Shown here: positions 1 to 62,258 of the stretch, piece after piece
How positions within the stretch are numbered: the stretch's first letter is position 1
Layout of the letters: each line of letters opens with the position of its first letter
Assembly: GCA_964556925.1 (NCBI GenBank)
Contig: CAZKXY010000003.1
Location: forward strand, 1 to 62,258
Length of the DNA: 62,258 nucleotides
From: an uncultured Planctomycetales bacterium
Lineage (GTDB): Bacteria; Omnitrophota; Gorgyraeia; Aquiviventales; Aquiviventaceae
Reading direction: 5' to 3'
Translations under genes and position numbers: made by a program
The notes under the pieces: model-generated
Told to the model about the DNA's origin: nothing
Seen by the model: the letters and a program-made list of their open reading frames with translations, nothing else
The model's database searches: none

Positions 1-140
1 GGCCCGTGACGTTCGTCCTCTAAGTCCTTCCAACCGGCGCACGTCTCAGGTTTCTCAGCTCCGTATAATGTCTTATAAGAACTCTTCTGTAAAATAACCT
101 GTTCTGGCACACCACCCAGCCGTTACAACAGTCTCCAGGA

Positions 141-1034
141 CTATTTAAGGGACGATTCAAAAAACGAAATCAGGCGGGATTGATATCCTTGAGGATCAAA
201 CGCGTAGCCTTCCAGATGGCCAGCTCCCGGCACAATCCAGAGGTCTTTCGGAGGCCCTGCCGCGGCGGCGATGGCCTGGGCACCCGCCACCGGCATCCGG
301 GGGTCTTCCGCCCCCTGAATCAACAGCAGCGGTCTGGGTGACAGCCGCGCCGCACTCGCCGTCGGCGACACCTGTCGCGGCCAGACCCCGAACCGCAGCC
401 GGTAGGTCGCCAGGATGAACCAAAGGAACGGCTGCCGCGGCAGCGCTGGATACATGAGCGCCAGATGCCGACCGAGGGAGTCCTCGAGATCGGTGTACGG
501 GCTGTCCACGGCGACCGCCCCCAACCGCTCGTCACGGGCGGCGACCAGCAGCGCCACCGCAGCCCCCATGGAGATGCCGTAGATCCCGTAGGGCTTCGGC
601 GGGATGTCCTGCTGCCCCAGGTAGGCCAGCGCCCCTTCCAGATCACGCTGCTCCCGCCAGCCAAAGGACGTCGCCAACCCGCCGCTTGCGCCATGTCCTC
701 GAAAGTCGAACAGAAAGAGGTTGAACCCAGCGGAACGGAGGGTGCTGGCGATATCCAGCAAGTCGGCCCGGTTGGCGCCCACCCCGTGGCAGATGAGAAT
801 CCACGGCCTGCCGGCCTCTCCAGGCAGCAGCCACCCCTCAAGGGACACGCCATCCGTGGCGGGAAACCGGACGGTCTCGGCGGGTGGCGGCGGGCTCATG
901 ATGATCGGAAGCCGCGGCAGGACGGTCTGCCGCAGAAAGAGGGTGGCGGCAAAGACCCACGCCCAGAAGACCAGCAGGAAGACAACTTCGATGACGATCA
1001 CGACCGGAGGGTAACCTGAAGGCGTTCGCCTCAC
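141..1034 (-). CDS. Alpha/beta hydrolase with N-terminal membrane anchor; exact start uncertain
   Basis: CHG oxyanion motif, FDFRGHG, nucleophile elbow GISMG, C-terminal GAGH; hydrophobic N-terminus. Confidence 0.85.
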   Translation of the reverse strand: MRRTPSGYPPVVIVIEVVFLLVFWAWVFAATLFLRQTVLPRLPIIMSPPPPAETVRFPATDGVSLEGWLLPGEAGRPWILICHGVGANRADLLDIASTLRSAGFNLFLFDFRGHGASGGLATSFGWREQRDLEGALAYLGQQDIPPKPYGIYGISMGAAVALLVAARDERLGAVAVDSPYTDLEDSLGRHLALMYPALPRQPFLWFILATYRLRFGVWPRQVSPTASAARLSPRPLLLIQGAEDPRMPVAGAQAIAAAAGPPKDLWIVPGAGHLEGYAFDPQGYQSRLISFFESSLK

Positions 1035-1393
1035 TTCACCACGCTGCCGGGCCGAATCGAGCGTTCCGGGCTGACCACGACGAGCGAGGAGCCGTCGGAG
1101 GCCGCAAGCACCATTCCCTGGCTCTCGACCCCCCGCAGCGTCGCGGGTTTGAGGTTCGCCACGACGACGACCTGCTTCCCGACCAGCTCGGCCGCTTGAT
1201 ACGATCCCTTGATGCCAGCCACGACTCTTCGCGGAGCGGCTTCGCCGATCTCCACGGTGAGCACGAGCAGACGGTCCGCATTCGGATGTTCAGCGGCCTC
1301 CACGATGGTCCCGGTGCGCAGGGCGAGTTTCTGGAAGTCCTCGAGGGACGCCTGGGCTGACGGGGTGGCGTCCTGTCCAGGCTGAGCCGTCAT
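1031..1393 (-). CDS. Stand-alone tRNA-binding OB-fold protein (Trbp111/CsaA/MetRS C-terminal-like)
   Basis: HPNADRLL, VVAGI, ANLKP..RGVESQGMVLAA motifs; start set at the ATG overlapping the ferredoxin stop (ATGA, 1390-1393). Confidence 0.9.
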   Translation of the reverse strand: MTAQPGQDATPSAQASLEDFQKLALRTGTIVEAAEHPNADRLLVLTVEIGEAAPRRVVAGIKGSYQAAELVGKQVVVVANLKPATLRGVESQGMVLAASDGSSLVVVSPERSIRPGSVVK

Positions 1394-1662
1394 GTCGCCG
1401 AAGGGGTCAGGAGGGGCGCTTCCTGCGGCGGAACCATCGTGATGGCATCCCACGGGCAAACCTTCTCGCAGAGCCAGCACCCGATGCACTTGGGCTGATC
1501 GATGATGCAGGTGGCGTTCAGGCCGGGATAGTCAGGCCCCGGCAGCTTGGAGATGCAGTCCACCGGGCAGACCGCGACGCACACTTCGCAGCCCGTGCAG
1601 CTGTCCGGGTTGATGAGCGCTTTGGGGCGCCCTTTTCGCGGCTGGGCGGTGGTCACGGCCAT
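1390..1662 (-). CDS. 2x[4Fe-4S] ferredoxin
   Basis: Two CxxCxxCxxxCP motifs. Confidence 0.9.
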   Translation of the reverse strand: MAVTTAQPRKGRPKALINPDSCTGCEVCVAVCPVDCISKLPGPDYPGLNATCIIDQPKCIGCWLCEKVCPWDAITMVPPQEAPLLTPSAT

Positions 1663-1676
1663 TCGGCAGGCGGCTG

Positions 1677-2120
1677 TTAGGCGCTCTTCAGGCGCTCGCT
1701 CACGAGTTGGCTGACGACCTTGCCGTCGGCGGCCCCCGCCGCCTTGCCCATCACGTACTTCATGATCTGCCCCTGGTTCGCGCCGACCGCCTGAACGGCT
1801 TCCTCAATCAAGCGCTTCACGTCAACGTCTGATAAGGCCTGCGGCAGGTAGGCGGTGAGGATCGCCAGCTCGGCATTGGCCTGGTCCAGCACATCCTGGC
1901 GGTTGCCGCGCTTCGCCGACTCGATCGTCTCGCGGCGCTGCTTGACCTGCTGGCCCAACACCTGGATGACCTCGGCGTCGTCCAGGCGCTCCTTGCGCTT
2001 GTCAATCGCCGAGCGCTGGATGCCGGCCTTGACGAGGCGCAACGTATCGACGCGCACCCGATCTCCGGCCTTCAGGGCGATCTTGTAATCCGCTTCCAAT
2101 CGTTCGGTGAGGATCGCCAT
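1677..2120 (-). CDS. yqeY: GatB/YqeY domain protein
   Basis: ALKAGD..R..TLR, QVKQRRETIE, AELAILTAYLP and G.IMK.VM motifs. Confidence 0.9.
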   Translation of the reverse strand: MAILTERLEADYKIALKAGDRVRVDTLRLVKAGIQRSAIDKRKERLDDAEVIQVLGQQVKQRRETIESAKRGNRQDVLDQANAELAILTAYLPQALSDVDVKRLIEEAVQAVGANQGQIMKYVMGKAAGAADGKVVSQLVSERLKSA

Positions 2121-2132
2121 TTCCGCTCTCCT

Positions 2133-2161
2133 AGTGTATCCAAGAGGCTCATCGCTTGCAA
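2133..2161 (-). promoter_or_regulatory. Sigma70-type promoter for yqeY operon
   Basis: TTGCAA (2161-2156), 17 bp, TACACT (2138-2133). Confidence 0.6.
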
Positions 2162-2261
2162 GTGACCCGACGCTCTTCCCTGCACCGCCTGGGAGGCCAA
2201 CAGGACGCCGATGATCGTGTTCGCGTCGCAGCTCGCGCGACGAGATGGACCCGCGCTGACA

Positions 2262-3173
2262 TCAGCTCACGTAGCCGAGCTGGCGGAGCATCCGCTCGTC
2301 CTGTCGCCACTGCGGAGCGACTTTCACCCACAGCCCCAGGTACACCTTGCGTCCGACGAGCCGCTCGATCTGGCGGCGCGCCTCCTGGCCGATCTGCTTG
2401 AGCATCGCCCCGCCCCGCCCGATTAGGATGGCTTTCTGGCCCGGGCGCTCGACAAGAATCGTCGCCTGGATGGTGACGAGCTGTTCGCCGTGCTCAAGGG
2501 CGTCGATCAGCACGGCGACCGCATGAGGAACCTCCTGGTGCGTGGCCAGCAGGGCCTGTTCCCGGACGAGCTCGCCGATCAACTGACGCGTGGTCTGGTC
2601 CGTCCGCTGGCCCGGCTCATACCAGCGCGGACCTTCCGGCAACAGGCTCACGAGGCGCTCCAGCAGCAGCGGCATCTGATCGCCGGTCCGCGCGGACACC
2701 GGGATCGCCTCTGCAAACAGGCGGGTCTTCGCGCAGGCCTCCAGGATGGGCAGCAGCCTCGGCTTCTTGACGAGGTCGATTTTGTTGATCGCGACGAGCG
2801 CCGGCCGCTTGGCCTGCCGGAGCCGGCCGAACACCCGCTCATCGTCGGGCGTGATGCCGGCGCGCGCGTCGATGACCGCGACGAGGACGTCCGCTTCTTC
2901 CACCACCGCGTGGGCGGCCTTCAGCATCGACCGGCCGAGGGCGTGCTCCGGCCTGTGGAACCCCGGCGTGTCGAGGAACAACACCTGCGCATCCGCGCGC
3001 GTCAGCACCCCGAGGAGGCGCGTCCGCGTCGTCTGCGGCCGGGGCGAGACAATCGCGAGCTTCTCGCCGAGGAAATAGTTGAGGAGGGTGGACTTTCCGA
3101 CGTTAGGACGGCCGATGATGCCGACGACGCCCGATCGGTAGCTCGGACTCAGCCGCCCAGATAGCGGGGTCAT
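2262..3173 (-). CDS. era: GTPase Era
   Basis: GRPNVGKST, QTTR, DTPG, NKID, KH domain with LGLWVKV; ATGA overlap with polX stop. Confidence 0.97.
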   Translation of the reverse strand: MTPLSGRLSPSYRSGVVGIIGRPNVGKSTLLNYFLGEKLAIVSPRPQTTRTRLLGVLTRADAQVLFLDTPGFHRPEHALGRSMLKAAHAVVEEADVLVAVIDARAGITPDDERVFGRLRQAKRPALVAINKIDLVKKPRLLPILEACAKTRLFAEAIPVSARTGDQMPLLLERLVSLLPEGPRWYEPGQRTDQTTRQLIGELVREQALLATHQEVPHAVAVLIDALEHGEQLVTIQATILVERPGQKAILIGRGGAMLKQIGQEARRQIERLVGRKVYLGLWVKVAPQWRQDERMLRQLGYVS

Positions 3174-4909
3174 CGCCGCGTCAAGCGGCGCCGCTTCTGC
3201 GCGATCCACATATGGAGCTGCTCGCGGGAGAAACAGTTGAGGAGGTGCCTCGGCCCCGCCCACGCGCGCCGCGCCACCCCGAGGCCGATGGCCATGTTGT
3301 CGAGCTGGTCTCGCGCATGGGTGTCGGTCGAAATGGCCAGCATGGCGCCGGCGTCCTTGGCCTGCCGGGCGGCGGTGTCGCAGAGGTCGAGCCGCTTGGG
3401 GTAGGCGTTGATCTCCAGCGCCGTCTGGGTCTCCTGGGCCGCCTTGTAGACCGCGTCGAGGTCAACCGGAGAGGCGTCGCGCTGGCCCATCAGGCGGCCG
3501 GTCGGGTGCGCGATCAGCGTCACGTAGGGATTGCGCATGGCGGTGATGAGGCGCCTCGTCAACATCGCTTCGCCCTGCGTCAATCCCGAGTGGATCGAGC
3601 CGATGACAAAATCCAGTTGGGCCAGCACCTGATCGGGGTAGTCGAGTCGTCCCTCGGCCAGGATATCCACCTCAGCGCCCATGAGCAGGCGGAAGCGCGT
3701 GAAGCGCCTGTTCAGCGCGCGGATCTTCGCCATCTGCTGCCGCAGCCGATCCACAGACATCCCATGGGCGACTTTCAGCGAGGGCGAGTGGTCGCAGATG
3801 GCCAGGTACTGGTAGCCACGCGCCTCCCCCAGCCGGGCGAGATCCTCCAATCGGTCGCTGCCGTCCGACCACGTGGTGTGGATGTGGAAATCCCCCCGGA
3901 TGTCCTCCGCCTCGACCAGCCGTGGCAGCCGGCCGGCCTTGGCCGCTTCGATCTCGCCGGTATCTTCCCGGAGCTCCGGGGGGATCCATCGCAGTCCCAA
4001 CACCCGGTAGACGTCAGCCTCTTCCCTGCCCGCGAGCCAGGCGTTGGCCCTGGCGCGAAACACCCCATACTCGTTGACCTTCAACCCCTGGCGGACCGCC
4101 AGCTCCCTCAAGTGGACGTTGTGCTCTTTCGAACCGGTGAAATACTGGAGCGCGGCCCCGAAACTCTTTGGCGCCACGACCCGCAGGTCCACCTGGAGAC
4201 CCTCGGGCGTTAGGATCGAGGCCTTCGTCGTGCCGGCCGCCAGCACCCGCGCGCAAAATCGGGACGCCTGGAGGGCCTGCATCACCCGGGGCGGATGCGT
4301 GGACGCCGCGAGGAGATCCAAGTCCCCGATGGTTTCCTTCATCCGCCGCAGGCTGCCGGCGGTTGACACCCGGCTCACCCCGGACACCTTCCGCAACAGC
4401 GCCAGCAGCTCATGGGCCAGCGCGAGGGCGATCCCCAAGTGCATCCGCTCGCGGCCGCGTTTGACCACGGCGATCCCTTTGAGGAGGTTGTCCTCCCTCT
4501 TCGCCTGGAAGCCCGGCAGGCCGCGCAGGCGGTGACGGCGCGCCGCGTCTTCCAACTCGCTGACACTGGCAATCCGCAGCCGCTCGGTGAGCAGCTTGGC
4601 CGTCTTCGGACCCAAGCCGGGCACTTCGAGCAGCTCCAACACCCCGCGCGGGATCATGCGTTGAACCTGCTCAATCGCCGCGATGGCCCCGGTCTTCAGG
4701 TACTCGGCGATCTTGTCAGCGAGATCGGCGCCGATGCCGGAGAGCTCCGTGAGCCTGCCCTCCGCCGCAAGGCGTTCCAGATCCCCGCTGAAGCTCTCCA
4801 GGTTCTGCGCGGCGCGCCGATAGGCCCGAATCCGAAACGGGTTCTCCCCGCGGTATTCCAACAGGTCGGCCATCTGCGCGAAGAGCGTGGCGATCTCGTG
4901 CTGCTTCAT
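3170..4909 (-). CDS. polX: DNA polymerase X / PHP 3'-5' exonuclease
   Basis: ENPFRIRAY, GSLRR.KETIGDLD, YFTGSKEHN, PHP HIHTTWSDG; ORF-track extension to 5035 is repeat sequence. Confidence 0.95.
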   Translation of the reverse strand: MKQHEIATLFAQMADLLEYRGENPFRIRAYRRAAQNLESFSGDLERLAAEGRLTELSGIGADLADKIAEYLKTGAIAAIEQVQRMIPRGVLELLEVPGLGPKTAKLLTERLRIASVSELEDAARRHRLRGLPGFQAKREDNLLKGIAVVKRGRERMHLGIALALAHELLALLRKVSGVSRVSTAGSLRRMKETIGDLDLLAASTHPPRVMQALQASRFCARVLAAGTTKASILTPEGLQVDLRVVAPKSFGAALQYFTGSKEHNVHLRELAVRQGLKVNEYGVFRARANAWLAGREEADVYRVLGLRWIPPELREDTGEIEAAKAGRLPRLVEAEDIRGDFHIHTTWSDGSDRLEDLARLGEARGYQYLAICDHSPSLKVAHGMSVDRLRQQMAKIRALNRRFTRFRLLMGAEVDILAEGRLDYPDQVLAQLDFVIGSIHSGLTQGEAMLTRRLITAMRNPYVTLIAHPTGRLMGQRDASPVDLDAVYKAAQETQTALEINAYPKRLDLCDTAARQAKDAGAMLAISTDTHARDQLDNMAIGLGVARRAWAGPRHLLNCFSREQLHMWIAQKRRRLTRR

Positions 4910-5049
4910 CCCACTACCTGCCGGTGTCCCGCCCCGCCAAGGGCGTGGCGGGACGGCCAGCCCCCACAGTCGTCCGCGGCCCGCTGGCCCGGCGGCGCCT
5001 CGATGCGGAGGGGCGGCACGCGCCGCCTGCAGCAAGTAGATGGGATCAT
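4906..5049. repeat. Family A palindromic element A1 (136 bp between two ATGA)
   Basis: Minus strand: ATGA-TCCCATCTACTTGC...GCAGGTAGTGGG-ATGA; left TGA is the MFS stop, right ATG is the polX start. Confidence 0.9.
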
Positions 5050-6242
5050 CCCGTCACCGCGCGAGGATCCGGAACCCGGCGCAACAGGAGGACGCCGATG
5101 ACCAGCAAGCCCATCATGGCCCCGATCGCCTCCTGATAGCGGGACGCCTCCGACACCAACAGCCCCCACAGCAAGGGGCCCAGGATCGAGGAGACGCGGG
5201 CGAAGAACCCCGCCAACCCGAACAACTCGGCGAGCTGGCCTTTGGGGGACAGCTGGACAATGAGCACGCGAGACGTCGCCCACGTCGAGCCCAGGCAAAA
5301 CCCAATGAGCGGCCCGGCAATCCAGAGCCAGGCGGCCGTCGGGCGGATGAGCAGGATGGCGAGGGCCGCGATCCATCCCAGCCAAATCCACGTCAAGGTC
5401 GACTTGGCCCCCCATCGGGCCGTCAGCCGCCCGAATACCAAGGAGCCAGCGACAGCGAAGATCTGACTGAACACGAAGAACCGGATCAGGTCGGCCTCCG
5501 TCATGCCGATGACCTTCTTCGTATAGACCCCCATGAACACCAGCACGGTATTGATGGCGTTGAGGCTGAAGAACGCGGCCCAGAAATACCGCCAGAGGCC
5601 GGCGAGCGCTCTCGCGGACCGGAGGGTCATGGCCAACCGGAGCGCCGCCACCCGCAGCGCCGTGCCCAGGGGCACCCGCTGGCGGGCATCCGGGGCCTCA
5701 CGAATGAGGAGGAAGCTGGGTAGCGCGAACAGCAAGAAGAACACGGCAGAGGGGATGAACGCGGCGTGATGCCCTCCCGCCTTGACGAACGGCCAGAGCA
5801 GGAGCAGTCCTAACGCGCTTCCCAGGTAGCCGAACGAGGCGCCGACCCCTGAGGTCTGACCCAGGCGGTTCGGATCCGTCACGGTCCAGAGCAACGCATC
5901 GTAAAACACCGTGCCAAGCTGATAGCACACGTTCGCCACCGCGAACAACCCAAGCCCAAGGCCGAGATGCGACGTGGACCCAATGGCGATGGTCGCCGCG
6001 ACACAGCCGTAGGTGGTCCAGCGGAGAAACCGGACCCGCTCCCCGGTGGCATCGGAGACCGCCCCGCAGAACGGCATCAAGATCCCGACGCAGATCATGG
6101 ACACGCCCAAGGCCACGCTGTACGAGAGCTCGGGCGCGCCGCGATCCTCGACGACCCAGAGGGGGAAGTAGAACGACAACATCGCGACGGCGAAAAAGGT
6201 GTTGGCGAGGTCGAACAGGGCCCAGGCGAGCACCCGGCCCAT
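5046..6242 (-). CDS. MFS transporter (UMF1/Atg22-like)
   Basis: AWALFDLANTFF start motif, about 12 hydrophobic segments. Confidence 0.9.
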   Translation of the reverse strand: MGRVLAWALFDLANTFFAVAMLSFYFPLWVVEDRGAPELSYSVALGVSMICVGILMPFCGAVSDATGERVRFLRWTTYGCVAATIAIGSTSHLGLGLGLFAVANVCYQLGTVFYDALLWTVTDPNRLGQTSGVGASFGYLGSALGLLLLWPFVKAGGHHAAFIPSAVFFLLFALPSFLLIREAPDARQRVPLGTALRVAALRLAMTLRSARALAGLWRYFWAAFFSLNAINTVLVFMGVYTKKVIGMTEADLIRFFVFSQIFAVAGSLVFGRLTARWGAKSTLTWIWLGWIAALAILLIRPTAAWLWIAGPLIGFCLGSTWATSRVLIVQLSPKGQLAELFGLAGFFARVSSILGPLLWGLLVSEASRYQEAIGAMMGLLVIGVLLLRRVPDPRAVTG

Positions 6243-7480
6243 CACGCAGAGGGACCGCTGAGAAACTCCGGAAGCCACTCCAGCCAGCGGGTTTCCAGTT
6301 TGGGCAGTTTCAGGCGAAGTTCATCGGCCAGTGCCGCCTCCCACGGCGTGCCTTCGGCAATCCCCTTCAGGATCCGTCGGAGGCGCCAGAATCCGTACCG
6401 ACCCACCAGGTAAGTGACGATGCTGTAGGACTGCTCATACGCCAGACCGACCTCTTCCGCCGGCAGGGCGGTCGAGATGTGGTCGGACAGCTCGCGCCAC
6501 GGAATCAGGTGGTTGGCCTGGTGAGCGCGCGCCAGCAACTGCACGGAGCCGCGCAGCTGCGTTCGGCCCTCATACTCTGCCAGCCCCTCGTTCAGCCACG
6601 ACGGACATCTCCCCTTCGCCACGTCGTGGACCAGGGCGTGGGTGTACTCATGAAACAGGATCTGCTTGACCGTCGCTTGGTCGAGCTGCGCGCTGGGCAG
6701 CGGCACCCGGATTTTGCCGTCGAATTGGCCGGCCACCCAGTCCGGCGTCTCCTGGCGCAGGGCGCGGAAGTGCTCGGCGCTATAGATGAGAACGACGAGC
6801 TTGTGCTTCGGCCAATAGGCAAAGTCTGATCCGACGTGGCGACGGGCCTGCAGCAGCGCGTCCCGCACGTCGAAGCCGACCGGCCGCTCCAGGTGCTCCT
6901 CGTACCGCAGGTCGAAAAACGCCTGGGACAGCCGCTCGAACTTGGACTCAATCGGCAGCTCCTGCCTGACGCGCGCCAGCCGCTCCACGAGGCCATCCTG
7001 GCTCGGATCCAGCTCGGCCGCCCGCTCCCACGAGGCCTTCGCCTCTTTCAGCTGTTGCTTCTCGTACTGGATCTCGCCAAGCATGGCATACGCCTGAGGC
7101 AGGTTCGGATTCAACTCAATCGTTTCCTCCAGCGCCCCCAGGGCGGTTGTCAGATCGTGCCGCTGGATCGCTTCATGGGCTTGATTCAAACGGATGTTGG
7201 CCAGGTTCATCCGGAACTGCTCGCTCTCCCCGTCAAGCCGGATCGCCTCCTGCATCTGCTGCGCGGCAAGCCCCCACTGGCCCTGGTTGCCCAGGCTGAC
7301 GCCATAGTTGTTGTAGGCGATTGCGAGCTGCTGGCGAGTGTGGGCGTGGCCCGGCCGCTCGTACACCTGCTGGCGCAGCCGGCTGATCGTCTCGGGCCAA
7401 TTGGGGTCTTCTTCCGCTGCCGGGGCCGATGCGGCCACGCAGGTGGCGAGGAGGACCGCCATCCATCCAATCCGCTTCAT
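6242..7480 (-). CDS. Secreted TPR-repeat protein with peptidase MA-like (gluzincin) domain
   Basis: Signal peptide, TPR-like repeats, HEYTH zinc motif followed by WLNEGLAEY. Confidence 0.85.
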   Translation of the reverse strand: MKRIGWMAVLLATCVAASAPAAEEDPNWPETISRLRQQVYERPGHAHTRQQLAIAYNNYGVSLGNQGQWGLAAQQMQEAIRLDGESEQFRMNLANIRLNQAHEAIQRHDLTTALGALEETIELNPNLPQAYAMLGEIQYEKQQLKEAKASWERAAELDPSQDGLVERLARVRQELPIESKFERLSQAFFDLRYEEHLERPVGFDVRDALLQARRHVGSDFAYWPKHKLVVLIYSAEHFRALRQETPDWVAGQFDGKIRVPLPSAQLDQATVKQILFHEYTHALVHDVAKGRCPSWLNEGLAEYEGRTQLRGSVQLLARAHQANHLIPWRELSDHISTALPAEEVGLAYEQSYSIVTYLVGRYGFWRLRRILKGIAEGTPWEAALADELRLKLPKLETRWLEWLPEFLSGPSA

Positions 7481-8334
7481 GATGTCCCTGCCCCCTGGGG
7501 GGGCAGCACCCACTCGCTGACCAGCCGGAGCACGTCGCCGTTGACGTCCTCATGATGCAGCTCATGGTAGGCGTGGGGAAATTTCACGCAGCGCGTGGGG
7601 CCTGGCACGCGCGCCAGCCAGCGTTCCGCCGCCTCAACGGAGACGATCCGATCCTCGCCGCCACAGAGCAGGAGCACCGGCTGCCGCACGGTGGCCGCCC
7701 GCGCAAGCGCCTCGTCTCTGGCTCGAAGGGTCTCGTGATAGGCCCGCGCGGTCATCCAATGGTGCACCAGCGGGTCGCGCTGGTACGCCTGCACGACCGC
7801 GGGATCATGGCTGAGCCGATGGACGTCGAGGTTCATGGAGAACGCGCATCGCGGCCAGAGGACCGCGCAGCACGCCGCGCCGGCGGCCTCCCACCAGGGG
7901 ATGGGGAATCCCACCTCCAGCAACGGGGACTGCACGATGAGCCGATCCACAGCGGCCGGGTGCTCCAACGCCCACTGGATGGCCACGAGCCCGCCGAAGC
8001 TGTGCCCGAAGAGCGCGTACCGCGTCATCCCAGCGTGTGGCACGAACACCGCCTGCGCCAACGCCGAGAGGTGTTGGACCAGCCGTTTCAGCGATGGGAG
8101 GTCTCCCCGCTGGCCGCCGGAGCGCCCGTGTCCCCATAAATCCGGGGCGGCGACACAGATCCCTTGCCGCGCGAGGGCCGTGGCAAAGGGGCCATACCGC
8201 CCTGCGTGCTCGCCGAAGCCGTGCACGAGGACCACGAGCGCCCTCGTCGCGTCCGGGTGCCAGATCCGGTAGGCATAGGTCGACGCAGAGGAGGGCGCAG
8301 TCCAGTGGCCTTCCCGCGAGGCGACGTCGCTCAT
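7477..8334 (-). CDS. Lysophospholipase / monoglyceride lipase-like alpha/beta hydrolase
   Basis: VHGFGEHAGRY, DLWGHGRS, GHSFGG, HELHHE; resembles PldB-type hydrolases. Confidence 0.9.
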   Translation of the reverse strand: MSDVASREGHWTAPSSASTYAYRIWHPDATRALVVLVHGFGEHAGRYGPFATALARQGICVAAPDLWGHGRSGGQRGDLPSLKRLVQHLSALAQAVFVPHAGMTRYALFGHSFGGLVAIQWALEHPAAVDRLIVQSPLLEVGFPIPWWEAAGAACCAVLWPRCAFSMNLDVHRLSHDPAVVQAYQRDPLVHHWMTARAYHETLRARDEALARAATVRQPVLLLCGGEDRIVSVEAAERWLARVPGPTRCVKFPHAYHELHHEDVNGDVLRLVSEWVLPPQGAGTS

Positions 8335-8462
8335 CCCACACCCTGCCGCTGTCCGCCGGAGGCGGACGGCCAGCCCCCATGGATGTTCGCTGCGCCGCTG
8401 GCCCGGCGGCGCCTGGACGGGTGCCTGCGGCATGCGCCGCCTCCGGCAGGTTGTGGGATCAT
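8331..8462. repeat. Family A element A2 (124 bp between two ATGA)
   Basis: ATGA-TCCCACAACCTGCCGG...GCAGGGTGTGGG-ATGA; spans fadD stop to hydrolase start. Confidence 0.9.
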
Positions 8463-10255
8463 CCCGCGGAGGGTTCGTACAACCCCTGCAGCAGCGCCGC
8501 ATATCGCTGCGCGATGATCGACCGCTTCGCCTTCAACGTCGGCGTCAGCTCGCCGGTCGCCTGGGAAAACTCCTGATCGAGCACGGCGATTTTCTTCACC
8601 TGCTCAAAGCTTGGCAATCCCTGCTGCTTGGCCTGGACCCGCTCCCAATAGAAGGCGGCCACGCGGGGGTCCCGCACCAGCTCGGGCAGCGCCCTGCCGG
8701 GGATTTCCTGCTCCAGCGCGAAGCGGCGCAACCGCTCGGTGTTCGGCACGATCAGCGCCACGCAGTACGGCCGGCGGTCCCCGTAGACGAACGCCTGGCT
8801 GATATACGGATCGGCGATCAACAGATTTTCCAACTTCTGTGGGGCGACGAACTTTCCGCCCGCGGTCTTGAGCAGGTCTTTCTTCCGGTCGGTGATCGCG
8901 AGGCGGCCATCCTCGTCGAGATGGCCGATGTCCCCGGTATGGAACCATCCCTCGCTCATCACCGCGGCGGTCTGCTCAGGTTTCTGGTAGTAGCCCTGCA
9001 TGACATGGGGCCCCCGCGTGAGGATTTCCCCGTCCTCGGCGATCCGGACCTCCACCCCCGGCACCGGATGCCCCACGGTGCCGAATCGCGGGCGGGAGGG
9101 GTCATTGGCGGCGATCACCGGGGAGGTCTCGGTCAGCCCATAGCCCTCGGCGATGGTCACGCCGACGCGATAAAAAAACTCCCCAATGGACGGCGCAAGC
9201 GGCGCGCCCCCCGAGACGAAAAACCGCAGCCGTCCCCCCAGGCGCGCCCTGAGCTTCCGGAAGACCAGCGCATGCGCCAGCTGTCCCTGCACGTGCAGGC
9301 GCAGGGGAACCGGTTGATCGGCCAACCGCTTGGCGGCGATCGCCTGCCCGACGCGCAGCGCCCATTCTGCGATGCGGCGCTTCGCGGCAGGCGCCTGGCG
9401 GACCCCGTCCTGGATGCGCGCAGCGAGCTTCTCAAAAAACCGCGGCACAGCCAGCATGATGGTGGGGCGCGCCGCCAGCATGTCCTGGGGGATCGTGTCC
9501 ATGCTCTCCGCATACGCCACGGCCGCCCCCACGGAGAGCATGAGGTACCACCCGCCCATGCGCTCGAACACGTGCGACAAGGGCAGGAAGGACAGATGCC
9601 GGTCCGCCCCGGTGATCTGGAAGACCTGCAGGCAGGCGGCGACGTTGGAGAGGAAGTTCTGATGGGAGAGCATGACGCCTTTGGGCTCCCCGGTCGTCCC
9701 GGACGTGTAAATGATCGTCGCCGTGTCGTGAGGGCGCACCTGGCGCAGCCGGCGCTCGAAGAAATCGCGCAGCTTCGGTCCCTGCTCCCTCCCCTTGGCG
9801 AGCGCGTCCGACCAGCCCAGGACCAGCGCGTGATGGTGCTGGGTCGGCTCCATGACAATCAGCTGCCGGATCGAGGAGGACTGCCGGCTGACCTCGATGA
9901 GCTTGGCCGCTTGCTCGGAGGTTGAGGCGATGCCGATCGACGGCTGGCAATCCCGGCAGATGAGCCGGATCTCCGGCACGGTCAGGCTGGGATAGATCGG
10001 CACCGTCCACGCCCCCACGGCCTGAATCGCCAGGTCGGCCACGCCCCACTCCGGGCGGTTCTCTGACAGGAGGAGGACCCGGTCGCCGGGGTTGACCTGG
10101 AGGGACAGGAGGTGCGTGCTGAGGGCGCGGACAGCCTCGGCAGCCTCTCGCCAGCTCGTGGGACGGAAGCCCCCCGCCCGCTTGGCGAAGAACAGCGGCT
10201 TGCGGCCCAAGGCCTCGGCCTGCCGGAAAAAGAGCGCGGGGATCGTCTCGCTCAT
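8459..10255 (-). CDS. fadD: Long-chain fatty acid-CoA ligase
   Basis: YTSGTTGEPKG, GYGLTE, GWFHTGDIG, DRKKDL. Confidence 0.93.
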   Translation of the reverse strand: MSETIPALFFRQAEALGRKPLFFAKRAGGFRPTSWREAAEAVRALSTHLLSLQVNPGDRVLLLSENRPEWGVADLAIQAVGAWTVPIYPSLTVPEIRLICRDCQPSIGIASTSEQAAKLIEVSRQSSSIRQLIVMEPTQHHHALVLGWSDALAKGREQGPKLRDFFERRLRQVRPHDTATIIYTSGTTGEPKGVMLSHQNFLSNVAACLQVFQITGADRHLSFLPLSHVFERMGGWYLMLSVGAAVAYAESMDTIPQDMLAARPTIMLAVPRFFEKLAARIQDGVRQAPAAKRRIAEWALRVGQAIAAKRLADQPVPLRLHVQGQLAHALVFRKLRARLGGRLRFFVSGGAPLAPSIGEFFYRVGVTIAEGYGLTETSPVIAANDPSRPRFGTVGHPVPGVEVRIAEDGEILTRGPHVMQGYYQKPEQTAAVMSEGWFHTGDIGHLDEDGRLAITDRKKDLLKTAGGKFVAPQKLENLLIADPYISQAFVYGDRRPYCVALIVPNTERLRRFALEQEIPGRALPELVRDPRVAAFYWERVQAKQQGLPSFEQVKKIAVLDQEFSQATGELTPTLKAKRSIIAQRYAALLQGLYEPSAG

Positions 10256-10268
10256 GCCCACCCGCCCG

Positions 10269-12125
10269 TCACAGGATGCCGTCTTCAAGCCAGGCGAACC
10301 GGCCGCCGAGGACCTCCTGGGCCACACCGGTTAATCGCCGGTCCTCATTATCGCCGAGCCGCGTCATGGTCTGCGCGATCCGTCGGCGCGCCAGCCGGCA
10401 GAAGAGGTCGGCCAGGCCCACCGGGCTGGGTTCGGACGGCTGGAGCTGCACCATCGCCTGAGCCTTGGCGCAGGCCGCCGTCATCGCAAAGAGCTCGGCG
10501 CCCACATCGACCAGCCGCCCCAAGAGCTGCTGGCGGACCGCCAGCCGCGTCTGATGGCGCATGGCGCTGTGGAAGAGCGCGCGGGCCAACCGGCGGCTAC
10601 AGCGGTCAATGAACTGCACATGACCTGCCAGGGAGGGGTGCAGCGAGGCATGACGCGGCCACCAGGTCCAGGCGAGCCACTGCCGCGGATACCACCAGGC
10701 ATAGAACCCGAAGGCCGCGAGCGCCGCCCGCAGCTTGCGGGCCGTGGGCTCCGCCGGACTCAGGAGGCGGCCGACAATTCGCATGTGGGCGTCCAGCGCC
10801 TCGCGCGCAATGAACAGGCGCATGATCTGGCTCGTGCCCTCGATGATGAGGTTGATGCGCGCATCGCGCATGATGCGCTCCACCGGCAGGGGCGCCTCGT
10901 GCCTGGCGCGCAGGGAGCCGGCGGTCTCATAGCCCCGCCCGCCGCGGATCTGGAGGGCGTCATCGACAATCCGCCAGCAGGCTTCGGAGCAGAACAGCTT
11001 GGCGATGGCGGCTTCCAGCCGGATGTCCACGGTCTTGCGGTCCACCAGCGCCGAGGCCAGGCCCACCATGGCGTCCATCGCGAAGGTCGTGGCCGCCATC
11101 TCGCCGATCTTCACCGCAATCGCCTCGTGCTTGCCGATCGGCCCGCCCCACTGCTTGCGCTCCTTCGCCCACTGCCGGGTGATCTGCAGGCACCGCTTGG
11201 CCGTGCCGACGCACGCCGACGGGATCGCGATGCGGCCCGCGTTGAGGGTGATGAGCGCCAGCTTCAACCCCATCCCGGCTCCCCAGAGGATGTTCTCCCG
11301 GGGCACCCGGAGATTCGTGAACCGCAGCACGCCGTTCTGGATACCCTTCAGCCCCATGAACTCGCATCGATGGACGACCTCGAACCCCGGCATCGAGCGC
11401 TCCACGATGAAGGCGGTGATCTGCTTCCGCTCCTTGCCGCCCACGGTGACCGACGGGGTCCTGGCCATCACGACGACGATGTCCGCCACCGGACCATTGG
11501 TGCACCAGAGTTTCTCGCCGCTCAAGACGTACGAGTCCCCTCCGTCAGCCGGCGTGGCGGTCGTCTGCATGTTGGCGGGGTCCGAGCCGACGCCAGGCTC
11601 GGTCAGCGCAAACGCCGAGATGGTCCCGCGGGCCAGGCGGGGCAGGTACTTCCGCTTCTGCTCGTCGGTGCCGAAGAGCATCAGCGGCTGCGGCGCGCCG
11701 ATGCTCTGGTGCGCGCTGAGCCATACCGTGGTGGACCCGCAATAGCTGCCCAGCAGGGCGATGGCGCGGTTGTAGTTGGTCTGTGAGAGGCCAAGCCCCC
11801 CGTAGGCCTTCGGGATTTTCATGCCGAAGCAGCCCAAGCGGGCGAGGCCCTCGATGACGCCGGCCGGAAGCTCCCCGGTCCGGTCGATCGCATCCGGATC
11901 CACGGAGGCTTTGAGAAACGCGCCCAGCTGCGCCAGGAACTCATCGCCGATCCGGCGGTCCTCCTCGCTCTGCTCGGGATAGGGGAAGACGAGGTCCGTG
12001 CGCAGCCGCCCCATGAACAGGTCGGCCACGAGGCTGGGGTAGCGCCACTCCGCCTCGCGGGCGGCCTCCGTTACCTCCAGCGCCTCAGGCGAGCCTTTGC
12101 CCAGCAGCGGATCGGCGGCGCTCAT
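10269..12125 (-). CDS. Acyl-CoA dehydrogenase (long, VLCAD-like)
   Basis: FALTEPGVGSD, GEKLWCTNG, RGGRGYE, RINLIIEGT. Confidence 0.93.
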   Translation of the reverse strand: MSAADPLLGKGSPEALEVTEAAREAEWRYPSLVADLFMGRLRTDLVFPYPEQSEEDRRIGDEFLAQLGAFLKASVDPDAIDRTGELPAGVIEGLARLGCFGMKIPKAYGGLGLSQTNYNRAIALLGSYCGSTTVWLSAHQSIGAPQPLMLFGTDEQKRKYLPRLARGTISAFALTEPGVGSDPANMQTTATPADGGDSYVLSGEKLWCTNGPVADIVVVMARTPSVTVGGKERKQITAFIVERSMPGFEVVHRCEFMGLKGIQNGVLRFTNLRVPRENILWGAGMGLKLALITLNAGRIAIPSACVGTAKRCLQITRQWAKERKQWGGPIGKHEAIAVKIGEMAATTFAMDAMVGLASALVDRKTVDIRLEAAIAKLFCSEACWRIVDDALQIRGGRGYETAGSLRARHEAPLPVERIMRDARINLIIEGTSQIMRLFIAREALDAHMRIVGRLLSPAEPTARKLRAALAAFGFYAWWYPRQWLAWTWWPRHASLHPSLAGHVQFIDRCSRRLARALFHSAMRHQTRLAVRQQLLGRLVDVGAELFAMTAACAKAQAMVQLQPSEPSPVGLADLFCRLARRRIAQTMTRLGDNEDRRLTGVAQEVLGGRFAWLEDGIL

Positions 12126-12253
12126 CCCACACCCTGCCGGCGTCCGCCGGAGGCGAACGGCCAGCCCCCACAGTTGCCCGCTGCGCCGCTGGCCCGGCGG
12201 CGCCTCGACAGCGGCGTGCGGCAGACGCCGCCTCCGGCAGGTGGTGGGGTCAT
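12122..12253. repeat. Family A element A3 (124 bp between two ATGA)
   Basis: ATGA-CCCCACCACCTGCCGG...GCAGGGTGTGGG-ATGA; spans dehydrogenase stop to ACAD start. Confidence 0.9.
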
Positions 12254-13263
12254 CGAACCGCGGCCACCACGTTGACCGGGGATCCGGCCAGGAAACCCGT
12301 GATGTTCGTCACAGTCGTCTCCAGGATCCGCTGGAGCGCCTCCCTGCTGTCGAACGCGATGTGCGGCGTGATGACGACGTTCTCCCGATGGAGCAGGATG
12401 TGGTTCTTCAGCGCGGTCGCGAGCTTGTCCTTGGGGAAATCCTTGGAGAGCAGCTGGCGCTCCTCCTTGACAAGCTCCTCCCCTTCCAGCACATCCAGGC
12501 CGGCGCCCCCAAGCATCCCTTCATCCAGCGCCCACACCAGCGCATCGGTGTCCACCAAGCCGCCGCGGGCCGTGTTGATGAACAGCGCCCCCCGCTTCAT
12601 GAGGCGGAAGGCGGCCCGGCTCATCAGATGGTGCGTGGCGGGGGTGTACGGGACGTGGAGGCTGACGATGTCCGAGCGCCGCAGGAGCGTCTCGAGCGGC
12701 ACGTACCGGAAGTCCAGGACCTCGCTCAGGAAGACGTTTTTCCTGACGTCGTGCACCAGGACGGCCATCCCAAATCCCTTGGCCATCTTGATCACGTGCA
12801 GGCCGATGTGCCCCCCGCCGACCACCCCGAGGGTTTTGCCCTTCAGGTCAAACCCTTGCAGCCCCGCGAGCGAGAAGTCCCCCTTGATCGTCTTCACGTA
12901 GGCCTTGTGGATATTGCGGGAGAGGGCCAGGATCAGCGCGAAGGTATGCTCGGCGACGGTGTTCTCGCCGTAGGACGGAACGTTGGAGACGACAATCCGG
13001 CGCGTGCGGCAGGCCGAGAGATCGATGTGGTCCACGCCCGTGGACCGGGTCACGAGGCATCGCAGCCGGGGGAGTTTCGCCAGGATCGGTCGGGTCAGCG
13101 TGGAGTAGATGAAGACCGAGAGAATCTCCGCCTGGGCCGCCGGACGAACGGTCTCGTCGGTGAGCGGAGCAGGAATCAGCCGGAGATGGGAGGTGTGCGG
13201 GGCGAGCGCCCGGGCCAGGTACCGGCGCTCCCAGGGCGCCGTTTCGAAACAGACGACCTTCAT
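12250..13263 (-). CDS. D-isomer-specific 2-hydroxyacid dehydrogenase (D-lactate dehydrogenase-like)
   Basis: TRSTGVDHID, GVVGGGHIG, INTARGGLVD, GLDVLE, TPHIAF. Confidence 0.92.
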   Translation of the reverse strand: MKVVCFETAPWERRYLARALAPHTSHLRLIPAPLTDETVRPAAQAEILSVFIYSTLTRPILAKLPRLRCLVTRSTGVDHIDLSACRTRRIVVSNVPSYGENTVAEHTFALILALSRNIHKAYVKTIKGDFSLAGLQGFDLKGKTLGVVGGGHIGLHVIKMAKGFGMAVLVHDVRKNVFLSEVLDFRYVPLETLLRRSDIVSLHVPYTPATHHLMSRAAFRLMKRGALFINTARGGLVDTDALVWALDEGMLGGAGLDVLEGEELVKEERQLLSKDFPKDKLATALKNHILLHRENVVITPHIAFDSREALQRILETTVTNITGFLAGSPVNVVAAVR

Positions 13264-13403
13264 CCCACACCCTGCCGCCGCCCCGCCCCGCCAAGGGCGG
13301 GGCGGGGCGGCCAGCCCTCATGGATGTCCGCTGCGCCGCTGGCCCGGCGGCGCCTCGAACGCTGGGTGAGGCACGCGCCGCCTGCGGCAGGGTGTGGGGT
13401 CAT
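13260..13403. repeat. Family A element A4 (136 bp between two ATGA)
   Basis: ATGA-CCCCACACCCTGCCGC...GCAGGGTGTGGG-ATGA; upstream gene stops about 12 nt earlier. Confidence 0.9.
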
Positions 13404-13414
13404 GCCAGCGACCG

Positions 13415-14206
13415 TCAGCGGTCCGTGAAGCGCGGCTGCCGCTTCTCCAGGAAGGCCTTCACTCCCTCCTTGCTGTCCTCCGAGGCGGCGACCACCCCGA
13501 AGGCCTCGGCCTCTTTGATCAGACCCTGCTCAAGGGAACCCTGCAGGCCTTCCTCAATCGCCGCGAGCGCTTGCCGGACGGCCACGGCGCTTTTCGAGGC
13601 GATCTTCCGGGCCAGGTCTCTCGCGGCCTTGAGCACCTGATCCTGCGGCACCACCTGATTCACCAGGCCCAGCCGGAGCGCCTCCTGGGCCTGCACCATC
13701 TCGCCGGTGAGGATCCACTCGGTCGCCTTGCTCTTCCCGATGAGGCGAGGGAGCCGCTGCGTGCCGCCCCAGCCTGGGATGATGCCGAGGTTGACTTCCG
13801 GCTGGCCGAACCGGGCGCGGTCCCCGCTGATGCGCAGGTGACAGGCCATCGCCAGCTCCAATCCGCCGCCGAGGCACACGCCGTTGATGGCCGCAAGGAC
13901 CGGCTTCGGCAGCCGTTGAATCTTCAGGAACACCGCCTGCCCCAGGGCCGCCAGCGCTTTGGCCGCGTCGGCCGTGCCGAGCTTCCCGATGGCGTTCAGG
14001 TCCGCGCCGGCGACAAACGCCAGCGAGCCGGCGCCGGTCAGCACGACGACCTTCACGTCGGCCTCGTCGCGGATGGCGTCTACGACCTGGCCGAGCTCCT
14101 GCAACGTCTGCTGATCGAGCGCGTTGACCGGCCGGTGGTCAATAGTGACGACCGCCACCCGCTCCTCAACGCTCACCGTCACCCGCTCACCCGAAACGAG
14201 GGCCAT
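13415..14206 (-). CDS. Enoyl-CoA hydratase (crotonase family); start approximate
   Basis: FVAGAD, GGGLELAMAC, GQPEVNLGIIPGWGGTQRL; ORF-track extension to 14314 is repeat sequence. Confidence 0.9.
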   Translation of the reverse strand: MALVSGERVTVSVEERVAVVTIDHRPVNALDQQTLQELGQVVDAIRDEADVKVVVLTGAGSLAFVAGADLNAIGKLGTADAAKALAALGQAVFLKIQRLPKPVLAAINGVCLGGGLELAMACHLRISGDRARFGQPEVNLGIIPGWGGTQRLPRLIGKSKATEWILTGEMVQAQEALRLGLVNQVVPQDQVLKAARDLARKIASKSAVAVRQALAAIEEGLQGSLEQGLIKEAEAFGVVAASEDSKEGVKAFLEKRQPRFTDR

Positions 14207-14222
14207 CAGCTCATCAGCGCAA

Positions 14223-14319
14223 CAGCCGGACCGCTTCTCTTTTCCCATAGTCGATCGACCTGCCTGCCGGCAGGCAGGTAGGAAAAGAGAAACGGTCCGC
14301 GTTTTCCGAATCATGCGGG
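14223..14319. repeat. Family E hairpin element E1 with a nested 22-bp palindrome (14258-14279)
   Basis: GGACCGCTTCTCTTTTCC...GGAAAAGAGAAACGGTCC-GCGTTTTCCGAATCATGC; near-copies in opposite orientation at 47599 and 56493. Confidence 0.8.
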
Positions 14320-14377
14320 TTTAAAAAATGGTCCGATACCCAGAAGAAACGCGGCGAGTCGCGCACCGAAACATCCA

Positions 14378-15595
14378 TTACGGATACTCAAAAAAACCGC
14401 GTTTGGCCGGCTTGCCGAGATGGCCGGCGGCGACCTTCCGCTTCAGCAGCGGTGCTGGCCAGAACCGTTCGCCATGCGTCTTCGTGAACCGCTCGAGCTC
14501 AGCCAACACGGTCTGCAAGCCGATCTCGTCCGCGTAATGGAGGATGCCGCCCTTCGACTGCGGGAACCCCAGCCCGGCAATGACGGCCAAGTCCACGTCG
14601 GCGGCGGTGCAGACATGCTCTTCCAGGCAGCGAATCGCCTCGTTGACCATGGGCAGCACGAGCCGATGGACCGAGAACTCGGTCGACGGCTTCGAGCCGC
14701 GCAGCTCCCGGAGGGCCGTGTCCAGTTCCTGGTCCGGCTGCCCGGCCCGGTCGCCGTAGAGGTAGAACCCCGCCCCCGATTTGGCGCCGTAGCGTTTCAA
14801 CGCATAGAGGCGATCCCAGATGGGGGCGGGCTGCATGCGCGAGCCGTAGGCATCCAGCAGGATGTTGACCACCTCCCGGCAGATGTCGAAGCCCAAGTTG
14901 TCGACGAGCGTAAACGGCCCCATCGGAAAGCCAAACTCCACCATCGCGTCGTCGATCTGCCTGGCGCTCGCCGCCCCTTCCTGGGCGCAGTAGGCCGCTT
15001 CATTCAGATACGGCATGAGGATGCGGTTGACCAGAAACCCGGGGCATTCGTTGACGCGCACCGGCAGCTTCCGCAGGCTCTCCGTGAAGGCGATGATGTC
15101 GCCTGTGGTCTCCTCCGACGTCTCCAGGCCTGGGATGACCTCGACGAGCTTCATGATGTGCGCGGGGTAGAAGAAGTGCATCCCGACGGCCTTGTGGGGG
15201 CGTTTCGTCACGCCGCCCAGCGCCGAGATCGACAGCGAGGAGGTATTCGTGGCGAGGATGGCGGACGCCTGGACGCGCTGGTCGAGGTCCCGGAAGATCT
15301 GCTGCTTCAGCTCCAGCCTCTCAGGCACCGCCTCGATGACGAGGTCCACGTCCTTGAACCCGTTGTAGTCGGTCACCCCGGTGACGAGCGTCATCTTGTT
15401 GTCCAGCTCGCCCTGGGTCATCTTGCCCCGATCGACGCGGCGCTGGTAGATCTTCCGGATCACGTCCAGTCCTCGGTTGACCCGCTCGTGATCCACATCT
15501 TTGAGGAGGACCGGCACGCCGCTGAAGCTGATCGCCTGGGCGATCTCAGCCCCCATCGCCCCTGCCCCAACGACCCCGGTTTTATAGATATACAT
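14378..15595 (-). CDS. 3-hydroxyacyl-CoA dehydrogenase (no fused hydratase domain)
   Basis: GAGAMG, IEAVPE, NTSSL, GMHFF, PGFLVNR, duplicated C-terminal domain. Confidence 0.92.
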   Translation of the reverse strand: MYIYKTGVVGAGAMGAEIAQAISFSGVPVLLKDVDHERVNRGLDVIRKIYQRRVDRGKMTQGELDNKMTLVTGVTDYNGFKDVDLVIEAVPERLELKQQIFRDLDQRVQASAILATNTSSLSISALGGVTKRPHKAVGMHFFYPAHIMKLVEVIPGLETSEETTGDIIAFTESLRKLPVRVNECPGFLVNRILMPYLNEAAYCAQEGAASARQIDDAMVEFGFPMGPFTLVDNLGFDICREVVNILLDAYGSRMQPAPIWDRLYALKRYGAKSGAGFYLYGDRAGQPDQELDTALRELRGSKPSTEFSVHRLVLPMVNEAIRCLEEHVCTAADVDLAVIAGLGFPQSKGGILHYADEIGLQTVLAELERFTKTHGERFWPAPLLKRKVAAGHLGKPAKRGFFEYP

Positions 15596-15606
15596 CCACC
15601 CTCACC

Positions 15607-15648
15607 GGTGTCAGACACCTTTCAAAGCGGGAAAGGTGTCTGACACCT
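15607..15648. repeat. Family C double palindrome C1
   Basis: GGTGTCAGACACCT-TTCAAAGCGGGAA-AGGTGTCTGACACCT. Confidence 0.9.
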
Positions 15649-15652
15649 CTTG

Positions 15653-16846
15653 TTAGCGCTCGAAGATGATCGTGGCGCCTTGGCCGCCGCCCACGCAGGC
15701 GCTGGCCACGCCGATGGTCACGTTGCGCCGCTTCATCTCATGCAGCAGCGTGACGGCGATGCGGGTCCCGCTGGCGCCCACCGGATGCCCCAGCGCGATG
15801 GCCCCGCCGTTGACGTTCGTGACCTCCCGGTTGAACTTCAGCACCCGCTCACACGCGAGGAAGGTGGCGGCAAACGCCTCGTTGAGCTCGAAGAGCTGGA
15901 CGTCCTTGAGCGCCACCCCCGCCTTCTTGAGCGCCATCGGGATGCTCAGGGTCGGTCCCAGGCCCATCCGCTGCGGCTCCACCCCGGCGAACGCATAGGC
16001 GCGGATCTTCGCAAGCGGCGTGTAGCCCAGCGCCTTCGCCCGCTCCGCCGACATCACGAGCACCATCGCCGCCCCATCGGCGTTGAAGCAGCTGTTGCCG
16101 GAGGTCACGGAGCCGCCTTCCTTGAACACCGGCGGGTACTGGCTGAGGAGCTGTTCGTTGAGCCCCGCGTTGATGCCTTCATCCTGCGTGAACGGTTCCG
16201 CCGGCAGCTCGCGCCCCATCGACCGCTTGGGCACCATGATCGTCACCAGCTCGTCCTTGAACCGCTGCTCCCGGGCGGCCCGGAAGGCGCGCTGGTGTGA
16301 CAGCAGCGCGAACTGATCCTGCTCGGCCCGGCTGATCGAAAATTCCGCCACGAGGTTCTCCGCAGTCTGGCCCATGATCTGCCCGCAGACCGGATCGGTG
16401 AGCCCTTCCCAGACGGTATCGATCATCTCGGAATGCCGCAGCCGCTTGCCCCACCGCAGGTCGCGGCTGACATAGGGGGAGGCGCTCATGCACTCCGTCC
16501 CGCCAGCGATCTGCACGTCGCGGTCGCCACAGAGGATGTTCTGGCAGGCGCTGACGATCGCCTGCAGGCCTGAGGCGCAGTTGCGCTGCACGGTATACCC
16601 CGGCACGGTCGTGGGGATCCCCGCGCGCAACGCGATGACCCGCGCGATGTTCGGCGCGTCCGAGCCCTGCCCCACGCATCCGACAATGACCTCCTCCACC
16701 TGCTCCGGCTTCAGGGCGGTTCGGCGCAGGAGCTCCCTGACGGCCACCTCACCTAACCCCTGGGCGGTCAACTGCTTCAGCGCCCCGCCGAACACCCCCT
16801 GCGGGGTCCGGATGCCCTCCACAATGACGATGTCACGCGCCATCAT
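15653..16846 (-). CDS. fadA: Acetyl-CoA acyltransferase (thiolase)
   Basis: VQRNCASG, ELNEAFA, GGAIALGHPVGASG, CVGGGQG. Confidence 0.92.
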   Translation of the reverse strand: MMARDIVIVEGIRTPQGVFGGALKQLTAQGLGEVAVRELLRRTALKPEQVEEVIVGCVGQGSDAPNIARVIALRAGIPTTVPGYTVQRNCASGLQAIVSACQNILCGDRDVQIAGGTECMSASPYVSRDLRWGKRLRHSEMIDTVWEGLTDPVCGQIMGQTAENLVAEFSISRAEQDQFALLSHQRAFRAAREQRFKDELVTIMVPKRSMGRELPAEPFTQDEGINAGLNEQLLSQYPPVFKEGGSVTSGNSCFNADGAAMVLVMSAERAKALGYTPLAKIRAYAFAGVEPQRMGLGPTLSIPMALKKAGVALKDVQLFELNEAFAATFLACERVLKFNREVTNVNGGAIALGHPVGASGTRIAVTLLHEMKRRNVTIGVASACVGGGQGATIIFER

Positions 16847-16868
16847 GCCTCATCACGGATACGCTTTC

Positions 16869-16897
16869 ATCCTACCGGCCAGCTCAGGGGTTGTCAA
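16869..16897 (-). promoter_or_regulatory. Near-consensus sigma70 promoter for thiolase/beta-oxidation operon
   Basis: TTGACA (16897-16892), 17 bp, TAGGAT (16874-16869); the -35 overlaps the patatin stop codon. Confidence 0.75.
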
Positions 16898-19104
16898 CGC
16901 GGCGAACCCGCGCGATCTAGAACCCGCGCGATCCGCCTCAGCTCCGGCAGGTACTGGAGGGCGACCTCTTCCCCGCGCCGGATAAACTTCTCCGGATTGA
17001 AGAACTCCAGCCAGTGCGACCCGGGGACGGTGGGCCGCAGCGTCAGGTCGGCCTCCCGGCAGGCGACCTCCGCGATCTGGTGCTCCATCGACTGCATCGA
17101 GCGCATGATGACATCGAACACCAGGGGCGAGACCGAGCGCACCAGCTCCTGGCGCAGGCGGTACAGCAGCCGGGCCGGCAGCCGCTTGGACGCCAGGAGT
17201 TGTTCCCGCTCGGCGCGCCGGCGCAACAGATCTTGGCGCCAGGCCGTCAGCTCCGGCGTCGTGGGAAAGACATTCACCGCAATGACCCGGTGGGCCCCGG
17301 CGCGCTTCAGCACCGTCACGGGGATCGGATTGACGACCCCGCCATCCAGGCAGACTTTGCCCTTCAGGATCACCGGCTTGAAGATGCCCGGGATGGACAC
17401 GGATGCGCGGACGGCGGGCGCGATCGGGCCGGAATCGAAGATGACTTCTTCCCGGGCGATCGGGTTGGCCGCGACGATCTTGAGCGGCAGCCGCGTCTCT
17501 TCGAACCGCTTGCCGGCAAAGTCCTTCTCCAGCTTGGCCATGAGGCGCGCCCCCTGGATCGGCCCGCCCGCCAGCGGGCCGAGCACCACGCCCAACGCGA
17601 TGGAGACCATGAAGCCGAACAACAGCCCGGTCCAGAACCCGGCGAGCCACCCGACCAGGGTCCCCGCCGCAGCACCGACCATCACGCTGAACAGGGGGAT
17701 GCCGAGATCCAGCAGAAACAGCTGGCGGATATCCCAAGGATTCTTGAACTCCAGCGCCAGCCGCTCCAGCTCATCAGCGGAGCGGCCGGACGCCCACAGG
17801 CCGGCGACCAGGGCGCCGATGCTGGACCCCGCGACGATATCCACGGGGATGCGTTCCCGCTCCAGCACTTTGAGCACGCCGATGTGGGCCAGCCCCAAGG
17901 CCGCGCCGGAGCCCAAGGCCAGCCCGACCAGCAAGCCGCCCAGCTCGCGGGCGACGTGCCGCACCGAGGCGAGGTACGCCGAGGTGCCGCTCTTCAACAG
18001 CACGGCCAGATCGTCCGGATCGAAGGGCTGCCCCTCCGCCGCCGCGTGAGGGAGCGTGAACGCAATCGGATGCCTGAGCTGCTGCTCCAGGTCGGCCGTG
18101 CTGACCGCGGCCTCCGGTTGCTGGCGCATGTTCAGGACCATCTTGACGCGCTGTTCGACCGGCCCCATCGAGGCCTGCAGCTGCTGCAACAGCGCCGTGG
18201 TCCGCACCAGATTCGCCGGCTCCAGATCCGTCAGGAGGTAGATGAGATCGGACTGGGTCAGGGCCTTCAGCACCTGGGCGTTCAGCTCCACCGGCAGGTC
18301 GATCAGGATGTAATGGAACCGCTTGGTCAGGAAGCTCAAGAGCGGGGCGATGGCCTGCTCGCCTTTCGCGCTCGCCAGGAGCGCCGCGCCCGACAACACG
18401 CTGAACCCCAGCGGATGCGTGGAGAGCGCGGTGTCGATGAGCTCGTCGGAGGCGGTCCCCAAGAAGGTCCGTCCGGCGGCGCGCGCGCCGGCCGGGCCAT
18501 AGAGCCAGGACCGGGTCTCGGGGCCGCCGCTGAAATCCAGGATGACGACGTCCTGCGCGGTCTCGCGCCTCAGCATGGCGGCCAGGGCGACGGCGAAACA
18601 CGTGCGCCCCACGCCCTTCGCCGCGCTGTAGATCGCGGCGATCGTCGCCTCGGAGAATTCGGCCCACGGCTCCCGGTTGCGCAGCCGCTTGGACAAGAGC
18701 CGGCTGAGGTAGAGGACGAGCGACGGGATCCGGTTGATGACCTCCTCGAAGTCCTTCTTCTCCAACCGCAGCAACAGCGAGTCGTTGATCGCCTGCGCGC
18801 TGGCGGAATGCGTTTCGCCGATCAGCAGGGAGATCTCGCCGAAGGAGTCGCCGTTGTGCAGCACCGTGAGCGTCTTCTCCTGGCCATCCACGATGGCGAA
18901 GAGGCGCAGCCGGCCAGAGCTGACCATGTAGAACGCATCAGCCGGATTCCCCTCCTGGTAGATGAACTCGCCTTTCTTGTATTCGACGAGCCGCGTCTTC
19001 TCCGCGATCAGCTCGAGCTGCTCCTCGGTGCAGGAGGCGAAGACCGGGACGCGCTTGAGGATCGCTGCCTTGTCTTGGGAGCGGGACGCCTCGAAGGCCG
19101 CCAT
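16894..19104 (-). CDS. cNMP-binding + ParA/MinD-like + patatin phospholipase fusion
   Basis: cNMP domain (GDSFGEISL..HSASAQA), Walker-A-like SAAKGVGRT, patatin GSGAALG, GSSIG and DGG; internal hydrophobic hairpin. Confidence 0.88.
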   Translation of the reverse strand: MAAFEASRSQDKAAILKRVPVFASCTEEQLELIAEKTRLVEYKKGEFIYQEGNPADAFYMVSSGRLRLFAIVDGQEKTLTVLHNGDSFGEISLLIGETHSASAQAINDSLLLRLEKKDFEEVINRIPSLVLYLSRLLSKRLRNREPWAEFSEATIAAIYSAAKGVGRTCFAVALAAMLRRETAQDVVILDFSGGPETRSWLYGPAGARAAGRTFLGTASDELIDTALSTHPLGFSVLSGAALLASAKGEQAIAPLLSFLTKRFHYILIDLPVELNAQVLKALTQSDLIYLLTDLEPANLVRTTALLQQLQASMGPVEQRVKMVLNMRQQPEAAVSTADLEQQLRHPIAFTLPHAAAEGQPFDPDDLAVLLKSGTSAYLASVRHVARELGGLLVGLALGSGAALGLAHIGVLKVLERERIPVDIVAGSSIGALVAGLWASGRSADELERLALEFKNPWDIRQLFLLDLGIPLFSVMVGAAAGTLVGWLAGFWTGLLFGFMVSIALGVVLGPLAGGPIQGARLMAKLEKDFAGKRFEETRLPLKIVAANPIAREEVIFDSGPIAPAVRASVSIPGIFKPVILKGKVCLDGGVVNPIPVTVLKRAGAHRVIAVNVFPTTPELTAWRQDLLRRRAEREQLLASKRLPARLLYRLRQELVRSVSPLVFDVIMRSMQSMEHQIAEVACREADLTLRPTVPGSHWLEFFNPEKFIRRGEEVALQYLPELRRIARVLDRAGSPR

Positions 19105-19829
19105 CACCGAAGGCCCAACCGTCGGGTGAGCCTCGCCGGGTCGTTCGTGAAGATCCCATCGGCGCCCCAACGGATCAGCCGGCGCGCCAGGCGGATGTCC
19201 TCGACGGTCCACACGTGCACCGCCAGGCCGGCCGCGTGCGCCCGGCGGACGCGCGCCGGCGTCACCACGGTGTGCACGGCATGCCAGGCGCGGCAGCCCA
19301 GCCGAACCGCCCGGGCGAGCGACCGGTCCGGATCCGCGCGGCACAGCAGGGCGATCGGCAGGCCGGCCTGCCGCAGCGGCGGAAGCAGCCGGGGGTCAAA
19401 CGAGGAGCACAACAGCCGGCGCCGAGCACCCGACCGGCGGATCAGGCGCACCAGCCGCCTCACCAGCGCCGTGCGGTGCGGGGTGCGCTTCAGCTCCAGG
19501 TTGAGCCGCACATGCGAGGGAACTCGTCGGAAGACCTGTGAGACCAGCAGGATCCGCTGGCCAGCAAAGCGGGGGCGAAACCACCGGCCGGCATCCAGCC
19601 GCGCGATCTGTGCATACCGCATCTGCGTCAGGCGACCTCGGCCGTCGGTGGTGCGCTCCAGCCGGTCATCGTGGAAGACCACCAGACGGCCATCTCGGGT
19701 CATCTGGACATCCAGCTCGATCATCGGGACCCTCGCCCGGACCGCCGCCCGGAGGGCCGCCTCGGTGCTTTCAGGCGCCACGGCGGAGGCACCGCGGTGC
19801 GCGATCACCAGGACGCGACGCGCGCTCAT
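19104..19829 (-). CDS. Glycerophosphodiester phosphodiesterase
   Basis: IAHRGAS, ELDVQMTRDG..VVFHD, NLELK, GIFTND. Confidence 0.92.
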   Translation of the reverse strand: MSARRVLVIAHRGASAVAPESTEAALRAAVRARVPMIELDVQMTRDGRLVVFHDDRLERTTDGRGRLTQMRYAQIARLDAGRWFRPRFAGQRILLVSQVFRRVPSHVRLNLELKRTPHRTALVRRLVRLIRRSGARRRLLCSSFDPRLLPPLRQAGLPIALLCRADPDRSLARAVRLGCRAWHAVHTVVTPARVRRAHAAGLAVHVWTVEDIRLARRLIRWGADGIFTNDPARLTRRLGLR

Positions 19830-20614
19830 GATCCCAGGAGCAATTCCACGCGGTCGCCGCGCTTGGCGTTCTGGCTCCAGGCGGCTGAGCTTTCGCGGAT
19901 GGCCAACTCGATCAGCCCCAAGGCGTTGACCACCGCGATGAGCTGGTGCGGACGCCCCTGCGCATATGATGATACCACAGGTGCCCGTGCGCGGTTGTAC
20001 CGCATCACGGCCCGCGCGCGCGCAGGCGCCAGCCATCTGGCCGCCTCCAGATTCGTGATCAGGTTGCCGAACGCATCGATGTGGATGATTTCCCCCATCA
20101 CGCTCTGCCCGCGCGGCGTCGGCGACGGCCACTCCAGCGTTGCCACCCGCCGTTTCACCGGTCCCAAGACACGCAGCGATCCCCCGCGGGCCAGGTGCGC
20201 GGCGACCGGCGCGAGGATGTCCCGGCCGTGGAAGGTCTCGCTGATGGCCGCGAGCCAGTACCGGCGGTTGGCGAGCTCCACGACGCTGACCCGCGCGGCG
20301 CGGCGCAGCGGGAAGGTCAACAGGCCGTTATCGGGCCCCACGAAAAACCGGCCGTCGGCCCGCGCAGCCACCAGCGCCCGCGCGCCGCCGACGCCGGGAT
20401 CCACCACCGTCAAGAAGACCGTGCCCTTCGGGAACCACGGGGCGGCCGCCCCCAGCGTGAACGCGCCGGCCAAGACATCCTGGGGCGGGATCTCGTGCGT
20501 GAGGTCGATCACCCGGGCATGAGGCGCGCGGGACAGCAGGACCCCTTTCAACGCCCCCACATACCAGTCGCGGGTGCCGAAATCGGTCAGCAGGACAATC
20601 GCTCGGCCGCTCAT
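19826..20614 (-). CDS. SAM hydroxide adenosyltransferase / halogenase family (DUF62)
   Basis: LLTDFG, DLTH, VVDPGVG, GPDNG, TFHGRDILAP, HIDAFGNLITN. Confidence 0.92.
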   Translation of the reverse strand: MSGRAIVLLTDFGTRDWYVGALKGVLLSRAPHARVIDLTHEIPPQDVLAGAFTLGAAAPWFPKGTVFLTVVDPGVGGARALVAARADGRFFVGPDNGLLTFPLRRAARVSVVELANRRYWLAAISETFHGRDILAPVAAHLARGGSLRVLGPVKRRVATLEWPSPTPRGQSVMGEIIHIDAFGNLITNLEAARWLAPARARAVMRYNRARAPVVSSYAQGRPHQLIAVVNALGLIELAIRESSAAWSQNAKRGDRVELLLGS

Positions 20615-21462
20615 CGCAGCACGCGATCACAAAACGCCGCCACCCGATCGCCGTAGCGTTCCGGATCGCGGCTCCAGAGGTTGACGTGCGCCACCCCGGG
20701 CTCCTCCCAGCGGTCTTTCGGGCCGGCCCATCGTTCATAGAACCACCGCGCTTGGGCCGGGCTCGCGCGTCGATCCTCGCCGCCATGGATGTCCAGGAGC
20801 GGCTGGCGCAACCGGGGCGCGAGGGCGATGGGGTCGCGCGCCGCCAGCCGGGCCCTCAACGTCACCTGCAGCCCCCACCAAGTCAGCCACGCGAAGGGGA
20901 TCACGGGCAGGTGGTACCGATCGCGAACCGTGTGAGCCAGCACCGGAAAGAGCCTGGGGTAGATGGAGTCGGTCATCACCGCGCGGATGTCGGGAAAGCG
21001 CTCCGCCACCTGACAGGCCAGCGCGGCTCCCATCGACAGCCCCAGGATCCCGATCGGAAGCGCCTGACCGGCTCCGTGAGCCCGCAGCCAGGCCAGCACC
21101 GCCCCGGCATCCTCTCGCTCACGAACCCCGAAGGTGAACGGGCCGGGCCGGCTGCCGTGTCCACGCCACTCGAACACCACCGCCTCATAGCCCCGGCGGG
21201 AGAGCCCGGCGGCGATCCCCATGACTTGGGCGCGGTCCGCATAGTAGCCGTGACAGACCAGCAGCCGGGCGCGCGGGGTGGAGGCACGGAAGATCCAAAC
21301 CGGGAAGGACGTGCCGTCGGCCGCGGCGACCGTGTGGACCGTGGCGTCGGGCAACGGGGAGGGCGCCGCGGCGGGATGCCGCGGCGGATGGCACGCCACG
21401 CGAGCCGAATACCCGGCCCACGCGGCGCAGAGCATGCCGATAACCCCAACCAGCCACCACAC
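20611..21462 (-). CDS. Alpha/beta hydrolase with N-terminal membrane anchor (paralogue-like to 141-1034)
   Basis: VCHG, WRGHG, GLSMG, IHGGED, AHV. Confidence 0.85.
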   Translation of the reverse strand: MWWLVGVIGMLCAAWAGYSARVACHPPRHPAAAPSPLPDATVHTVAAADGTSFPVWIFRASTPRARLLVCHGYYADRAQVMGIAAGLSRRGYEAVVFEWRGHGSRPGPFTFGVREREDAGAVLAWLRAHGAGQALPIGILGLSMGAALACQVAERFPDIRAVMTDSIYPRLFPVLAHTVRDRYHLPVIPFAWLTWWGLQVTLRARLAARDPIALAPRLRQPLLDIHGGEDRRASPAQARWFYERWAGPKDRWEEPGVAHVNLWSRDPERYGDRVAAFCDRVLR

Positions 21463-21464
21463 GG

Positions 21465-21830
21465 TTATGCTGCGCTGGAAGTCCGGCGGGCGATCCGGTC
21501 GCGGACGAACTGCGCGATCACCGCCCGATCCTGCTCGGTGATCTCGGTGAAAAAGATGCCCATGCGGTACGTCGCCCGTCCGGCGGGCGAGACCGCCGGA
21601 TCGACGCGGACCACGACCCCGGTGCAGCGAATCGGCGCCACGCGCCCGCCGTTCGGGACGTCGAATTGCAACTGCAGCTTCGTCATCGGGGAGATGAACC
21701 GGTCCACCGTGCAGTAGGCCCCGATCGTGCTGAGGTTGTGGGTTTCGGTCTGGATGGGCGCGCCGGGCTCGCGAATGGCCAGGGTGACGCGCTCGGCAAC
21801 GCGAGGCGCCTGACGGCGTTCAGCGCTCAT
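21465..21830 (-). CDS. PilZ domain protein
   Basis: ERRQAPR (RxxxR) and NLSTIG (N/DxSxxG) motifs. Confidence 0.85.
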   Translation of the reverse strand: MSAERRQAPRVAERVTLAIREPGAPIQTETHNLSTIGAYCTVDRFISPMTKLQLQFDVPNGGRVAPIRCTGVVVRVDPAVSPAGRATYRMGIFFTEITEQDRAVIAQFVRDRIARRTSSAA

Positions 21831-21965
21831 CCCACACCCTGCCGCCGTCCCGCCCCACCAAGGGCGGGGCGGCCAGCCCCCATGGCTGTCCGCTGCGCCG
21901 CTGGCCCGGCGGCGCCTCGATGCGGAGGGGCGGCACGCGCCGCCTCCGGCATGCAGCGGGATCAT
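21827..21965. repeat. Family A element A5 (131 bp between two ATGA)
   Basis: ATGA-TCCCGCTGCATGCCGG...GCAGGGTGTGGG-ATGA; spans HIT stop to PilZ start. Confidence 0.9.
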
Positions 21966-22312
21966 CCCGGCGGCCAGCGCATCGGGCGTCCGCCCAACAG
22001 GTGGAGGTGCAGATGCCATACCGACTGCCCCGCGCCGGCGCCGCAGTTGAGGACCAGGCGGTAGCCGGAGGACACGAGCTGGTGTTGGCGGGCCAACCGG
22101 TTGGCGAACTGCACGGCGCGCCCCATGAGGGTCGTGTGGGCGTCGGTCAGATCCGCGAGCGATGGCAGGTGCTCGGTCGGGATGATCAAGAGGTGGGTGG
22201 GCGCCTGGGGGTTGATGTCCTTGAAGGCCAACAGGCCGTCTTCCTCCGCGACAATCGCCGCCGGCAGCTGCCGCGCGGCGATCCGGCAGAAGAGGCAGTC
22301 GGACGGGCTCAT
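21962..22312 (-). CDS. hinT: Histidine triad nucleotide-binding protein
   Basis: CLFCRI, DINPQAPTH, HLHLH triad, WPPG end. Confidence 0.93.
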   Translation of the reverse strand: MSPSDCLFCRIAARQLPAAIVAEEDGLLAFKDINPQAPTHLLIIPTEHLPSLADLTDAHTTLMGRAVQFANRLARQHQLVSSGYRLVLNCGAGAGQSVWHLHLHLLGGRPMRWPPG

Positions 22313-22449
22313 CCCCCCACCCGCCGCGGCTGCGCCGTCGGCGCAGCCCTGTGCGGCCGCTTGATGTCCCCTCCTTCCCCCACACCAGCCGTTCCTCTCC
22401 GGGAAACGCCTGTCAGGTGGAACGGCTGGGCGGCGGGTGGGGGGATCAT
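22309..22449. repeat. Family A variant A6 (133 bp between two ATGA)
   Basis: 17-bp perfect inverted arms ATCCCCCCACCCGCCGC / GCGGCGGGTGGGGGGAT; internal CAGCCGTTCC...GGAACGGCTG hairpin shared with A7. Confidence 0.8.
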
Positions 22450-22453
22450 CGGT

Positions 22454-22645
22454 TCAGGGCGAGGCGGGTGTCGCGTCGGATGTGGGCGCGGCCTTTGCCG
22501 CCTCGGCGGAGGCTTTCTCGCGCTCGGTATCCCAGCACCGCCGCTTGCAAAAATACCGGCCGTTCCGATAATACCACTGCTTGCGCGTCAGCCGCTTGCC
22601 GCACGAGGCGCAGGTCGGTGCGCGCGTCGCGATACTCATGGGCAC
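22454..22645 (-). CDS. Small putative Zn-binding protein (CxxC...CxxxC)
   Basis: CASCGK..YYRNGRYFCKRRC; SD-like GAGGTGAGG upstream; low-complexity tail. Confidence 0.65.
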   Translation of the reverse strand: MPMSIATRAPTCASCGKRLTRKQWYYRNGRYFCKRRCWDTEREKASAEAAKAAPTSDATPASP

Positions 22646-22646
22646 C

Positions 22647-23306
22647 TCACCTCATCGTATGGGGCAGATCCCCTAAGGGACACCGCCTGCACTCAGGCCT
22701 GCGCCGATGACAGAACCGCTTGCCGACCGCCACGAGCAGGGCATGATACTCGTTGTACGTGGCCGGCGGCGGGCCCTCCTGCATGACCAGCTGCTGCGCG
22801 TCATCATAGGTCGCGCGCGCCGACACGAGCCGGTGCCGCCTGAACACCCGCGCCGTGTAGGCGTCCACGACGAACACGGGCTTTCGGCCGGCGTAGAGCA
22901 ACATGGAATCGGCCGTCTCCGGCCCGATCCCGTTGAGCGCCAGGAGCTCCTGCCGCAGCCTCGGCCACGGCGTGCGAAACATCCGCGCGGGGCGCCCCCC
23001 GTAGCGCGCGAGATACCAGCGGGCGAAGCCGGCCAGCCGCCCCGCCTTCTGCCGGAAATACCCCGCCGGCCGGATCGCCTGGGCCAGCGTGCGCCTCGAT
23101 GCCGCTGCGATTCGCCGCGGCTGGAGCAGTCGGGTCCGCTTCAACCGCGCGATGGCCTGCTCGACATTGCGCCAGTTCGTCGCCTGCGTGAGAATGGCGC
23201 CGACCATCATTTCAAATGCGCTGTCGGCTGGCCACCACCCTTGCGGCCCGAACGCGCCCAGCAGGCGCCGGTAGATCACCCGAAGCGTGGCTGATGCGTC
23301 GTGCAT
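22647..23306 (-). CDS. Endonuclease III-related HhH-GPD protein
   Basis: WWPA, GAILTQ.TNWRNV, GIGPETADS, VVDAYT, EYHAL, Cys cluster at C-terminus. Confidence 0.9.
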   Translation of the reverse strand: MHDASATLRVIYRRLLGAFGPQGWWPADSAFEMMVGAILTQATNWRNVEQAIARLKRTRLLQPRRIAAASRRTLAQAIRPAGYFRQKAGRLAGFARWYLARYGGRPARMFRTPWPRLRQELLALNGIGPETADSMLLYAGRKPVFVVDAYTARVFRRHRLVSARATYDDAQQLVMQEGPPPATYNEYHALLVAVGKRFCHRRRPECRRCPLGDLPHTMR

Positions 23307-23373
23307 CCCCCTCAGCGGCGTTTCGCCACGAACTGGTCGCGGTGTGGGACGGCGTACGGACCCGGGCGGCGCT

Positions 23374-23478
23374 TTAGAACACGCGCCACGCGACCCAGTG
23401 CCAGGCGAGGGCGATCGAGAGTCCGATCGCGAGCCCGAGCATCAGGTCGGGCAGGCGGGGATTGAAGAACCCAAACAC
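23374..23478 (-). CDS. Putative 34-aa single-pass membrane peptide
   Basis: GGAGG-5 nt-GTG; VFGFFNPRLPDLMLGLAIGLSIALAWHWVAWRVF; own promoter upstream. Confidence 0.5.
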   Translation of the reverse strand: MFGFFNPRLPDLMLGLAIGLSIALAWHWVAWRVF

Positions 23479-23518
23479 CACATCCTCCGACGGTTGACAC
23501 GGCTCCACGAGAGGCCTT

Positions 23519-23547
23519 AGTCTAGCCGATTCTCCGTCGGTGATCAA
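23519..23547 (-). promoter_or_regulatory. Sigma70-type promoter
   Basis: TTGATC (23547-23542), 17 bp, TAGACT (23524-23519). Confidence 0.55.
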
Positions 23548-23587
23548 GAAAAAAAGCGGCTGCCCCGCGGGCACGCGGGACAGCCGC
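23546..23587 (-). terminator. Rho-independent terminator after the 49-aa gene
   Basis: Minus strand GCGGCTGTCCCGCG-TGCC-CGCGGGGCAGCCGC followed by TTTTTTTCTT. Confidence 0.85.
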
Positions 23588-23609
23588 AATCCGTCTCGGA
23601 TCCCCTGGC

Positions 23610-23759
23610 TTACTTCGTGGAGACGACCTTTAGCCCCATCACCACGGCGAGGATCACGAGAATTCCCTTGTAGGCGTCCAGGGGAAAGTGTAGGCCGATC
23701 AAGGCACCCAGCACGATCCCTGTCAGGACGTCGTGCTTGAACAGTTTCTCAAGCTTCAT
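23610..23759 (-). CDS. 49-aa hydrophobic membrane peptide (below the ORF-track cutoff)
   Basis: MKLEKLFKHDVLTGIVLGALIGLHFPLDAYKGILVILAVVMGLKVVSTK; SD AAGGAGGTGA; own promoter and terminator. Confidence 0.8.
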   Translation of the reverse strand: MKLEKLFKHDVLTGIVLGALIGLHFPLDAYKGILVILAVVMGLKVVSTK

Positions 23760-23780
23760 TCTCGTTCTCACCTCCTTCTT

Positions 23781-23796
23781 CTAGACGTTTGTCTAG
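23781..23796. promoter_or_regulatory. Palindromic operator-like site / RNA hairpin
   Basis: CTAGAC-GTTT-GTCTAG; 12-bp core identical to 46911-46922. Confidence 0.65.
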
Positions 23797-23844
23797 AGGA
23801 GAGGAGCCGGTTTCTTCCAGCGGCCGGACACACTCTCAAGTGGT

Positions 23845-23873
23845 ACTATACCACATTTGTCCCCATGAATCAA
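23845..23873 (-). promoter_or_regulatory. Sigma70 promoter of the 49-aa gene
   Basis: TTGATT (23873-23868), 17 bp, extended -10 TG-G-TATAGT (hexamer 23850-23845); AT-rich tract upstream. Confidence 0.7.
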
Positions 23874-23920
23874 GAGACACGATTTCTGCATAACCTATTT
23901 ATTTTATTGAAGTTACTAGA

Positions 23921-24271
23921 TTAAAGTGCCGACAGATGGTGGGAGAGACGGTCTAAATACACAGACAAACGTCTCTTAGTTTGCGGGGTCAAATCGAGGA
24001 AGGTCACCCCGATATCAAATTGCTCGCTGTCCGGGATGTTCCGGAACCACACGGCGCGACCCCTGGCGGTGATGGGCTCTTCCCCGGGCTCGCAGACGAC
24101 CTCAACGGTGAACTCCGTGGACACCGGCACGACGGTGGCGCTCAGACAGCGCAGACCCTCAACGCTGAGGTCTTTGGTGAGGGTCTCCACCACCTGGGCG
24201 CTCGCCGGTTTGTACAGCCGAACTGGCCGGTAGGCCCGAATCCGCTGGTGCTGGCGCCGCTCGTCCATCAC
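23921..24271 (-). CDS. PilZ domain protein
   Basis: ERRQHQR and DLSVEG motifs, GRAVW, IGVTF. Confidence 0.85.
   Translation of the reverse strand: MMDERRQHQRIRAYRPVRLYKPASAQVVETLTKDLSVEGLRCLSATVVPVSTEFTVEVVCEPGEEPITARGRAVWFRNIPDSEQFDIGVTFLDLTPQTKRRLSVYLDRLSHHLSAL
23963..23974. promoter_or_regulatory. Third exact copy of the AGAC-N4-GTCT 12-mer (inverted), inside the pilZ 3' end
   Basis: AGACAAACGTCT, about 90 bp upstream of the -35 of the 49-aa gene. Confidence 0.45.
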
Positions 24272-24277
24272 CCCTTT

Positions 24278-24306
24278 AGGCTAGCACGCGACCCCGCCCC
24301 TGTCAA
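24278..24306 (-). promoter_or_regulatory. Sigma70 promoter, probably leaderless pilZ mRNA
   Basis: TTGACA (24306-24301), 17 bp, TAGCCT (24283-24278), 6 nt before GTG. Confidence 0.6.
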
Positions 24307-24313
24307 CGTCACC

Positions 24314-24362
24314 AAAAGGTGTCAGACACCTTTCCCGCTTTGAAAGGTGTCTGACACCTTTT
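24314..24362. repeat. Family C double palindrome C2, between divergent promoters
   Basis: AAAAGGTGTCAGACACCTTTCCCGCTTTGAAAGGTGTCTGACACCTTTT. Confidence 0.9.
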
Positions 24363-24368
24363 CCCAGC

Positions 24369-24397
24369 TTGCGTCGTCAGAGCCCGTGCGTTACAAT
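24369..24397 (+). promoter_or_regulatory. Sigma70 promoter for the exeA-like operon
   Basis: TTGCGT (24369-24374), 17 bp, TACAAT (24392-24397). Confidence 0.6.
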
Positions 24398-24421
24398 ACC
24401 CCCAGAGCACGACGGAGACGC

Positions 24422-25243
24422 ATGTACCTCGAGTTCCTCGGCCTGCGCGAGAAGCCGTTTTCCATCACGGCCGATCCGTCCTTCCTCTACCTCTCCCGCA
24501 AGCATCGCGAAGCCCTCTCGCACATGGTCTATGGCATCCGCGAACGCAAGGGCTTTGTGGAAATCACCGGCGAAGTCGGCACCGGCAAGACCACCCTGTG
24601 CAAAGCCTTGCTGCGCCATCTGGATCCCACGGTGAAGACCGCGCTCCTGTTGCAACCCCAGCTCTCTGAGCTGCAGCTGTTGCAGGCGGTGGTGCAGGAT
24701 TTCGGCCTCCACCCGCTGAAAGGCGGCGGTCGGCTCGGCCTGTTCAACCAGCTCAATGCGTTCCTCCTCGAGCAGGCCGAGCGCGGCCATAACCTCGTCC
24801 TCATTCTGGATGAAGCGCAGAACCTCAGCCTGCGGCTGCTGGAGCAGATCCGGATGCTCTCGAACCTGGAGACCGACAAGAACAAGCTCATCCAGATCAT
24901 CCTCGTCGGCCAGCCGCAGCTGCGCGAGAAGCTGGCGATGCCCGCGCTGGAGCAGCTGCGGCAGCGCATCGGCGTGCGGTATCACATGACCGCGCTGGAC
25001 CAGGATGAGGTGCGCACCTACATCCACCATCGCCTGCGGGTGGCCGGGTCGGACGGCACGCTCGAATGGACGACGGACGGGATGGAGGAGGTCTCCCTCT
25101 GCTCCCGCGGCGTGCCGCGGCTGATCAACCTGATCTGCGACCGCTCGCTCTTGGCCTGCTACATCTTTCGGGTCAAGCGCGTGGATGCCGAGATCGTCCG
25201 GCGCAGCTACCAGGAGATGACTGGGCAAGTGCTCGTGTCGTAA
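24422..25243 (+). CDS. ExeA/GspA-family AAA ATPase (no peptidoglycan-binding tail)
   Basis: MYLEFLGL.EKPF, GEVGTGKTT, LILDEAQNL, LVGQPQL, GVPRLINL. Confidence 0.9.
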   Translation: MYLEFLGLREKPFSITADPSFLYLSRKHREALSHMVYGIRERKGFVEITGEVGTGKTTLCKALLRHLDPTVKTALLLQPQLSELQLLQAVVQDFGLHPLKGGGRLGLFNQLNAFLLEQAERGHNLVLILDEAQNLSLRLLEQIRMLSNLETDKNKLIQIILVGQPQLREKLAMPALEQLRQRIGVRYHMTALDQDEVRTYIHHRLRVAGSDGTLEWTTDGMEEVSLCSRGVPRLINLICDRSLLACYIFRVKRVDAEIVRRSYQEMTGQVLVS

Positions 25244-25265
25244 GAGCGAACGAGGAGGACCGACC

Positions 25266-25964
25266 ATGAGCCTCATTGAAGAAGCGCTGCGTCGCGTGAA
25301 GGATCCGCTGCTGGCTCCTCCATCGCCCGCACCGCCGCAGCAACAGCCGCCGGCTCCCCCGGCGCATTCGTGGACGCCCGAGGAGGCGCCGCCAGCGCGC
25401 TCGAACTCGCCCCTGAAGTCCCTCGTGTCTCCTCAGACCCCGACCTCGTTGGTGGCGGTGGGGGTGGCCGTCCTGGCGTTGACTGTGGTCCTGTTGACCG
25501 GCGGCGTGTTCTGGATCGGCGCGACCCTGCACAGCGGCGGCGCGCCCGCCCCGACGGCCGAGGCGCCTGACGTGGCGCCTGAAGCCGTTGTCGAAGAGCC
25601 GGCGGTGCTTGAGCCGCCGGCCGACGCCCCGCAACCGGCCAAGCCCCCCGCAGCCTCTGCACCTGCCCTGCCCCGGCTGCGTATCCAGGAGCCGACACCC
25701 CAGACATGGCCGAAGCTGCAGACGTCCCCGATCGTCTTCACGCCGAACCCCCTGGGGCGTCTGCGGCGGAAGGCGCCACCCCAGCCGCTGGTGCTGAATG
25801 GGGTCGTGGAAGGCCTGGGGGATCCCTACGCGGTGATCAACGGCTCGATCGTGGGACTGGGCGAGCGGGTGGGCGAGCTGACGCTGCAGGCCATCACCAA
25901 CGGCACCGTGACGCTGCGCAGCGATGACGGCGAGGACACCGTGCTGCGCGTCTCCAGCCGCTGA
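25266..25964 (+). CDS. ExeB/GspB-like membrane-anchored protein
   Basis: MSLIEEALRR start, single TM, Pro-rich linker, LNGVV..AVING C-terminal domain; follows exeA. Confidence 0.7.
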   Translation: MSLIEEALRRVKDPLLAPPSPAPPQQQPPAPPAHSWTPEEAPPARSNSPLKSLVSPQTPTSLVAVGVAVLALTVVLLTGGVFWIGATLHSGGAPAPTAEAPDVAPEAVVEEPAVLEPPADAPQPAKPPAASAPALPRLRIQEPTPQTWPKLQTSPIVFTPNPLGRLRRKAPPQPLVLNGVVEGLGDPYAVINGSIVGLGERVGELTLQAITNGTVTLRSDDGEDTVLRVSSR

Positions 25965-25980
25965 GCGCGGATCGCACGCG

Positions 25981-26244
25981 TTACGCGATCAGCTTATAGA
26001 CGACGTCGTGCTTGCGGCAGCGGCTGGGCACCTTCAGCCCGACGGCCGCGCCGGCGGCGGCTTCCTGCACCGGGGCATGGTCAATCTGCATCGAGCTGAC
26101 CACGTCCTGGAAATCCGTCGTGTGGCCCTTGACGTAGATCGTCTCCCCGACCTTCAGCGGCGCGCTCAACTCCACCACCGCCACCGACGGATGGACGAAA
26201 AACGCCGTCACGCGCCCGATCGCTTCCATACGTGGCTCGGCCAT
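25981..26244 (-). CDS. Small EF-Tu domain II-like beta-barrel protein
   Basis: IGRVT.FF, LKVGETI..KGHTTDF, V.SMQI.H, VGLKV; SD GAGGAGG. Confidence 0.8.
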   Translation of the reverse strand: MAEPRMEAIGRVTAFFVHPSVAVVELSAPLKVGETIYVKGHTTDFQDVVSSMQIDHAPVQEAAAGAAVGLKVPSRCRKHDVVYKLIA

Positions 26245-26258
26245 CTCGCCCTCCTCAG

Positions 26259-27347
26259 TTACGCGCTGACGTACTGCGCCAAGACCCGACGCACGAGGCG
26301 CTCCGACACCGCCTCGCTGACCCCCGCATGGCCGATCCGGGTGAGGATCACCCAGCGGGGGGTGCCGCGGACGAACTTTTTGTCGTAGCGCAGCGCCCAC
26401 TGCACGGCCCGGCGCGAGACCCCGCGGGCGCACACCGGCAATCCCGCCCGCGCGATCAACCGGATGACCCGCGCCCCTTCGGGCGGAGCGAGCCGTCCCA
26501 GCGCGACGCTGAGGGCTGTCGCCGCGCACATCCCGATGGCGATCGCCTCGCCATGCGTCAGGCGGCGAAACCCGGTGGCCGCCTCCAGCGCGTGCCCGAG
26601 CGTGTGCCCGAAATTGAGGTGGATGCGTCGGTCGCGGGTGTCCCGCTCATCCTGCGAGACGACTCGCGCCTTGATGGCGGCGGATCGCTCGACCATGACC
26701 CGTGCCGCGCGCGGCTCCACCCGCAGGCAGGCCTCCAGGTGCGTTTCGAGAAACACCCAGAGCGCGCGATCGGCGATGGCCGCGTACTTGAGCACCTCGG
26801 CGAATCCCGACCGCCGCTGGCGGAGGGGCAGGCTGCCCAGCAGGCGGAGGTTGCTGAAGACCAGGCGCGGCTGGTAGAACGCGCCGAGCAGGTTCTTGCC
26901 CTGGGGCAGATCGACGCCGACTTTGCCGCCGATCGCCGAGTCCACCTGGGCCAGCAGCGTGGTCGGCACCTGGACATACGGTAGGCCTCGACGATAGATC
27001 GCGGCCACAAACCCGGTCAGATCCCCCACGACCCCGCCGCCGAACGCGATGAGCGTGGGCAGGCGCAGCGGCGGGCGGCGCGCCAGCCGCTGGATGAGCC
27101 GCTGCGCCATCGCGAGCGATTTCGACCTCTCCGCTTCCGGGACAGTGATCATCGACAGCCGCCATCCCGCCCGCGCGAGCGGCCGCAGCAGCGCGGCCCC
27201 GTACCGGTCCAGCAACGACCGGTGCGACACCACCCACCCTTCCGGCGGCAGCCGGGCCGCGGTGAGCCATCGCGGCAGCGCGTCGAACGAATCGGCCAGG
27301 ACAACCGGGTAGGACCGCTCACCGAGGGACACCGTGATCGGATTCAT
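26259..27347 (-). CDS. aroB: 3-dehydroquinate synthase
   Basis: GGGVVGDL.GF, PTTLLAQVDSAIGGK, LNFGHTLGHALE, HGEAIAIG. Confidence 0.96.
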   Translation of the reverse strand: MNPITVSLGERSYPVVLADSFDALPRWLTAARLPPEGWVVSHRSLLDRYGAALLRPLARAGWRLSMITVPEAERSKSLAMAQRLIQRLARRPPLRLPTLIAFGGGVVGDLTGFVAAIYRRGLPYVQVPTTLLAQVDSAIGGKVGVDLPQGKNLLGAFYQPRLVFSNLRLLGSLPLRQRRSGFAEVLKYAAIADRALWVFLETHLEACLRVEPRAARVMVERSAAIKARVVSQDERDTRDRRIHLNFGHTLGHALEAATGFRRLTHGEAIAIGMCAATALSVALGRLAPPEGARVIRLIARAGLPVCARGVSRRAVQWALRYDKKFVRGTPRWVILTRIGHAGVSEAVSERLVRRVLAQYVSA

Positions 27348-27583
27348 CCCCCCACCTGCAGGGAGCCTGCGATGGCCAGACGGGTCCTGCCGCTGCGCAG
27401 CCCCCGTCTGGCAAGCGCACCGCTTGCGGGCTGCGGGTGGCCAGGTACTCCGCGAGCCGCGAATTCGGATTTTGCGAGCCCTCGTCGTGAGCAGAGCGCA
27501 GCAAAATTCGCTGAGCGGCGCGCGGAGACCTGGCCAGGACCCGCAGCGAGCGGAACGTCTGCCCCGCGAACAAGGCATGTCAT
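27344..27583. repeat. Composite 232-bp insert between two ATGA, containing family B element B1 (27433-27544)
   Basis: A-type right end GCAGGTGGGGGG-ATGA at aroB start; B1 closely matches the reverse complement of 37361-37472. Confidence 0.8.
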
Positions 27584-28299
27584 GCCGTAGTCGGCTCCAG
27601 GAGATGGCGGGGAAAGGTGATCGGCTCGACGAGCAGCGCGCCGGTGTGGGCCGGCCCCTCGCCGATGAGACACCCGTGCTTGACCCGTCCAAACGTCACG
27701 GTCGTCGTGGCGCGCGCGGCCACGCCGTGCACCGCGCCGGTGTCCCCATCCAGGCCGGAGGGCAGATCGACGGCGAGGATCGGCTTGCCGGACTGATTCA
27801 TCAGCGTGATGAGCGAGGCGGTCGGTTCGCGCACCGGCCCGCGCAGCCCCAGCCCGAGCAACGCATCCACCAGCAGGTCCGCCTCCGCCATTGCCCGACC
27901 GACCTGCTGAGGGATTCCGGCACCCCCAGGCTCCCACTCGATGAAGGGCAGCCCCAGCCGTTGCAGGATCACGGCGAAGATCGCCGGCTCTCCGCGCAGC
28001 GCCGTCCGCCGACAGGCCAGCACGAGGTGCAGGCGCACCCGGTGGTTCAGCAGGTGCCGGGCCGCCGCCAACCCATCCCCTCCATTGAACCCTGAGCCGC
28101 AGCAGAGGAGGAGGGCCGCGTCGGGACGCGAGATCATCCCCAGGGCGGCAGTGGCCACGGCCAGCCCGGCGTGGTCCATGAGCAACAGGCGTGGAATACC
28201 AAGCCGGTCGACCGCCGTCGCATCGATCTGCTGCATCTGCGCGACGGACACCGCCGACTGCGGCTCCCGTACCCGGGTTCCGGAGCGAGAGGGAGGCAC
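27580..28299 (-). CDS. nnrE: NAD(P)H-hydrate epimerase (stand-alone YjeF-N); start uncertain
   Basis: LMDHAG, GFNGGDG, DALLGLG, AVDLPSGL. Confidence 0.88.
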   Translation of the reverse strand: MPPSRSGTRVREPQSAVSVAQMQQIDATAVDRLGIPRLLLMDHAGLAVATAALGMISRPDAALLLCCGSGFNGGDGLAAARHLLNHRVRLHLVLACRRTALRGEPAIFAVILQRLGLPFIEWEPGGAGIPQQVGRAMAEADLLVDALLGLGLRGPVREPTASLITLMNQSGKPILAVDLPSGLDGDTGAVHGVAARATTTVTFGRVKHGCLIGEGPAHTGALLVEPITFPRHLLEPTTA

Positions 28300-28306
28300 C
28301 GTGAGG

Positions 28307-28549
28307 TTAAGGGGAGGCAGGCGGTGGCGTGGCAGCCGTGGTTGGCGTGGCGGCCTCTTCCTTTTCCTTCGCCGCCGCCTTCCGGATCTTCATCCGCGTC
28401 TGCTTGATCTTGGGCAGGCCGAACACGGAGTGCTGCTGGCTCCATTGGCCCTGCGTCATGAGATGACGAACCCGCTCGTGACGCTTCAGGACGTTGCGGA
28501 GCGCTCCGGCCGCATGAGGATCTGATCGAAGGGACGAGTGCACGGACAT
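28307..28549 (-). CDS. PVC-superphylum small basic protein-like
   Basis: MSVHSSL..RNVLKRHER..W..SVFGLPK pattern recalled from the Chlamydiae/Verrucomicrobia/Planctomycetes small basic protein; HMM check needed. Confidence 0.75.
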   Translation of the reverse strand: MSVHSSLRSDPHAAGALRNVLKRHERVRHLMTQGQWSQQHSVFGLPKIKQTRMKIRKAAAKEKEEAATPTTAATPPPASP

Positions 28550-28556
28550 GGAGGCC

Positions 28557-29207
28557 TCACAGGCTTTTGACAAAACAGTCGGCGTACCGCGTCTTCAGGC
28601 TGACGGATTTCTCCCGCGCATTGCCCTGCGAAGGAAACGGCCCGACGTAGACGATCGTGCGTCCATTGCGCATGACGAGAAATGCCCGCTCGCCCTGCGC
28701 CTGCAGACGATCCAGCTCGCGCTTCGCCAGCTGGGGCCGGCTGTAGGTGACCACCTGCACGGCATAGCGGCCGGCCGTGGGCTGCGCCACCGGCGCAGGC
28801 CGAGGCGCGGATACGGGCTCGCCGGTCGCCCTCGCCGGCTCGACGGCGGTCGTCGTCCCGGCGGCCGGTGCGGGCGCCTCCTCGGCGAGCCGGCTGCGCG
28901 GTTTCACTTTGGTCGGCGCCGACGCCGGCGCGGGGCTCGACTTCGGTTTCGCCTTGGCGGCGGCCTCGTCGGCCGGCTGCTCGCGCGCCAAGAGCATCCG
29001 TTCGGCGCGCACCAGCCGCTTGCCCCGTTCGACCCCGCCCGCGAAGATCACGGTGACCCCCATGAGGGCGCCCATCAGGCCAAGCATGAGCTGATCATAC
29101 CGGACCTGAATGACCATCCGCCCCACCGGGGTGCGGCGCATGCGCGGGGCCGGCTGCTGCCCGAGCTCAAACAGTTCCAGCTGGCCCTCGGGCGATCGTG
29201 TTGCCAT
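28557..29207 (-). CDS. SPOR domain membrane protein (FtsN/DedD-like layout)
   Basis: N-terminal TM, Pro/Ala linker, YAVQV..Y, VYVGPF. Confidence 0.8.
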   Translation of the reverse strand: MATRSPEGQLELFELGQQPAPRMRRTPVGRMVIQVRYDQLMLGLMGALMGVTVIFAGGVERGKRLVRAERMLLAREQPADEAAAKAKPKSSPAPASAPTKVKPRSRLAEEAPAPAAGTTTAVEPARATGEPVSAPRPAPVAQPTAGRYAVQVVTYSRPQLAKRELDRLQAQGERAFLVMRNGRTIVYVGPFPSQGNAREKSVSLKTRYADCFVKSL

Positions 29208-29217
29208 CAAAGCAGAT

Positions 29218-29246
29218 ATTCTACGTGAAGCAACGCCGCTCGTCAA
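29218..29246 (-). promoter_or_regulatory. Sigma70 promoter, short leader
   Basis: TTGACG (29246-29241), 17 bp, TAGAAT (29223-29218), 10 nt before ATG. Confidence 0.7.
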
Positions 29247-29860
29247 CAGGCTGGGGGGCAGGCGCCCTTTTTGAAGCGAGGCTCGGTGCCGACCCTCAAG
29301 CGCTCGATGTTGCTCCGATGCCGGAGGATCACCAGGAACGCCAGGCCGATCCCGAACAGGAGCTCGGGGGGGCTGCGCCGCATCACGACCTGCGCGATGG
29401 GCAGCGCCGCCATCGCGGCGATCGACGCCACCGAGACATAGCGCCAGCGCGCGAAGCACGCGAGCCAGATGGCCGCGCACACGGCCGCCAGGGACGGCAG
29501 CGCTCCGACCAGGACGCCGATCGTCGTCGCGACCCCTTTGCCTCCCTGGAAGTTCAAGAAGAGGGGAAAGCAGTGGCCCACGACCGCCATCACCCCGCAA
29601 TCAAAGCGGGCTTCCGGGGTCACCGAGGGGATGAGCCAGCTCGCCAGCACCCGCACGGCGATCAGCCCCTTGGCGACATCGATCAGGAAGACCGCGAGCC
29701 CGGCCGCACGCCCGGCCACGCGCGTCACATTGGTGGCGCCGACGTTGCCGCTGCCCACCGTCCGCACATCGACGTGCTTGAGCCACTTGACCGCGAGGTA
29801 GGCGGTCGGCAGCGAGCCGAGGAGGTACGACGCTGCCAGCGCCACGACCAACCCGCCCAT
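29243..29860 (-). CDS. plsY: Glycerol-3-phosphate acyltransferase PlsY
   Basis: YLLGSLP, GSGNVGATN, DVAKG, GGKGVAT, RHRSNI.RL..GTE. Confidence 0.95.
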   Translation of the reverse strand: MGGLVVALAASYLLGSLPTAYLAVKWLKHVDVRTVGSGNVGATNVTRVAGRAAGLAVFLIDVAKGLIAVRVLASWLIPSVTPEARFDCGVMAVVGHCFPLFLNFQGGKGVATTIGVLVGALPSLAAVCAAIWLACFARWRYVSVASIAAMAALPIAQVVMRRSPPELLFGIGLAFLVILRHRSNIERLRVGTEPRFKKGACPPAC

Positions 29861-29873
29861 CGCCCCGTCCGCC

Positions 29874-30416
29874 TTACCCCAGCGTCCGGATCCCCATCCG
29901 GACGTAACTCACGGCGGAGACCACGGTCAGGATCGCCGCAAGGAAGAGGAGCGACGGCGTGATCGGCAACCCCAGCAGGACCGACGTGATGACCAGCATC
30001 TGGGCGGCCGTCGTGCATTTCCCGACCCAACTCGGCTGGACGGTCCATCGGCCCTTGATGGTAAACAGCACGATGGCGCCGGCGACCAGGAGCACGTCGC
30101 GGGAGATGACGATGAGGTTGAACCACGCCGGGATGCGCATCCCGGGAGGCAGCCCCTGGATCATGGAGCAGCTGATCAGGGTGCTGAGGATGAGCGCCTT
30201 GTCGGCGATGGGATCGAGCAGCGTGCCCAGCTCGCTCTGCTGATTCGTCAGACGGGCCAGGAACCCGTCGGCGGCATCCGAGGCGATGCCGATGACGAAC
30301 AATCCCAACGCGAGGAACCGGAGGGCATCCCGGTCCGGATGGTAGTACACGAGCGACGCGACGATCCCCGGCACCAATAAGATCCGGAAGATCGAAATCT
30401 TATTGGCCAGGTTCAT
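29874..30416 (-). CDS. CDP-alcohol phosphatidyltransferase (PgsA-like)
   Basis: NLANKISIFR, SDAADGFLAR, GTLLDPIADK. Confidence 0.9.
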   Translation of the reverse strand: MNLANKISIFRILLVPGIVASLVYYHPDRDALRFLALGLFVIGIASDAADGFLARLTNQQSELGTLLDPIADKALILSTLISCSMIQGLPPGMRIPAWFNLIVISRDVLLVAGAIVLFTIKGRWTVQPSWVGKCTTAAQMLVITSVLLGLPITPSLLFLAAILTVVSAVSYVRMGIRTLG

Positions 30417-30560
30417 CCCACTCCCTGCCGCGGGCCCCGCCGTAGGTGGGGCCCGTGTGCGGACTCAAAATCTTTCATCCCCCAAGCACACCAGCCGTTC
30501 CGTCCTACAGAGCGAGCCCTTCGGGATCGGAACGGCTGAGCGGCAGGTAGATGGGATCAT
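30413..30560. repeat. Family A variant A7 (140 bp between two ATGA)
   Basis: ATGA-TCCCATCTACCTGCCGC...GCGGCAGGGAGTGGG-ATGA at the pgsA-like start. Confidence 0.85.
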
Positions 30561-30670
30561 CCCGCGGCCTGCCCCCCACTGTCCTCCGGTCCGCCTCCGG
30601 CGGACCGGCACTCGTTATCCGCCTGTCGAGCCCCCGCCTTCGGCTGAGGCAGACAGGTGGAGGGGGCGCG
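30561..30670. repeat. Additional hairpin module abutting A7
   Basis: Arms GCCCCCCACTGTC / GACAGGTGGAGGGGGC; contains GTCCGCCTCCGGCGGAC hairpin also seen in A2/A3. Confidence 0.6.
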
Positions 30671-30678
30671 CGATCGAC

Positions 30679-31056
30679 TTACTCTTTGTACCGGAGTTCC
30701 ACGCCGTGGTTCGGGCAGTACTTGATGTCCTCGCCGTAGAGCTCGCCGCCCACCGGGCAGAACTTCGTCCGGGCCGTGGCCGGGGGGATCGCCTGCTGCT
30801 GGGCTCGCTGCTCCGACTCCTCGAGGGCGTGCCCGATGGCCGCTCCGCTCAGCGCCCCCAGCCCCGCGCCAATCGCCGTCCCGGCCCCCGCATGGTCGCT
30901 CTGGTTGCCCACGATGGCGCCTGTGCCGGCGCCGATGAGCCCGCCAAGCACCGCGCCTTGCGTCGTCTTCGACTGGGCGGCCGTGCCCATCGACTCACAT
31001 CCCGCCAGGCCCGCGGCGAGCACCGCAAGGATCACCGCTGACGTCCTCTGCATCAT
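30679..31056 (-). CDS. Lipoprotein with glycine zipper and C-terminal Cys/His motif
   Basis: Lipobox LAGC, GAVLGGLIGAGTGAIVG, CPVGG..YCPNHG. Confidence 0.8.
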   Translation of the reverse strand: MMQRTSAVILAVLAAGLAGCESMGTAAQSKTTQGAVLGGLIGAGTGAIVGNQSDHAGAGTAIGAGLGALSGAAIGHALEESEQRAQQQAIPPATARTKFCPVGGELYGEDIKYCPNHGVELRYKE

Positions 31057-31072
31057 GCGCCTCCTTGTTGTC

Positions 31073-31115
31073 AGGTGTCAGACACTTTTCCCGCTTTGAA
31101 AGGTGTCTGACACCT
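31073..31115. repeat. Family C double palindrome C3 (in predicted 5' UTR)
   Basis: AGGTGTCAGACACTTTTCCCGCTTTGAAAGGTGTCTGACACCT. Confidence 0.88.
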
Positions 31116-31119
31116 GTTT

Positions 31120-31148
31120 ACTGTAGCACGAAGCCCTGCTTACCGCAA
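31120..31148 (-). promoter_or_regulatory. Sigma70 promoter for the lipoprotein gene
   Basis: TTGCGG (31148-31143), 17 bp, extended -10 TG-C-TACAGT (hexamer 31125-31120). Confidence 0.55.
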
Positions 31149-31709
31149 TACCCGCCAGCGGGTGATCGGCCAGAAGATGCACATGGCCCGCCCGATCACG
31201 AGCCGCTTGGGCACGAACCCCCAGAACCGGCTGTCATGCGAGGAGCGGGCGTTGTCCCCCAGGACGAAGTAGGCATCCGCCGGCACCCGGAACGGCTCAC
31301 GCTCTTTCGCATACGGCCCCTCGCCATACGGCTGGTCGCTGTGGAAGGCGCCCGAGCCGTCCAGCGGCGCGTCGTTGACGTACACCTGGCCGTCGCGCAA
31401 TTCCACGGTGTCGCCGCCCACCGCCGCGAGGCGCTTGATGAACGGCCGCTTCGGGTCGTCCGGATACCGGAAGACGAGGATCTCGCCGGGGTGCGGCTCG
31501 CGGAAGCGGTAGAGGAACTTGTTGACGAGGATCCGATCGCCTTCGATCAGGGTCGGCCGCATCGAGCCGGAGGGGATCTTGAACGGCGCCATGATGAACG
31601 TGCGGATCACCAGCGCCAGGGCGACCGCCCACAGCAACGACTCGAGATTCTCCCGCCAGGCCGAGGCCTGCGGTTTCTTGGCGGAGGCGCGGCGGAGGCG
31701 GCGCGCCAT
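31140..31709 (-). CDS. lepB: Signal peptidase I
   Basis: IPSGSM.PTL, DRILVNK, FIKR, GDN..SHDSRFWG. Confidence 0.95.
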   Translation of the reverse strand: MARRLRRASAKKPQASAWRENLESLLWAVALALVIRTFIMAPFKIPSGSMRPTLIEGDRILVNKFLYRFREPHPGEILVFRYPDDPKRPFIKRLAAVGGDTVELRDGQVYVNDAPLDGSGAFHSDQPYGEGPYAKEREPFRVPADAYFVLGDNARSSHDSRFWGFVPKRLVIGRAMCIFWPITRWRVLR

Positions 31710-33503
31710 CTACAGTTTTAAGACCGCGAGGAAGGCTTCCTGCGGGATCTCGACGTTGCCGAATTGTTTCATGCGCTTTTTCCCTTCCGCCTGGCGTTCC
31801 CACAGCTTCCGCTTGCGGGTGATGTCGCCGCCGTAACACTTGCCCGTCACATGCTTGGCCAGCGGCCGGATGCTCTCCCGCGCGATCACATGGCTGCCGA
31901 CCGCCGCCTGGATCACGACCTCGAAGAGCTGCCGGGGGATGAGCGCCTTGAGCCGCTCCGCGAGCGCCTTGCCCTTCTCGTGCGCCTGCTCCTTGGGCAC
32001 GATCAGCGAGAGCGGCTCGCAGATCCGCCCGTTGAGGAGGATGTCGAGCCGCACGAGCTGTGCGGGCCGGTAGGCGATCACCTCGTAGTCGAAGGAGCCG
32101 TACCCGCGGGTCAGCGATTTCAACCGATCATAGAAGTCCACGAGGATTTCCGCAAGCGGCATTTCATAGGAGAGCTTCACCCGCGTCTCGCTCAGGTACT
32201 CGGTGGACCGGTAGGACCCCCGCTTCTGCGTCACCAGGTCCATGAGCGCGCCCATCGCCTCCGCCGGGCACAGGATCACCGCCCGCACGTAGGGCTCGGC
32301 GATCGCCTGGATCACCCCGGGCGATGGCAGGTCCGTCGGGCGGTGGACCTCGATCCGCTTCCCGCCGTGGATCGTCACCTGGAAGACGACGCTCGGCGTC
32401 GTCAGCACGAGCGACACCCCGTACTCGCGCTCCAGCCGCTCCTGGACGATCTCCATGTGCAGCAGCCCCAGGAAGCCGCAGCGGAACCCCTGGCCGAGCG
32501 CGTCCGACTGCTCGGGCTCGAACTGGAACGCCGCGTCGGTCAGCGCGAACTTCTCCATCGCCGCCCGCAGCGTCGTCAGCTCCTGGGCGCTCGCCGGATA
32601 GATGCCGGCAAACACCATGGGCTTCAGCCGCCGGAACCCCGGCAGGGGGCGCTCCGCCGGGCGCGCCGCCTCGGTCACGGTATCGCCGGCGACCACATCA
32701 TGGGGATGGCGGATGCTCGCGGTGAAATAGCCGACTTCGCCGGCCGCCAGCTCCTGCACGCGCTGCGGCTGCGGGGTCAACACCCCGAGCTCCTGCACCT
32801 CGAAGGTCTTCTGGGTGCCGAGCAAGCGCACGCGCATGCCGGCGCGCAGGGTGCCGTTGACGAGCCGGATGAAGACCATGACCCCTTTGTACGCATCGTA
32901 GCTCGAATCGAAGATCAGGCACGACAGCGCAGCCGCCGGGTCGCCGGCGGGCGGCGGGACCTCGAGCACGATCCGCTCCAGCAGCTCCGGCACGCCCCGC
33001 CCTTCCTTGGCGCTGGCCTGGGTGATGCGCGCCTCGTCGTTCTGGAGCAGGACCCGCAGCTCCGCCGCCACGCGCTCCGGCTGGGCATTGGGCAGGTCGA
33101 TCTTGTTGATGACCGGCAGGATCGTCAGCTGGCGCTCGCGGGCGAGCGCGTAGTTGGCGACCGTCTGGGCCTCGACCCCCTGGGCGGCGTCCACGACGAG
33201 GACCGTCCCCTCGCACGCCTGCAGGCTCTTGGTGACCTCAAAGGAGAAATCGACGTGGCCGGGGGTGTCGATCAGGTTGAGGATGTAGCGCTGGCCGTTG
33301 CGGGCCTGGTACTGGAGCCTGACCGCCGAGGCCTTGATTGTAATGCCCCGCTCGCGCTCCAGCTCCATGTCATCGAGGAGCTGCTCGCGGAACCGCCGCG
33401 GATCCACGGCGCCGGTCGCCTGCAGCAGGCGGTCGGCGAGCGTGGACTTGCCGTGGTCGATGTGGGCGACGATGCAGAAGTTCCGGATCGACTCCAACCC
33501 CAT
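31710..33503 (-). CDS. lepA: Elongation factor 4
   Basis: AHIDHGKSTLAD, ERERGITIK, GFLGLLH, KCYGGDITRKRKL. Confidence 0.98.
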   Translation of the reverse strand: MGLESIRNFCIVAHIDHGKSTLADRLLQATGAVDPRRFREQLLDDMELERERGITIKASAVRLQYQARNGQRYILNLIDTPGHVDFSFEVTKSLQACEGTVLVVDAAQGVEAQTVANYALARERQLTILPVINKIDLPNAQPERVAAELRVLLQNDEARITQASAKEGRGVPELLERIVLEVPPPAGDPAAALSCLIFDSSYDAYKGVMVFIRLVNGTLRAGMRVRLLGTQKTFEVQELGVLTPQPQRVQELAAGEVGYFTASIRHPHDVVAGDTVTEAARPAERPLPGFRRLKPMVFAGIYPASAQELTTLRAAMEKFALTDAAFQFEPEQSDALGQGFRCGFLGLLHMEIVQERLEREYGVSLVLTTPSVVFQVTIHGGKRIEVHRPTDLPSPGVIQAIAEPYVRAVILCPAEAMGALMDLVTQKRGSYRSTEYLSETRVKLSYEMPLAEILVDFYDRLKSLTRGYGSFDYEVIAYRPAQLVRLDILLNGRICEPLSLIVPKEQAHEKGKALAERLKALIPRQLFEVVIQAAVGSHVIARESIRPLAKHVTGKCYGGDITRKRKLWERQAEGKKRMKQFGNVEIPQEAFLAVLKL

Positions 33504-33509
33504 GCGGCC

Positions 33510-34924
33510 TCAGCGACCCTCGGCCAGCCTCACCCCCAGCCGCAGCAACCGCGGCAGGCGGCTGCGGCGCGGGGTCTCAGCGTAGATGCGCACGATGGGC
33601 TCGGTGCCCGAGCGGCGAAACAGCAGCCAGCTGTCATCCCGGCCGATGAGCTTCACGCCGTCCATCGTGTTGACGCGCGCGACCGCCACGCCGGCCAGGT
33701 CCTGCGGAGGGGCCTCGGCCAGCCGCCGGAAGAGCCCATCGACCTGCGCCATCCTCAACTGCAGGTCGCGCCGGCCGTACCAGAAGCGCCCGAACCGGCG
33801 CTCCAGATCGCCCACCAGCGCCGACAGCGAGCGGCCGCTCGCCGCGATCGCTTCCAGCACGAGCAAGCCGTTGAAGATGCCGTCCCGCTCCGGCAGGTAG
33901 CCCGCCACGCCGATGCCGCCGGACTCCTCCCCGCCGATGACGACGTCCTGCTCGAGCATGAGCTTGGCGATGTGCTTGAACCCGACCGGCACTTCGATCA
34001 GCCGCAGCCCCAGCGCCTGCGTGAGCCGGTTGATCAGCATGGTGTTGGACACGGTTTTCACGACCGCCCCGGTCTGCCGCCGGACCGTCACCAGGTGCAT
34101 GAGGAGCACGCAGAGCACTTGGCCGGGGTTCAGCCACGCGCCGCCGGGGCCGATGATCCCGAGCCGGTCCGCATCACCGTCGGTCGCGATGCCAAGGTCC
34201 GCGCGCGCGCGCCGCACCGTCGTCATGAGCTCGGCCAGGTTCGCGGCGATCGGCTCCGGGGCGCGGCCACCGAACCGCGGGTCCGGCTCGCCGTGGAGCG
34301 TGTCGATCCGGCAGCGGCCGCCGGCCACCACGCGCTCGATGAGCCGGCCGCCGGCGCCGAACATCGAATCGACGACGACGCGAAACCGCCGGCGGCGGAT
34401 CGAGGCCAGATCCAGGCTCGAACGGATGCCCGCCAGAAACGGCGGGAGGAAATCGGCGGGGCGGACGCGCCGCGCCGCCGTGGCCTCCTCAAACGCGAGG
34501 CGCTTGACCGGCGCACGGCCCAGGCGGCGCTCGATGGACGCGACGGTCTCCGTCGTGGCCGAGCCGCCGAAGGCCTCTTTGACTTTGATCCCGTTGTAGA
34601 CCGCCGGGTTGTGGCTGGCCGTGACCATCACGCCGGCCGGCAGCCGCTTGGCGACGACGTAGCGGCTGACCGCGCAGGTGGGGACCACGCCGGCGCTGAG
34701 GACAACGCGCAGGCCGTTGCCCGCCAGCACTTCGGCCACCGTCCGCGCGAAGGTGTCGGAGAGAAACCGGGAATCCCACCCGATCGCCACCGGGCCGCGC
34801 CGTCCGCCACGCGCCTTGAGATGGTCCGCCATCGCCTGCGCCACGATCCGGACGTTGGCCGTGGTGAAGTCGTCGGCCATGACGCCGCGCCAGCCCTCGG
34901 TGCCGAATGCGATCGCGCTCGCCA

Positions 34925-34928
<4 letters not shown>
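33510..34928 (-). CDS. Phosphoglucomutase/phosphomannomutase
   Basis: FGTEGWRG, TASHNP, DGDADR, GGEESGG, RRSGTEP. Confidence 0.93.
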
Positions 34929-35577
<649 letters not shown>

Positions 35578-35581
<4 letters not shown>

Positions 35582-35625
35582 CGGTCAAATTTGAACCGGC
35601 GAAGTGCCTGGCACTTTTTACTCAT
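35578..35625. repeat. 40-bp two-palindrome insert between two ATGA (includes a family D unit)
   Basis: CGGTCAAATTTGAACCG plus AAGTGCCTGGCACTT; spans M16 stop to rpe start. Confidence 0.7.
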
Positions 35626-36923
35626 GGGAGGCGGAAGAGATCAACGAGGCGCGAGGCTTCGGGCTCGTCGATCGGGCCGACGACGGCTAGGTGCAGTTTC
35701 GGCGTGGCGAAGAGCCGCCGCGCCACGCGCCGGATGTCCTGCTCCGTGACCCTGGCGAGGTACTTCAGCAGGTGGTCCGGGCGCGCCACGCGGCCGACCG
35801 TCACCGCCTGCTCGCCCATCCAGAGCATGTGGTCCATCGTATCCTCCAGGCCCATTTGCAATTGCCCCGCATAGTAGTCCTTGGCGCGCCGCAGCTCCGC
35901 CCGCGAGATGGGCGTGCGCGCAAGCCGCCCCAGCTCCGTCACAATGGTCTGGAGCGTCGAGGCCAGCTTGGCGGTCTCGCACCCGGCGTGGATCACAAAC
36001 GCCCCCGTGTCCTCGAACCGCTTGATCTGCGTGCCGATCTCGTACACGAGCCCGCGCTTCTCCCGCACCTCGCGGAACAGCCGGGACGACATGTTGGCGC
36101 CCAGCAGCACGTGCGCCAGCTCCAACGCGAACCGGTCCGGATGGGTCCGGGGGATCGCATACATGCCCAGGCATAGGTGCGTCTGCTCCGTCGGCTTGCG
36201 CCACACGCGCACCTGCGGGCCGCGCCGGGGTCGGGGCGCCCGCAGGAACCGGCTCGTCGGCACCGGCCGCATCCCGCCGAAGGCCCGCCGGATGGCGCGG
36301 CTCGCCAGCTCAGGCTCCACCGCGCCGGCGACCGCCACGAGGAGGTTGCGCGGCTGGTACATCCGCCGCCAGTACCGCACGACGTCCTCACGCGCGATCC
36401 GCCGCACCGTCTCGCTGGTGCCGGAGAGGAGCATCCCCAGCGGGTGATCCGGCCAGAGGAGCTGGCTGAACAGGTCGTGGACGTACTGGCCCGGCGTGTC
36501 ATCATACATCCGGATCTCTTCGAGGACGACCTCCCGCTCCTTCTCGACGTCCTGAGGCGCCAGGCGGGGACGGCGGATCATGTCGGCGAGCACCTCGACG
36601 GTGCGCCGGAAGTGCCGCGCCGGCACCTTGGCCAGGTAGCAGGTGAACTCCTCCGCGGTGAACCCGTTGAGCGAGCCGCCCACCCCCTCGATCTGCTGCT
36701 TGAGCTGCTCGCAGGAGCGCCGCCGCGTCCCTTTAAAGAGGAGGTGCTCCAAAAAATGCGAGATGCCGGATGACGCCGGCGCCTCGTACCGTCCGCCGGC
36801 GCGCACCCAGGCGCCCACCGTGACGGATTGCGCCTGCGGCATCGGCCGCTGCACGAGCCCCGCCCCGTTGGGCAAGGTCGCGATCAGATACGGTGAGCCG
36901 TCACGTCGTCTGGCGCGTCGCAT
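35622..36923 (-). CDS. M16 family (pitrilysin-like) zinc peptidase; start uncertain
   Basis: HFLEH inverted zinc motif, NGFT.EE.T.Y, SRLF.EVREKRGL. Confidence 0.9.
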   Translation of the reverse strand: MRRARRRDGSPYLIATLPNGAGLVQRPMPQAQSVTVGAWVRAGGRYEAPASSGISHFLEHLLFKGTRRRSCEQLKQQIEGVGGSLNGFTAEEFTCYLAKVPARHFRRTVEVLADMIRRPRLAPQDVEKEREVVLEEIRMYDDTPGQYVHDLFSQLLWPDHPLGMLLSGTSETVRRIAREDVVRYWRRMYQPRNLLVAVAGAVEPELASRAIRRAFGGMRPVPTSRFLRAPRPRRGPQVRVWRKPTEQTHLCLGMYAIPRTHPDRFALELAHVLLGANMSSRLFREVREKRGLVYEIGTQIKRFEDTGAFVIHAGCETAKLASTLQTIVTELGRLARTPISRAELRRAKDYYAGQLQMGLEDTMDHMLWMGEQAVTVGRVARPDHLLKYLARVTEQDIRRVARRLFATPKLHLAVVGPIDEPEASRLVDLFRLP

Positions 36924-37320
36924 CGAGGTAGTGCTGCAAGATGAGCTGCGCCGCGATCTGATCGATGGCCGCTTTCCGCGTGCGGCGCGACGCCCTCGTG
37001 TGCTGGAGCATCCGCTGGCCCTGAACCGTCGTGAGCCGCTCATCCACGAGCACGAGCGGCACCGGCACCCGTCGGCGAAGCAGGTCGGCAAACGCCGTCA
37101 CCTTCTGCGCCTGGATGCCGCGCTCGCCGCGCAGCGTGAGCGGCAGGCCGACCACGATCCGCGCCACGCCGTGCGCCGCCACCAAGGCCCCCACCGCGTC
37201 GGCATCCGCCGCCGCGGCCGTGCGCGTCAGGACCGTCAGCCGCTGCGCGGTCAGGCCGAGCGGATCGCTCATCGCCACGCCGATGCGCCGGTCGCCCACG
37301 TCCAGCCCCAGGACCCGCAT
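36901..37320 (-). CDS. ruvX: Holliday junction resolvase-like / pre-16S maturation nuclease
   Basis: LGLDVGDRRIGVA, VVGLP, DERLTT, IDQIAA. Confidence 0.93.
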   Translation of the reverse strand: MRVLGLDVGDRRIGVAMSDPLGLTAQRLTVLTRTAAAADADAVGALVAAHGVARIVVGLPLTLRGERGIQAQKVTAFADLLRRRVPVPLVLVDERLTTVQGQRMLQHTRASRRTRKAAIDQIAAQLILQHYLDATRQTT

Positions 37321-37360
37321 CAGCCGACAAACCGTTTCACAACGCCCTCTCTATACTGAG

Positions 37361-37472
37361 GCGGGTCTTGGCCAGGTCTCCGCTCGCCGCTCAGCGAATG
37401 TTGCTGCGCTGCGCACCATCTGACGGCTCGCAACATTCGAATTCGCGGCTCGCGGAGCGCCTGGCCACCCGC
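37361..37472. repeat. Family B element B2 (112 bp)
   Basis: Imperfect long hairpin; inverted near-copy of 27433-27544. Confidence 0.85.
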
Positions 37473-37507
37473 CTCCACGAGCGCGCGCGAACCCATCTCT
37501 CATAATA

Positions 37508-38587
37508 CTAGCGGTAGCGCGACAGGCGCGGATCGGCCGCCAGTCGCGCGACGAGATCCCGCACCGCCTGGGCGGTGTCCGGCCGGCAGATGAGCGTCGC
37601 GGACGGCGTATGGACGATCACGAGATCGCGCACCCCGACGGCGGCCACGAGGTGGTTGGTGTGATCGACCACCGTCACGTTGCGGCTGTCGATCATCACC
37701 GTCCGGAACGAGGCCTGACCCAACCGCGCCCACGTGTCCCAGCTGCCCAGATCCGCCCAGGCGAATCGGCCTTCCACCACGACCCCGCCCTCGAGATGAT
37801 CCATCACGCCGTGGTCGAATGACACCGCCGCCAGCGCGCGATAGGCCCGCCGGGCCTGTGAGGAGAGCAGCTTCCCGTACGCGCGTCGGAGCCGCCCACC
37901 CAGCGGCACGAGCCGCCGGGTATGCTCCGGCAGCCATTCCGTCAGGCAGGACAGAAACATCTCCGCCGATCCGACAAACGTCCCGCTGTTCCAGAAGGTG
38001 CCCCGCTGCGCAAGCAGGCGCCTCGCCATCGCCGGGGACGGCTTCTCCACGAAGCGCGACAGTCGGTACACGCGCGCCGCGCCAAAGCCGGGCAGGCGCT
38101 GGCCGGTCAGGAGGTAGCCGAGGCCCGGATGCGGATGGGTGGGGCGGATGCCGATCGTCACGATGGTGTCCTCGCGTTGCGCGGCGCGGATGGCGGCGCG
38201 CAGGGCCTGTTGGAACGCCGCGTCATCGCCGACCCAGTGATCCGCCGGCACGACGACCATCAAGGCCTTGGGGTCGCGCACCGCCAGCGCGATGGCCGCC
38301 ACGGTGATGCAGGCGGCCGTGTTCCTGATCGTGGGCTCGACGAGCATCGATCGGCGCAGCGCCGGCGGCAGCACCCGCCGCACCGGTTTGGCCTGCTCCT
38401 TCGTCGTGACAATGAGCCATTTCGCCCCGGGCCATGCGGGCCGCAATCGCTGAATCGTCGCCGCCAGCAGGCTGCGCCGGCCGTCCGGCGCCAGGCAGAC
38501 CTTCGGCGTGCTGGCGCGCACCAGCGGCCAGAGCCGCTCGCCGCGGCCCCCGGCCATCACGACAAACGTCACCGAAGCGCCTGCCAT
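37508..38587 (-). CDS. manC: Mannose-1-phosphate guanylyltransferase
   Basis: MAGGRGERLWP, EP..RNTA, FVEKP, WNSG, W.DLGSW. Confidence 0.9.
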   Translation of the reverse strand: MAGASVTFVVMAGGRGERLWPLVRASTPKVCLAPDGRRSLLAATIQRLRPAWPGAKWLIVTTKEQAKPVRRVLPPALRRSMLVEPTIRNTAACITVAAIALAVRDPKALMVVVPADHWVGDDAAFQQALRAAIRAAQREDTIVTIGIRPTHPHPGLGYLLTGQRLPGFGAARVYRLSRFVEKPSPAMARRLLAQRGTFWNSGTFVGSAEMFLSCLTEWLPEHTRRLVPLGGRLRRAYGKLLSSQARRAYRALAAVSFDHGVMDHLEGGVVVEGRFAWADLGSWDTWARLGQASFRTVMIDSRNVTVVDHTNHLVAAVGVRDLVIVHTPSATLICRPDTAQAVRDLVARLAADPRLSRYR

Positions 38588-39399
38588 CAGAGCCCCTTCC
38601 TGAGGCGCGCGACGAACCCTGCGGCCGCCCGCACCGCATGCGGCGCGCGGCGCGCCGTGGCGATCACCTGGACCAGGGCGCTGCCGACGATCACGCCGTC
38701 CGCCAGACGCGCCACGCGCGCGGCCTGCGCCGGCGTGGAGATGCCGAAGCCCACGCAGATCGGCTTCGTCGTCACGACACGCAGCTGCCGGATGCCGTGC
38801 ACCAGCGTCGGGGGAAGCCGCCGCCGCGCGCCGGTGGTCCCGGTCACCGAGACATAATAGATGAAGCCCTGCGAGGCGCGCGCGATGAGCCGCAGCCGAT
38901 CCGGCGGGCTGGTCGGCGCGGCCAAGAACACGGTCGCCACGCCGGATGAGGCGGCCGCCGCCCGCAGCTCCGCCGCGGCCTCCACGGGCACATCCGGCGC
39001 GATGACGCCGCTGATGCCGCTTGCCGCAGCCGCCCGGAAGAAGGCCGAAAGCCCGCCTCCCCGCCGGCTGCCGCCAAACTGCAGCATCGGGTTCACGTAG
39101 GTCAGGCACAAGACCGGCACGCGCAACCGCGCGCGCACGGACGCGATGGCCGCCAGGATCGTGGGCGGCGTGGTCCCCCGCGCCAGCGCCTGGGCCGAGG
39201 CGCGTTGGATCGTGGGGCCGTCGGCCAGCGGATCCGAGAACGGAATCCCCACCTCGATGGCGTCCGCGCCGGCCTCCTGCAAGGCCACCAGCAGCGGGCC
39301 GGTCAGCGACGGCTGCGGAAATCCGCCCACGAGGAACGGGATGAGCGCCTTGCGCCGGGCGCGCCGCAGCGCGTCAAACGCGCGCGTGAGCCGATCCAT
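38587..39399 (-). CDS. trpA: Tryptophan synthase alpha
   Basis: [37 protein letters not shown]. Confidence 0.97.
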
Positions 39400-40597
39400 C
39401 CTGCGAGAAGAGCCGCGCGGCGATCGTCTGCATGTCCTTGTCGCCCCGGCCGGAGAGGCCCACGATGACCAGCCTGCCCCGCGGAAGGCGCGGCGCGCGC
39501 TGCTGCAGCCACGCAATGGCGTGCGCCGGCTCCAGCGCCGGGATGATCCCCTCGGTGCGGGCCAACAGCGACGCGCCCTGCAACGCCGCCGCGTCGGTGA
39601 CCGCGACATACCGCGCGCGCCGGATCTGTTGGTAGTAGGCGTGCTCCGGCCCCACGCCGGGGTAATCCAACCCGGCGGAGATCGACTCCGTCGTGAGCAC
39701 CTGGCCGAAGCGGTCCTGCAACAGTAGGCTCTTGGCGCCGTGCAGCACGCCGGGCCGGCCTTTCATGAGGGTCGCCGCGTGGCGGCCCGGCGCCAGCGAC
39801 GTGCCGCCCGCCTCGACGCCGAGGAACGCCACGCGCCGATCACGCCGGAAGGGATGGAACAACCCAATGGCATTGGACCCGCCGCCGACGCAGGCCAGGA
39901 GCAGATCCGGCAGCCGGCCTTCGGCCTCGAGAATCTGCCGCCGGGCCTCCTCGCCGATGACCGCCTGAAAATCCCGCACGAGCATCGGGTAGGGGTGCGG
40001 GCCGACGACCGAGCCGATGCAGTAGTGGGTCGTCTCCACCGTCGTGACCCAGTTGCGGATCGCCTCGCTCGTCGCGTCCTTCAGCGTCTTGGTGCCGGAG
40101 GCCACCGGCGTCACCCGCGCGCCTAAGAGCTGCATCCGCACGACGTTGAGCGCCTGGCGCCGCATGTCCTCCTCGCCCATGAAGACCTCGCACGAGAGGC
40201 CGAACAGCGCCGCGACGGTCGCGGTGGCCACCCCGTGCTGCCCCGCGCCGGTCTCCGCGATGAGCCGCCGCTTGCCCATCCGCACCGCCAACAGCCCTTG
40301 GCCGAGCGTGTTGTTGATCTTGTGCGCGCCGGTATGGAGCAGATCCTCGCGCTTGAGGTAGATCCGCAGCCCGCCCAGGGCGTCGCCGAGGCGCGCGGCG
40401 CGGGAGAGGGGCGTGGACCGCCCGGCGTACTGGCGCAAGAGCCGGGCGAGCTCGCGGCGGAACCCGGGGTCGCGACGGGCCGTGGCATAGGCGCGCTCCA
40501 GCTCGCCGAGGGCGGCCATGACGGTCTCCGGGACGTACTGGCCCCCGAAGGGGCCGAAGTACCCGGCGGAATCAGGCAGGGTCTGTCGTCGGGGCAT
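39374..40597 (-). CDS. trpB: Tryptophan synthase beta
   Basis: [44 protein letters not shown]. Confidence 0.98.
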
Positions 40598-40608
40598 GGG
40601 AAAGTTTT

Positions 40609-40637
40609 ATGGTAACCGAAATGGCGGGGGGTGTCAA
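40609..40637 (-). promoter_or_regulatory. Sigma70 promoter for trpBA, short leader
   Basis: TTGACA (40637-40632), 17 bp, TACCAT (40614-40609), 11 nt before ATG, no SD. Confidence 0.7.
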
Positions 40638-41629
40638 AATCTGAAGAGGCGGACCCGGCGGCCGAGGCCGAGGCGGCGCGCCCGTCGGACCGCTTCCGCC
40701 CCCACGGCGACGTCGTGGATGGCCAGGCCCGTCGAGTCGAACACGGTCAGCTCGTCGGCCGAGCGGCGGCCGCGCGCGCGGCCGATCAGGACGTCGCCGA
40801 GCTCCGCGTGGATGTCCCGCGGGCGGAACTGCCCGCGCCGGACGGGCACGTTGAGCTCGCCGCCGTGGATGGCCTGCGTCCGCTCATCCACGACGACGGT
40901 GGCCTCGCGCACGATGCGCCAATCCAGCTCCTGCTTGCCGGGCGCATCGGCGCCGATCGCGTTGAGATGCGCGCCCGGGGCGACCCACGCGCGCTTGACG
41001 AGCGGGCGACGCGAGGGCGTGACCGTCACCAACAGGTCCGCCTCACGCGCACAGGCCTCAATGGTCGCGCACGGCTGGAAGGTGACCCGCGGCAGCTGCC
41101 GGCGCATCCGCCGGCAAAACCGCGCGGCCTCTGGCCACCGCAGCCCCCACACCTTGACGCGGGTCAGGCGGAAGACCGCGGCCAGCGCCATCAGCTGCGC
41201 ATCCGCCTGCGCCCCGCAGCCGATGAGCCCGACGACGCGACTCTCCGGACGGGCCAGCGCCTGCGCCGCCACCGCGGCGGCTGCCGCGGTGCGCAGCTTG
41301 GTGATCCATACGCCATCCATCACCGCCAGGGGCACCCCGGTTGCCGGATCGTTGATGACGATGACCGCCATGACCGTCGGCAGGCCTTTGGCGCGGTTGC
41401 CAAGATGCACATTGACCCATTTCATCCCGCAGGCCGGCGGGCGGCGCAGGAAGGCGGGCATCGCGCGAAAGTCGTCGCCGCGTGGGAGGTTCAGGTAGAG
41501 CTTGGGCGGCATGAGCGCCTGGCCGCGCGCCATCGCCTCGAAGGCCTCGCGCACGACGCGGATCGCCGTGCGCATGTCGAGCACCCGCTCGATGTCCCGC
41601 TGCGTCAGCACCAGCGTCTCAGGGCTCAT
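40634..41629 (-). CDS. Ornithine cyclodeaminase / mu-crystallin family (alanine dehydrogenase-like)
   Basis: GDDFRAMPA, KWVNVH, LRTAAA, GCGAQA, FDSTGLAIHD. Confidence 0.9.
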   Translation of the reverse strand: MSPETLVLTQRDIERVLDMRTAIRVVREAFEAMARGQALMPPKLYLNLPRGDDFRAMPAFLRRPPACGMKWVNVHLGNRAKGLPTVMAVIVINDPATGVPLAVMDGVWITKLRTAAAAAVAAQALARPESRVVGLIGCGAQADAQLMALAAVFRLTRVKVWGLRWPEAARFCRRMRRQLPRVTFQPCATIEACAREADLLVTVTPSRRPLVKRAWVAPGAHLNAIGADAPGKQELDWRIVREATVVVDERTQAIHGGELNVPVRRGQFRPRDIHAELGDVLIGRARGRRSADELTVFDSTGLAIHDVAVGAEAVRRARRLGLGRRVRLFRF

Positions 41630-42714
41630 GCGCCGATGCGGAAGTGGATGACGTCGCCGTCCTTGACCACGTAGTCCTTCCCTTCCAGGCGCAGCAACCC
41701 CTGCGCACGGGCGGCGGCGTCGCTGCCGCAGCGCAGGAGGTCCTCCGCCGTGATGACTTCCGCGCGGATGAACTGCCGCTCGAAATCGGTGTGGATGGTG
41801 CCGGCGGCTTTGGGCGCGGTGGTGCCCTGCGGGACCGTCCACGCCTGGAGGATCTTCGAGGCGGTCGTGAAGAAGGTGACCAGGCGCAGCAGCGCGTAGC
41901 CCTGGCGGATGACCTGCGGCAGCGCCGAGTCCTCCGCCCCCAGCTCCCGCCGCATCGCCGCGCGATCGGACGGCTCAAGCTCGGCCAGCTCGGCTTCGAG
42001 CTTGGCGCAGACCACGACGAGCAAGGCGCCCTCGCGCGCCGCCAGCGCGCGCAGCGGCTCCACCAGCGCCGCCGCCTCGCCGGCCTGTTCCCCGACGTTG
42101 GCGACGTACAGGATCGGCTTGGCGCTCAAGAGGTCGACCCCGAACGCCCGGGGATGCGCGGCGGCCGCAAGCCCCAACGCCCGGATCGGCGTGCCGGCCG
42201 CCAGCGCGCCATGCCAGCGGTCCAGCTGCGCCATGAGCGCCGCGGCGGGCTTGTCGCCGCCCTTCGCCAGCTTGCGCTCCTTCTCCCGACGGCGCTCCAC
42301 GAGCTCCAAGTCCTTGAGCAGCAGCTCGGTCGTGACGATCTCGACGTCGCGCAGCGGATCCAGCGCGCCGGCCGGATGAGCCACGTTGGGGTCCTCGAAG
42401 GCGCGCACCACGTGCAGCAGCGCGTCCACCCCGAAGAGATGGCTGAGGAACTGGTTGCCCAGCCCCTCCCCCTCGTACGCCCCCTTCACCAGGCCGGCGA
42501 TGTCGATGAACTCGACGCTGGCCGGGATGACCCGCTCCGGCGACAGCCGCGACGCCAGCGCCGTCAGGCGCGGGTCGTCGACGGGGGCGACGCCCACATT
42601 GGGATCCACCGTGGTGAACGGATACGGGGCGATGGCCGCATGCCCGGCGGTCAGCGCGTTAAACAGGGAGGATTTGCCGGCGTTTGGCAGGCCGACAAGG
42701 CCGAGCTTCGTCAT
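41626..42714 (-). CDS. ychF: Redox-regulated ATPase YchF
   Basis: GLPNAGKSSLFN, YPFTT, DIAGLV, GLGNQFL, EGKDYVVKDGD. Confidence 0.97.
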   Translation of the reverse strand: MTKLGLVGLPNAGKSSLFNALTAGHAAIAPYPFTTVDPNVGVAPVDDPRLTALASRLSPERVIPASVEFIDIAGLVKGAYEGEGLGNQFLSHLFGVDALLHVVRAFEDPNVAHPAGALDPLRDVEIVTTELLLKDLELVERRREKERKLAKGGDKPAAALMAQLDRWHGALAAGTPIRALGLAAAAHPRAFGVDLLSAKPILYVANVGEQAGEAAALVEPLRALAAREGALLVVVCAKLEAELAELEPSDRAAMRRELGAEDSALPQVIRQGYALLRLVTFFTTASKILQAWTVPQGTTAPKAAGTIHTDFERQFIRAEVITAEDLLRCGSDAAARAQGLLRLEGKDYVVKDGDVIHFRIGA

Positions 42715-42737
42715 GCGGCAGCGGCGGGCGCAGCGGG

Positions 42738-42794
42738 GGGGACACTGCTATTTTTCGCATTGGGCTGACGGCTGTGAAAAATAGCAGTGTCCCC
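42738..42794. repeat. Family F inverted repeat F1 (19-bp perfect arms)
   Basis: GGGGACACTGCTATTTTTC...GAAAAATAGCAGTGTCCCC. Confidence 0.85.
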
Positions 42795-42799
42795 GACGA

Positions 42800-43222
42800 T
42801 TATTTTCGCAAGAACCATAGACCAGACATAATGAGGAGCACGCCCAGCACCCGCGAGCCGTTCAGCGGCTCGCGCAGCAGCCACCAGCCCAACAGCGCGC
42901 TGATGAGCGGGTAGGCGCCGGCCACCGGGGTGACCTGCGAGACCACGCCGGATCTCAGCGCATGGTAGAACGCCCACTGCCCCACGAAGCTCGCCAGCAA
43001 CCCCCCGCCGGCCAGCAGCAGATAGGAGGAGAGCGGCAGGGTCCGCAGCGCGGCCCACGGCGACGTGAAGAGGCTGACGAGCACGAGGCCGATCAGCACC
43101 CCCACGCTGCGGACGACCACCCCGACGGTGGGCGACACCGCGTTCCCCAGCCCGACCTTTTCGATCAAGGGCACTATCCCCCAGATGCCGGCGGTCAGCA
43201 GGGCCCAGAGAAACGCGGTCAT
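42800..43222 (-). CDS. EamA/DMT-family small membrane protein
   Basis: Five hydrophobic segments, VSQVTPV, LLREP, RVLGVLLI. Confidence 0.85.
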   Translation of the reverse strand: MTAFLWALLTAGIWGIVPLIEKVGLGNAVSPTVGVVVRSVGVLIGLVLVSLFTSPWAALRTLPLSSYLLLAGGGLLASFVGQWAFYHALRSGVVSQVTPVAGAYPLISALLGWWLLREPLNGSRVLGVLLIMSGLWFLRK

Positions 43223-43233
43223 GTCGAGTCTCC

Positions 43234-43965
43234 TCAGTGCTGACGAAACTGCTGCCAGAGGCGGCGGAACCGCGCCTCGTAGAGCACGTGGTACAGCGCT
43301 TGTTTCTCCGGAAACGCGCGCGCCACGGCCTCCCGCAGCGCCTGCTGCTGGATCTCGATGTCGATCAGCGGCACCTCGCCGCAGACGATCATCTCGCAGA
43401 TCCGGTCCGCCTGCCGCTGCAGCGCCCTGACGGCCTCGTCTTCCTGACAGAGCGCGGTCAGCCGCGCGAGCAGCTCCTCCTGTACGGCGTCGCGGTTCGC
43501 CGGGGAGAGCGGAATCAGCTCGACGTCCTTCCGGTGCTTCAGCGCGTCCAGCACCGGCAGCGGGCTGACGCCGGCCGTGGCCACGATCGACGGGCCCCGA
43601 TCGAACGCCTCCTGCACCGCCTCGGCCAAGCGGCTCGAGCAAAACTCCATCTTGCCCAGCTCGTCAAGGAAGAGGATGAGCGCGTGCCGCACGCCCCGCT
43701 GGATCACCGGGATGGCGACGTCCTCCAGCACCGAGACGTTCACGCGATAGGGCCCCACCCGCGGACCCTGCTCCATCCGCCGGTGCGCCAACAAGACCTG
43801 CCGGCCGTCCAGCGGGCTGAGCCAGAACCCCACGCGCTGTTCCTGCTCCCGGCATTCCTCCGTCACGAAGCCGTCAACGGGAAACGGGCGCAGGGCCTGG
43901 GCGAGCCCCTGGATGAGCGTCGTCTTGCCCGTCCCGGGGCGGCCGACGATCATGAGGTGCTTCAT
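43234..43965 (-). CDS. THEP1-like NTPase with extra C-terminal helical domain
   Basis: GRPGTGKTT, GF.TEE.RE, VGPY.V, LDELGKME. Confidence 0.88.
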   Translation of the reverse strand: MKHLMIVGRPGTGKTTLIQGLAQALRPFPVDGFVTEECREQEQRVGFWLSPLDGRQVLLAHRRMEQGPRVGPYRVNVSVLEDVAIPVIQRGVRHALILFLDELGKMEFCSSRLAEAVQEAFDRGPSIVATAGVSPLPVLDALKHRKDVELIPLSPANRDAVQEELLARLTALCQEDEAVRALQRQADRICEMIVCGEVPLIDIEIQQQALREAVARAFPEKQALYHVLYEARFRRLWQQFRQH

Positions 43966-44105
43966 CCCACTACCTGCCAGTGTCCCGCCCCACCAAGGGC
44001 GGGGCGGGACGGCCAGCTCCCATAGGTATCCGCGGCGCCGCTGGCCCGGCGGCGCCTCGATGCGGAGGGGCGGCACGCGCCGCCTCCGGCAGGTGGTGGG
44101 GTCAT
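43962..44105. repeat. Family A element A8 (136 bp between two ATGA)
   Basis: ATGA-CCCCACCACCTGCCGG...GCAGGTAGTGGG-ATGA at the NTPase start. Confidence 0.9.
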
Positions 44106-44111
44106 CCCCGC

Positions 44112-44531
44112 CTAGCTGAGGGGCAGCCGCTCGCGTCTGCCCTGCTGGAAGTAGCCCAACGGCGGCAGGAGGGGCGCGAAGCCCTCGGGATACGGCAGGA
44201 AGAACGTCACCGTCTCGTAGAGGCCGATGCCGGTGCGCACCAGGCCTTTGAGGATGCCGATCCCCAGGCCCGTAAAAAATCCGGTTCCCACATCGTCCGG
44301 CGTGTACCGCTCGTGGATCGTCTCCGGGATCTCCAACCACCCGAACAGCGTGTTCGCCGCGCCCCGCCCCAACTTCGTGAATGCCGGCTGCAGGTGGTAG
44401 CGCCCGATGACCTGTTCGGTGGGATCCCCTGTGGGGGCCGTCCCGCCCGGCTCCTCGCCCCACCCCCCTGGCACGCTGATCCCCGTCGCCAGGATCCCGC
44501 TCAGGACCCACCGCGCCATCCCTCCTCGCAT
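44112..44531 (-). CDS. Secreted protein resembling the exosortase-associated TIGR04073 family; start 44531 or 44519
   Basis: KLGRG.AN.LFGWLEIP, G.YETVTFFLP pattern (recalled resemblance). Confidence 0.7.
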   Translation of the reverse strand: MRGGMARWVLSGILATGISVPGGWGEEPGGTAPTGDPTEQVIGRYHLQPAFTKLGRGAANTLFGWLEIPETIHERYTPDDVGTGFFTGLGIGILKGLVRTGIGLYETVTFFLPYPEGFAPLLPPLGYFQQGRRERLPLS

Positions 44532-44532
44532 G

Positions 44533-45270
44533 TCAGGCCTCCTTGCGTTGGCGTCGCGTGCGTGGCGTGGCTCGCTGAGGCATGAGGCCAGCCGCGCGCA
44601 AACTGATAATCCCATCGGTGCCGATGATGACATGATCGAGCACCTCGATGCCGAGTATGGCGCCGGCCTCCGCCAGCCGGGCCGTCAAGACGAGATCGTG
44701 CTCCGATGGCTCCGGATCGCCGGAGGGATGGTTGTGGACGAGGATGACCGCGGCCGCCGACGCGGCGATCGCCTCGTGGAACACCTCGCGGGGATGGACG
44801 ACGCTGGCGGAGAGGCTGCCGACGGCGATCGGGCTTTCGCGGATGAGCCGATGCCGGGCGTCTAGCAGGAGGGCGACCACGTGCTCCTTCTGCTTATCGA
44901 GGAGGTGCGGCCGGACCAGGGCCGCGACCGCGTCCGGCGTGTCGACGGGGGGGCGACGGCCGTTGTGACGGGAGGGCAGGCTCAAGCGCCTGGCCAGCTC
45001 TGTCGCCGCCTTAAGCTGCGCCGCTTTGGCCGGCCCGAAGCCGTGGACCGCCGCGAGCTGCTCCACGGAGGCCTGCGCGATGCCCTGAAGGGTGCCGAAG
45101 GCCGCCAGCAGCCGCCGCGCGCTGATGAGCACGGACTCGCCGGCGACGCCGCGGCCGAGCACGCAGGCGAGCAGTTCCTGCTCGGAGAGCGCCTCGGTCC
45201 CGAGGCGGGCGAGCCGCTCGCGCGGCCGATCGGCAAGCGGCAGATCACGGACAGTCAAGCTGGGAGGCAT
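44533..45270 (-). CDS. radC: RadC / JAB domain protein
   Basis: RPRERL, VHPREVF, HNHPSGDPEPS, EVLDHVII. Confidence 0.96.
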   Translation of the reverse strand: MPPSLTVRDLPLADRPRERLARLGTEALSEQELLACVLGRGVAGESVLISARRLLAAFGTLQGIAQASVEQLAAVHGFGPAKAAQLKAATELARRLSLPSRHNGRRPPVDTPDAVAALVRPHLLDKQKEHVVALLLDARHRLIRESPIAVGSLSASVVHPREVFHEAIAASAAAVILVHNHPSGDPEPSEHDLVLTARLAEAGAILGIEVLDHVIIGTDGIISLRAAGLMPQRATPRTRRQRKEA

Positions 45271-45280
45271 AGATTCCGGT

Positions 45281-45310
45281 ATCTTAGCACAAGGAGGGCT
45301 CGCTCACCAA
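45281..45310 (-). promoter_or_regulatory. Possible extended -10 promoter for radC
   Basis: TG-C-TAAGAT (hexamer 45286-45281), 10 nt before ATG; weak -35. Confidence 0.45.
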
Positions 45311-45332
45311 CGTCGAGCCAGTGTACAAATGA

Positions 45333-45389
45333 GGGGACGCTTCTATTTTTTCCAACCGGATCTGTGCGGGAAAACATAGAAGTGTCCCC
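45333..45389. repeat. Family F inverted repeat F2, overlapping the dinB 3' end
   Basis: GGGGACGCTTCTATTTTTTCC...GGAAAACATAGAAGTGTCCCC. Confidence 0.75.
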
Positions 45390-45665
45390 GGGACTGTCGT
45401 TGCCACAGTCGCGTGGCGCGCACGAGCGCGGCGTCCCCGAACCGGTCGGTGATCCGGTCGCAGGCGCGCACGAGCCGCTCGTGCCGCGCCACCTCGGGCA
45501 GCCACCACGCCTGCCGCTCGGCGTAGGACAGTCCGGAGACCGCGATTCCCAGCATCCGGATCGGCTGGGCGAGCGGCGTCGCCGCGAGGATCCGGCAGCC
45601 GACGGAGTAGAGGTCCTCGCCATCGTCCAGGAATCGATCCAGGGTCCGCGCGCGGGACCAGGTCG

Positions 45666-45717
45666 TGAACCCCGCCCCACGGGATGTCGAGGTAGGCAGG
45701 CCGTGGGGCGGGGTGAA
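45666..45717. repeat. 44-bp palindromic insertion with 4-bp duplication, in frame in dinB
   Basis: TGAA-CCCCGCCCCACGG-N18-CCGTGGGGCGGGG-TGAA; removing 48 bp restores DFTTWSRART. Confidence 0.85.
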
Positions 45718-46461
45718 GTCGCGCGCGCGCAGCGTGAGGGTGACGGTCCGGCCCGACGCGCCGGCCAGGCGCAGGCGGCGGCCGACTTTCTCCGCCAGCT
45801 CCAGCAGCACCGCCCGCAGCCGCGCCGGATCGCCGGTATCGTGGGCGAGCGTGTGCAGGTGCCCCATCGATTTCGGCAACGGCAGGTGCTCCGCCCGCAC
45901 CACCGGCGCCTCATCCATCCCCCGCGCCAGCCGCCACAGATGCGCGCCCGCGCCAGCTCGCCGCAGGCCGCGATCCCCACGGCGTTGAGCGCCGCCTGAA
46001 ACGCCGGCCCGATCCCGCACAGCTCCTCGACGGGCAAGTCCGCGAGCACGACCGGCACCTGCGCGGCGGTGATCTGCATCAGGCCGTTCGGCTTCTGTCG
46101 CGAGGACGCCAGCTTGGCGATGAGCTTGTTCGGCCCGATCCCGATGGAGCACGAAAGGCCCAGTTCGCGCCGCACGGCGCGCTGCAACGTGGTCGCCACC
46201 GCCCTCGGCCCGCCGAACCGCGCGGCCGTGTCGGTCAGGTCGGCAAACGCCTCATCGATGGACACGCACTCGACGTCCGGCGTGTACTGCTCTATCCGGG
46301 CCGCGACTCGGCGGAAGAGCTGCGCGTACTGCTCCGGGTTGCCTTCGACGAGAATCGCGTGCGGACAGCGGGCGAGCGCTTCCTGCAGCGGCATGCCCGT
46401 GGTCACCCCAAAGGCGCGGGCCTCGTAGGAGGCGGTGGCCGCAACGGTGCGCGCCTGCCGG

Positions 46462-46515
46462 CCTGCCTGCGCCGCGCAATGACCTGTCCGGCCAGTCCTC
46501 GGCGCGGCAGGCAGG
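46462..46515. repeat. 54-bp palindromic in-frame insertion in dinB
   Basis: CCTGCCTG...CAGGCAGG termini; removal gives IVCGNRQARTV. Confidence 0.8.
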
Positions 46516-46621
46516 TTGCCGCAGACGATGACGGGTTTGCCCCGCAGCCAGGGGTTGGCCTGCTGCTCGACGCTCGCAAAGAAGGCATCCATGTCGAGAT
46601 GGAGGATGACGCGCTCCATGC

Positions 46622-46882
46622 TCAGCCCTCCAGCGCCAGGCGCGTGAGCTGCCAGCGCAGGCTGCGCGGCTCAAAGCGCAGCTCGTAGGCCGCCTCGCCG
46701 TCGGTCAGCGCAAAGCAGCGGCGCACCAGCTGCCCGTCCCGTTCGGTCCAGACGCAGGTCACCTGGCGCACAGGCCGCCGCCGGCCTTGCCACACGAAGG
46801 CCATCGGCCGCATCCCGCGCGGCGTAAAGCGCGCCTCCACCTCGACGACCTCTTCGATCCACTCGACCTGCGTGACGGTCAT
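46622..46882 (-). CDS. Small protein of the type often found next to dinB (DUF6504-like)
   Basis: P..F.WQGRR..V..V...W, F..TDG...YEL.F....W.L pattern (recalled resemblance). Confidence 0.75.
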   Translation of the reverse strand: MTVTQVEWIEEVVEVEARFTPRGMRPMAFVWQGRRRPVRQVTCVWTERDGQLVRRCFALTDGEAAYELRFEPRSLRWQLTRLALEG

Positions 46883-46902
46883 CTGGCCAAGCCCTCTTCC
46901 TC

Positions 46903-46931
46903 TCTATACCAGACGTTTGTCTGGTTGTCAA
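46903..46931 (-). promoter_or_regulatory. Consensus sigma70 promoter with an 18-bp palindromic operator in its spacer
   Basis: TTGACA (46931-46926), 17 bp, TATAGA (46908-46903); ACCAGAC-N4-GTCTGGT at 46908-46925. Confidence 0.85.
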
Positions 46932-46932
46932 T

Positions 46933-47583
46933 CTACCGCGAGCGGAGGACGCCGCGACGGGAACAGGCGTGGCTCAACGGGCAGCGGCTGCACCACGGCG
47001 AGGTGGGGTGGCAGAGGTTCTGGCCCAAGGTCACCAGGAGGTCGTTGTAGATGCGCCAGTACTGGCGCGGGAGCTTGCCGCGCAGCGCCATCTCGGTCTG
47101 CTCCGGCGTGTTCGTCCGCACGTAGCCCCAGCGGTTGCTGATGCGGTGGACGTGGGTGTCGACGCAGATGCCGTCCTTGGCAAACGCCAGCGTCACGACC
47201 AGGTTGGCGGTCTTGCGCCCGACGCCCTTGATCGCCAACAGCTCCTCGAGGTCCTCAGGCACCCGGCCGCCGTGGCGCGTCAGCAGCGTGCGGCACACGG
47301 CCCGGATCGTCCGGGCCTTCGTGCGATAGAAGCCGACGGGGAAGATCGCGCGTTCGATCGTCCGCGTCGAGAGGCGCAGCATGGTTCGCGGCGTACGCGC
47401 CAGATGGAAGAGCCGCTGCGAGGCGGCGCGCGTCGTCTCGTCTTTGGTCCGCAGGCTCAGGAGGCAGCTGATGAGCGTCGTGAACGGATCCTCGCGGTAG
47501 CGGCTGACGACCGGCTCCTCCCACCGCCGCACCACCCGCCTCACCGTGCGGAGAACCTGGTCGATATTGCGGTTGCTCACCAT
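46933..47583 (-). CDS. nth: Endonuclease III
   Basis: LLSLRTKD, GVGRKTANL, VDTHVHRI, C-X6-C-X2-C-X5-C. Confidence 0.93.
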   Translation of the reverse strand: MVSNRNIDQVLRTVRRVVRRWEEPVVSRYREDPFTTLISCLLSLRTKDETTRAASQRLFHLARTPRTMLRLSTRTIERAIFPVGFYRTKARTIRAVCRTLLTRHGGRVPEDLEELLAIKGVGRKTANLVVTLAFAKDGICVDTHVHRISNRWGYVRTNTPEQTEMALRGKLPRQYWRIYNDLLVTLGQNLCHPTSPWCSRCPLSHACSRRGVLRSR

Positions 47584-47598
47584 GGTGACTTGCGAAAA

Positions 47599-47676
47599 CC
47601 CTGCATGATTCGGAAAGAGCGGACCGTTTCCCTTTTCCTCTCGTTCAACTGGAGGAAAAGGGAAGCGGTCCGGCTG
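47599..47676. repeat. Family E element E2
   Basis: GCATGATTCGGAAAGAGCGGACCGTTTCCCTTTTCC...GGAAAAGGGAAGCGGTCCGGCTG. Confidence 0.85.
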
Positions 47677-47710
47677 GTGCGCTCGCAACGCTAGCGGTCC
47701 GGCTGGTGCG

Positions 47711-48487
47711 CTAGCGGGCGAGGAGCTCCCGGAGTTTGGCGGCGGGGTCGGGTGCTACCATGAGGGCTTCGCCGACGAGGATCGCGTGCACGCCCAGCCG
47801 TTTCATCCGCGCGACATCTTCGGCAGTCTGGATGCCGCTTTCTGCGACAATGACCGAGCCGGCGGGCGCCATCGGGAGCAGCCGTTCGGTCAGATCCGGA
47901 TCCATCTGAAATGTGCCGAGGTCCCGATGGTTGATGCCGAGCAGCCGGGCGCCGACGCGCGAGGCGATGCGCACCTCGTCGGCGCTGTGGACCTCCACGA
48001 GCGGATCGATGGCCAGCGCCTCCGCCGCCTGCAGGCACTCGGCCAGCGACGGCTCGGGCAGCACCCGCGCGATGAGCAGCACCGCATCCGCCTCGTACAG
48101 CGCCGCCTCAAATACCTGGTACGGATCAATGATGAAATCCTTCCGCAGCACCGGCACCTCGGTGAACTGCTTGGCGTCGCGCAGGAAGTCCAGGTGGCCG
48201 CCGAAGTACGCTTCGTCGGTCAGCACCGACAGCGCGGCCGCCCCCGCTTCGGCGAGCGTCTGCGCGAGGCTGACCGGGTCAAACCGCTCGCGCAGCATCC
48301 CCTTCGACGGCGACTTGCGTTTTAGCTCCGCGATGAGGGACAGGGTGCCCGGCACCGCAATCGCCTCGCGGAACGCGCGGCTGGCCTGGTAGCGCGCCAC
48401 CCGGCCCCTGAGCTCCTCGAGCGGCAGCCGCGCCTTTGCGGCCTCCACTTCACGCCGCTTGTTGGCGATCATCTCATCCAGCAGCAT
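47711..48487 (-). CDS. trpC: Indole-3-glycerol phosphate synthase
   Basis: IAELKRKSPSKG, SVLTD, LRKDFI, GINHRDL, AESGI. Confidence 0.97.
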   Translation of the reverse strand: MLLDEMIANKRREVEAAKARLPLEELRGRVARYQASRAFREAIAVPGTLSLIAELKRKSPSKGMLRERFDPVSLAQTLAEAGAAALSVLTDEAYFGGHLDFLRDAKQFTEVPVLRKDFIIDPYQVFEAALYEADAVLLIARVLPEPSLAECLQAAEALAIDPLVEVHSADEVRIASRVGARLLGINHRDLGTFQMDPDLTERLLPMAPAGSVIVAESGIQTAEDVARMKRLGVHAILVGEALMVAPDPAAKLRELLAR

Positions 48488-49484
48488 GGCTGAGTGTCTT
48501 GACCTGCTCCAAGACGGCGGCCGCGCGGCCAGATGCCACCGCTGCCCTGGCCTTGGCGATGCCCTCTTCGATGGTGCGCGCCTGCTCCGCGACGTAGATC
48601 GCGCAGCCGGCGTTCAGCGCCACGATGTCGGACGCCGCGCCCGGCCGGCCCGCCAGGATGTCATGCGCGATCCGGACGTTGGTCGCCACGTCACCCCCGC
48701 GCACGTCGTCGAGGCCGGCGCGCGGCAGGCCGAAGCGCGCCGCGTCCAGCCGTTGTTCCTCGCTGACGCGCCCCGCCCGGACTTCCCGGCACACGGTCTC
48801 GCCGGTGGTCGTCGCCTCATCCAGCCCGTCGGCGCCGTGCACGACGAGCCCGTGCCGGATGCCAAGCCGCACGAGCGCCTCCGCCATCGGCACCAGCAGC
48901 GCAGCGTCGGCCACCCCGACCACCTGGAAGGCGAGCGGCGCGGGGTTGGCCAGCGGCCCGATCAGGTTGAAGAGCGTGCGGATCTTCAACTCCTTGCGGA
49001 TGGGCGCAACCGCCTTCATGGCCGGATGGAAGCGCGGGGCGAAGCAGAACCCAAAGCTCGCCTCCTGCACCGAGCGCACGATCGCCTCCGGCGAAGCGTC
49101 GAGATGCACGCCCAGGCCCTCCAAGAGATCGGCGCTGCCGCAGCGGCTGGAGGCGGCGCGGTTGCCGTGCTTGGCCACGCGCACGCCGGCTCCGGCGGCC
49201 ACCAGCGCGGCGAGCGTGGAGATGTTGATCGTCCCCTGCCCGTCGCCGCCGGTGCCGCAGGTGTCGCACAGCAACAGCCCCGCCGGCAGGGGCAGCGCAA
49301 CCGCGTGCGCGCGCAGCACCCCGACGGCCGCCGCAATTTCCTCGGCGGTCTCCCCGCGTCGGGCCAGCGTCGTGAGGAAGGCGCGCACCTCCTCAGGCGG
49401 CATCCGGCCCGCCATGATCCCACCGAGGACGTGGCGCATCGCCTCGTCGGAGAGGGGCTGGTCGAATGTGACGGGAGTGGTCAT
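48474..49484 (-). CDS. trpD: Anthranilate phosphoribosyltransferase
   Basis: [38 protein letters not shown]. Confidence 0.96.
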
Positions 49485-50074
49485 GCGCGCGCCCGGCGAC
49501 GGAACGCCCGCGCCAGCGCGAGGAAGTTGCGCAGGAGGTCTTTGCCGACCGTCGTGAGGATGGACTCAGGATGAAACTGCACGCCGTAGACCGGCAGCGT
49601 GCGATGGGCCAGCCCCATGATCTCGCCCTCCTCGGTCCACGCGGTCACCGTCAGGTCCTTCGGCAGCGTCTCCCGCTTGACGATCAGCGAGTGGTAGCGG
49701 GTCGCGTCGAACGGGTTGGGCAGCCCCCTGAGCACGCCAGTGTTCGCGTGGTGGATCCGGGAGGTCTTGCCGTGCATGGGGCGCTTGGCGCGCACGACCT
49801 CTCCGCCGAAGACCTCGCCGATGCACTGGTGCCCGAGGCAGACGCCGAGGACGGGGATGGTCCCGGCAACGGTCTTGATGAGCGCGTTGGAGATGCCCGC
49901 ATCCGACGGCCGGCCGGGCCCCGGCGAGATGACGATGCTCGAGGGCCTCAGGCGCCGGATGCCGGCGAGCGTGATCGCGTCGTTGCGCTTGACGAGCAGC
50001 CGCTCCCCCAGCTCGCCGAGGTACTGGACGAGGTTGTACGTAAACGAATCATAATTATCAATCATCAGAATCAT
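49481..50074 (-). CDS. trpG: Anthranilate synthase component II
   Basis: [33 protein letters not shown]. Confidence 0.95.
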
Positions 50075-50310
50075 CAGATCCCTCGTGCGAGAAACGCTAT
50101 TGCTTCCAGGTCCCGGACCATTTCTATTTTCCTCTCGATGAACTGCAGGAATAGACGTGGTCCGTGCTTTGTCGAACAGCCGCCGGGACGACCGCAACAG
50201 GTGTCAGACACCTTTCGCCCGGGCGTCTCGCAGCGGGAAACGTGTCTGACACGTTTTGCTCTGGAACCGCGGCTGTTCGACAGAGCGAGTGGTCCGGCTG
50301 TTCCGATCAT
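50071..50310. repeat. Composite 232-bp insert between two ATGA (degenerate E arms plus family C copy C4 at 50199-50257)
   Basis: GGACCATTTCTATTTTCC...GGAATAGACGTGGTCC; AGGTGTCAGACACCTTT...AAACGTGTCTGACACGTTT. Confidence 0.75.
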
Positions 50311-51803
50311 CACCCACGTCTCCGCTCAGCGATGTCGATCGCCTGCAGCATCGCCTTCGCCTTGCTCAGCGTCTCCTGGTACTCGCGCGCCGGCTGCGAG
50401 TCGGCCACGATGCCCGCCCCGGTCTGGATGTAGGCGCGGCGATCCTTGGTGAGGATCGTGCGGATCGTAATGCAGGTGTCGATGTTGCCGGTGAAGCTGA
50501 AGTAGCCGACCGCCCCGGCGTACGGCCCCCGGTCGTGGCGTTCGAGCTCGGCGATGATCTCCATCGCGCGCACTTTGGGCGCGCCGGTCACGGTGCCGGC
50601 CGGGAAGGCGGCCCGCAGCACGTCGAACGGGCTCTTGCCAGGTTTCAGCCGGCCGGTGACGCTGCTGACCAAGTGCAGCACGTGCGAGTACTGCTCCACC
50701 ACCATCAGCTCCGGCGTTGCCACCGACCCCACCCGCGCCACGCGGCCCAGGTCATTGCGGCCCAGGTCCACGAGCATGAGGTGCTCGGCGCGCTCTTTCG
50801 GGCTGGCGGTCAACTGACGGGTCAGCCGCTCATCCTCCTGGGCGGTGGCGCCGCGCGGACGGGTGCCGGCGATGGGCCGGGTCTCCAAGCGGCCCTCCTC
50901 GCAGCGCACCAGCATTTCCGGCGAGGCCCCGACCAGCGCCAGCGACCCAAACCGCAGCAGGAACATGTAGGGCGAGGGGTTGAGCGACCGCAGCGCCCGG
51001 TAGATGTCGAACGGCTCGCACGCGATCGGCCGCTCGAATCGCTGCGAGAGCACGACTTGGATGATGTCGCCGGCGCGGATAGCCTCCTTGGCCCTGGCCA
51101 CCATCCGGGCGAACGCGGCGCGCTCCATGTTGGCGCGCACCCGAGCCGAGGCGCCGGCGCGCGGCCTCACCCTCCGGCGCAACGGCGCCTGCAGCCGCGC
51201 GGCCATCGCGTGGATGGCGCGCACCGCCCGGCGGTACGCGGCGCGCGGGGCGCTCGCCTGCGTGTGCGCCGCCGCCACGAGCAGCAGCTTGTGCTGGGCG
51301 TGGTCGAAGATCGCCATGGTCTCGGTGAGCATCAGCATCAGATCCGGCACGCGCAGATCGTCCTGTTGATGCGGCGGCAGCCGCTCGAGAAACCGCACGA
51401 CGTTGTAGCCGAGGTAGCCGACGAGGCCGCCCCAGAAGCGCGGAAGGCCTTGCACCGGCACCGGATGGAACGCGCGCATGAAGCGCTCCACCTCGGTCAG
51501 CGGATCGCTCGCCGTCTCAAACCGCTGCAGGCGCGGCCGGCCGCCGTTCCGAAAGTCAGAGAGTTCCACGTGCCGCCCGGCGCTCGTCACGAGCGTCCGG
51601 GGCCGGCTGCCGAGGAAAGAGAACCGCGCCACCTTCTCCGTGCCCTCGACCGACTCTAGCAGGTAGCTGAAGGGGTGGTCGGCCAGCTTGAGGTAGGCGC
51701 TGACCGGCGTTTCCAGGTCCGCGCGCCGCTCGCCGAAGACCGGGATGACGTTCCCGTGCGTCGCCAGCTTCACGAACTCCGCCTCAGACGGCCGAATGTC
51801 CAT
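50310..51803 (-). CDS. trpE: Anthranilate synthase component I
   Basis: LLESVEG, NPSPYM, RPIAGTRPRG, EHLMLVDL.RND, AGTVTGAPKVRAM. Confidence 0.96.
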   Translation of the reverse strand: MDIRPSEAEFVKLATHGNVIPVFGERRADLETPVSAYLKLADHPFSYLLESVEGTEKVARFSFLGSRPRTLVTSAGRHVELSDFRNGGRPRLQRFETASDPLTEVERFMRAFHPVPVQGLPRFWGGLVGYLGYNVVRFLERLPPHQQDDLRVPDLMLMLTETMAIFDHAQHKLLLVAAAHTQASAPRAAYRRAVRAIHAMAARLQAPLRRRVRPRAGASARVRANMERAAFARMVARAKEAIRAGDIIQVVLSQRFERPIACEPFDIYRALRSLNPSPYMFLLRFGSLALVGASPEMLVRCEEGRLETRPIAGTRPRGATAQEDERLTRQLTASPKERAEHLMLVDLGRNDLGRVARVGSVATPELMVVEQYSHVLHLVSSVTGRLKPGKSPFDVLRAAFPAGTVTGAPKVRAMEIIAELERHDRGPYAGAVGYFSFTGNIDTCITIRTILTKDRRAYIQTGAGIVADSQPAREYQETLSKAKAMLQAIDIAERRRG

Positions 51804-52213
51804 CACCGCCCATAGACCGTCGCCGGATTGAACACGCGCCGCCCGACGGTCATGAGCCGACCGTTCTTGACCCGGCGGAAGTAGCAGGTGAAATAGCCGG
51901 CATGGCAGGCTGCGACCTTCTGGCTCACGAGGAGGACGAGCGATTTGCCCTCGCAGTCCACGCGCACCTCCTTGATGCGCTGGATGTGTCCCGACGTCTC
52001 GCCCTTGAGCATGACGCGCCGTTGCGACCGGCGATAGACGTAGACGCGTCCCTCCGCGAGGCTCTGGCGTAGCGCCTCACGGCTGAGGTAGCAGAGCGTC
52101 AAGACCTGCTTCGTCTTGGCATCCTGCACCACGGTGGGAATCAGTCCTTGCTCATTGAACTGCAGGAGTCGCCCTAATGCCTGGAGGCCTCGTTTTCCTG
52201 ACTTGTGCATCAT
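51803..52213 (-). CDS. hisI: Phosphoribosyl-AMP cyclohydrolase
   Basis: GLIP.VVQD, KGETSGH.Q, DCEG, ACHAG..TCYF. Confidence 0.92.
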   Translation of the reverse strand: MMHKSGKRGLQALGRLLQFNEQGLIPTVVQDAKTKQVLTLCYLSREALRQSLAEGRVYVYRRSQRRVMLKGETSGHIQRIKEVRVDCEGKSLVLLVSQKVAACHAGYFTCYFRRVKNGRLMTVGRRVFNPATVYGR

Positions 52214-52255
52214 CTCAGCACCACTTGTCCCCCTGCCCTGCCGAACACGGCTCCG

Positions 52256-52320
52256 GAAAAAGTGCCTGGCTCTTTTTCAAGCTGCGTGTCCGGTCGAGAA
52301 AAAGTGCCTGGCACTTTTTC
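52256..52320. repeat. Family D palindrome pair
   Basis: GAAAAAGTGCCTGGCTCTTTTTC (52256-52278) and GAAAAAGTGCCTGGCACTTTTTC (52298-52320). Confidence 0.85.
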
Positions 52321-52360
52321 CCCGTCGGCACAGGATGCCTTAATGCCCTATTGCCGTACA

Positions 52361-52393
52361 CTGTCCCCCGAATCTGTCTGTCCCCGAATCTGT
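52361..52393. repeat. Tandem 16-17 bp direct repeat
   Basis: CTGTCCCCCGAATCTGT followed by CTGTCCCCGAATCTGT. Confidence 0.75.
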
Positions 52394-52477
52394 CCATTCA
52401 TCCACAACCAGTTATCCTCTTCAGCAGCTTCAGCGCCGTCTCGCGCAGCAGGACATAGGGTCAGCCATGGCTCAGCA

Positions 52478-53233
52478 TCACTTGCGAACTGCGACGTCCC
52501 GAGAGGCAAGGTATCGCTTCACCTCAGCGATGGAGAGTTCGCCGAAGTGGAACAATGAGGCGGCCAGGGCGGCGTCCGCGCCGCCGGCGGTCAGCGCGTC
52601 GTAGAAGTGCTCCGGCGTCCCCGCGCCGCCCGAGGCGATGACCGGAACAGGCACCGCGTGCGTGATGGCGCGCGTCAACTCGATGTCGTAGCCCTGCTTC
52701 GTCCCGTCGCGGTCCATGCTCGTCAGGAGGATCTCCCCCGCGCCGCGCCGCTCGGCCTCCGTCGCCCACGCGACCGCGTCCTTCCCCGTCGGGGTGCGGC
52801 CGCCATGCGTATACACCTCCCAGCCGCGTCCTCGGCGCTTGGCGTCAATGGCGACCACGATGCACTGGGCGCCGAACCGCGCCGAGGCCTCGTCGATCAG
52901 CGCGGGCCGCTCGACCGCCGCGGTGTTGATCGACACCTTGTCCGCCCCGGCGTTCAGCAGCGCCCGGATGTCGTCGAGGCCGCGGATGCCGCCGCCGACG
53001 GTCAGCGGCATGAACGCCACGGCTGCCGTGCGGGCGACGACGTCCAAGATGATCGGGCGCTGCTCGTGGCTGGCCGTAATGTCGAGGAACACCAGCTCAT
53101 CCGCCCCCGCGTCATTGTACGCCGTCGTCGCCGCCACGGGATCGCCGGCATCCCGCAGGCTGACGAACTGCACGCCTTTGACCACCCGCCCCTTGTCCAC
53201 ATCCAGGCAGGGGATGATCCGCTTGGCCAGCAT
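52478..53233 (-). CDS. hisF: Imidazole glycerol phosphate synthase cyclase subunit
   Basis: [30 protein letters not shown]. Confidence 0.98.
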
Positions 53234-53238
53234 CGGGG

Positions 53239-53961
53239 TCAGGCGACGGCCTGGATCGCCGCCGCCAAATCGATCGCGCCCTCATAGAGCGCTTTACCGA
53301 TGATCGCGCCGGTCACGCCGTCCGGCTCAAGGCGCTTGAGCGCGCGCAGATCGTCCAGCGACGCGATCCCGCCGGAGGCGATCACCTGCCCCTTCCCCGC
53401 CGCGAGCACCTCACGCAGCAACTCCAGGTTGGGCCCCTGCAGCATCCCGTCGCGGCTGACGTCGGTGCAGACCAGCGTGCCGACCCCCCAGCCGATGACC
53501 TCCTTGGCGAGCTGCGCCGGGGAGCGGCCGGTCGAGGCCACCCAGCCGCGCGAGACGATCCTTCCGGCCCTTGCGTCGATCGCGACCGCGATCGTCGCGC
53601 CGAACCGTGCCACCGCCGCCTGCACGAACGCCGGATCCTCGCAGGCCTTCGTCCCCAGGATCACCCGTGCCGCCCCGAGGTCCACCGCGCGCGAGAGGGC
53701 GTCCATCGTCCGGAGGCCGCCGCTGAGCTCCACCCGCGCGCTGCACGCGTCAATGATCCGCCGGGCAAACGGCAGGTTGAGGTACGTGCCGTCGAAGGCG
53801 CCATTGAGATCCACGACGTGCAGCCACGTCGCGCCGGCCTCGACCCAGCGCTGCGCCACCGCCACCGGATCGGCGGCGTACACCGTCACCTGGTCTCGCC
53901 GGCCTTGCGCCAGGCGCACGACCTGGCCATCCAGAAGGTCCACCGCGGGGATGACGACCAT
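53239..53961 (-). CDS. hisA: ProFAR isomerase
   Basis: [33 protein letters not shown]. Confidence 0.96.
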
Positions 53962-53969
53962 GCGGGGGG

Positions 53970-54605
53970 TTAGAGGGCGAGGAAGTTGCGCAGCAGCGCC
54001 AAGCCGGTGGCTTGGCTCTTTTCCGGGTGGAACTGCGTCGCGAAGAGGCGATCGCGCCAGACCATCGAGGCGAAGCGGACCCCGTACTCGGTCTCCAACG
54101 CGACGACCGACCGGTCCGTTGGGTCCGCGTAGTAGGAATGGACAAAGTACACGAAGCTACCGTCCGGAATCTCATTCAGCAGCGGACACCCCCCCTGCCT
54201 TCTGCCTCCTGCCTCCTGCCTCCTGGCCACTTGGTTCCACCCCATGTGGGGAATCTTCAGCCCAGCGGAGCCGTTCAGCGAAAACCGCCGGACGCTGCCG
54301 GCCAGCACCCCAAGGCCTTTGGCGCCCTGCCCCTCCTCACTGTCCTCGAAGAGGAGCTGCAGTCCGAGACAGATGCCGAGATACGGGATGCCGCGGGCGA
54401 TGGCCGCCTTGATCGGCTCGACCAAACCTCGCGCCGACAGCTCCCGCATCGCGGCAGGAAACGCCCCCACGCCGGGCAGCACGAGCTTGTCGGCGCGCGC
54501 GACGTCCCGCAGATCGCTCGAGACGCGCACCGGGGCCCCCAGCGACTCGAGCGCCTTCGAAACGCTGCGTAAATTGCCCATGCCGTAATCAACGACAACG
54601 ACCAT
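53970..54605 (-). CDS. hisH: Imidazole glycerol phosphate synthase glutaminase subunit
   Basis: DYGMGNL.SV, GICLGLQ, PHMGWN, YFVHSYY, QFHPEKS. Confidence 0.97.
   Translation of the reverse strand: MVVVVDYGMGNLRSVSKALESLGAPVRVSSDLRDVARADKLVLPGVGAFPAAMRELSARGLVEPIKAAIARGIPYLGICLGLQLLFEDSEEGQGAKGLGVLAGSVRRFSLNGSAGLKIPHMGWNQVARRQEAGGRRQGGCPLLNEIPDGSFVYFVHSYYADPTDRSVVALETEYGVRFASMVWRDRLFATQFHPEKSQATGLALLRNFLAL
54195..54225. repeat. Heptamer tandem repeat inside hisH
   Basis: (CTGCCTY)x4 plus CTG, encoding RRQEAGGRRQ. Confidence 0.85.
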
Positions 54606-54615
54606 CGTCACTGGC

Positions 54616-54664
54616 AAAAGGTGTCAGACACCTTTCAAAGCGGGAAAGGTGTCTGACACCTTTC
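54616..54664. repeat. Family C double palindrome C5
   Basis: AAAAGGTGTCAGACACCTTTCAAAGCGGGAAAGGTGTCTGACACCTTTC. Confidence 0.9.
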
Positions 54665-55264
54665 CTATCGGCCTTTGGAGGAAGGAATGCCTTTGACGCG
54701 TGGGTGGATTCGACTCGCCTGTTCCACCGCGCGCCCCAGCGCTTTGAATACCGCCTCACAGGTGTGATGAAAGTCAGAGCCCGCAAGGACATCAATGTGG
54801 AGTGTGACCTTGCAAGCCCGCACGAATGACTCGAGGAGGTGCTCGGCGTCGCCCCAGGAGTAGTCCGTGCTGGTGCTCTCACGCCGGCTAGCGCGATCCC
54901 GGGCGTCCCGCAGCACGAGCTTCGGCCGGCCGGAGATGTCCAGCACGACGCGCGCCAGCGCCTCGTCCATGGGCACGTAGGCCGACCCGACGCGGGTGAT
55001 CCCCCTCCGGTCGCCGAGCGCCTGGTCGAACGCCTGGCCGACCACCAGCCCCACATCCTCGTTGGTGTGGTGCCGGTCCACCGCCAGGTCGCCCGCGGCC
55101 TTGACGGCCAGGTCGACCAGGCCGTGCGTCCCGAACAGGGTCAGCATGTGGTCCAGAAACGGCATCCCGGTCTTCACCGACGTCTTGCCGGTTCCATCAA
55201 GGTTCACGGACACCGTGATGGACGTTTCCTTGCTCTTGCGGGTCGTGGTGGCGCGCCTCATCAT
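54665..55264 (-). CDS. hisB: Imidazoleglycerol-phosphate dehydratase
   Basis: TGMPFLDHML, GDL.VD.HHT.EDVG, PMDEAL, HH..EAVFKA. Confidence 0.96.
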   Translation of the reverse strand: MMRRATTTRKSKETSITVSVNLDGTGKTSVKTGMPFLDHMLTLFGTHGLVDLAVKAAGDLAVDRHHTNEDVGLVVGQAFDQALGDRRGITRVGSAYVPMDEALARVVLDISGRPKLVLRDARDRASRRESTSTDYSWGDAEHLLESFVRACKVTLHIDVLAGSDFHHTCEAVFKALGRAVEQASRIHPRVKGIPSSKGR

Positions 55265-56481
55265 GTCAGTCGGGCCTTGATGGCCTCGAAGTGGCGTGGC
55301 AATCCCTCGATCGCGGTGAGCTGCTCCAAAGGCACCCGCATCCGCTCGAGCGCCTTCTTCGTGTAGCTGATGACATGGGTGCGGCGGATAAAGTCGTCGA
55401 TCCCCAGGCCAGAAAACGTGCGGGCGGAGCCGCCGGTGGGCAGCACATGGCTGGGCCCGGCCACGTAGTCGCCGACGGTGACCGGCGAGTACGGCCCCAG
55501 GAAGATCGCCCCGGCGCGCGTGATCCGCTTGGCGAGCTTGTACGGCGAGCGCACCATGATCTCCAGGTGCTCCGGCGCGATGCGGTTGGCCGCCTCCGCC
55601 GCCTCCTCAAGGTTCTTCACGAGAATGCAGTAGCCGCCCGGCACCTGCTTGCGCGCCAGCTTCGCCAGCGCCCTCGAGGTCGTGATGAGAAACCCGACGC
55701 CGCCCGCGTGCTCGGTCTCGCCCAGCAGGTCGGCGAGCACATACTGCGGGTTGGAGTAGCGGTTGGCGATCACCGCGATCTCCGACGGGCCGGCGATCGT
55801 GTCCACATCCACGAAGCCGAAGACCTGGCGCTTGGCCTCCGCCACGTAGGCGTTGCCCGGCCCGATGAGCTTGTCCACCTTCGGGATCGTCTTCGTCCCA
55901 AAGGCCATCGCCGCGATCGCCTGTGCGCCGCCCATCTTGTACACCTCCGCGACGTCCAGCAGGCTGGCCACCGCGAGGATGTGCGGATCGACGCTGCCGT
56001 CCTTGCGCGGCGGCGTCGCGAGGATGATCCGCTTGACCCCGGCGCGCTGGGCCGGGATCACCGTCATGTACACGGTGGAGACGAGGCTGGCCGTCCCGCC
56101 GGGGATGTAGATGCCGACCCGGTCGATCGGGTCGAATTTCTCGCCCAGCACCACGCCGTCGCCATCGACGCACCGCATCGGCTTGACGCGCGGCCGGCCG
56201 TAGAACGCCTGGACGTTCTGGATGGCGCTCTTGAGCTGCAGCGCAAACTTCGGATCCAGGTGCTGGAACGCCCCGGAGATCTCGGCCTCGGTCACCCGCA
56301 GCTGCCTCGGCGTCAGCCGCACCTTGTCGAAGCGCCGCGTGGCGCGCAGCAGCGCCTCATCGCCGTCCTGGTAGACCTCATCGAGGATCCGGCGCACCGT
56401 CTCCTCGATCCGCCGCCGGCGGACGAGCTGCCGGGCGCAGAGGCGCTGCCACTCTTGGCTTGTAGTCGAGATTACTTTCAT
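55261..56481 (-). CDS. hisD: Histidinol dehydrogenase
   Basis: VGIYIPGG, GGAQAIAAMA.GT, GPGN.YV..AK, AGPSE, GDYVAGPSHVLPT. Confidence 0.96.
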   Translation of the reverse strand: MKVISTTSQEWQRLCARQLVRRRRIEETVRRILDEVYQDGDEALLRATRRFDKVRLTPRQLRVTEAEISGAFQHLDPKFALQLKSAIQNVQAFYGRPRVKPMRCVDGDGVVLGEKFDPIDRVGIYIPGGTASLVSTVYMTVIPAQRAGVKRIILATPPRKDGSVDPHILAVASLLDVAEVYKMGGAQAIAAMAFGTKTIPKVDKLIGPGNAYVAEAKRQVFGFVDVDTIAGPSEIAVIANRYSNPQYVLADLLGETEHAGGVGFLITTSRALAKLARKQVPGGYCILVKNLEEAAEAANRIAPEHLEIMVRSPYKLAKRITRAGAIFLGPYSPVTVGDYVAGPSHVLPTGGSARTFSGLGIDDFIRRTHVISYTKKALERMRVPLEQLTAIEGLPRHFEAIKARLT

Positions 56482-56572
56482 CCTGCGAGCATCCTGCGTG
56501 ATTCGGATAGAGCGGACCGTTTCCCTTTTCCTATCGCTCGACTGAAGGAAAAGGGAAGCGGTCCGGCTGTTC

Positions 56573-56576
<4 letters not shown>
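56478..56576. repeat. Family E element E3, 91-bp insert between two ATGA
   Basis: GGACCGTTTCCCTTTTCC...GGAAAAGGGAAGCGGTCC; spans alaS stop to hisD start. Confidence 0.85.
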
Positions 56577-59255
<2,679 letters not shown>

Positions 59256-59269
<14 letters not shown>

Positions 59270-59735
59270 CGGAGCGCTGACCGAAGGATTCGCGAAGGAG
59301 GCGGTCGATCAGGTCCGCGTCGAACCCGCGGGATGCCAAGGCGCGTGCCAGGCGCGCCGGGGTCGCGCGCTGGGATCTGGTCCGGAAGGCGCGTGCCGCC
59401 ACGTCGCGGGCGCGCGCTTCATCATCAGCGAGTTGAGGAGACGATCTTGTGGCCTCATCGATCACCTGTCTGGAGAGCCCTTTGGCCGCGAGCTTCAGCC
59501 GGATGGCGGATGCGGCATACCCCTGCCGCGTCCAGTGGCCCGCCCACAGCCGGGCGCAGGCGCGGTCATCCAACACGCCGCGCGCGCGGAAGGCGCGCGC
59601 GGCCCGCCTGGCCTCGGCCGAGGGCACCCCGCGACGCGTCAGGTGCTGCACGGCCTCGTGTGTCGACTTCACCCCGGAGCGCAGGTAGCGCGCAAGGACC
59701 GCGTGCGCCTCATTCCCCGGTTTTGATGACGACAT
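59256..59735 (-). CDS. recX: Regulatory protein RecX; start uncertain
   Basis: LDDRACA, KL..KG, LA.RGF motifs; directly upstream of alaS, near recA. Confidence 0.8.
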
Positions 59736-61224
59736 ACCCTCGGTTCGTTCTCACCAGGGCGTTGCCTTTGACCTGGGCGATCGCGTTGCGGTAATCGGCC
59801 AAGTTCTGGATGCGGATCCGGTTGATCTCATTGATGATCTCGCCGCCATGGAGGCCGGCCTGCTCCGACGGGCTGCCCTCGTCCACCTCGACCACGACGA
59901 CGCCGGTCGTGTTCGACGGCAGGTTCAGCCGCTCGAGATGCTCCGGCGCGAGGGCGCTGACGCGCAGGCCCCGCCACGACTCGGTGGCAGCGCCGGCGCC
60001 TTCCAGATCCGCGTCGGACGGCCGCTCGCCAATCTCGACCTGCACGGTCTGGCGGCTGCCGTTCCGCAAGAGCTCGACGGGCACGCGCCGGCCGCTCTTC
60101 GTCTGGCTCACGGCGTCAATGAGCTCCCGCGAATGGTGGATGGGCTTGCCGTCAAACGATTTGACGATGTCCCCGTCCTGGATGCCGGCCGTGCTCGCCG
60201 GGGACTCCGGCAGCACCTGGTACACGAGCACCCCCTCGCGCTCTTGGATGCCGTAGTACTCCGCCACGTCCGGCGTGATGTCCTGGATCTGGATGCCCAG
60301 CCAGCCGTACACCACCTTCCTGCCCTCGATGAGCTGGCTGAGGATGCCCTTCGCCCGGTTGATCGGGATCGCGAACCCGATCCCCTCGAACCCGCGCGAG
60401 CTCGTCAGGATCGCGACGTTGACGCCGATCACCTCGCCCTGGAGGTTCAGCAGCGGCCCCCCGCTGTTGCCGGGATTGATGGCCGCGTCCGTCTGGATGA
60501 GGTCCGAGTAGTCGCGGTCGTGGCGCGAGGTGCGCGGCAGCTGGCGGTGCAGCGCGCTGATGACGCCGACCGTCAACGTCGGCTCGGCCCCGAAGGCCCG
60601 CACCGAGGGGCCGACCCCGACCAGGCCGAAGGGGTTGCCGAGGGCGACCGCCCACTGGCCGGGCCGCACGCTGTCCGAGTCGCCGAGCGGGGCCACCGGC
60701 ATCTTCTTCCCCTCGATCCGGATGACCGCCAGGTCGGAACGCGGATCCTTGCCCTTCACCGTGCCGACGAATTCGCGGCCATCGGCCGCGGTGACCGTGA
60801 TCTTCTCGGCGTCGGCCACGACGTGCTCGTTGGTCAGGACATACCCTTGCTCGTCGATGATCACGCCGGAGCCGAGGCCGAAGCGCCGGAACTCCTGCTC
60901 GGGCGCGTTGCCGTAGAACTGCCGGAAGAACTCCTCGAAGTAGTCGTCGCCGCCGAAGAACGGGTGGACGCGGAAGTACCGGCGCACGCGCTCAATCTGC
61001 TCGGTGGAGATGCTGACGACGGCCGGCCCGATGCGCTGGCCGATCCGCTCGAACGCCGCCTGCAACGAGTCGGCTTCCCCGAGAGTCGCGGCCTGGGCCG
61101 ACGACGGTTGCGGGACCGCCTTGCCGCCGCTGCTGGACCAGAGATCGGTGCGCCCGATGAGCGAGGCCGCCACCGCGATGCCGCCGAGCAGTCCCGCCCC
61201 CAGCCCTGTGCGCCGCCACCTCAT
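59710..61224 (-). CDS. HtrA/DegP-family serine protease with two PDZ domains
   Basis: GLGSGVII, TNEHVV, DLAVI, QTDAAINPGNSGGPL. Confidence 0.95.
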   Translation of the reverse strand: MRWRRTGLGAGLLGGIAVAASLIGRTDLWSSSGGKAVPQPSSAQAATLGEADSLQAAFERIGQRIGPAVVSISTEQIERVRRYFRVHPFFGGDDYFEEFFRQFYGNAPEQEFRRFGLGSGVIIDEQGYVLTNEHVVADAEKITVTAADGREFVGTVKGKDPRSDLAVIRIEGKKMPVAPLGDSDSVRPGQWAVALGNPFGLVGVGPSVRAFGAEPTLTVGVISALHRQLPRTSRHDRDYSDLIQTDAAINPGNSGGPLLNLQGEVIGVNVAILTSSRGFEGIGFAIPINRAKGILSQLIEGRKVVYGWLGIQIQDITPDVAEYYGIQEREGVLVYQVLPESPASTAGIQDGDIVKSFDGKPIHHSRELIDAVSQTKSGRRVPVELLRNGSRQTVQVEIGERPSDADLEGAGAATESWRGLRVSALAPEHLERLNLPSNTTGVVVVEVDEGSPSEQAGLHGGEIINEINRIRIQNLADYRNAIAQVKGNALVRTNRGYVVIKTGE

Positions 61225-61237
61225 GGTTTCCTCTCCT

Positions 61238-62258
61238 TCATGTGGCGCGGGATGACACCGGTTCAGCCGCCGCCCGATCCTTGGTCGGCTGCGGCCCAGG
61301 CTCATGCGCGCGGCTGCGAATCTGCTGCTCCAATTGCTGCATCAGCTTGGGATTCTCTCGGAGGAACAGCCGGGCGGCCTCGCGGCCCTGCCCGAGCTTC
61401 GCCTCGCCCGCGGAGAGCCAGCTCCCCTGCCGCTGGATGACCCCCACGGTCTCGCCGACGTCCAGGAGGCTGCCGGCCTTTGAGATCCCCTCGTCGAACA
61501 GGATGTCGAACTCCGCCTGGCGAAATGGGGGGGCCACCTTGTTCTTGACGATCTTCGCCCGCACGCGGTTGCCCACCGCGCGCTCGCCCACCTTGATGCT
61601 CTCCAGCCGCCGCAGGTCGATGCGGACCGACGCGTAGAACTTCAGCGCCCGTCCTCCCGGCGTGACCTCGGGGTTCCCGAACAGCACCCCGATCTTCTCT
61701 CGAAGCTGGTTGATGAAGATGCAGCAGGTCTTCGACCTGGCGATGGCCGCGGTCAGCTTGCGCAGCGCCTGGCTCATGAGCCGCGCCTGCAGGCCGACGA
61801 ACTGGTCGCCCATCTCCCCCTCGATCTCCGCGCGCGGCACCAGGGCCGCGACTGAATCAATGACGATCACATCGACCGCGTTGGAGCGCACGAGCGTCTC
61901 GGCGATCTCCAGCGCCTGCTCGCCGGTGTCCGGCTGCGACACGAGCAGGTCGTCGAGGTTGACCCCGATCGTCTTCGCGTAGGTGGGATCGAGCGCGTGC
62001 TCGGCGTCGATGAAGGCCGCCACGCCGCCGGCCCGCTGCGCCTCCACCAGGATGCTGAGGCTGAGGGTGGTCTTGCCCGAGGACTCCGGACCGAAGATCT
62101 CCACGACGCGCCCGCGCGGCACCCCGCCGATCCCCAGCGCCAGATCCAGCGCCAGCGACCCGGTGGGCACCGCCGGGATATCGAGCTTGGTGTCCTGCCC
62201 CAGCCGCATGATCGAGCCCTTCCCGAACTGCTTCTCGATCTGGCTGAGGGTCAGCTCC
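61238..62258 (-). CDS. recA: Recombinase A (5' end beyond the window)
   Basis: [42 protein letters not shown]. Confidence 0.98.

Follow-up and report, generated by a model that had tools for sequence, protein, structure and literature searches.

A MITE-like family of palindromic elements at ATGA stop/start junctions: probable mobile repeats that would restore both codons of their target and may relay translation

Bacterial MITEs, such as Correia/CREE, ERIC, RUP and Nezha, are short, non-autonomous elements with terminal inverted repeats and a short target duplication. REP sequences and REPINs are built on a palindromic unit of 20–40 nt with a GTAG or CGTC tag and have an associated RAYT gene. 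IS200/IS605-derived elements have neither terminal inverted repeats nor a target duplication; their subterminal hairpins are similar to each other, and they are inserted in one orientation 3' of a fixed tetra- or pentanucleotide. Integron attC sites carry R''/R' core sites (RYYYAAC/GTTRRRY) and are linked to an IntI integrase. MIRUs occur as tandem arrays whose copy number varies, which is why they serve for typing.

MIRU insertions have also been placed at start codons, where an ORF within the unit is coupled to the next gene at −4 nt (Supply et al. 1997, as summarised in PMC12548453); MIRUs are flanked by tetranucleotide direct repeats, and both empty and filled sites are known between species (PMC3184786). 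An earlier statement about the DNA studied here, that no described element has its kind of targeting, does not hold in view of these reports. Rickettsia palindromic elements (RPEs; ∼100–150 bp) are tolerated in translated sequence because they keep to the frame and leave it open (PMC10969869). For transposases of the IS1031 group (IS5 family), PMC12016507 gives 3-bp TNA duplications, TGA included.

The window, which is the whole stretch of 62 258 nt that was analysed, is high-GC DNA from an uncultivated lineage; the closest named homologues of its proteins come from MAGs labelled Candidatus Omnitrophica. Eight palindromic elements had been listed by a sequence-only reading, and all of them were recovered at their positions (Table 1), in one orientation on the gene (−) strand, as ATGA-YCCC...GGG-ATGA. 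A ninth copy (W9), which that reading had missed, and a degenerate tenth were added, so that the 62-kb window holds 9–10 copies; more were found on other contigs. No recognisable duplication was seen at the flanks of the tenth element, the interior of which is related to L065:5417–5501.

Table 1. Elements in the window, their flanking genes and the corresponding sites in relatives.
Element	Coordinates	Strand	Subfamily, length	Upstream gene end	Downstream gene start	Bridging frame	Orthologous site in relatives
A1	4906..5049	(−)	1, 144 nt	MFS transporter stop	PolX	47 codons, open; +1/−1 indel pair preserves frame	single ATGA at PolX start; upstream gene differs
A2	8331..8462	(−)	1, 132 nt; hairpin 12 nt shorter	acyl-CoA ligase stop	alpha/beta hydrolase	open	CACATGAGCG (L070)
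A3	12122..12253	(−)	1, 132 nt	2-hydroxyacid dehydrogenase stop	acyl-CoA dehydrogenase	open	ACGATGACGC (L070)
A4	13260..13403	(−)	1, 144 nt	stop 12 nt before element	2-hydroxyacid dehydrogenase	open	stop-N4/N11-ATGA (L056 and L070)
A5	21827..21965	(−)	1, 139 nt; 5-nt deletion	HIT stop	PilZ	lost	GGGATGAGC (L058); GGGATGACC (L067); a different 153-nt element in L056
A6	22309..22449	(−)	2, 141 nt	stop 5 nt before element	HIT	open	empty (L058 and L068)
W9	27344..27583	(−)	240 nt; ATGA/ATGA flanks	YjeF_N stop	dehydroquinate synthase	79 codons, open	plain ATGA overlap (L072 and L074)
A7	30413..30560	(−)	2, 148 nt		CDP-alcohol phosphatidyltransferase	broken by internal stop	stop-N5/N8-ATGA (L073 and L074)
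Tenth, family-like, directly upstream of A7	∼30572..30666	(−)	degenerate; CCCCCTCCACCTGTC...GACAGTGGGGGG				
A8	43962..44105	(−)	1, 144 nt	TAG stop 7 nt before element	NTPase	open	GTGA start (L073, sole relative found)

The element proper reads 5'-YCCCAC(C/A)ACCTG...CAGGTGGTGGGA-3'. Its terminal motif CGGCAGGGTGTGGGATGA (three mismatches or fewer) occurs nine times against 0.16 expected from shuffles, and an internal 19-mer occurs seven times against 0.76 expected. Terminal inverted repeats of 12–15 nt, YCCCAC(C/A)ACCTGCCG / CGGCAGGTGGTGGGA, are present in all copies and are all that the two subfamilies in the window (A1–A5 with A8; A6 and A7) have in common; the interiors are unrelated, yet always palindromic. 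The same ends enclose other unrelated interiors in L056:129–281, L068:17113–17229, L063:3084–3247 and W9, as expected if the ends alone are recognised. W9 is family-like at its right end only, and its positions 40–151 are an inverted copy of a palindromic repeat at 37361–37472. Copies are single, span 117–240 nt and contain no transposase gene. A search with an interior-only pattern, independent of the flanks, yielded five new independent subfamily 1 copies, all of which carry ATGA/ATGA flanks. Among 116 loci checked, the viral contigs scanned held no copy.

Filled and empty sites were compared in syntenic relatives with the same gene order and a protein identity of ∼74–83 % (about 80 %). The genes flanking the elements belong to core metabolism and are conserved, as is their order. 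In all copies the downstream gene has its conserved start at the right-hand ATG, with N-termini that match those of the relatives, as had been proposed for the first eight; in A1, A2, A3 and A5 the upstream ORF stops at the left-hand TGA. A single ATGA had been predicted for the empty sites, and this is what close relatives have for eight of the nine window copies: the prediction stood for A2–A7, for W9 and for the PolX start next to A1, with A8 as the exception. Filled sites have two ATGA where empty sites have one, in keeping with the proposal that insertion restores both the stop and the start codon.

These comparisons bear on an alternative to transposition, in which the sequences would be either a fixed ancestral intergenic RNA spacer (regulatory or structural) or the attC-like borders of cassettes in an integron-like system. 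Relatives do differ by single genes (2-hydroxyacid dehydrogenase, hydrolase, MFS transporter) that adjoin elements in the window and in L068, and imperfect palindromes with conserved ends and variable interiors are attC-like. However, the orthologous junctions are empty, relatives do not carry the element sequence as a fixed spacer, and in L056 and L070 these variable genes are present without an element; the empty junctions largely refute this alternative. The ends are also unlike the attC cores RYYYAAC/GTTRRRY, the window ORFs scanned contain no integrase domain, the flanking core genes keep their order, and Rfam gave no match at the gathering threshold, the sole hit being at chance level (E = 0.7). 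This alternative is considered extremely improbable.

Both strands of the window together contain 428 ATGA sites; by estimate, ∼28 of them coincide with start codons and 13 lie between genes away from any start, and all nine window insertions (9/9) are at start codons. Nine ATGA overlaps that had been reported as unoccupied were all found as TCAT on the + strand at ORF ends, and eight of them also hold up under a stricter test that asks for a stop-like and a start-like context together. The length of the duplication had been given as 4 bp (ATGA), which three exceptional copies fit less well than a 3-bp T(G/A)A with a terminal A borne by the element. L062:820–961 is flanked by ATAA/ATAA at a TAATG junction; L068:19888–20004 reads C-TGA[element]A-TGA-TG, and together with its empty L058 orthologue, GTCCTGATG, it is consistent with duplication of TGA (3 bp) and an A supplied by the element. 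The duplicated core is therefore probably T(G/A)A, judging from these junctions, and the 3-bp reading suggests an element YCCCAC...GTGGGA whose own terminal A restores ATG.

Insertion would thus occur at T(G/A)A, nearly always at a TGA that belongs either to an ATGA stop/start junction or to an ATG-A start codon. Three target bases would be duplicated and the terminal A of the element would make the right junction ATGA in every case; with upstream stop and downstream ATG both restored, no protein would be altered. That the family is a mobile element which rebuilds stop and start codons is regarded as very likely. Its description as a non-autonomous repeat family agrees with the domain searches: the window ORFs scanned gave only housekeeping-type matches, for example recA, alaS, his, trp and lepA, or no match at all, with no transposase and no Y1/RAYT domain among them, and a transposase domain was likewise absent from the precomputed Pfam hits of the syntenic gene tables. 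Transposition may be of the DDE type, possibly by an IS5/IS1031-like enzyme with a TNA target.

The orientation of the interior relative to the T(G/A)A core is identical in 14/14 copies of subfamilies 1 and 2. Such fixed orientation counts against DDE transposition, because a symmetric transpososome acting at a TNA target that is itself quasi-palindromic would not produce it. Selection for an open frame was considered as its cause and rejected, because most subfamily 1 and 2 copies are open when reversed too. Strict orientation relative to a non-palindromic tetranucleotide is what would be expected of HUH/Y1 mobilisation (IS200/IS605- or RAYT-like), in which a single strand of YCCC...GGGATGA would be inserted 3' of ATGA on the lagging-strand template; there would then be no true duplication, the right-hand ATGA being the element's own cleavage site. 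In line with this, the 4-nt target resembles the right end of the element (GGGATGA stands on the left in five of the eight listed window copies), the elements are rich in hairpins, and the top strand of the element, on which the genes lie, is G-rich and, if G-richness marks the leading strand, would be exposed as lagging-strand template. However, it is the terminal inverted repeat that is conserved between subfamilies, while the subterminal hairpins differ wholly between subfamilies and also between the two ends; the ATAA/ATAA and CTGA/ATGA copies fit a target duplication and not a fixed right end; inspection of the alignment showed that the tetranucleotides 5' of the two hairpin feet, left and right, are dissimilar, whereas 'guide' sequences for identical cleavage sites should be alike; and the ORF scan, as stated, found no Y1 or RAYT domain. 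HUH/Y1 mobilisation is accordingly held to be unlikely.

Folding predictions gave free energies of −73 to −110 kcal mol−1 with z-scores of −4.9 to −7.4. In every member a closing stem begins 1–4 nt from the left ATGA and ends 1–3 nt from the right ATGA; this GC-rich stem of 14–15 bp is predicted to take in the right arm together with the start codon's AU, and of the four folds run with the flanking ATGA, three had the AU paired. The transcript would form a very stable closing stem and, in most types, three hairpins, and the downstream start would be buried in this structure.

In 13/20 catalogued copies the left ATG begins a frame that stays open up to the right TGA and that overlaps, as ATGA, the codons on either side; this per-copy count is not independent because the subfamily 1 copies are closely related. 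By interior type the frame is open in five of six unrelated interiors. By hand calculation, the chance of at least five of six is 0.018 from length alone (1/3 per type) and ∼4 × 10−4 when absence of stops is included. 'Open' adds little beyond 'length divisible by 3' because stop-free frames are common at high GC. Three separate indel events keep the frame: A1 has the +1/−1 pair, A2/A3 share −12 and L062b has −3; among the indel events of subfamily 1 it was preserved in just 3/5. In A5, where the 5-nt deletion has removed the bridging frame, the left ATG is in frame with PilZ and adds an N-terminal extension of 45 residues. A7, L063b and L062a are without a bridging frame, and in L068:19888 the left ATG is replaced by CTG.

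With an open frame of this kind, coupling would be relayed across the element and not broken. Ribosomes would enter at the left ATG, either in overlap with the upstream stop or by the original RBS of the gene, and would leave at the right TGA, in −4 overlap with the downstream ATG; they would be relayed as in the MIRU proposal, and translation through the element would most likely keep the downstream gene expressed. From this analysis, preservation of coupling by a relay ORF is given slightly better than an even chance.

The sequence-only reading had proposed the opposite, namely that separation of stop and start uncouples translation and that the downstream gene is translated from an RBS (AGGG/AGGT) in the right arm. 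Purine-rich AGGG/AGGT is indeed present 9–12 nt before the right ATG, and the downstream genes of the four copies without a usable bridging frame (A7, L063b, L062a, L068:19888) are apparently intact. Against this stand the pairing of the right arm, through the AU of the AUG, in the closing stem, the excess of in-frame lengths and open frames with compensating indels, and the left ATG of A5, which is now in frame with the downstream gene. Neither part of the proposal is supported, and we consider it improbable. A further mechanism would have the stem juxtapose stop and AUG, so that a terminating ribosome melts the stem and reinitiates while the interior stays untranslated, as in a shunt. The position of the closing stem near both ATGAs in every member, whatever the interior, is consistent with this, and copies without a bridging frame would be accounted for too. 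It leaves the in-frame length excess unexplained, however, and offers no help for A4, A6, A7 and A8, in which the upstream stop lies away from the left junction; to our knowledge there is no bacterial precedent for shunt-like bypass over ∼130 nt. This mechanism is rated lower still. The reading favoured as a whole, with somewhat more confidence than the relay ORF taken by itself, is a MITE-like non-autonomous element with T(G/A)A duplication and relay translation.

Compared with known systems, the elements resemble bacterial MITEs in being small dispersed copies without transposase coding capacity, with terminal inverted repeats, a short target duplication (filled against empty sites) and subfamilies that have the ends alone in common; they differ from MITEs in lying almost exclusively at stop/start junctions and in fixed orientation, and the window ORFs scanned yielded no cognate IS with matching ends. 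A 3-bp TGA duplication would be exactly what IS1031-group elements make, whereas the terminal repeat YCCCACCACCTG is unlike the end of ISLrh (GAACCTG...), the one IS1031-group end compared. With REP/REPIN and IS200/IS605-derived elements they share an intergenic position, hairpin formation and orientation specificity. Unlike REP/REPIN they have YCCCAC ends, no GTAG/CGTC tag and no 20–40 nt unit, and they carry terminal inverted repeats and a co-varying duplication; with IS200/IS605-derived elements orientation and tetranucleotide specificity are shared (14/14), but inverted repeats are present, the hairpins differ and the flanks co-vary. Like an RPE, the L061 copy extends a small ORF and supplies its C-terminal tail; RPEs, however, lie inside genes and become part of the protein, whereas the present elements lie between genes as a separate mini-cistron.

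The likeness to MIRUs is functional: both are small repeats between co-transcribed genes, with an internal ORF that overlaps the flanking codons as ATGA, and insertion with minimal effect on expression has been proposed for MIRUs. MIRUs are mycobacterial and 40–100 bp long, whereas the present elements come from another phylum, are single and measure 117–240 nt. They further differ from MIRUs in their strong terminal inverted repeats of 12–15 nt, in a predicted closing stem that usually encloses three hairpins, and in the restoration of ATG, which would here be achieved by the terminal A of the element together with the duplicated TGA. Compared by description, the elements are a functional analogue of MIRUs rather than members of that family.

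All eight palindromic elements (A1-A8) listed in the sequence-only reading were found again at their stated positions, and on the gene strand each reads ATGA-(T/C)CCC...GGG-ATGA; nearly all genes of the window (G+C content 68.4%) lie on the - strand. The right-end motif CGGCAGGGTGTGGGATGA occurred nine times in the window at up to three mismatches (0.16 expected) and an internal 19-mer seven times (0.76 expected). The copies were divided by interior into two subfamilies; a ninth copy (W9), missing from the earlier list, and a degenerate tenth were added (Table). W9 is one of several cases in which the family ends enclose an unrelated interior, the others being L056 at the A5 site (153 nt), L068 at the A1 site (117 nt), a second L068 copy at a GTPase/NUDIX junction, and L063:3084-3247 (164 nt). 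L063:3084-3247 and L068:17113-17229 were turned up when terminal inverted repeats between any 4-mer direct repeats were screened for, a search too noisy in GC-rich DNA for quantification. Two orthologous junctions thus hold different family members in different lineages, so that either the same target was reused or one element was replaced by another.

The interior of W9 (~27433-27544) is an inverted copy, 87% identical, of another palindromic repeat of the window (the fourth repeat in the Table), and W9 therefore looks chimeric or nested. At the SAM_HAT/GDPD junction of L056, positions 2340-2380 read ATGA-ACCCCCACACCT-CTGCAT-AGGTGTGGGGG-TGA, which, judged by its sequence, looks like an internally deleted element of two terminal repeats alone; short GATGAAGGG-like repeats come after it. 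An unrelated 88-nt palindrome with ATGA/ATGA flanks was seen in L068 at the A4 site.

Features of the window and orthologous junctions in relatives (coordinates refer to the window)
Feature	Coordinates	Members or gene context	Sequence or state in relatives
Terminal-repeat model of the element family			YCCCACCACCTG
Interior subfamily 1		A1-A5, A8	core AGGCGCCGCCGGGCCAGCGG
Interior subfamily 2		A6, A7	core CAGCCGTTCC...GGAACGGCTGG
A1		PolX start	ATGA overlaps in L056, L058; other gene upstream there
A2		ligase to hydrolase	empty: L070 CACATGAGCG
A3		dehydrogenase to acyl-CoA dehydrogenase	L070 ACGATGACGC; L067 (ECH to ACAD) TCGATGACAC
A4		hydratase to dehydrogenase	L056 TAA-CTGC-ATGAAAG; L070 TGA-N11-ATGAACG
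A5		HIT to PilZ	empty: L058 GGGATGAGC; L067 GGGATGACC; L068 TAATGA
A6		upstream of HIT	L058 TGA-GCC-ATGAGGG; L068 TGA-N22-ATGAGCG
A7		Gly-zipper to CDP-alcohol phosphatidyltransferase	L073 TAG-N5-ATGAATT; L074 TAA-N8-ATGAACC
A8		NTPase start	GTGA start in L073
W9, 240 nt, ATGA both sides	27344-27583	YjeF_N stop / dehydroquinate synthase start	L072 ATCATGATCT; L074 CGCATGACCG
Degenerate tenth element	~30572-30666	directly upstream of A7	
Second repeat family	15606-15651, 24317-24362, 31073-31118, 50191-50258, 54619-54664	short intergenic gaps	AGGTGTCAGACACCTTTC...GAAAGGTGTCTGACACCT
Third repeat	47591-47692, 56484-56585, 50114-50154	just upstream of gene starts, e.g. hisD, HhH-GPD glycosylase	GGACCGCTTCCCTTTTCCTC...GAGGAAAAGGGAAACGGTCC, then TCCGAATCA(T/C)GCAGG
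Fourth palindromic repeat	37361-37472	between NTP-transferase and ruvX	GGTGGCCAGG...GAATTCG...CCTGGCCA

Relatives at ~74-83% protein identity share the gene order of the window and supplied orthologous junctions (L numbers, public or metagenome loci) for comparison. The prediction that empty sites would carry a single ATGA was borne out: relatives have one ATGA and lack the repeat, with GTGA in its place for A8 in L073. N-termini downstream of the elements are conserved (MKQHEIA, MNLANKI etc.), which identifies the right-hand ATG as the genuine start codon for each of the nine copies in the window. At the A7-equivalent junction of L072, a different, AT-richer insert of 98 nt (16524-16621) with inverted repeats GATTACAGTGAT...ATCACTGTAATC ends at the ATGA start. 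An 89-nt spacer with short direct repeats GTGGCTAAGTGGCGAAGTGGCTAGGTGG lies between acyl-CoA dehydrogenase and ligase in L056 (11867-11955) and is absent from the window and L058.

The GC3-based gene finder was incomplete, so coordinates were taken from ORFs, public calls on syntenic loci and N-terminal conservation. In the public record, the hydrolase after A2 (L054/L055 13693-14649; window 7477-8433) is called with 318 instead of 285 amino acids, 33 codons too long, from an ATG inside A2; the PolX start called in L068 lies 36 nt downstream of its proper position. The elements thus mislead automatic start-codon prediction.

Metagenomes were scanned with a pattern from the element interior only, which recovers copies independently of their flanks. 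Five more independent subfamily-1 copies were obtained (L059, L060/L061, L062:8122, L063/64/66 and L065), all five with ATGA/ATGA flanks; the flank bias noted earlier is hence not a search artefact. Of 428 ATGA sites on both strands of the window, an estimated ~28 coincide with start codons, and 13 are intergenic without being at a start. Insertions are at start codons in nine of nine cases, and none of the 13 intergenic non-start sites is occupied (own estimate ~0.03). This may reflect real targeting, or else a longer persistence of elements where nothing but precise excision is tolerated.

The extent of the duplicated unit was read from four copies at unusual sites. L062:820-961 (subfamily 2) has ATAA/ATAA flanks at a TAATG stop/start junction, which shows that the flanks vary along with the target. 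L068:19888-20004 reads GCGTCC-TGA-[TCCCACC...GGTGGGA]-TGA-TGCC (empty orthologue in L058: GTCCTGATG); C precedes its left TGA, yet its right junction is ATGA. L065:5389-5588 lies at a plain stop codon, between a left GTGA and a right A-CGA, and the murC start follows 28 nt further; the L061 copy lies within a small ORF, in its 3' end. On the simplest reading of these junctions, the element would be YCCCAC...GTGGGA, its terminal repeat being symmetric (T...A); the duplicated unit would be three bases long, T(G/A)A, and the element would supply the A of the right-hand ATG. The base before ATGA is G at 13 of 19 occupied sites versus two of nine unoccupied overlaps (hand count), which hints at a wider target that looks like the GGGATGA end of the element itself. 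On the gene strand, TGGGATC (TGGGATCATGA) stands before the unoccupied ATGA overlap at 19826 (window 19826-19836); it is similar to an element right end and could be chance or an excision scar.

The sequence-only reading had proposed that insertion uncouples translation and that the right arm acts as a substitute RBS. Open frames argue against the former when copies are translated from the left ATG: A1, A2, A3, A4, A6, A8, W9, L059, L062b (the L062:8122 copy), L063a, L065, L056a (L056:129-281) and L068a (L068:17113-17229) have a length that is a multiple of 3 and contain no stop before the right-hand TGA, itself overlapping the ATG of the next gene. A5 has lost 5 nt, so that its left ATG and the PilZ start share one open frame, which gives an N-terminal extension. 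Indels were read from an alignment of 11 subfamily-1 copies. The frame was kept in three separate events: A2/A3 have lost 12 nt, L062b has lost 3 nt, and A1 carries a +1/-1 pair that leaves its peptide scrambled and the frame intact; the two frame-breaking changes are the in-frame fusion in A5 and -1 in L061, a copy that is not at a start codon. A bridging version occurs in five of six interior types (hand-calculated 0.018 by length alone). This evidence is good and not conclusive, since the copies are interrelated and frames without stops are frequent in DNA of 68% G+C. Window 37320-37345 (gene strand) holds an upstream ORF of six codons, GTGAAACGGTTTGTCGGCTGA, whose terminal TGATG overlaps the ruvX start and which may be a small coupling uORF.

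The predicted RNA fold of subfamily 1 consists of a closing stem of the terminal repeats and three hairpins (A4: -110 kcal/mol, z = -7.4). The same architecture was obtained for A6, A7 and L068a, and a closing stem enclosing one long central hairpin for L056a, with energies of -73 to -93 kcal/mol and z from -4.9 to -6.8 for these four. In three of four folds that took in the flanking ATGA, the stem reaches the AU of the downstream AUG, so that independent initiation from an RBS in the right arm is unlikely; the folds imply that the downstream gene would need a ribosome that either reads across the element or opens the stem from the left junction. In the subfamily-1 alignment, hairpin 1 has a hypervariable apical loop, and the stems are almost invariant. 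Stem positions with G-U (11) and with A-C (6), counted by hand and examined for RNA-level selection, were not decisive.

Relative to the T(G/A)A core, the interior points the same way in 14 of 14 subfamily-1 and -2 copies. Selection for an open frame was rejected as the cause, because most of these copies are open when reversed too; the fixed orientation suggests that either the mechanism is asymmetric, and possibly single-strand, or the function is tied to one strand. Transposase or integrase domains were absent from the window ORFs scanned: the proteins flanking elements are ordinary core gene products (PolX, acyl-CoA ligase, acyl-CoA dehydrogenase, enoyl-CoA hydratase, HIT, PilZ, dehydroquinate synthase etc.), and the other ORFs include recA, alaS and the his and trp operons. 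Longer elements bounded by these ends were looked for in all fetched loci, and none was found. IS1031-group (IS5 family) transposases make 3-bp TNA duplications, TGA included (PMC12016507), which by analogy may be a lead to the enzyme; no IS matching the element ends was found.

The closest named homologues belong to MAGs labelled 'Candidatus Omnitrophica bacterium', and the same genome was found in JGI sample 3300022563 and ENA ERZ27245685. Scanning of a genome collection with an internal 20-mer gave 53 single matches in unrelated taxa, none with terminal repeats; the collection lacks the source species or this core sequence. A scan of viral contigs with the right end gave no real copy among 116 loci checked. 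Rfam gave no match at the gathering threshold and, in E-value mode, one chance-level miRNA match (E = 0.7); a tRNA scan gave none. A protein search with the three-frame element translation matched P0241 alone, an ORF reading through the L061 copy, and subfamily 1 thus seldom enters public data as protein. Two further repeats share the window (Table): the second family, a 46-nt double palindrome in both internal arrangements, is REP-like or terminator-like, and the third (~100 nt) contains a hairpin.

Translational coupling via ATGA overlaps is very common, and how such junctions tolerate change is little understood. It is possible, if rather doubtful, that the elements are adapted to stop/start junctions, the terminal A and the duplicated stop rebuilding the start, and the hand-over being kept by the hairpin and a mini-cistron translated from the left ATG to the right TGA, or by a shunt across the closing stem. 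Such an element would be invisible to selection and removable by precise excision alone, and its copies would form same-orientation recombination sites that could explain single-gene gains and losses beside elements in conserved operons. Comparison of the window with L056, L058, L067, L068 and L070, in which the remaining gene order is conserved, showed presence or absence of an MFS transporter (5046-6278), an alpha/beta hydrolase (7477-8334) and a 2-hydroxyacid dehydrogenase (12250-13263). Variable genes adjoin elements in the window (all three) and in L068 (MFS, dehydrogenase); L056 and L070 carry some of the same genes without elements.

The elements are structurally MITE-like and do not belong to the REPs, ERIC, Correia elements or attC sites. 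Their closest functional precedent are MIRUs, which have tetranucleotide direct repeats and occur as empty and filled sites (PMC3184786). The earlier statement that no element with such targeting had been described cannot be upheld beside this precedent. The family is classified as palindromic, bounded by terminal inverted repeats and using the MIRU strategy; its host lineage is related to MAGs labelled Candidatus Omnitrophica. We know of no description of the start-codon rebuilding rule, that is, duplicated TGA plus an element-borne A. To our knowledge, MIRUs are the sole described repeats that insert at start codons with an internal ORF coupled to the host gene, by a mechanism never worked out. 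The same solution now appears in an unrelated, uncultivated phylum, where clean empty/filled pairs, end-sharing subfamilies and a simple rule make coupling (by relay ORF or hairpin), site choice and enzyme testable; if the adaptation to stop/start junctions is true, the MIRU strategy was invented a second, independent time.

Follow-up and report, generated by a model that had tools for sequence, protein, structure and literature searches.

A conserved two-helix membrane protein gene of Omnitrophota shares a candidate operator with the dinB operon

Results

The pep49 transcription unit

The DNA analyzed here, hereafter called the window, is a 62,258-nt stretch from an Omnitrophota MAG. A first-pass annotation of the sequence had claimed a complete transcription unit for a small membrane peptide on the minus strand at 23546-23974, and the promoter, leader, Shine-Dalgarno (SD) sequence, ORF, terminator, and palindrome are all present. 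The ORF, annotated here as pep49, spans 23610..23759 on the minus strand, with its ATG at 23759 and its stop codon at 23610, and the translation, MKLEKLFKHDVLTGIVLGALIGLHFPLDAYKGILVILAVVMGLKVVSTK, is exactly the 49 aa quoted in the first-pass annotation. That annotation had also described the gene as unannotated, which is true of the ORF track it worked from but not of the public databases, since JGI and NCBI call the ORF a hypothetical protein. Identical copies are found on JGI groundwater contigs, where they are called as a 49-aa hypothetical protein.

The SD sequence, AAGGAGGTGA, is located at 23768..23777 on the minus strand, and its GGAGGTGA is kept in orthologous loci. A promoter scan placed a TG-extended sigma-70 promoter, TTGATT-17-TATAGT, at 23845..23873 of the same strand, with the -35 element TTGATT at 23873-23868, a spacer of 17 nt, and the -10 element TATAGT with its TG extension at 23850-23845. 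This is the sole sigma-70-like match within 23300-24450, a region in which 0.1 would be expected, and the aTaTGGTATAnT of the promoter is kept in all loci compared. The transcription start site (TSS) probably lies near 23838, and the leader is ∼79 nt long. Upstream of the promoter, inspection of the sequence revealed an AT-rich block with a partial inverted repeat, GTAACTT...AGGTTAT (23874..23920, minus strand). Downstream of the ORF, an intrinsic terminator (23546..23587, minus strand) combines a GC-rich 14-bp stem at 23587-23556, in which 12 pairs are GC, with a T-run behind it, and orthologues have an equivalent. A promoter and a terminator of its own are retained by pep49 in every orthologous locus. 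The window is ∼68% GC, and the stretch that contains the pep49 unit is a local GC minimum.

Conservation and predicted structure of pep49

A word-indexed homology search with pep49 returned more than 120 clusters of homologues, so the ORF is conserved. Almost all homologues are 49-52 aa long with 61-92% identity, and their named sources are Omnitrophota or mis-binned MAGs only. In the alignment, M1, K5, G14, G18, G22, Y30, and L34 are invariant and T13, P26, K31, and M41-G42-L43-K44 are nearly invariant. The median pairwise dN/dS is 0.13, with dS from 0.7 to above 1; judged by these sequence comparisons, pep49 is under strong purifying selection. When 1.8 billion representatives were searched exhaustively with a profile, only 34 relatives turned up, essentially all of 45-85 aa, and all have in common the pattern MK..(D/H)xLTG(I/V)VxGxxxGLxYP...L(L/V)V...GLK. 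Because only small proteins were recovered in this search, pep49 represents a self-contained small-protein family and not a fragment of a larger protein. Searches of Pfam, NCBIfam, and PADLOC with pep49 and 35 homologues gave nothing meaningful. One homologue carries the JGI label "YfcA", which we found to be without support.

The AlphaFold2 model of pep49 is a helical hairpin (mean pLDDT 82) with helices at residues 9-24 and 28-47 joined by a turn at F25-P26-L27. Both helices are hydrophobic and the ends of the protein are basic, in keeping with a small membrane protein. Based on the model, helix 1 would carry a glycine zipper, T13-G14xxxG18xxxG22 (GxxxGxxxG), and the charge distribution would favor an N-in/C-in topology. 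The strong conservation of specific residues argues, we infer, for a defined protein partner more than for pores of a non-specific kind; with its glycine zipper, the protein could still form an oligomeric channel.

The gene context of pep49 was examined in 16 further genomes, giving 17 pep49 loci together with the window. In nearly all 16, an ExeA-like AAA_22 gene that points the other way is followed by PilZ, pep49, small2 (34 aa), an HhH-GPD glycosylase (present in about 10 genomes), a Zn-ribbon gene, HIT, and PilZ2; at locus L011, part of this order is missing. The PilZ-domain gene directly upstream of pep49 (23921..24271, minus strand; Pfam PF07238, E = 5e-13) encodes a single 116-aa domain and no DNA-binding domain, and a terminator scan found none between this gene and the pep49 promoter. 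By sequence comparison, Omnitrophota carry pep49 as a real gene for a small inner-membrane protein, passed on by vertical inheritance.

A palindrome common to pep49 leaders and dinB-operon promoters

The leader of pep49 contains a candidate operator, O1, which is a perfect 18-bp palindrome with the layout TCTAGAC-AAAC-GTCTAGA (TCTAGACAAACGTCTAGA; 23780..23797, minus strand). It ends four nt 5' of GGAGG and lies at ∼+42 to +59 from the predicted TSS. The core AGAC-N4-GTCT is present in three copies in the window, at 23783, 23963, and 46911, where 0.5 copies are expected from shuffled sequences and 3/100 shuffles reach three. All three copies are the same 12-mer, AGACGTTTGTCT, or its complement, and for the exact 12-mer the expectation is about 0.007 copies (2 x 62258 / 4^12).

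Comparison of orthologues generalizes the palindrome to YAGAC-N4-GTCTR. When relatives of the window were checked for conservation of the operator, a perfect core was found in 14/17 pep49 leaders, always at -33 to -36 from the ATG. The sharing of this operator with dinB, which the first-pass annotation had claimed, extends across many genomes, with the same motif at dinB-operon promoters and at pep49 leaders. Within 264 kb of Omnitrophota-type DNA, in which ∼1 perfect YAGAC-N4-GTCTR site is expected by chance, there are 19 perfect distinct sites, consisting of the 14 pep49 leaders and five dinB-operon promoters. The spacers are AAAC, AAAT, ATTT, GTTT, and GGAT in the leader copies, and TTCC, AGGC, and GTTA are added over all sites, with the half-sites fixed throughout. 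Such a combination of fixed half-sites and free spacer is a pattern typical of a dimeric DNA-binding protein and, along with the copy found in an untranscribed promoter spacer, points to a dimeric DNA-binding repressor. A relaxed motif search of the window gave no further convincing intergenic sites. A one-mismatch site at locus L011 was rejected because it sits within a coding region.

The copy at 46911 belongs to the promoter of a candidate co-regulated operon on the minus strand (44533..46882), which consists of an 86-aa ORF, dinB, and radC. The promoter, TTGACA-ac-CAGACAAACGTCTG-g-TATAGA, spans 46903..46931 of the minus strand and holds the operator at 46910-46923, between the -35 and -10 elements. 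Within the operon, and all on the minus strand, the 86-aa ORF (46622-46882) has a sub-threshold DUF6504 match, dinB (45255-46619) is recognized by Pfam IMS and is frameshifted near 45950, and radC (44533-45270) is recognized by Pfam RadC. The layout TTGACA-N2-YAGAC-N4-GTCTR-(g)TATAxx is kept in the window and at L020, L022, L100, and L101, that is, in 5/6 loci; in the sixth dinB-operon locus, nth precedes the small ORF and is fused to it, and the small ORF lacks a promoter. A metagenome scan with DinB retrieved mostly distant phyla, and the loci from it that were informative for the motif are L020 and L022. Because the spacer between the -35 and -10 elements is untranscribed, the dinB copy must act as DNA. 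Shared repressor control of pep49 and the translesion-polymerase (dinB) operon is well supported by these sequences. In some dinB operons of the clade, membrane genes (RDD, LemA, and DUF2207) are present as well.

The product of the 86-aa ORF has 20 homologues, mostly on short contigs, and is predicted by AlphaFold2 to be all-beta (pLDDT 79). Foldseek and PDB sequence searches with it gave no significant match, and a literature search found no paper on DUF6504. The ORF occupies the first-gene slot, which is the position of lexA in the lexA-dinB operons of other phyla. In a bolder variant of the model discussed below, this all-beta, DUF6504-like protein could itself be the repressor.

The remaining window copy, O2 (AGACGTTTGTCT; 23963..23974, minus strand), is a candidate upstream site that lies in the 3' end of the PilZ ORF, where it covers the codons R-R-L-S. 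It falls within the last 17 codons of PilZ, and its center lies ∼130 nt ahead of the TSS, at a distance of 180 bp from O1. Across 13 genomes with a GC3 of ∼0.85, the O2 codons are the rare CGT (13/13), TCT (13/13), and TTG (11/13), and conserved residues neighboring O2 use 2-4 codons each. At L104, Gln (CAA) takes the place of the second Arg, but the sequence of the site is still AGAC-AATT-GTCT. The use of rare synonymous codons and the survival of the site at L104 indicate a nucleotide-level constraint on O2. The left half-site is CGAC in half of the genomes (all 17 loci counted), and for this reason O2 is, by sequence, the weaker site. It may limit read-through from PilZ. DNA looping between O1 and O2 was also considered and is unsupported, as the distance between the two sites, 170-195 bp, shows no helical phasing.

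LexA as the candidate regulator

Two of the genes behind the motif, dinB and radC, are canonical SOS genes (PMC8565304). The motif has two known target contexts, so the label "damage regulon" derives from dinB and radC alone. In the lexA-dinB operon promoters of other lineages, palindromes are found in the identical register (e.g., TTGACAacCATACATATGTATGgTAT and TTGACTacTGCACAAATGTGCAgTA). The window promoter, TTGACA ac CAGAC AAAC GTCTG gTATAGA, can be set against TTGACA ac CATAC ATAT GTATG gTATTGA at L027, and the lexA-dinB promoters at L072, L039, and L085 read TTGAC(T/A) ac TGCAC AAAT GTGCA (g/c)TA. Given this matching register, YAGAC-N4-GTCTR fits the NNNAC-N4-GTNNN architecture of LexA boxes. 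Our current hypothesis, held with moderate confidence on the strength of the motif and its targets, is that the regulator is probably a LexA-type damage repressor.

A search for the repressor gene was carried out by tblastn with an approximate E. coli LexA sequence. It detected no lexA in the window or in the Omnitrophota loci compared, which covered up to +/-10 kb on the two sides of pep49, recA, and the dinB operon, and its matches were to non-Omnitrophota lexA-dinB loci only. Likewise, no LexA-like ORF is present within +/-4 to 10 kb of pep49 in the 17 loci. The palindrome found at the dinB-radC promoters in 5/6 loci is absent at recA: no YAGAC-N4-GTCTR box occurs in the recA promoters of either the source organism (L016/L017) or a relative, the RIFCSPHIGHO2_02_FULL_67_20 MAG (L018/L019). 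In some phyla, recA stands outside LexA control, so a boxless recA weakens the case for LexA without refuting it. No paper on LexA in Omnitrophica or Omnitrophota came up in the literature search.

These results could instead reflect a regulator that is neither LexA nor responsive to damage (e.g., one linked to envelope stress, growth phase, or c-di-GMP), in which case pep49 would be an ordinary regulated membrane protein and perhaps a partner of PilZ. Such a regulator would be in keeping with the boxless recA and the failure to find lexA in the loci fetched, with the invariant adjacency of PilZ and pep49 and the location of O2 inside PilZ, and with the presence of RDD, LemA, and DUF2207 in some dinB operons of the clade. 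We nevertheless regard it as unlikely, as both dinB and radC, the known targets, are hallmarks of the SOS response and the register of the operator is that of LexA boxes in the promoters of lexA-dinB operons elsewhere. In addition, the promoter and terminator of pep49 are separate from PilZ, and the PilZ protein, with its single domain, lacks a DNA-binding domain.

Leader RNA and antisense transcription

In the mRNA, the O1 palindrome is also predicted to form a 7-bp hairpin, which is the sole consensus structure returned by RNAalifold for 14 leaders. According to the first-pass annotation, the leader can fold to bury the SD sequence; the MFE structure of the window does so, but in most orthologous leaders the SD is unpaired. 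The SD is predicted to be paired in the window and L004, to be paired in another way in L006, and to be free in the other folds. The fold of the window leader has a z-score of -1.5 and is not unusual overall. Because the SD is unpaired in most orthologues, a translationally locked mRNA is, in these predictions, no conserved property of the family.

A second, variable hairpin of the 5' leader, P1 (23807..23827, minus strand), presents a GGAGGA-like motif in its apical loop, which is GGAAGA in the window. P1 is found in 12/17 leaders; the short ones of L001, L002, and L009 lack it. It aligns too poorly across leaders for a formal covariation test, and covariation was judged by eye. An Rfam scan of 22500-25000 gave chance-level matches only, with E above 0.8 and scores far below gathering.

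The possibility that the palindrome at pep49 is mainly an RNA hairpin beside the SD, acting in translation, mRNA stability, or protein binding with transcriptional repression secondary or absent, draws on several features of the leaders. The distance from palindrome to SD is fixed at 3-6 nt as its position relative to the promoter varies from ∼+6 to ∼+45, and the 7-bp leader arms (TCTAGAC) are more conserved than the flanks of the dinB site. The leader of L012 has a symmetric GGAC...GTCC that preserves the hairpin in a compensatory manner, L108 has a U-G change, and the second hairpin with a GGAGGA loop recurs in 12/17 leaders. Against this, the stem sequence is invariant in 14/17 genomes despite dS above 0.7, which is the signature of a protein-DNA site and not of a drifting RNA stem, and the identical motif occurs in promoter spacers that are never transcribed. 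Since, moreover, most predicted folds leave the SD unpaired and no Rfam family matches, we judge a primarily RNA-level role to be quite improbable. An RNA role in addition to that of the operator may nonetheless exist, as hinted at by the constant place of the palindrome beside the SD, the conserved 7-bp arms, and the symmetric variant at L012. At L012, O2 keeps AGAC/GTCT despite the variant in the leader.

The first-pass annotation had likened pep49 to the E. coli toxins TisB and DinQ. As a type I toxin of that kind, pep49 would be LexA-controlled, translationally locked, depolarizing, and neutralized by an antisense RNA. The likeness to TisB/IstR-1 and DinQ/AgrB extends to a gene for a small hydrophobic peptide, a candidate damage-regulon operator, and a structured 5' leader. 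The basic ends of pep49, the operator in common with dinB, and the SD-burying folds possible in the window and L004 are also compatible with a toxin, and the glycine zipper could drive the formation of an oligomeric pore. However, the analogy breaks down elsewhere, and we consider a type I toxin very improbable. A both-strand promoter scan of 14 orthologous loci identified no conserved antisense promoter, the occlusion of the SD is not conserved, and tblastn with pep49 gave no match on plasmids or phages. The pep49 protein has two helices in 49 aa and no similarity to any known family, whereas the E. coli peptides have one helix in 27-29 aa, and its operator is located in the leader and theirs over the promoter. 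Finally, pep49 is conserved vertically and throughout the phylum (dN/dS 0.13), within a fixed syntenic block of housekeeping-like character, whereas type I toxins are distributed patchily.

Discussion

Omnitrophota is an uncultured phylum of largely very small cells. Starting from a conserved gene and an operator that it shares with dinB, we favor, with moderate confidence, a model in which the two-helix membrane protein pep49 is controlled by a LexA-type damage repressor in common with the dinB operon and acts as a damage-response effector. A dimeric repressor that recognizes YAGAC-N4-GTCTR would keep the strong extended -10 promoter of pep49 off and would occlude the promoter of the small-ORF/dinB/radC operon. 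This repressor would most likely be a DNA-damage regulator of the LexA type whose motif has yet to be described. At pep49, it would bind in the transcribed leader, at ∼+42 to +59 in the window and directly after the TSS where leaders are short, and it would also bind the weaker O2 in the 3' end of the PilZ gene. Binding to O1 and O2 would form a roadblock to transcription from the pep49 promoter and to read-through from PilZ. Loss of the repressor, presumably upon DNA damage, would release a well-translated pep49 mRNA. The protein made from it would serve the damage response as an effector located in the membrane, binding a membrane partner as proteins of the SidA/YneA/SosA type do.

A more far-reaching version of this model can be offered tentatively, and we find it doubtful as a whole. 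In it, Omnitrophota would use YAGAC-N4-GTCTR as an SOS box that has not been described before, and pep49, a two-helix membrane protein with a glycine zipper, would be a new SOS effector found throughout the phylum that stops division or growth of the envelope once DNA is damaged. The operator would also serve, in the mRNA, as a hairpin next to the SD, and one palindrome would in this way control both transcription and translation.

The locus offers a candidate operator motif, a two-member candidate regulon, and a small membrane protein family that has no Pfam entry and ranks with the best-conserved small genes of the clade. It comes from a phylum whose DNA-damage response is undescribed, insofar as the literature on LexA in Omnitrophota yielded no paper. 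If the repressor is LexA, the motif would represent a new branch in the evolution of LexA motifs and pep49 an independently evolved small membrane SOS effector. If it is not LexA, a new regulator would couple a translesion-polymerase operon to a membrane protein.

Compared with LexA boxes of the NNNAC-N4-GTNNN architecture, the motif is alike in its 14-bp dyad, its AC-N4-GT core, its placement between the -35 and -10 elements, and its position upstream of dinB. The LexA box of Gram-positive bacteria is of the CGAAC-N4-GTTCG type. The motif differs from known LexA boxes in its half-site, YAGAC/GTCTR, for which no description was found in the literature, in its absence at recA, and in that the cognate lexA was not recovered.

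Small membrane SOS effectors are widespread (PMC6051672, PMC6851548, PMC9578287), and the SOS-induced membrane checkpoint proteins include SidA, YneA, SosA, ChiZ, and DivS (PMC9578287, PMC6851548, PMC6051672, PMC13396833). By analogy, checkpoint effectors of the SidA/YneA/SosA type appear closer to pep49 than TisB and DinQ are; an SOS-induced small membrane division inhibitor would fit the data better than a toxin, and a checkpoint-effector role for pep49 is plausible. What pep49 shares with the checkpoint proteins is only size, membrane location, and apparent co-regulation with damage genes. Like SidA (Caulobacter), YneA (Bacillus), SosA (Staphylococcus), and ChiZ/DivS (Actinobacteria), it is a short membrane protein with a small transcription unit of its own, an apparent repressor in common with DNA-damage-tolerance genes, and a lineage-specific sequence. 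It differs from SidA, YneA, SosA, and ChiZ in having no sequence similarity to them, and in having two helices and no extracellular domain. The genes yneA, sosA, chiZ, and divS adjoin lexA, although sidA does not, whereas no lexA adjoins pep49. Lastly, SidA, YneA, SosA, and ChiZ are each conserved over a family or an order, whereas pep49 is conserved over a whole phylum-level clade.

A second small membrane protein gene next to pep49

Approximately 130 nt downstream of pep49, the gene for the 49-aa membrane protein, the window carries another conserved ORF for a small membrane protein, small2 (23374-23478, minus strand), which starts at GTG and encodes 34 aa (VFGFFNPRLPDLMLGLAIGLSIALAWHWVAWRVF). 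It has a promoter separate from that of pep49, TTGATC-17-TAGACT, at ∼23519-23547 on the minus strand. A tblastn search recovered small2 at 12 of 13 GTDB loci, with identities of 55-74%, and the thirteenth (L011) shows a divergent copy. The public gene call for small2 is a 71-aa ORF, which is probably over-extended.

Two copies of the short palindrome CCGWCGG are present at small2, one in the promoter spacer (23534-23540) and one immediately 5' of its Shine-Dalgarno sequence (23487-23493), and this paired layout is kept in most of the orthologous loci. The placement parallels the operator logic of pep49 and dinB, but the motif is different, and therefore a second regulator, distinct from that of pep49 and dinB, may act at small2.

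Inverted repeats outside the operator

Upstream of the pep49 -35 element, an AT-rich block (23874-23920, minus strand) contains a semi-conserved inverted repeat that is also found at orthologous positions. Its sequence is GTAACTT-N14-AAGTTAC in L003 and ATAACTA...TAAGTTAT in L005; the window has a partial version. This repeat may be an activator site, a site for an architectural protein, or an UP element. Long inverted repeats of the form AAAGGTGTCAGACACCTTT-cccgc-TTTGAAAGGTGTCTGACACCTTTT are found between the PilZ and AAA_22 genes (window 24314-24362), and related repeats of the form GGGGTCAG(A/G)C...G(T/C)CTGACCCC are located upstream of recA at L016 (∼9740-9960) and L018 (∼5790-5860), where they overlap the recA -35 region. 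These long repeats could represent either a REP-like element or the site of another regulator. At L021, from a lineage other than that of the window, a perfect inverted repeat with ∼19-bp arms (AATGCGTAACGCGTAATGT ... ACATTACGCGTTACGCATT, 1520-1590) sits upstream of the small-ORF/dinB pair.

The dinB operon and other DNA-repair genes

Several further DNA-repair genes are encoded on the minus strand of the window: a PolX with a PHP domain (3170-5035) and two glycosylases of the HhH-GPD type, of which the first (22647-23306) follows just downstream of pep49 and small2 and the second (46933-47688) sits just upstream of the dinB operon. The YAGAC-N4-GTCTR operator was found in none of their promoters.

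Alignment to the intact L020 orthologue revealed that dinB (45379-46619, minus strand) is split between two reading frames, with the break at ∼45945-45957; orthologue residues 2-207 and 219-395 match frames -1 and -3, respectively. The disruption looks real in this population, because the identical sequence is present on three contigs that were independently assembled from different samples. Despite the split dinB, the operator and promoter of the operon are intact.

In this clade, the dinB operon opens with a gene for an 81-86-aa DUF6504-like protein (window 46622-46882, minus strand; L020 4274-4525; L021 1648-1893; L022 866-1120), for which matches to DUF6504 were consistent but sub-threshold. 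The AF2 model is all-beta (pLDDT 79), and a search for a structural or PDB relative found none. This gene occupies the slot that lexA has in the lexA-dinB operons of other lineages. Among such operons in metagenome loci (L023, L025-L028, L030, L039, L072, and L085), four box variants of the NNAC-N4-GTNN type are present: CATAC-ATAT-GTATG, TGCAC-AAAT-GTGCA, CAAC-ATAT-GTTG, and AAAC-AAAT-GTTT.

Follow-up and report, generated by a model that had tools for sequence, protein, structure and literature searches.

The window analyzed here (the whole stretch of 62,258 nucleotides) carries nearly all of its genes on the minus strand, and one of its intergenic gaps harbors a perfect palindrome lodged between the two hexamers of a predicted promoter. 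The question raised by this locus is whether the palindrome serves as an operator and, if so, which regulator would recognize it. Reading of the sequence confirmed the arrangement described in the first-pass annotation, i.e., a perfect 18-bp palindrome in the 17-bp spacer of a TTGACA/TATAGA promoter. On the minus strand, TTGACA-ACCAGACAAACGTCTGG-TATAGA is located inside the 50-bp gap between an nth-like gene and an 86-codon gene, with the following elements:

46926..46931, minus strand: −35 hexamer TTGACA, read from the sequence; the same hexamer occurs in the orthologous promoters of loci L004 and L008
46903..46908, minus strand: −10 hexamer TATAGA, preceded by TGG at 46909-46911, which makes it an extended −10
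46908-46925, no strand assigned: 18-bp perfect palindrome ACCAGAC-N4-GTCTGGT with the core AGAC-N4-GTCT at 46911-46922, the proposed LexA operator

The −35 hexamer starts one base downstream of the stop codon of the nth-like gene (46935-46933), the −35 and −10 hexamers are separated by 17 nt, and the ATG of the 86-aa gene (46882) is positioned 20 nt past the −10 hexamer. The GTCTGGTATA of the extended −10 region is common to many related promoters. The palindrome, with a 7+4+7 layout, occupies the entire spacer and the first base of the −10 hexamer. Operators of the LexA class show dyad symmetry over ∼14–20 bp, which suits a dimeric winged-helix repressor, and the 18-bp palindrome has such symmetry. 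As is typical of LexA operators, it also overlaps the core promoter predicted here, and the same register was found in L004, L008, L019, L066, L069, and L072. A simple promoter scanner made no call at the TTGACA/TATAGA promoter because it demands T at the last −10 position. Promoters of the MerR family have overlong spacers of 19–20 bp; a MerR-type activator site was ruled out since the spacer here has the optimal length of 17 bp.

The genes on the two sides of the gap were identified as follows:

46933..47688, minus strand: nth-like HhH-GPD DNA glycosylase (Pfam HhH-GPD; NCBIfam nth at 173 bits, below the equivalog cut-off)
46622..46882, minus strand: 86-aa small protein, a borderline DUF6504 member and the first gene after the operator
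45343..46619, minus strand: Y-family (DinB-like) polymerase gene (Pfam IMS 3.8e-46; catalytic motifs DMDAFFASVE and SIDEAF)
44533..45270, minus strand: radC (Pfam RadC 1.3e-42; NCBIfam RadC at 243 bits)

The genes downstream of the operator are classic SOS cargo. The small gene ends 3 nt ahead of the polymerase gene, radC is probably co-transcribed with both, and a TIGR04073-family protein and an NTPase are encoded further behind the promoter. The adjacency of dinB and radC is kept in L008, and the nth-like gene is a conserved neighbor of the small gene, with synteny in L004, L008, L009, and the P0020 contig. The promoter had been proposed to drive a DUF6504-like gene, dinB, and possibly radC; this order was read in the sequence, the small protein being encoded first and dinB being frameshifted. 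The polymerase gene is broken near 45948-45951 by a frame change and the loss of ∼13 codons, and beyond residue ∼225 its translation becomes Arg/Trp-rich nonsense. A tblastn search of the window polymerase with the intact L008 orthologue returned two pieces in different frames. Three further assemblies of the organism have only a C-terminal 191-aa IMS_C product in their JGI and Logan gene calls; since these imply the same break, it is probably real and not an assembly error. With dinB frameshifted, the main cargo of the operon may therefore be non-functional here. Compared with the intact orthologue in L008, the window polymerase also has two insertions, of 18 and 16 aa.

The 86-aa protein scored 16.7 bits against Pfam DUF6504 (PF20114), below the gathering threshold of 24.2 bits. 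Among its distant relatives, four of ten representatives scored 24.4–33.4 bits, and the small-protein family therefore borders on DUF6504. The AlphaFold2 model predicted an all-beta protein of seven strands (pLDDT 78.6), and a Foldseek search against the PDB showed no significant fold match (best E 0.86). The family comprises at least 661 cluster representatives, the best 150 listed all being 68–127 aa long, and the small protein is encoded beside dinB in many lineages; the pairing recurs in nine other loci. A profile search of the genome contigs with the small-protein alignment found no relative, and a literature search on DUF6504 found nothing relevant. In relatives, the gene order is small gene–LemA–DUF2207–dinB–radC; hence, the immediate gene of the operator is the small protein and not dinB. 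Membrane-protein genes for LemA and DUF2207 separate the small gene from dinB in L004 (10282-12482) and L008 (1493-3800), and an RDD-domain gene follows the small gene in L009 and the P0020 contig. The window organism either lost these genes or never had them.

The copy number of the motif in the window was evaluated with the pattern AGACNNNNGTCT, which gave three matches, at 23783, 23963, and 46911. In shuffled sequences, AGAC-N4-GTCT had a mean of 0.50 matches and 3 of 100 shuffles reached three, so that the count alone is marginal. All three sites are the identical 12-mer AGACGTTTGTCT, one of them inverted, and the exact recurrence of the 12-bp core noted earlier, at 23783-23794 and inverted at 23963-23974, was borne out by the pattern count. 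By our arithmetic, a given 12-mer of such composition is expected ∼1.5e-3 times per window at 68% GC, the earlier rough estimate having been ∼1e-3. With up to two mismatches, seven matches were found in the window against 1.72 expected, and none of the 100 shuffles reached seven. The one-mismatch copies elsewhere in the window are almost all intragenic, consistent with chance. The three copies could also represent chance occurrences or a dispersed REP-like repeat devoid of a regulatory role, as a family of REP-like hairpins in the window contains CAGACAC and the degenerate AGAC-N4-GTCT pattern is only marginally enriched. Against this, three identical 12-mers are far beyond chance by the same arithmetic, the flanks of the three copies are unrelated, the REP family differs in both sequence and geometry, and the core is conserved in orthologous promoters of other organisms. 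This cross-lineage conservation largely refutes an origin by chance or repeat, which is the least probable of the explanations weighed here.

The second and third copies of the 12-mer are found at a small-peptide locus:

23783..23794, no strand assigned: site 1, part of CTAGAC-N4-GTCTAG and located in the 5′ UTR of the peptide gene, whose Shine-Dalgarno sequence follows after 4 nt
23963..23974, no strand assigned: site 2, inverted, inside the 3′ end of a PilZ-domain gene (PilZ 5.2e-13)
23845..23873, minus strand: predicted promoter of the peptide gene, TTGATT-17-TATAGT with TG (promoter prediction)
23610..23759, minus strand: gene of a 49-aa hydrophobic peptide (MKLEKLFKHDVLTGIVLGALIGLHFPLDAYKGILVILAVVMGLKVVSTK; from translation), a candidate damage-induced small membrane protein
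23556..23587, minus strand: strong intrinsic-terminator-like hairpin (14 pairs and a T-run), which closes the peptide transcription unit

Site 2 is positioned 180 bp upstream of site 1, a distance of ∼17 helical turns. Since two exact copies flank the promoter of the peptide gene, the 49-aa membrane-peptide gene is probably a second member of the regulon. Comparison of the peptide with Pfam returned no family. SOS-induced small membrane proteins exist elsewhere, and the 49-aa peptide is reminiscent of these. The peptide promoter offers a third, degenerate candidate in its spacer (GGACAAATGTGG), but three of the eight core positions mismatch and it was considered too weak to claim. A second HhH-GPD glycosylase (22647-23306; best NCBIfam match 3-methyladenine glycosylase, below the cut-off) is encoded on the same strand as the peptide, ∼250 bp past the peptide terminator, and has no motif copy of its own; the same was observed for a PolX gene at 3170-5035 (570 bits).

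Conservation of the motif was assessed at orthologous promoters, which were reached through similarity of the small protein and not through the motif, the contigs being read afterward. In L004 (MAG GCA_016209275.1), where the small protein is 70% identical, the promoter reads TTGACA-CCTAGACTTCCGTCTGG-TATATC, and in L008 it reads TTGACA-AGCAGACAGGCGTCTGC-TATATA. Both retain the AGAC/GTCT core in the same register between the hexamers but differ in the 4-bp spacer and the outer flanks. The L008 operon consists of the small gene, LemA, DUF2207, an intact 474-aa polymerase, and radC. As an exception, the small gene of L009 and L010 is placed 12 bp after nth with no promoter of its own. Overall, the motif was found at orthologous promoters of translesion genes, i.e., those of small-protein/dinB operons, in L004, L008, L013, L027, L032, L037, L038, L045, L051, and L055. 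The conservation expected of an operator at orthologous dinB-operon promoters was thus observed in L004, L008, and the loci of the pattern scan described below, with the core kept at the same position.

A core and register that are kept while the spacer and flanks diverge form the pattern expected of a protein-binding site and not of an RNA stem. This bears on the possibility that the palindrome acts as RNA, in the form of a hairpin that ends the nth transcript or belongs to a read-through leader, whether as a stabilizer, an attenuator, or a terminator. A 7-bp stem with a 4-nt loop is possible, and it lies 8 nt past the nth stop codon. However, there is no U-tract after the stem, the terminator scan was empty, and the regional folding energy is ordinary (z = −0.75), which together ruled out the palindrome as the nth terminator. 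Moreover, the AGAC/GTCT stem bases are invariant across lineages and do not co-vary, and the −35/−10 register is fixed, also at lexA genes that have no upstream nth. A role of the palindrome as an RNA hairpin is very improbable.

Public genomes and metagenomes were scanned with the pattern TTGACA-N3-AGAC-N4-GTCTG-N-TATA, which returned 16 loci in species-representative genomes, where ∼4 chance matches would be expected by our arithmetic, and 37 in metagenomes. In three of these loci (L019, L035, and L059), lexA is directly downstream. The LexA of L019 (Hydrogenedentes UBA6118) showed the Pfam domains S24 and LexA_DNA_bind and scored 151 bits with TIGR00498, that of L035 scored 201 bits with TIGR00498, and that of L059 is partial with a typical N-terminus, MEELTKKQKRVLDFIVEQIRLNGSPPTIRE. 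Eight further loci are small-protein and dinB operons, from organisms of 47–70% GC. Since the pattern scan is biased toward the motif, four LexA homologues were picked by protein similarity to the L019 LexA alone, and their promoters were read as follows:

L066 (P0181, MAG labelled Verrucomicrobia): TTTGCA-TACCAGACATTTGTCTGG-TGTACT, heading lexA-imuA-imuB-dnaE2
L068 (P0160): AACAGACATAAGTCTGGTATGCAT, heading lexA-imuA-imuB-dnaE2
L072 (P0210): TTGACA-TACCAGACATATGTCTGC-TATCTT, lexA
L069 (P0233): TTGCAT-ACCATACAAATGTATGC-TATACA, lexA; ATAC-N4-GTAT variant, site at 3940-3965

Three of these four motif-independent picks carry AGAC-N4-GTCT and the fourth (L069) carries ATAC-N4-GTAT, in all cases between a −35-like and a −10-like hexamer. 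In other lineages, the motif was found at seven lexA promoters, where it would allow autoregulation (L019, L035, L059, L066, L068, L072, and, as the ATAC variant, L069). Among the loci fetched by protein, each of L064–L068 has exactly one AGAC-N4-GTCT, at the lexA promoter, and none was found in L005–L007, L009, and L010. The window palindrome shares its arms, ACCAGAC/GTCTGGT, unchanged with the lexA promoters of L019 and L066. A consensus of YAGAC(A)nn(T)GTCTGS was derived from 15 sites, with AGACA-N2-TGTCT as the preferred inner bases. The LexA of L069 has Ser in place of Ala at the start of the recognition helix (FRSVQTAREHL), and this change is a candidate specificity determinant for the ATAC/GTAT variant. 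In L035 and L059, the N-terminal domain of LexA is of a type that differs from the L019 clade, yet the same operator precedes the gene; the recognition helix reads KSLRGVTIHL in L035 vs. RAVQTAREHL in the L019 clade, the helix of L059 not being on record. The lexA transcript of L035 would be essentially leaderless, and the 5′ end of this gene (950-1010) was seen to contain a perfect 18-bp tandem duplication (TCAAGCCGGTTCACCGGT twice), rich in GTTC repeats and encoding SSRFTG twice.

Taken on the sequence comparisons, the palindrome is assigned a probability of about 0.78 of being a LexA operator through which RNA polymerase is kept from the small-protein/polymerase/radC operon. A LexA dimer encoded elsewhere in the genome would bind the dyad, which occupies the full 17-bp spacer from TTGACA to TGgTATAGA, and would thereby exclude RNA polymerase from the promoter of the genes for the small beta-protein, the Y-family polymerase, and RadC. 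Upon DNA damage, RecA-stimulated self-cleavage of LexA would free the promoter. Here we infer LexA as the binder, the LexA type of the organism, and the damage-inducibility of the operon. In agreement with the first-pass annotation, no lexA was detected in the window, either by Pfam scans that covered most of its ORFs or by tblastn searches in which two LexA proteins served as queries. Its proposal that AGAC-N4-GTCT is the SOS box of this lineage gained from the orthologous promoters and from the lexA promoters of other lineages, and its lineage-specific part stands as an extrapolation across lineages.

A copy of the motif had also been anticipated upstream of recA, the gene at the edge of the window:

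61238..62258, minus strand: recA, 5′-truncated by the window end, with its start ∼50 nt beyond the window and its promoter outside

The promoter was reached via the full-length RecA, whose relatives carry the NCBI label 'Omnitrophica' and place the window organism in a high-GC lineage; the anticipated copy did not materialize. No AGAC-N4-GTCT was found, even with one mismatch, in the 277 bp examined for the window organism (L005) or the 146 bp for a relative (L007), and neither promoter contained any of the other LexA box types checked, including GAAC-N4-GTTC. The recA gene is divergent from cinA, with a TATAAT −10 conserved between L005 9727-10000 and L007 9858-10000, and genes of an HtrA-like protease, recX, and alaS are present downstream. 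REP-like intergenic hairpins, e.g., AGGTGTCAGACACCTTTCCCGCTTTGAAAGGTGTCTGACACCT, were observed in the window at 15627, 24321, 31077, 50203/50233, and 54640, and also at L005 9750-9920. This family counts six copies vs. 0.07 expected, and two copies are upstream of recA. Each arm (GGTGTCAGACACC) is itself palindromic and contains TGTC-N-GACA, an everted arrangement of the operator half-sites, which is probably a coincidence.

The absence of a site at recA would fit another possibility, in which a factor other than LexA, e.g., a winged-helix repressor, uses the dyad as its operator to control this operon as well as, in other lineages, lexA. The presence of two types of LexA N-terminal domain behind the same operator points in the same direction, as do seven Elusimicrobia loci (L017, L018, L020, L024, L029, L044, and L054) in which the same operator-promoter, with the operator TAGACA-NN-TGTCTG, precedes the gene of a 208-aa protein composed of a MarR-like wHTH and a nucleotidyltransferase, possibly self-regulated. 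However, LexA autoregulation is the rule for lexA and lexA-imuA-imuB-dnaE2 operons, and the site heads such genes in seven independent loci, four of them motif-independent picks. Moreover, no candidate regulator gene is conserved beside the regulated operons, and no transcription factor was found among the window ORFs scanned. A regulator other than LexA therefore appears unlikely, and LexA is retained as the probable binder. The Elusimicrobia wHTH-nucleotidyltransferase gene may itself be either autoregulated or a LexA target. It starts 9 nt after the operator-promoter and is therefore effectively leaderless, and an extra half-site, TTAGACAT, overlaps its start codon.

Other loci were found behind the same operator-promoter. 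In three Acetothermia-like loci (L011 at 5600-5700, L056, and L057), TTGACA-ACCAGACATTTGTCTGG-TATAAT is followed by a conserved leader of ∼90 nt (GCATGCAACGGGCAACCGATCCCTCATCACAA...GGGATGTGGATT...) with stem potential and no convincing ORF. Rfam gave no match in nine motif-bearing loci, including this leader, which may be a damage-regulated small RNA or leader. In L033, L047, L048, L049, L058, and L061, which are contigs of 1.6–4 kb and 44–47% GC, the operator-promoter drives Lys-rich peptides of 34–46 aa, most of them ending in ...YH, and a conserved protein of ∼232 aa (MALIRFPEGQQRSGS...) is encoded after the tiny peptide. These contigs may be small viral or plasmid genomes with an SOS-type switch. 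L023 (a Thermoguttaceae MAG) has two tandem operator-promoters (3791-3817 and 5465-5491); behind each come a ∼150-nt leader and the gene of a Cys-rich protein of 94 aa, either membrane-bound or secreted. Several pattern matches adjoin unrelated genes (ylxM, rplJ, feoA, and transporters), and several Clostridia matches before unrelated genes are probably noise.

With little better than even odds, AGAC(A)-N2-(T)GTCT, along with its ATAC/GTAT variant, would be an undescribed LexA motif shared across mostly uncultured lineages, served by at least two divergent LexA types and governing a small, mutagenesis-centered regulon that does not include recA. Its users would be Hydrogenedentes, a lineage of high GC content under the label Omnitrophica, and MAGs labelled Verrucomicrobia, possibly joined by Acetothermia and Armatimonadota. 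The regulon would consist of lexA, imuA-imuB-dnaE2, the small-protein/PolY/radC operon, and the small membrane peptide. Full-text literature searches combining the motif with LexA found no publication describing AGAC-N4-GTCT, and a search on LexA in Omnitrophica found nothing relevant.

Among the known LexA boxes, the Gram-positive or Cheo box, CGAAC-N4-GTTCG, is used by Firmicutes, Actinobacteria, and Chloroflexi. The window motif resembles it in being a 4-bp-spaced dyad with the inner AC-N4-GT that overlaps lexA and Y-family polymerase promoters, consistent with occlusion, but the tetramer is AGAC/GTCT and not GAAC/GTTC. GAAC-N4-GTTC itself had zero matches in the whole window. The LexA motif of Verrucomicrobia is reportedly TGTTC-N4-GAACA; the similarities with this system lie in the relatedness within the PVC group, a 14-bp N4 dyad, and a small regulon around lexA and imuA-imuB-dnaE2, whereas the lexA-imuA-imuB-dnaE2 operon of L066, from a MAG labelled Verrucomicrobia, carries ACCAGACATTTGTCTGGT and not TGTTC-N4-GAACA. 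The cyanobacterial box, RGTAC-N3-DGTWCB, has the same geometry and shares TAC-N4-GTA with the ATAC-N4-GTAT variant of L069, but differs in the outer bases, the lineage, and the LexA clade. Hence, AGAC-N4-GTCT is apparently, as judged from these sequences, one more N4-spaced LexA box of the Gram-positive type in several uncultured phyla, and the kind of system is itself not new. By the count of a 2021 paper (PMC8565304), 17 LexA motifs have been described; other published ones are TTAC-N3-GTAA, GGTT-N10-AACC, GTTC-N7-GTTC, CTAA-N5-TTAG, and a direct repeat in Balneolaeota.

The gene arrangement also has counterparts. Operons of a stand-alone ImuB-C with an active Y-family PolY, often together with lexA, have been reported (Timinskas and Venclovas 2019, PMC6511836), and the Geobacter sulfurreducens operon lexA/imuB-C/polY is described there as damage-induced and LexA-controlled (Jara et al. 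2003 via PMC6511836). As in that module, a small beta-rich protein, here the predicted all-beta 86-aa protein, is encoded directly upstream of a Y-family polymerase with the residues of a catalytically competent enzyme (frameshifted in the window), and the recA promoter is free of the motif. The title of Jara et al. 2003 (via PMC6511836) provides Geobacter as a precedent for recA sites not being universal in LexA regulons. In contrast, the Geobacter box is GGTT-N10-AACC (quoted in PMC8565304), and lexA lies outside the operon here. The likeness to the ImuB-C modules is one of gene position; an hhalign comparison of the small-protein family alignment with two single ImuB sequences showed no match, the probabilities being 1.5% and 0.2%. 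In Bacillus subtilis, the small beta protein YqjX (YolD-like) is co-transcribed with the Y-family polymerase gene yqjW and SOS-induced (PMC6511836); unlike YolD (PF08863), to which no match was found in the window, the small protein here belongs elsewhere, and the operator also differs.

LexA is a textbook case of a regulator that is itself conserved but has switched its binding motif many times. If the proposed assignment is true, it would add a data point on the drift of the N4-spaced Gram-positive-type box (GAAC, GTAC, and now AGAC/ATAC), and the natural AGAC vs. ATAC variation, paired with a single Ala/Ser change where the recognition helix begins, could serve to test specificity. The little-understood modules of a small beta-protein and a Y-family polymerase, as well as a small membrane peptide, would likewise be linked to the damage response, and SOS regulons would become predictable in candidate phyla that have never been studied experimentally.
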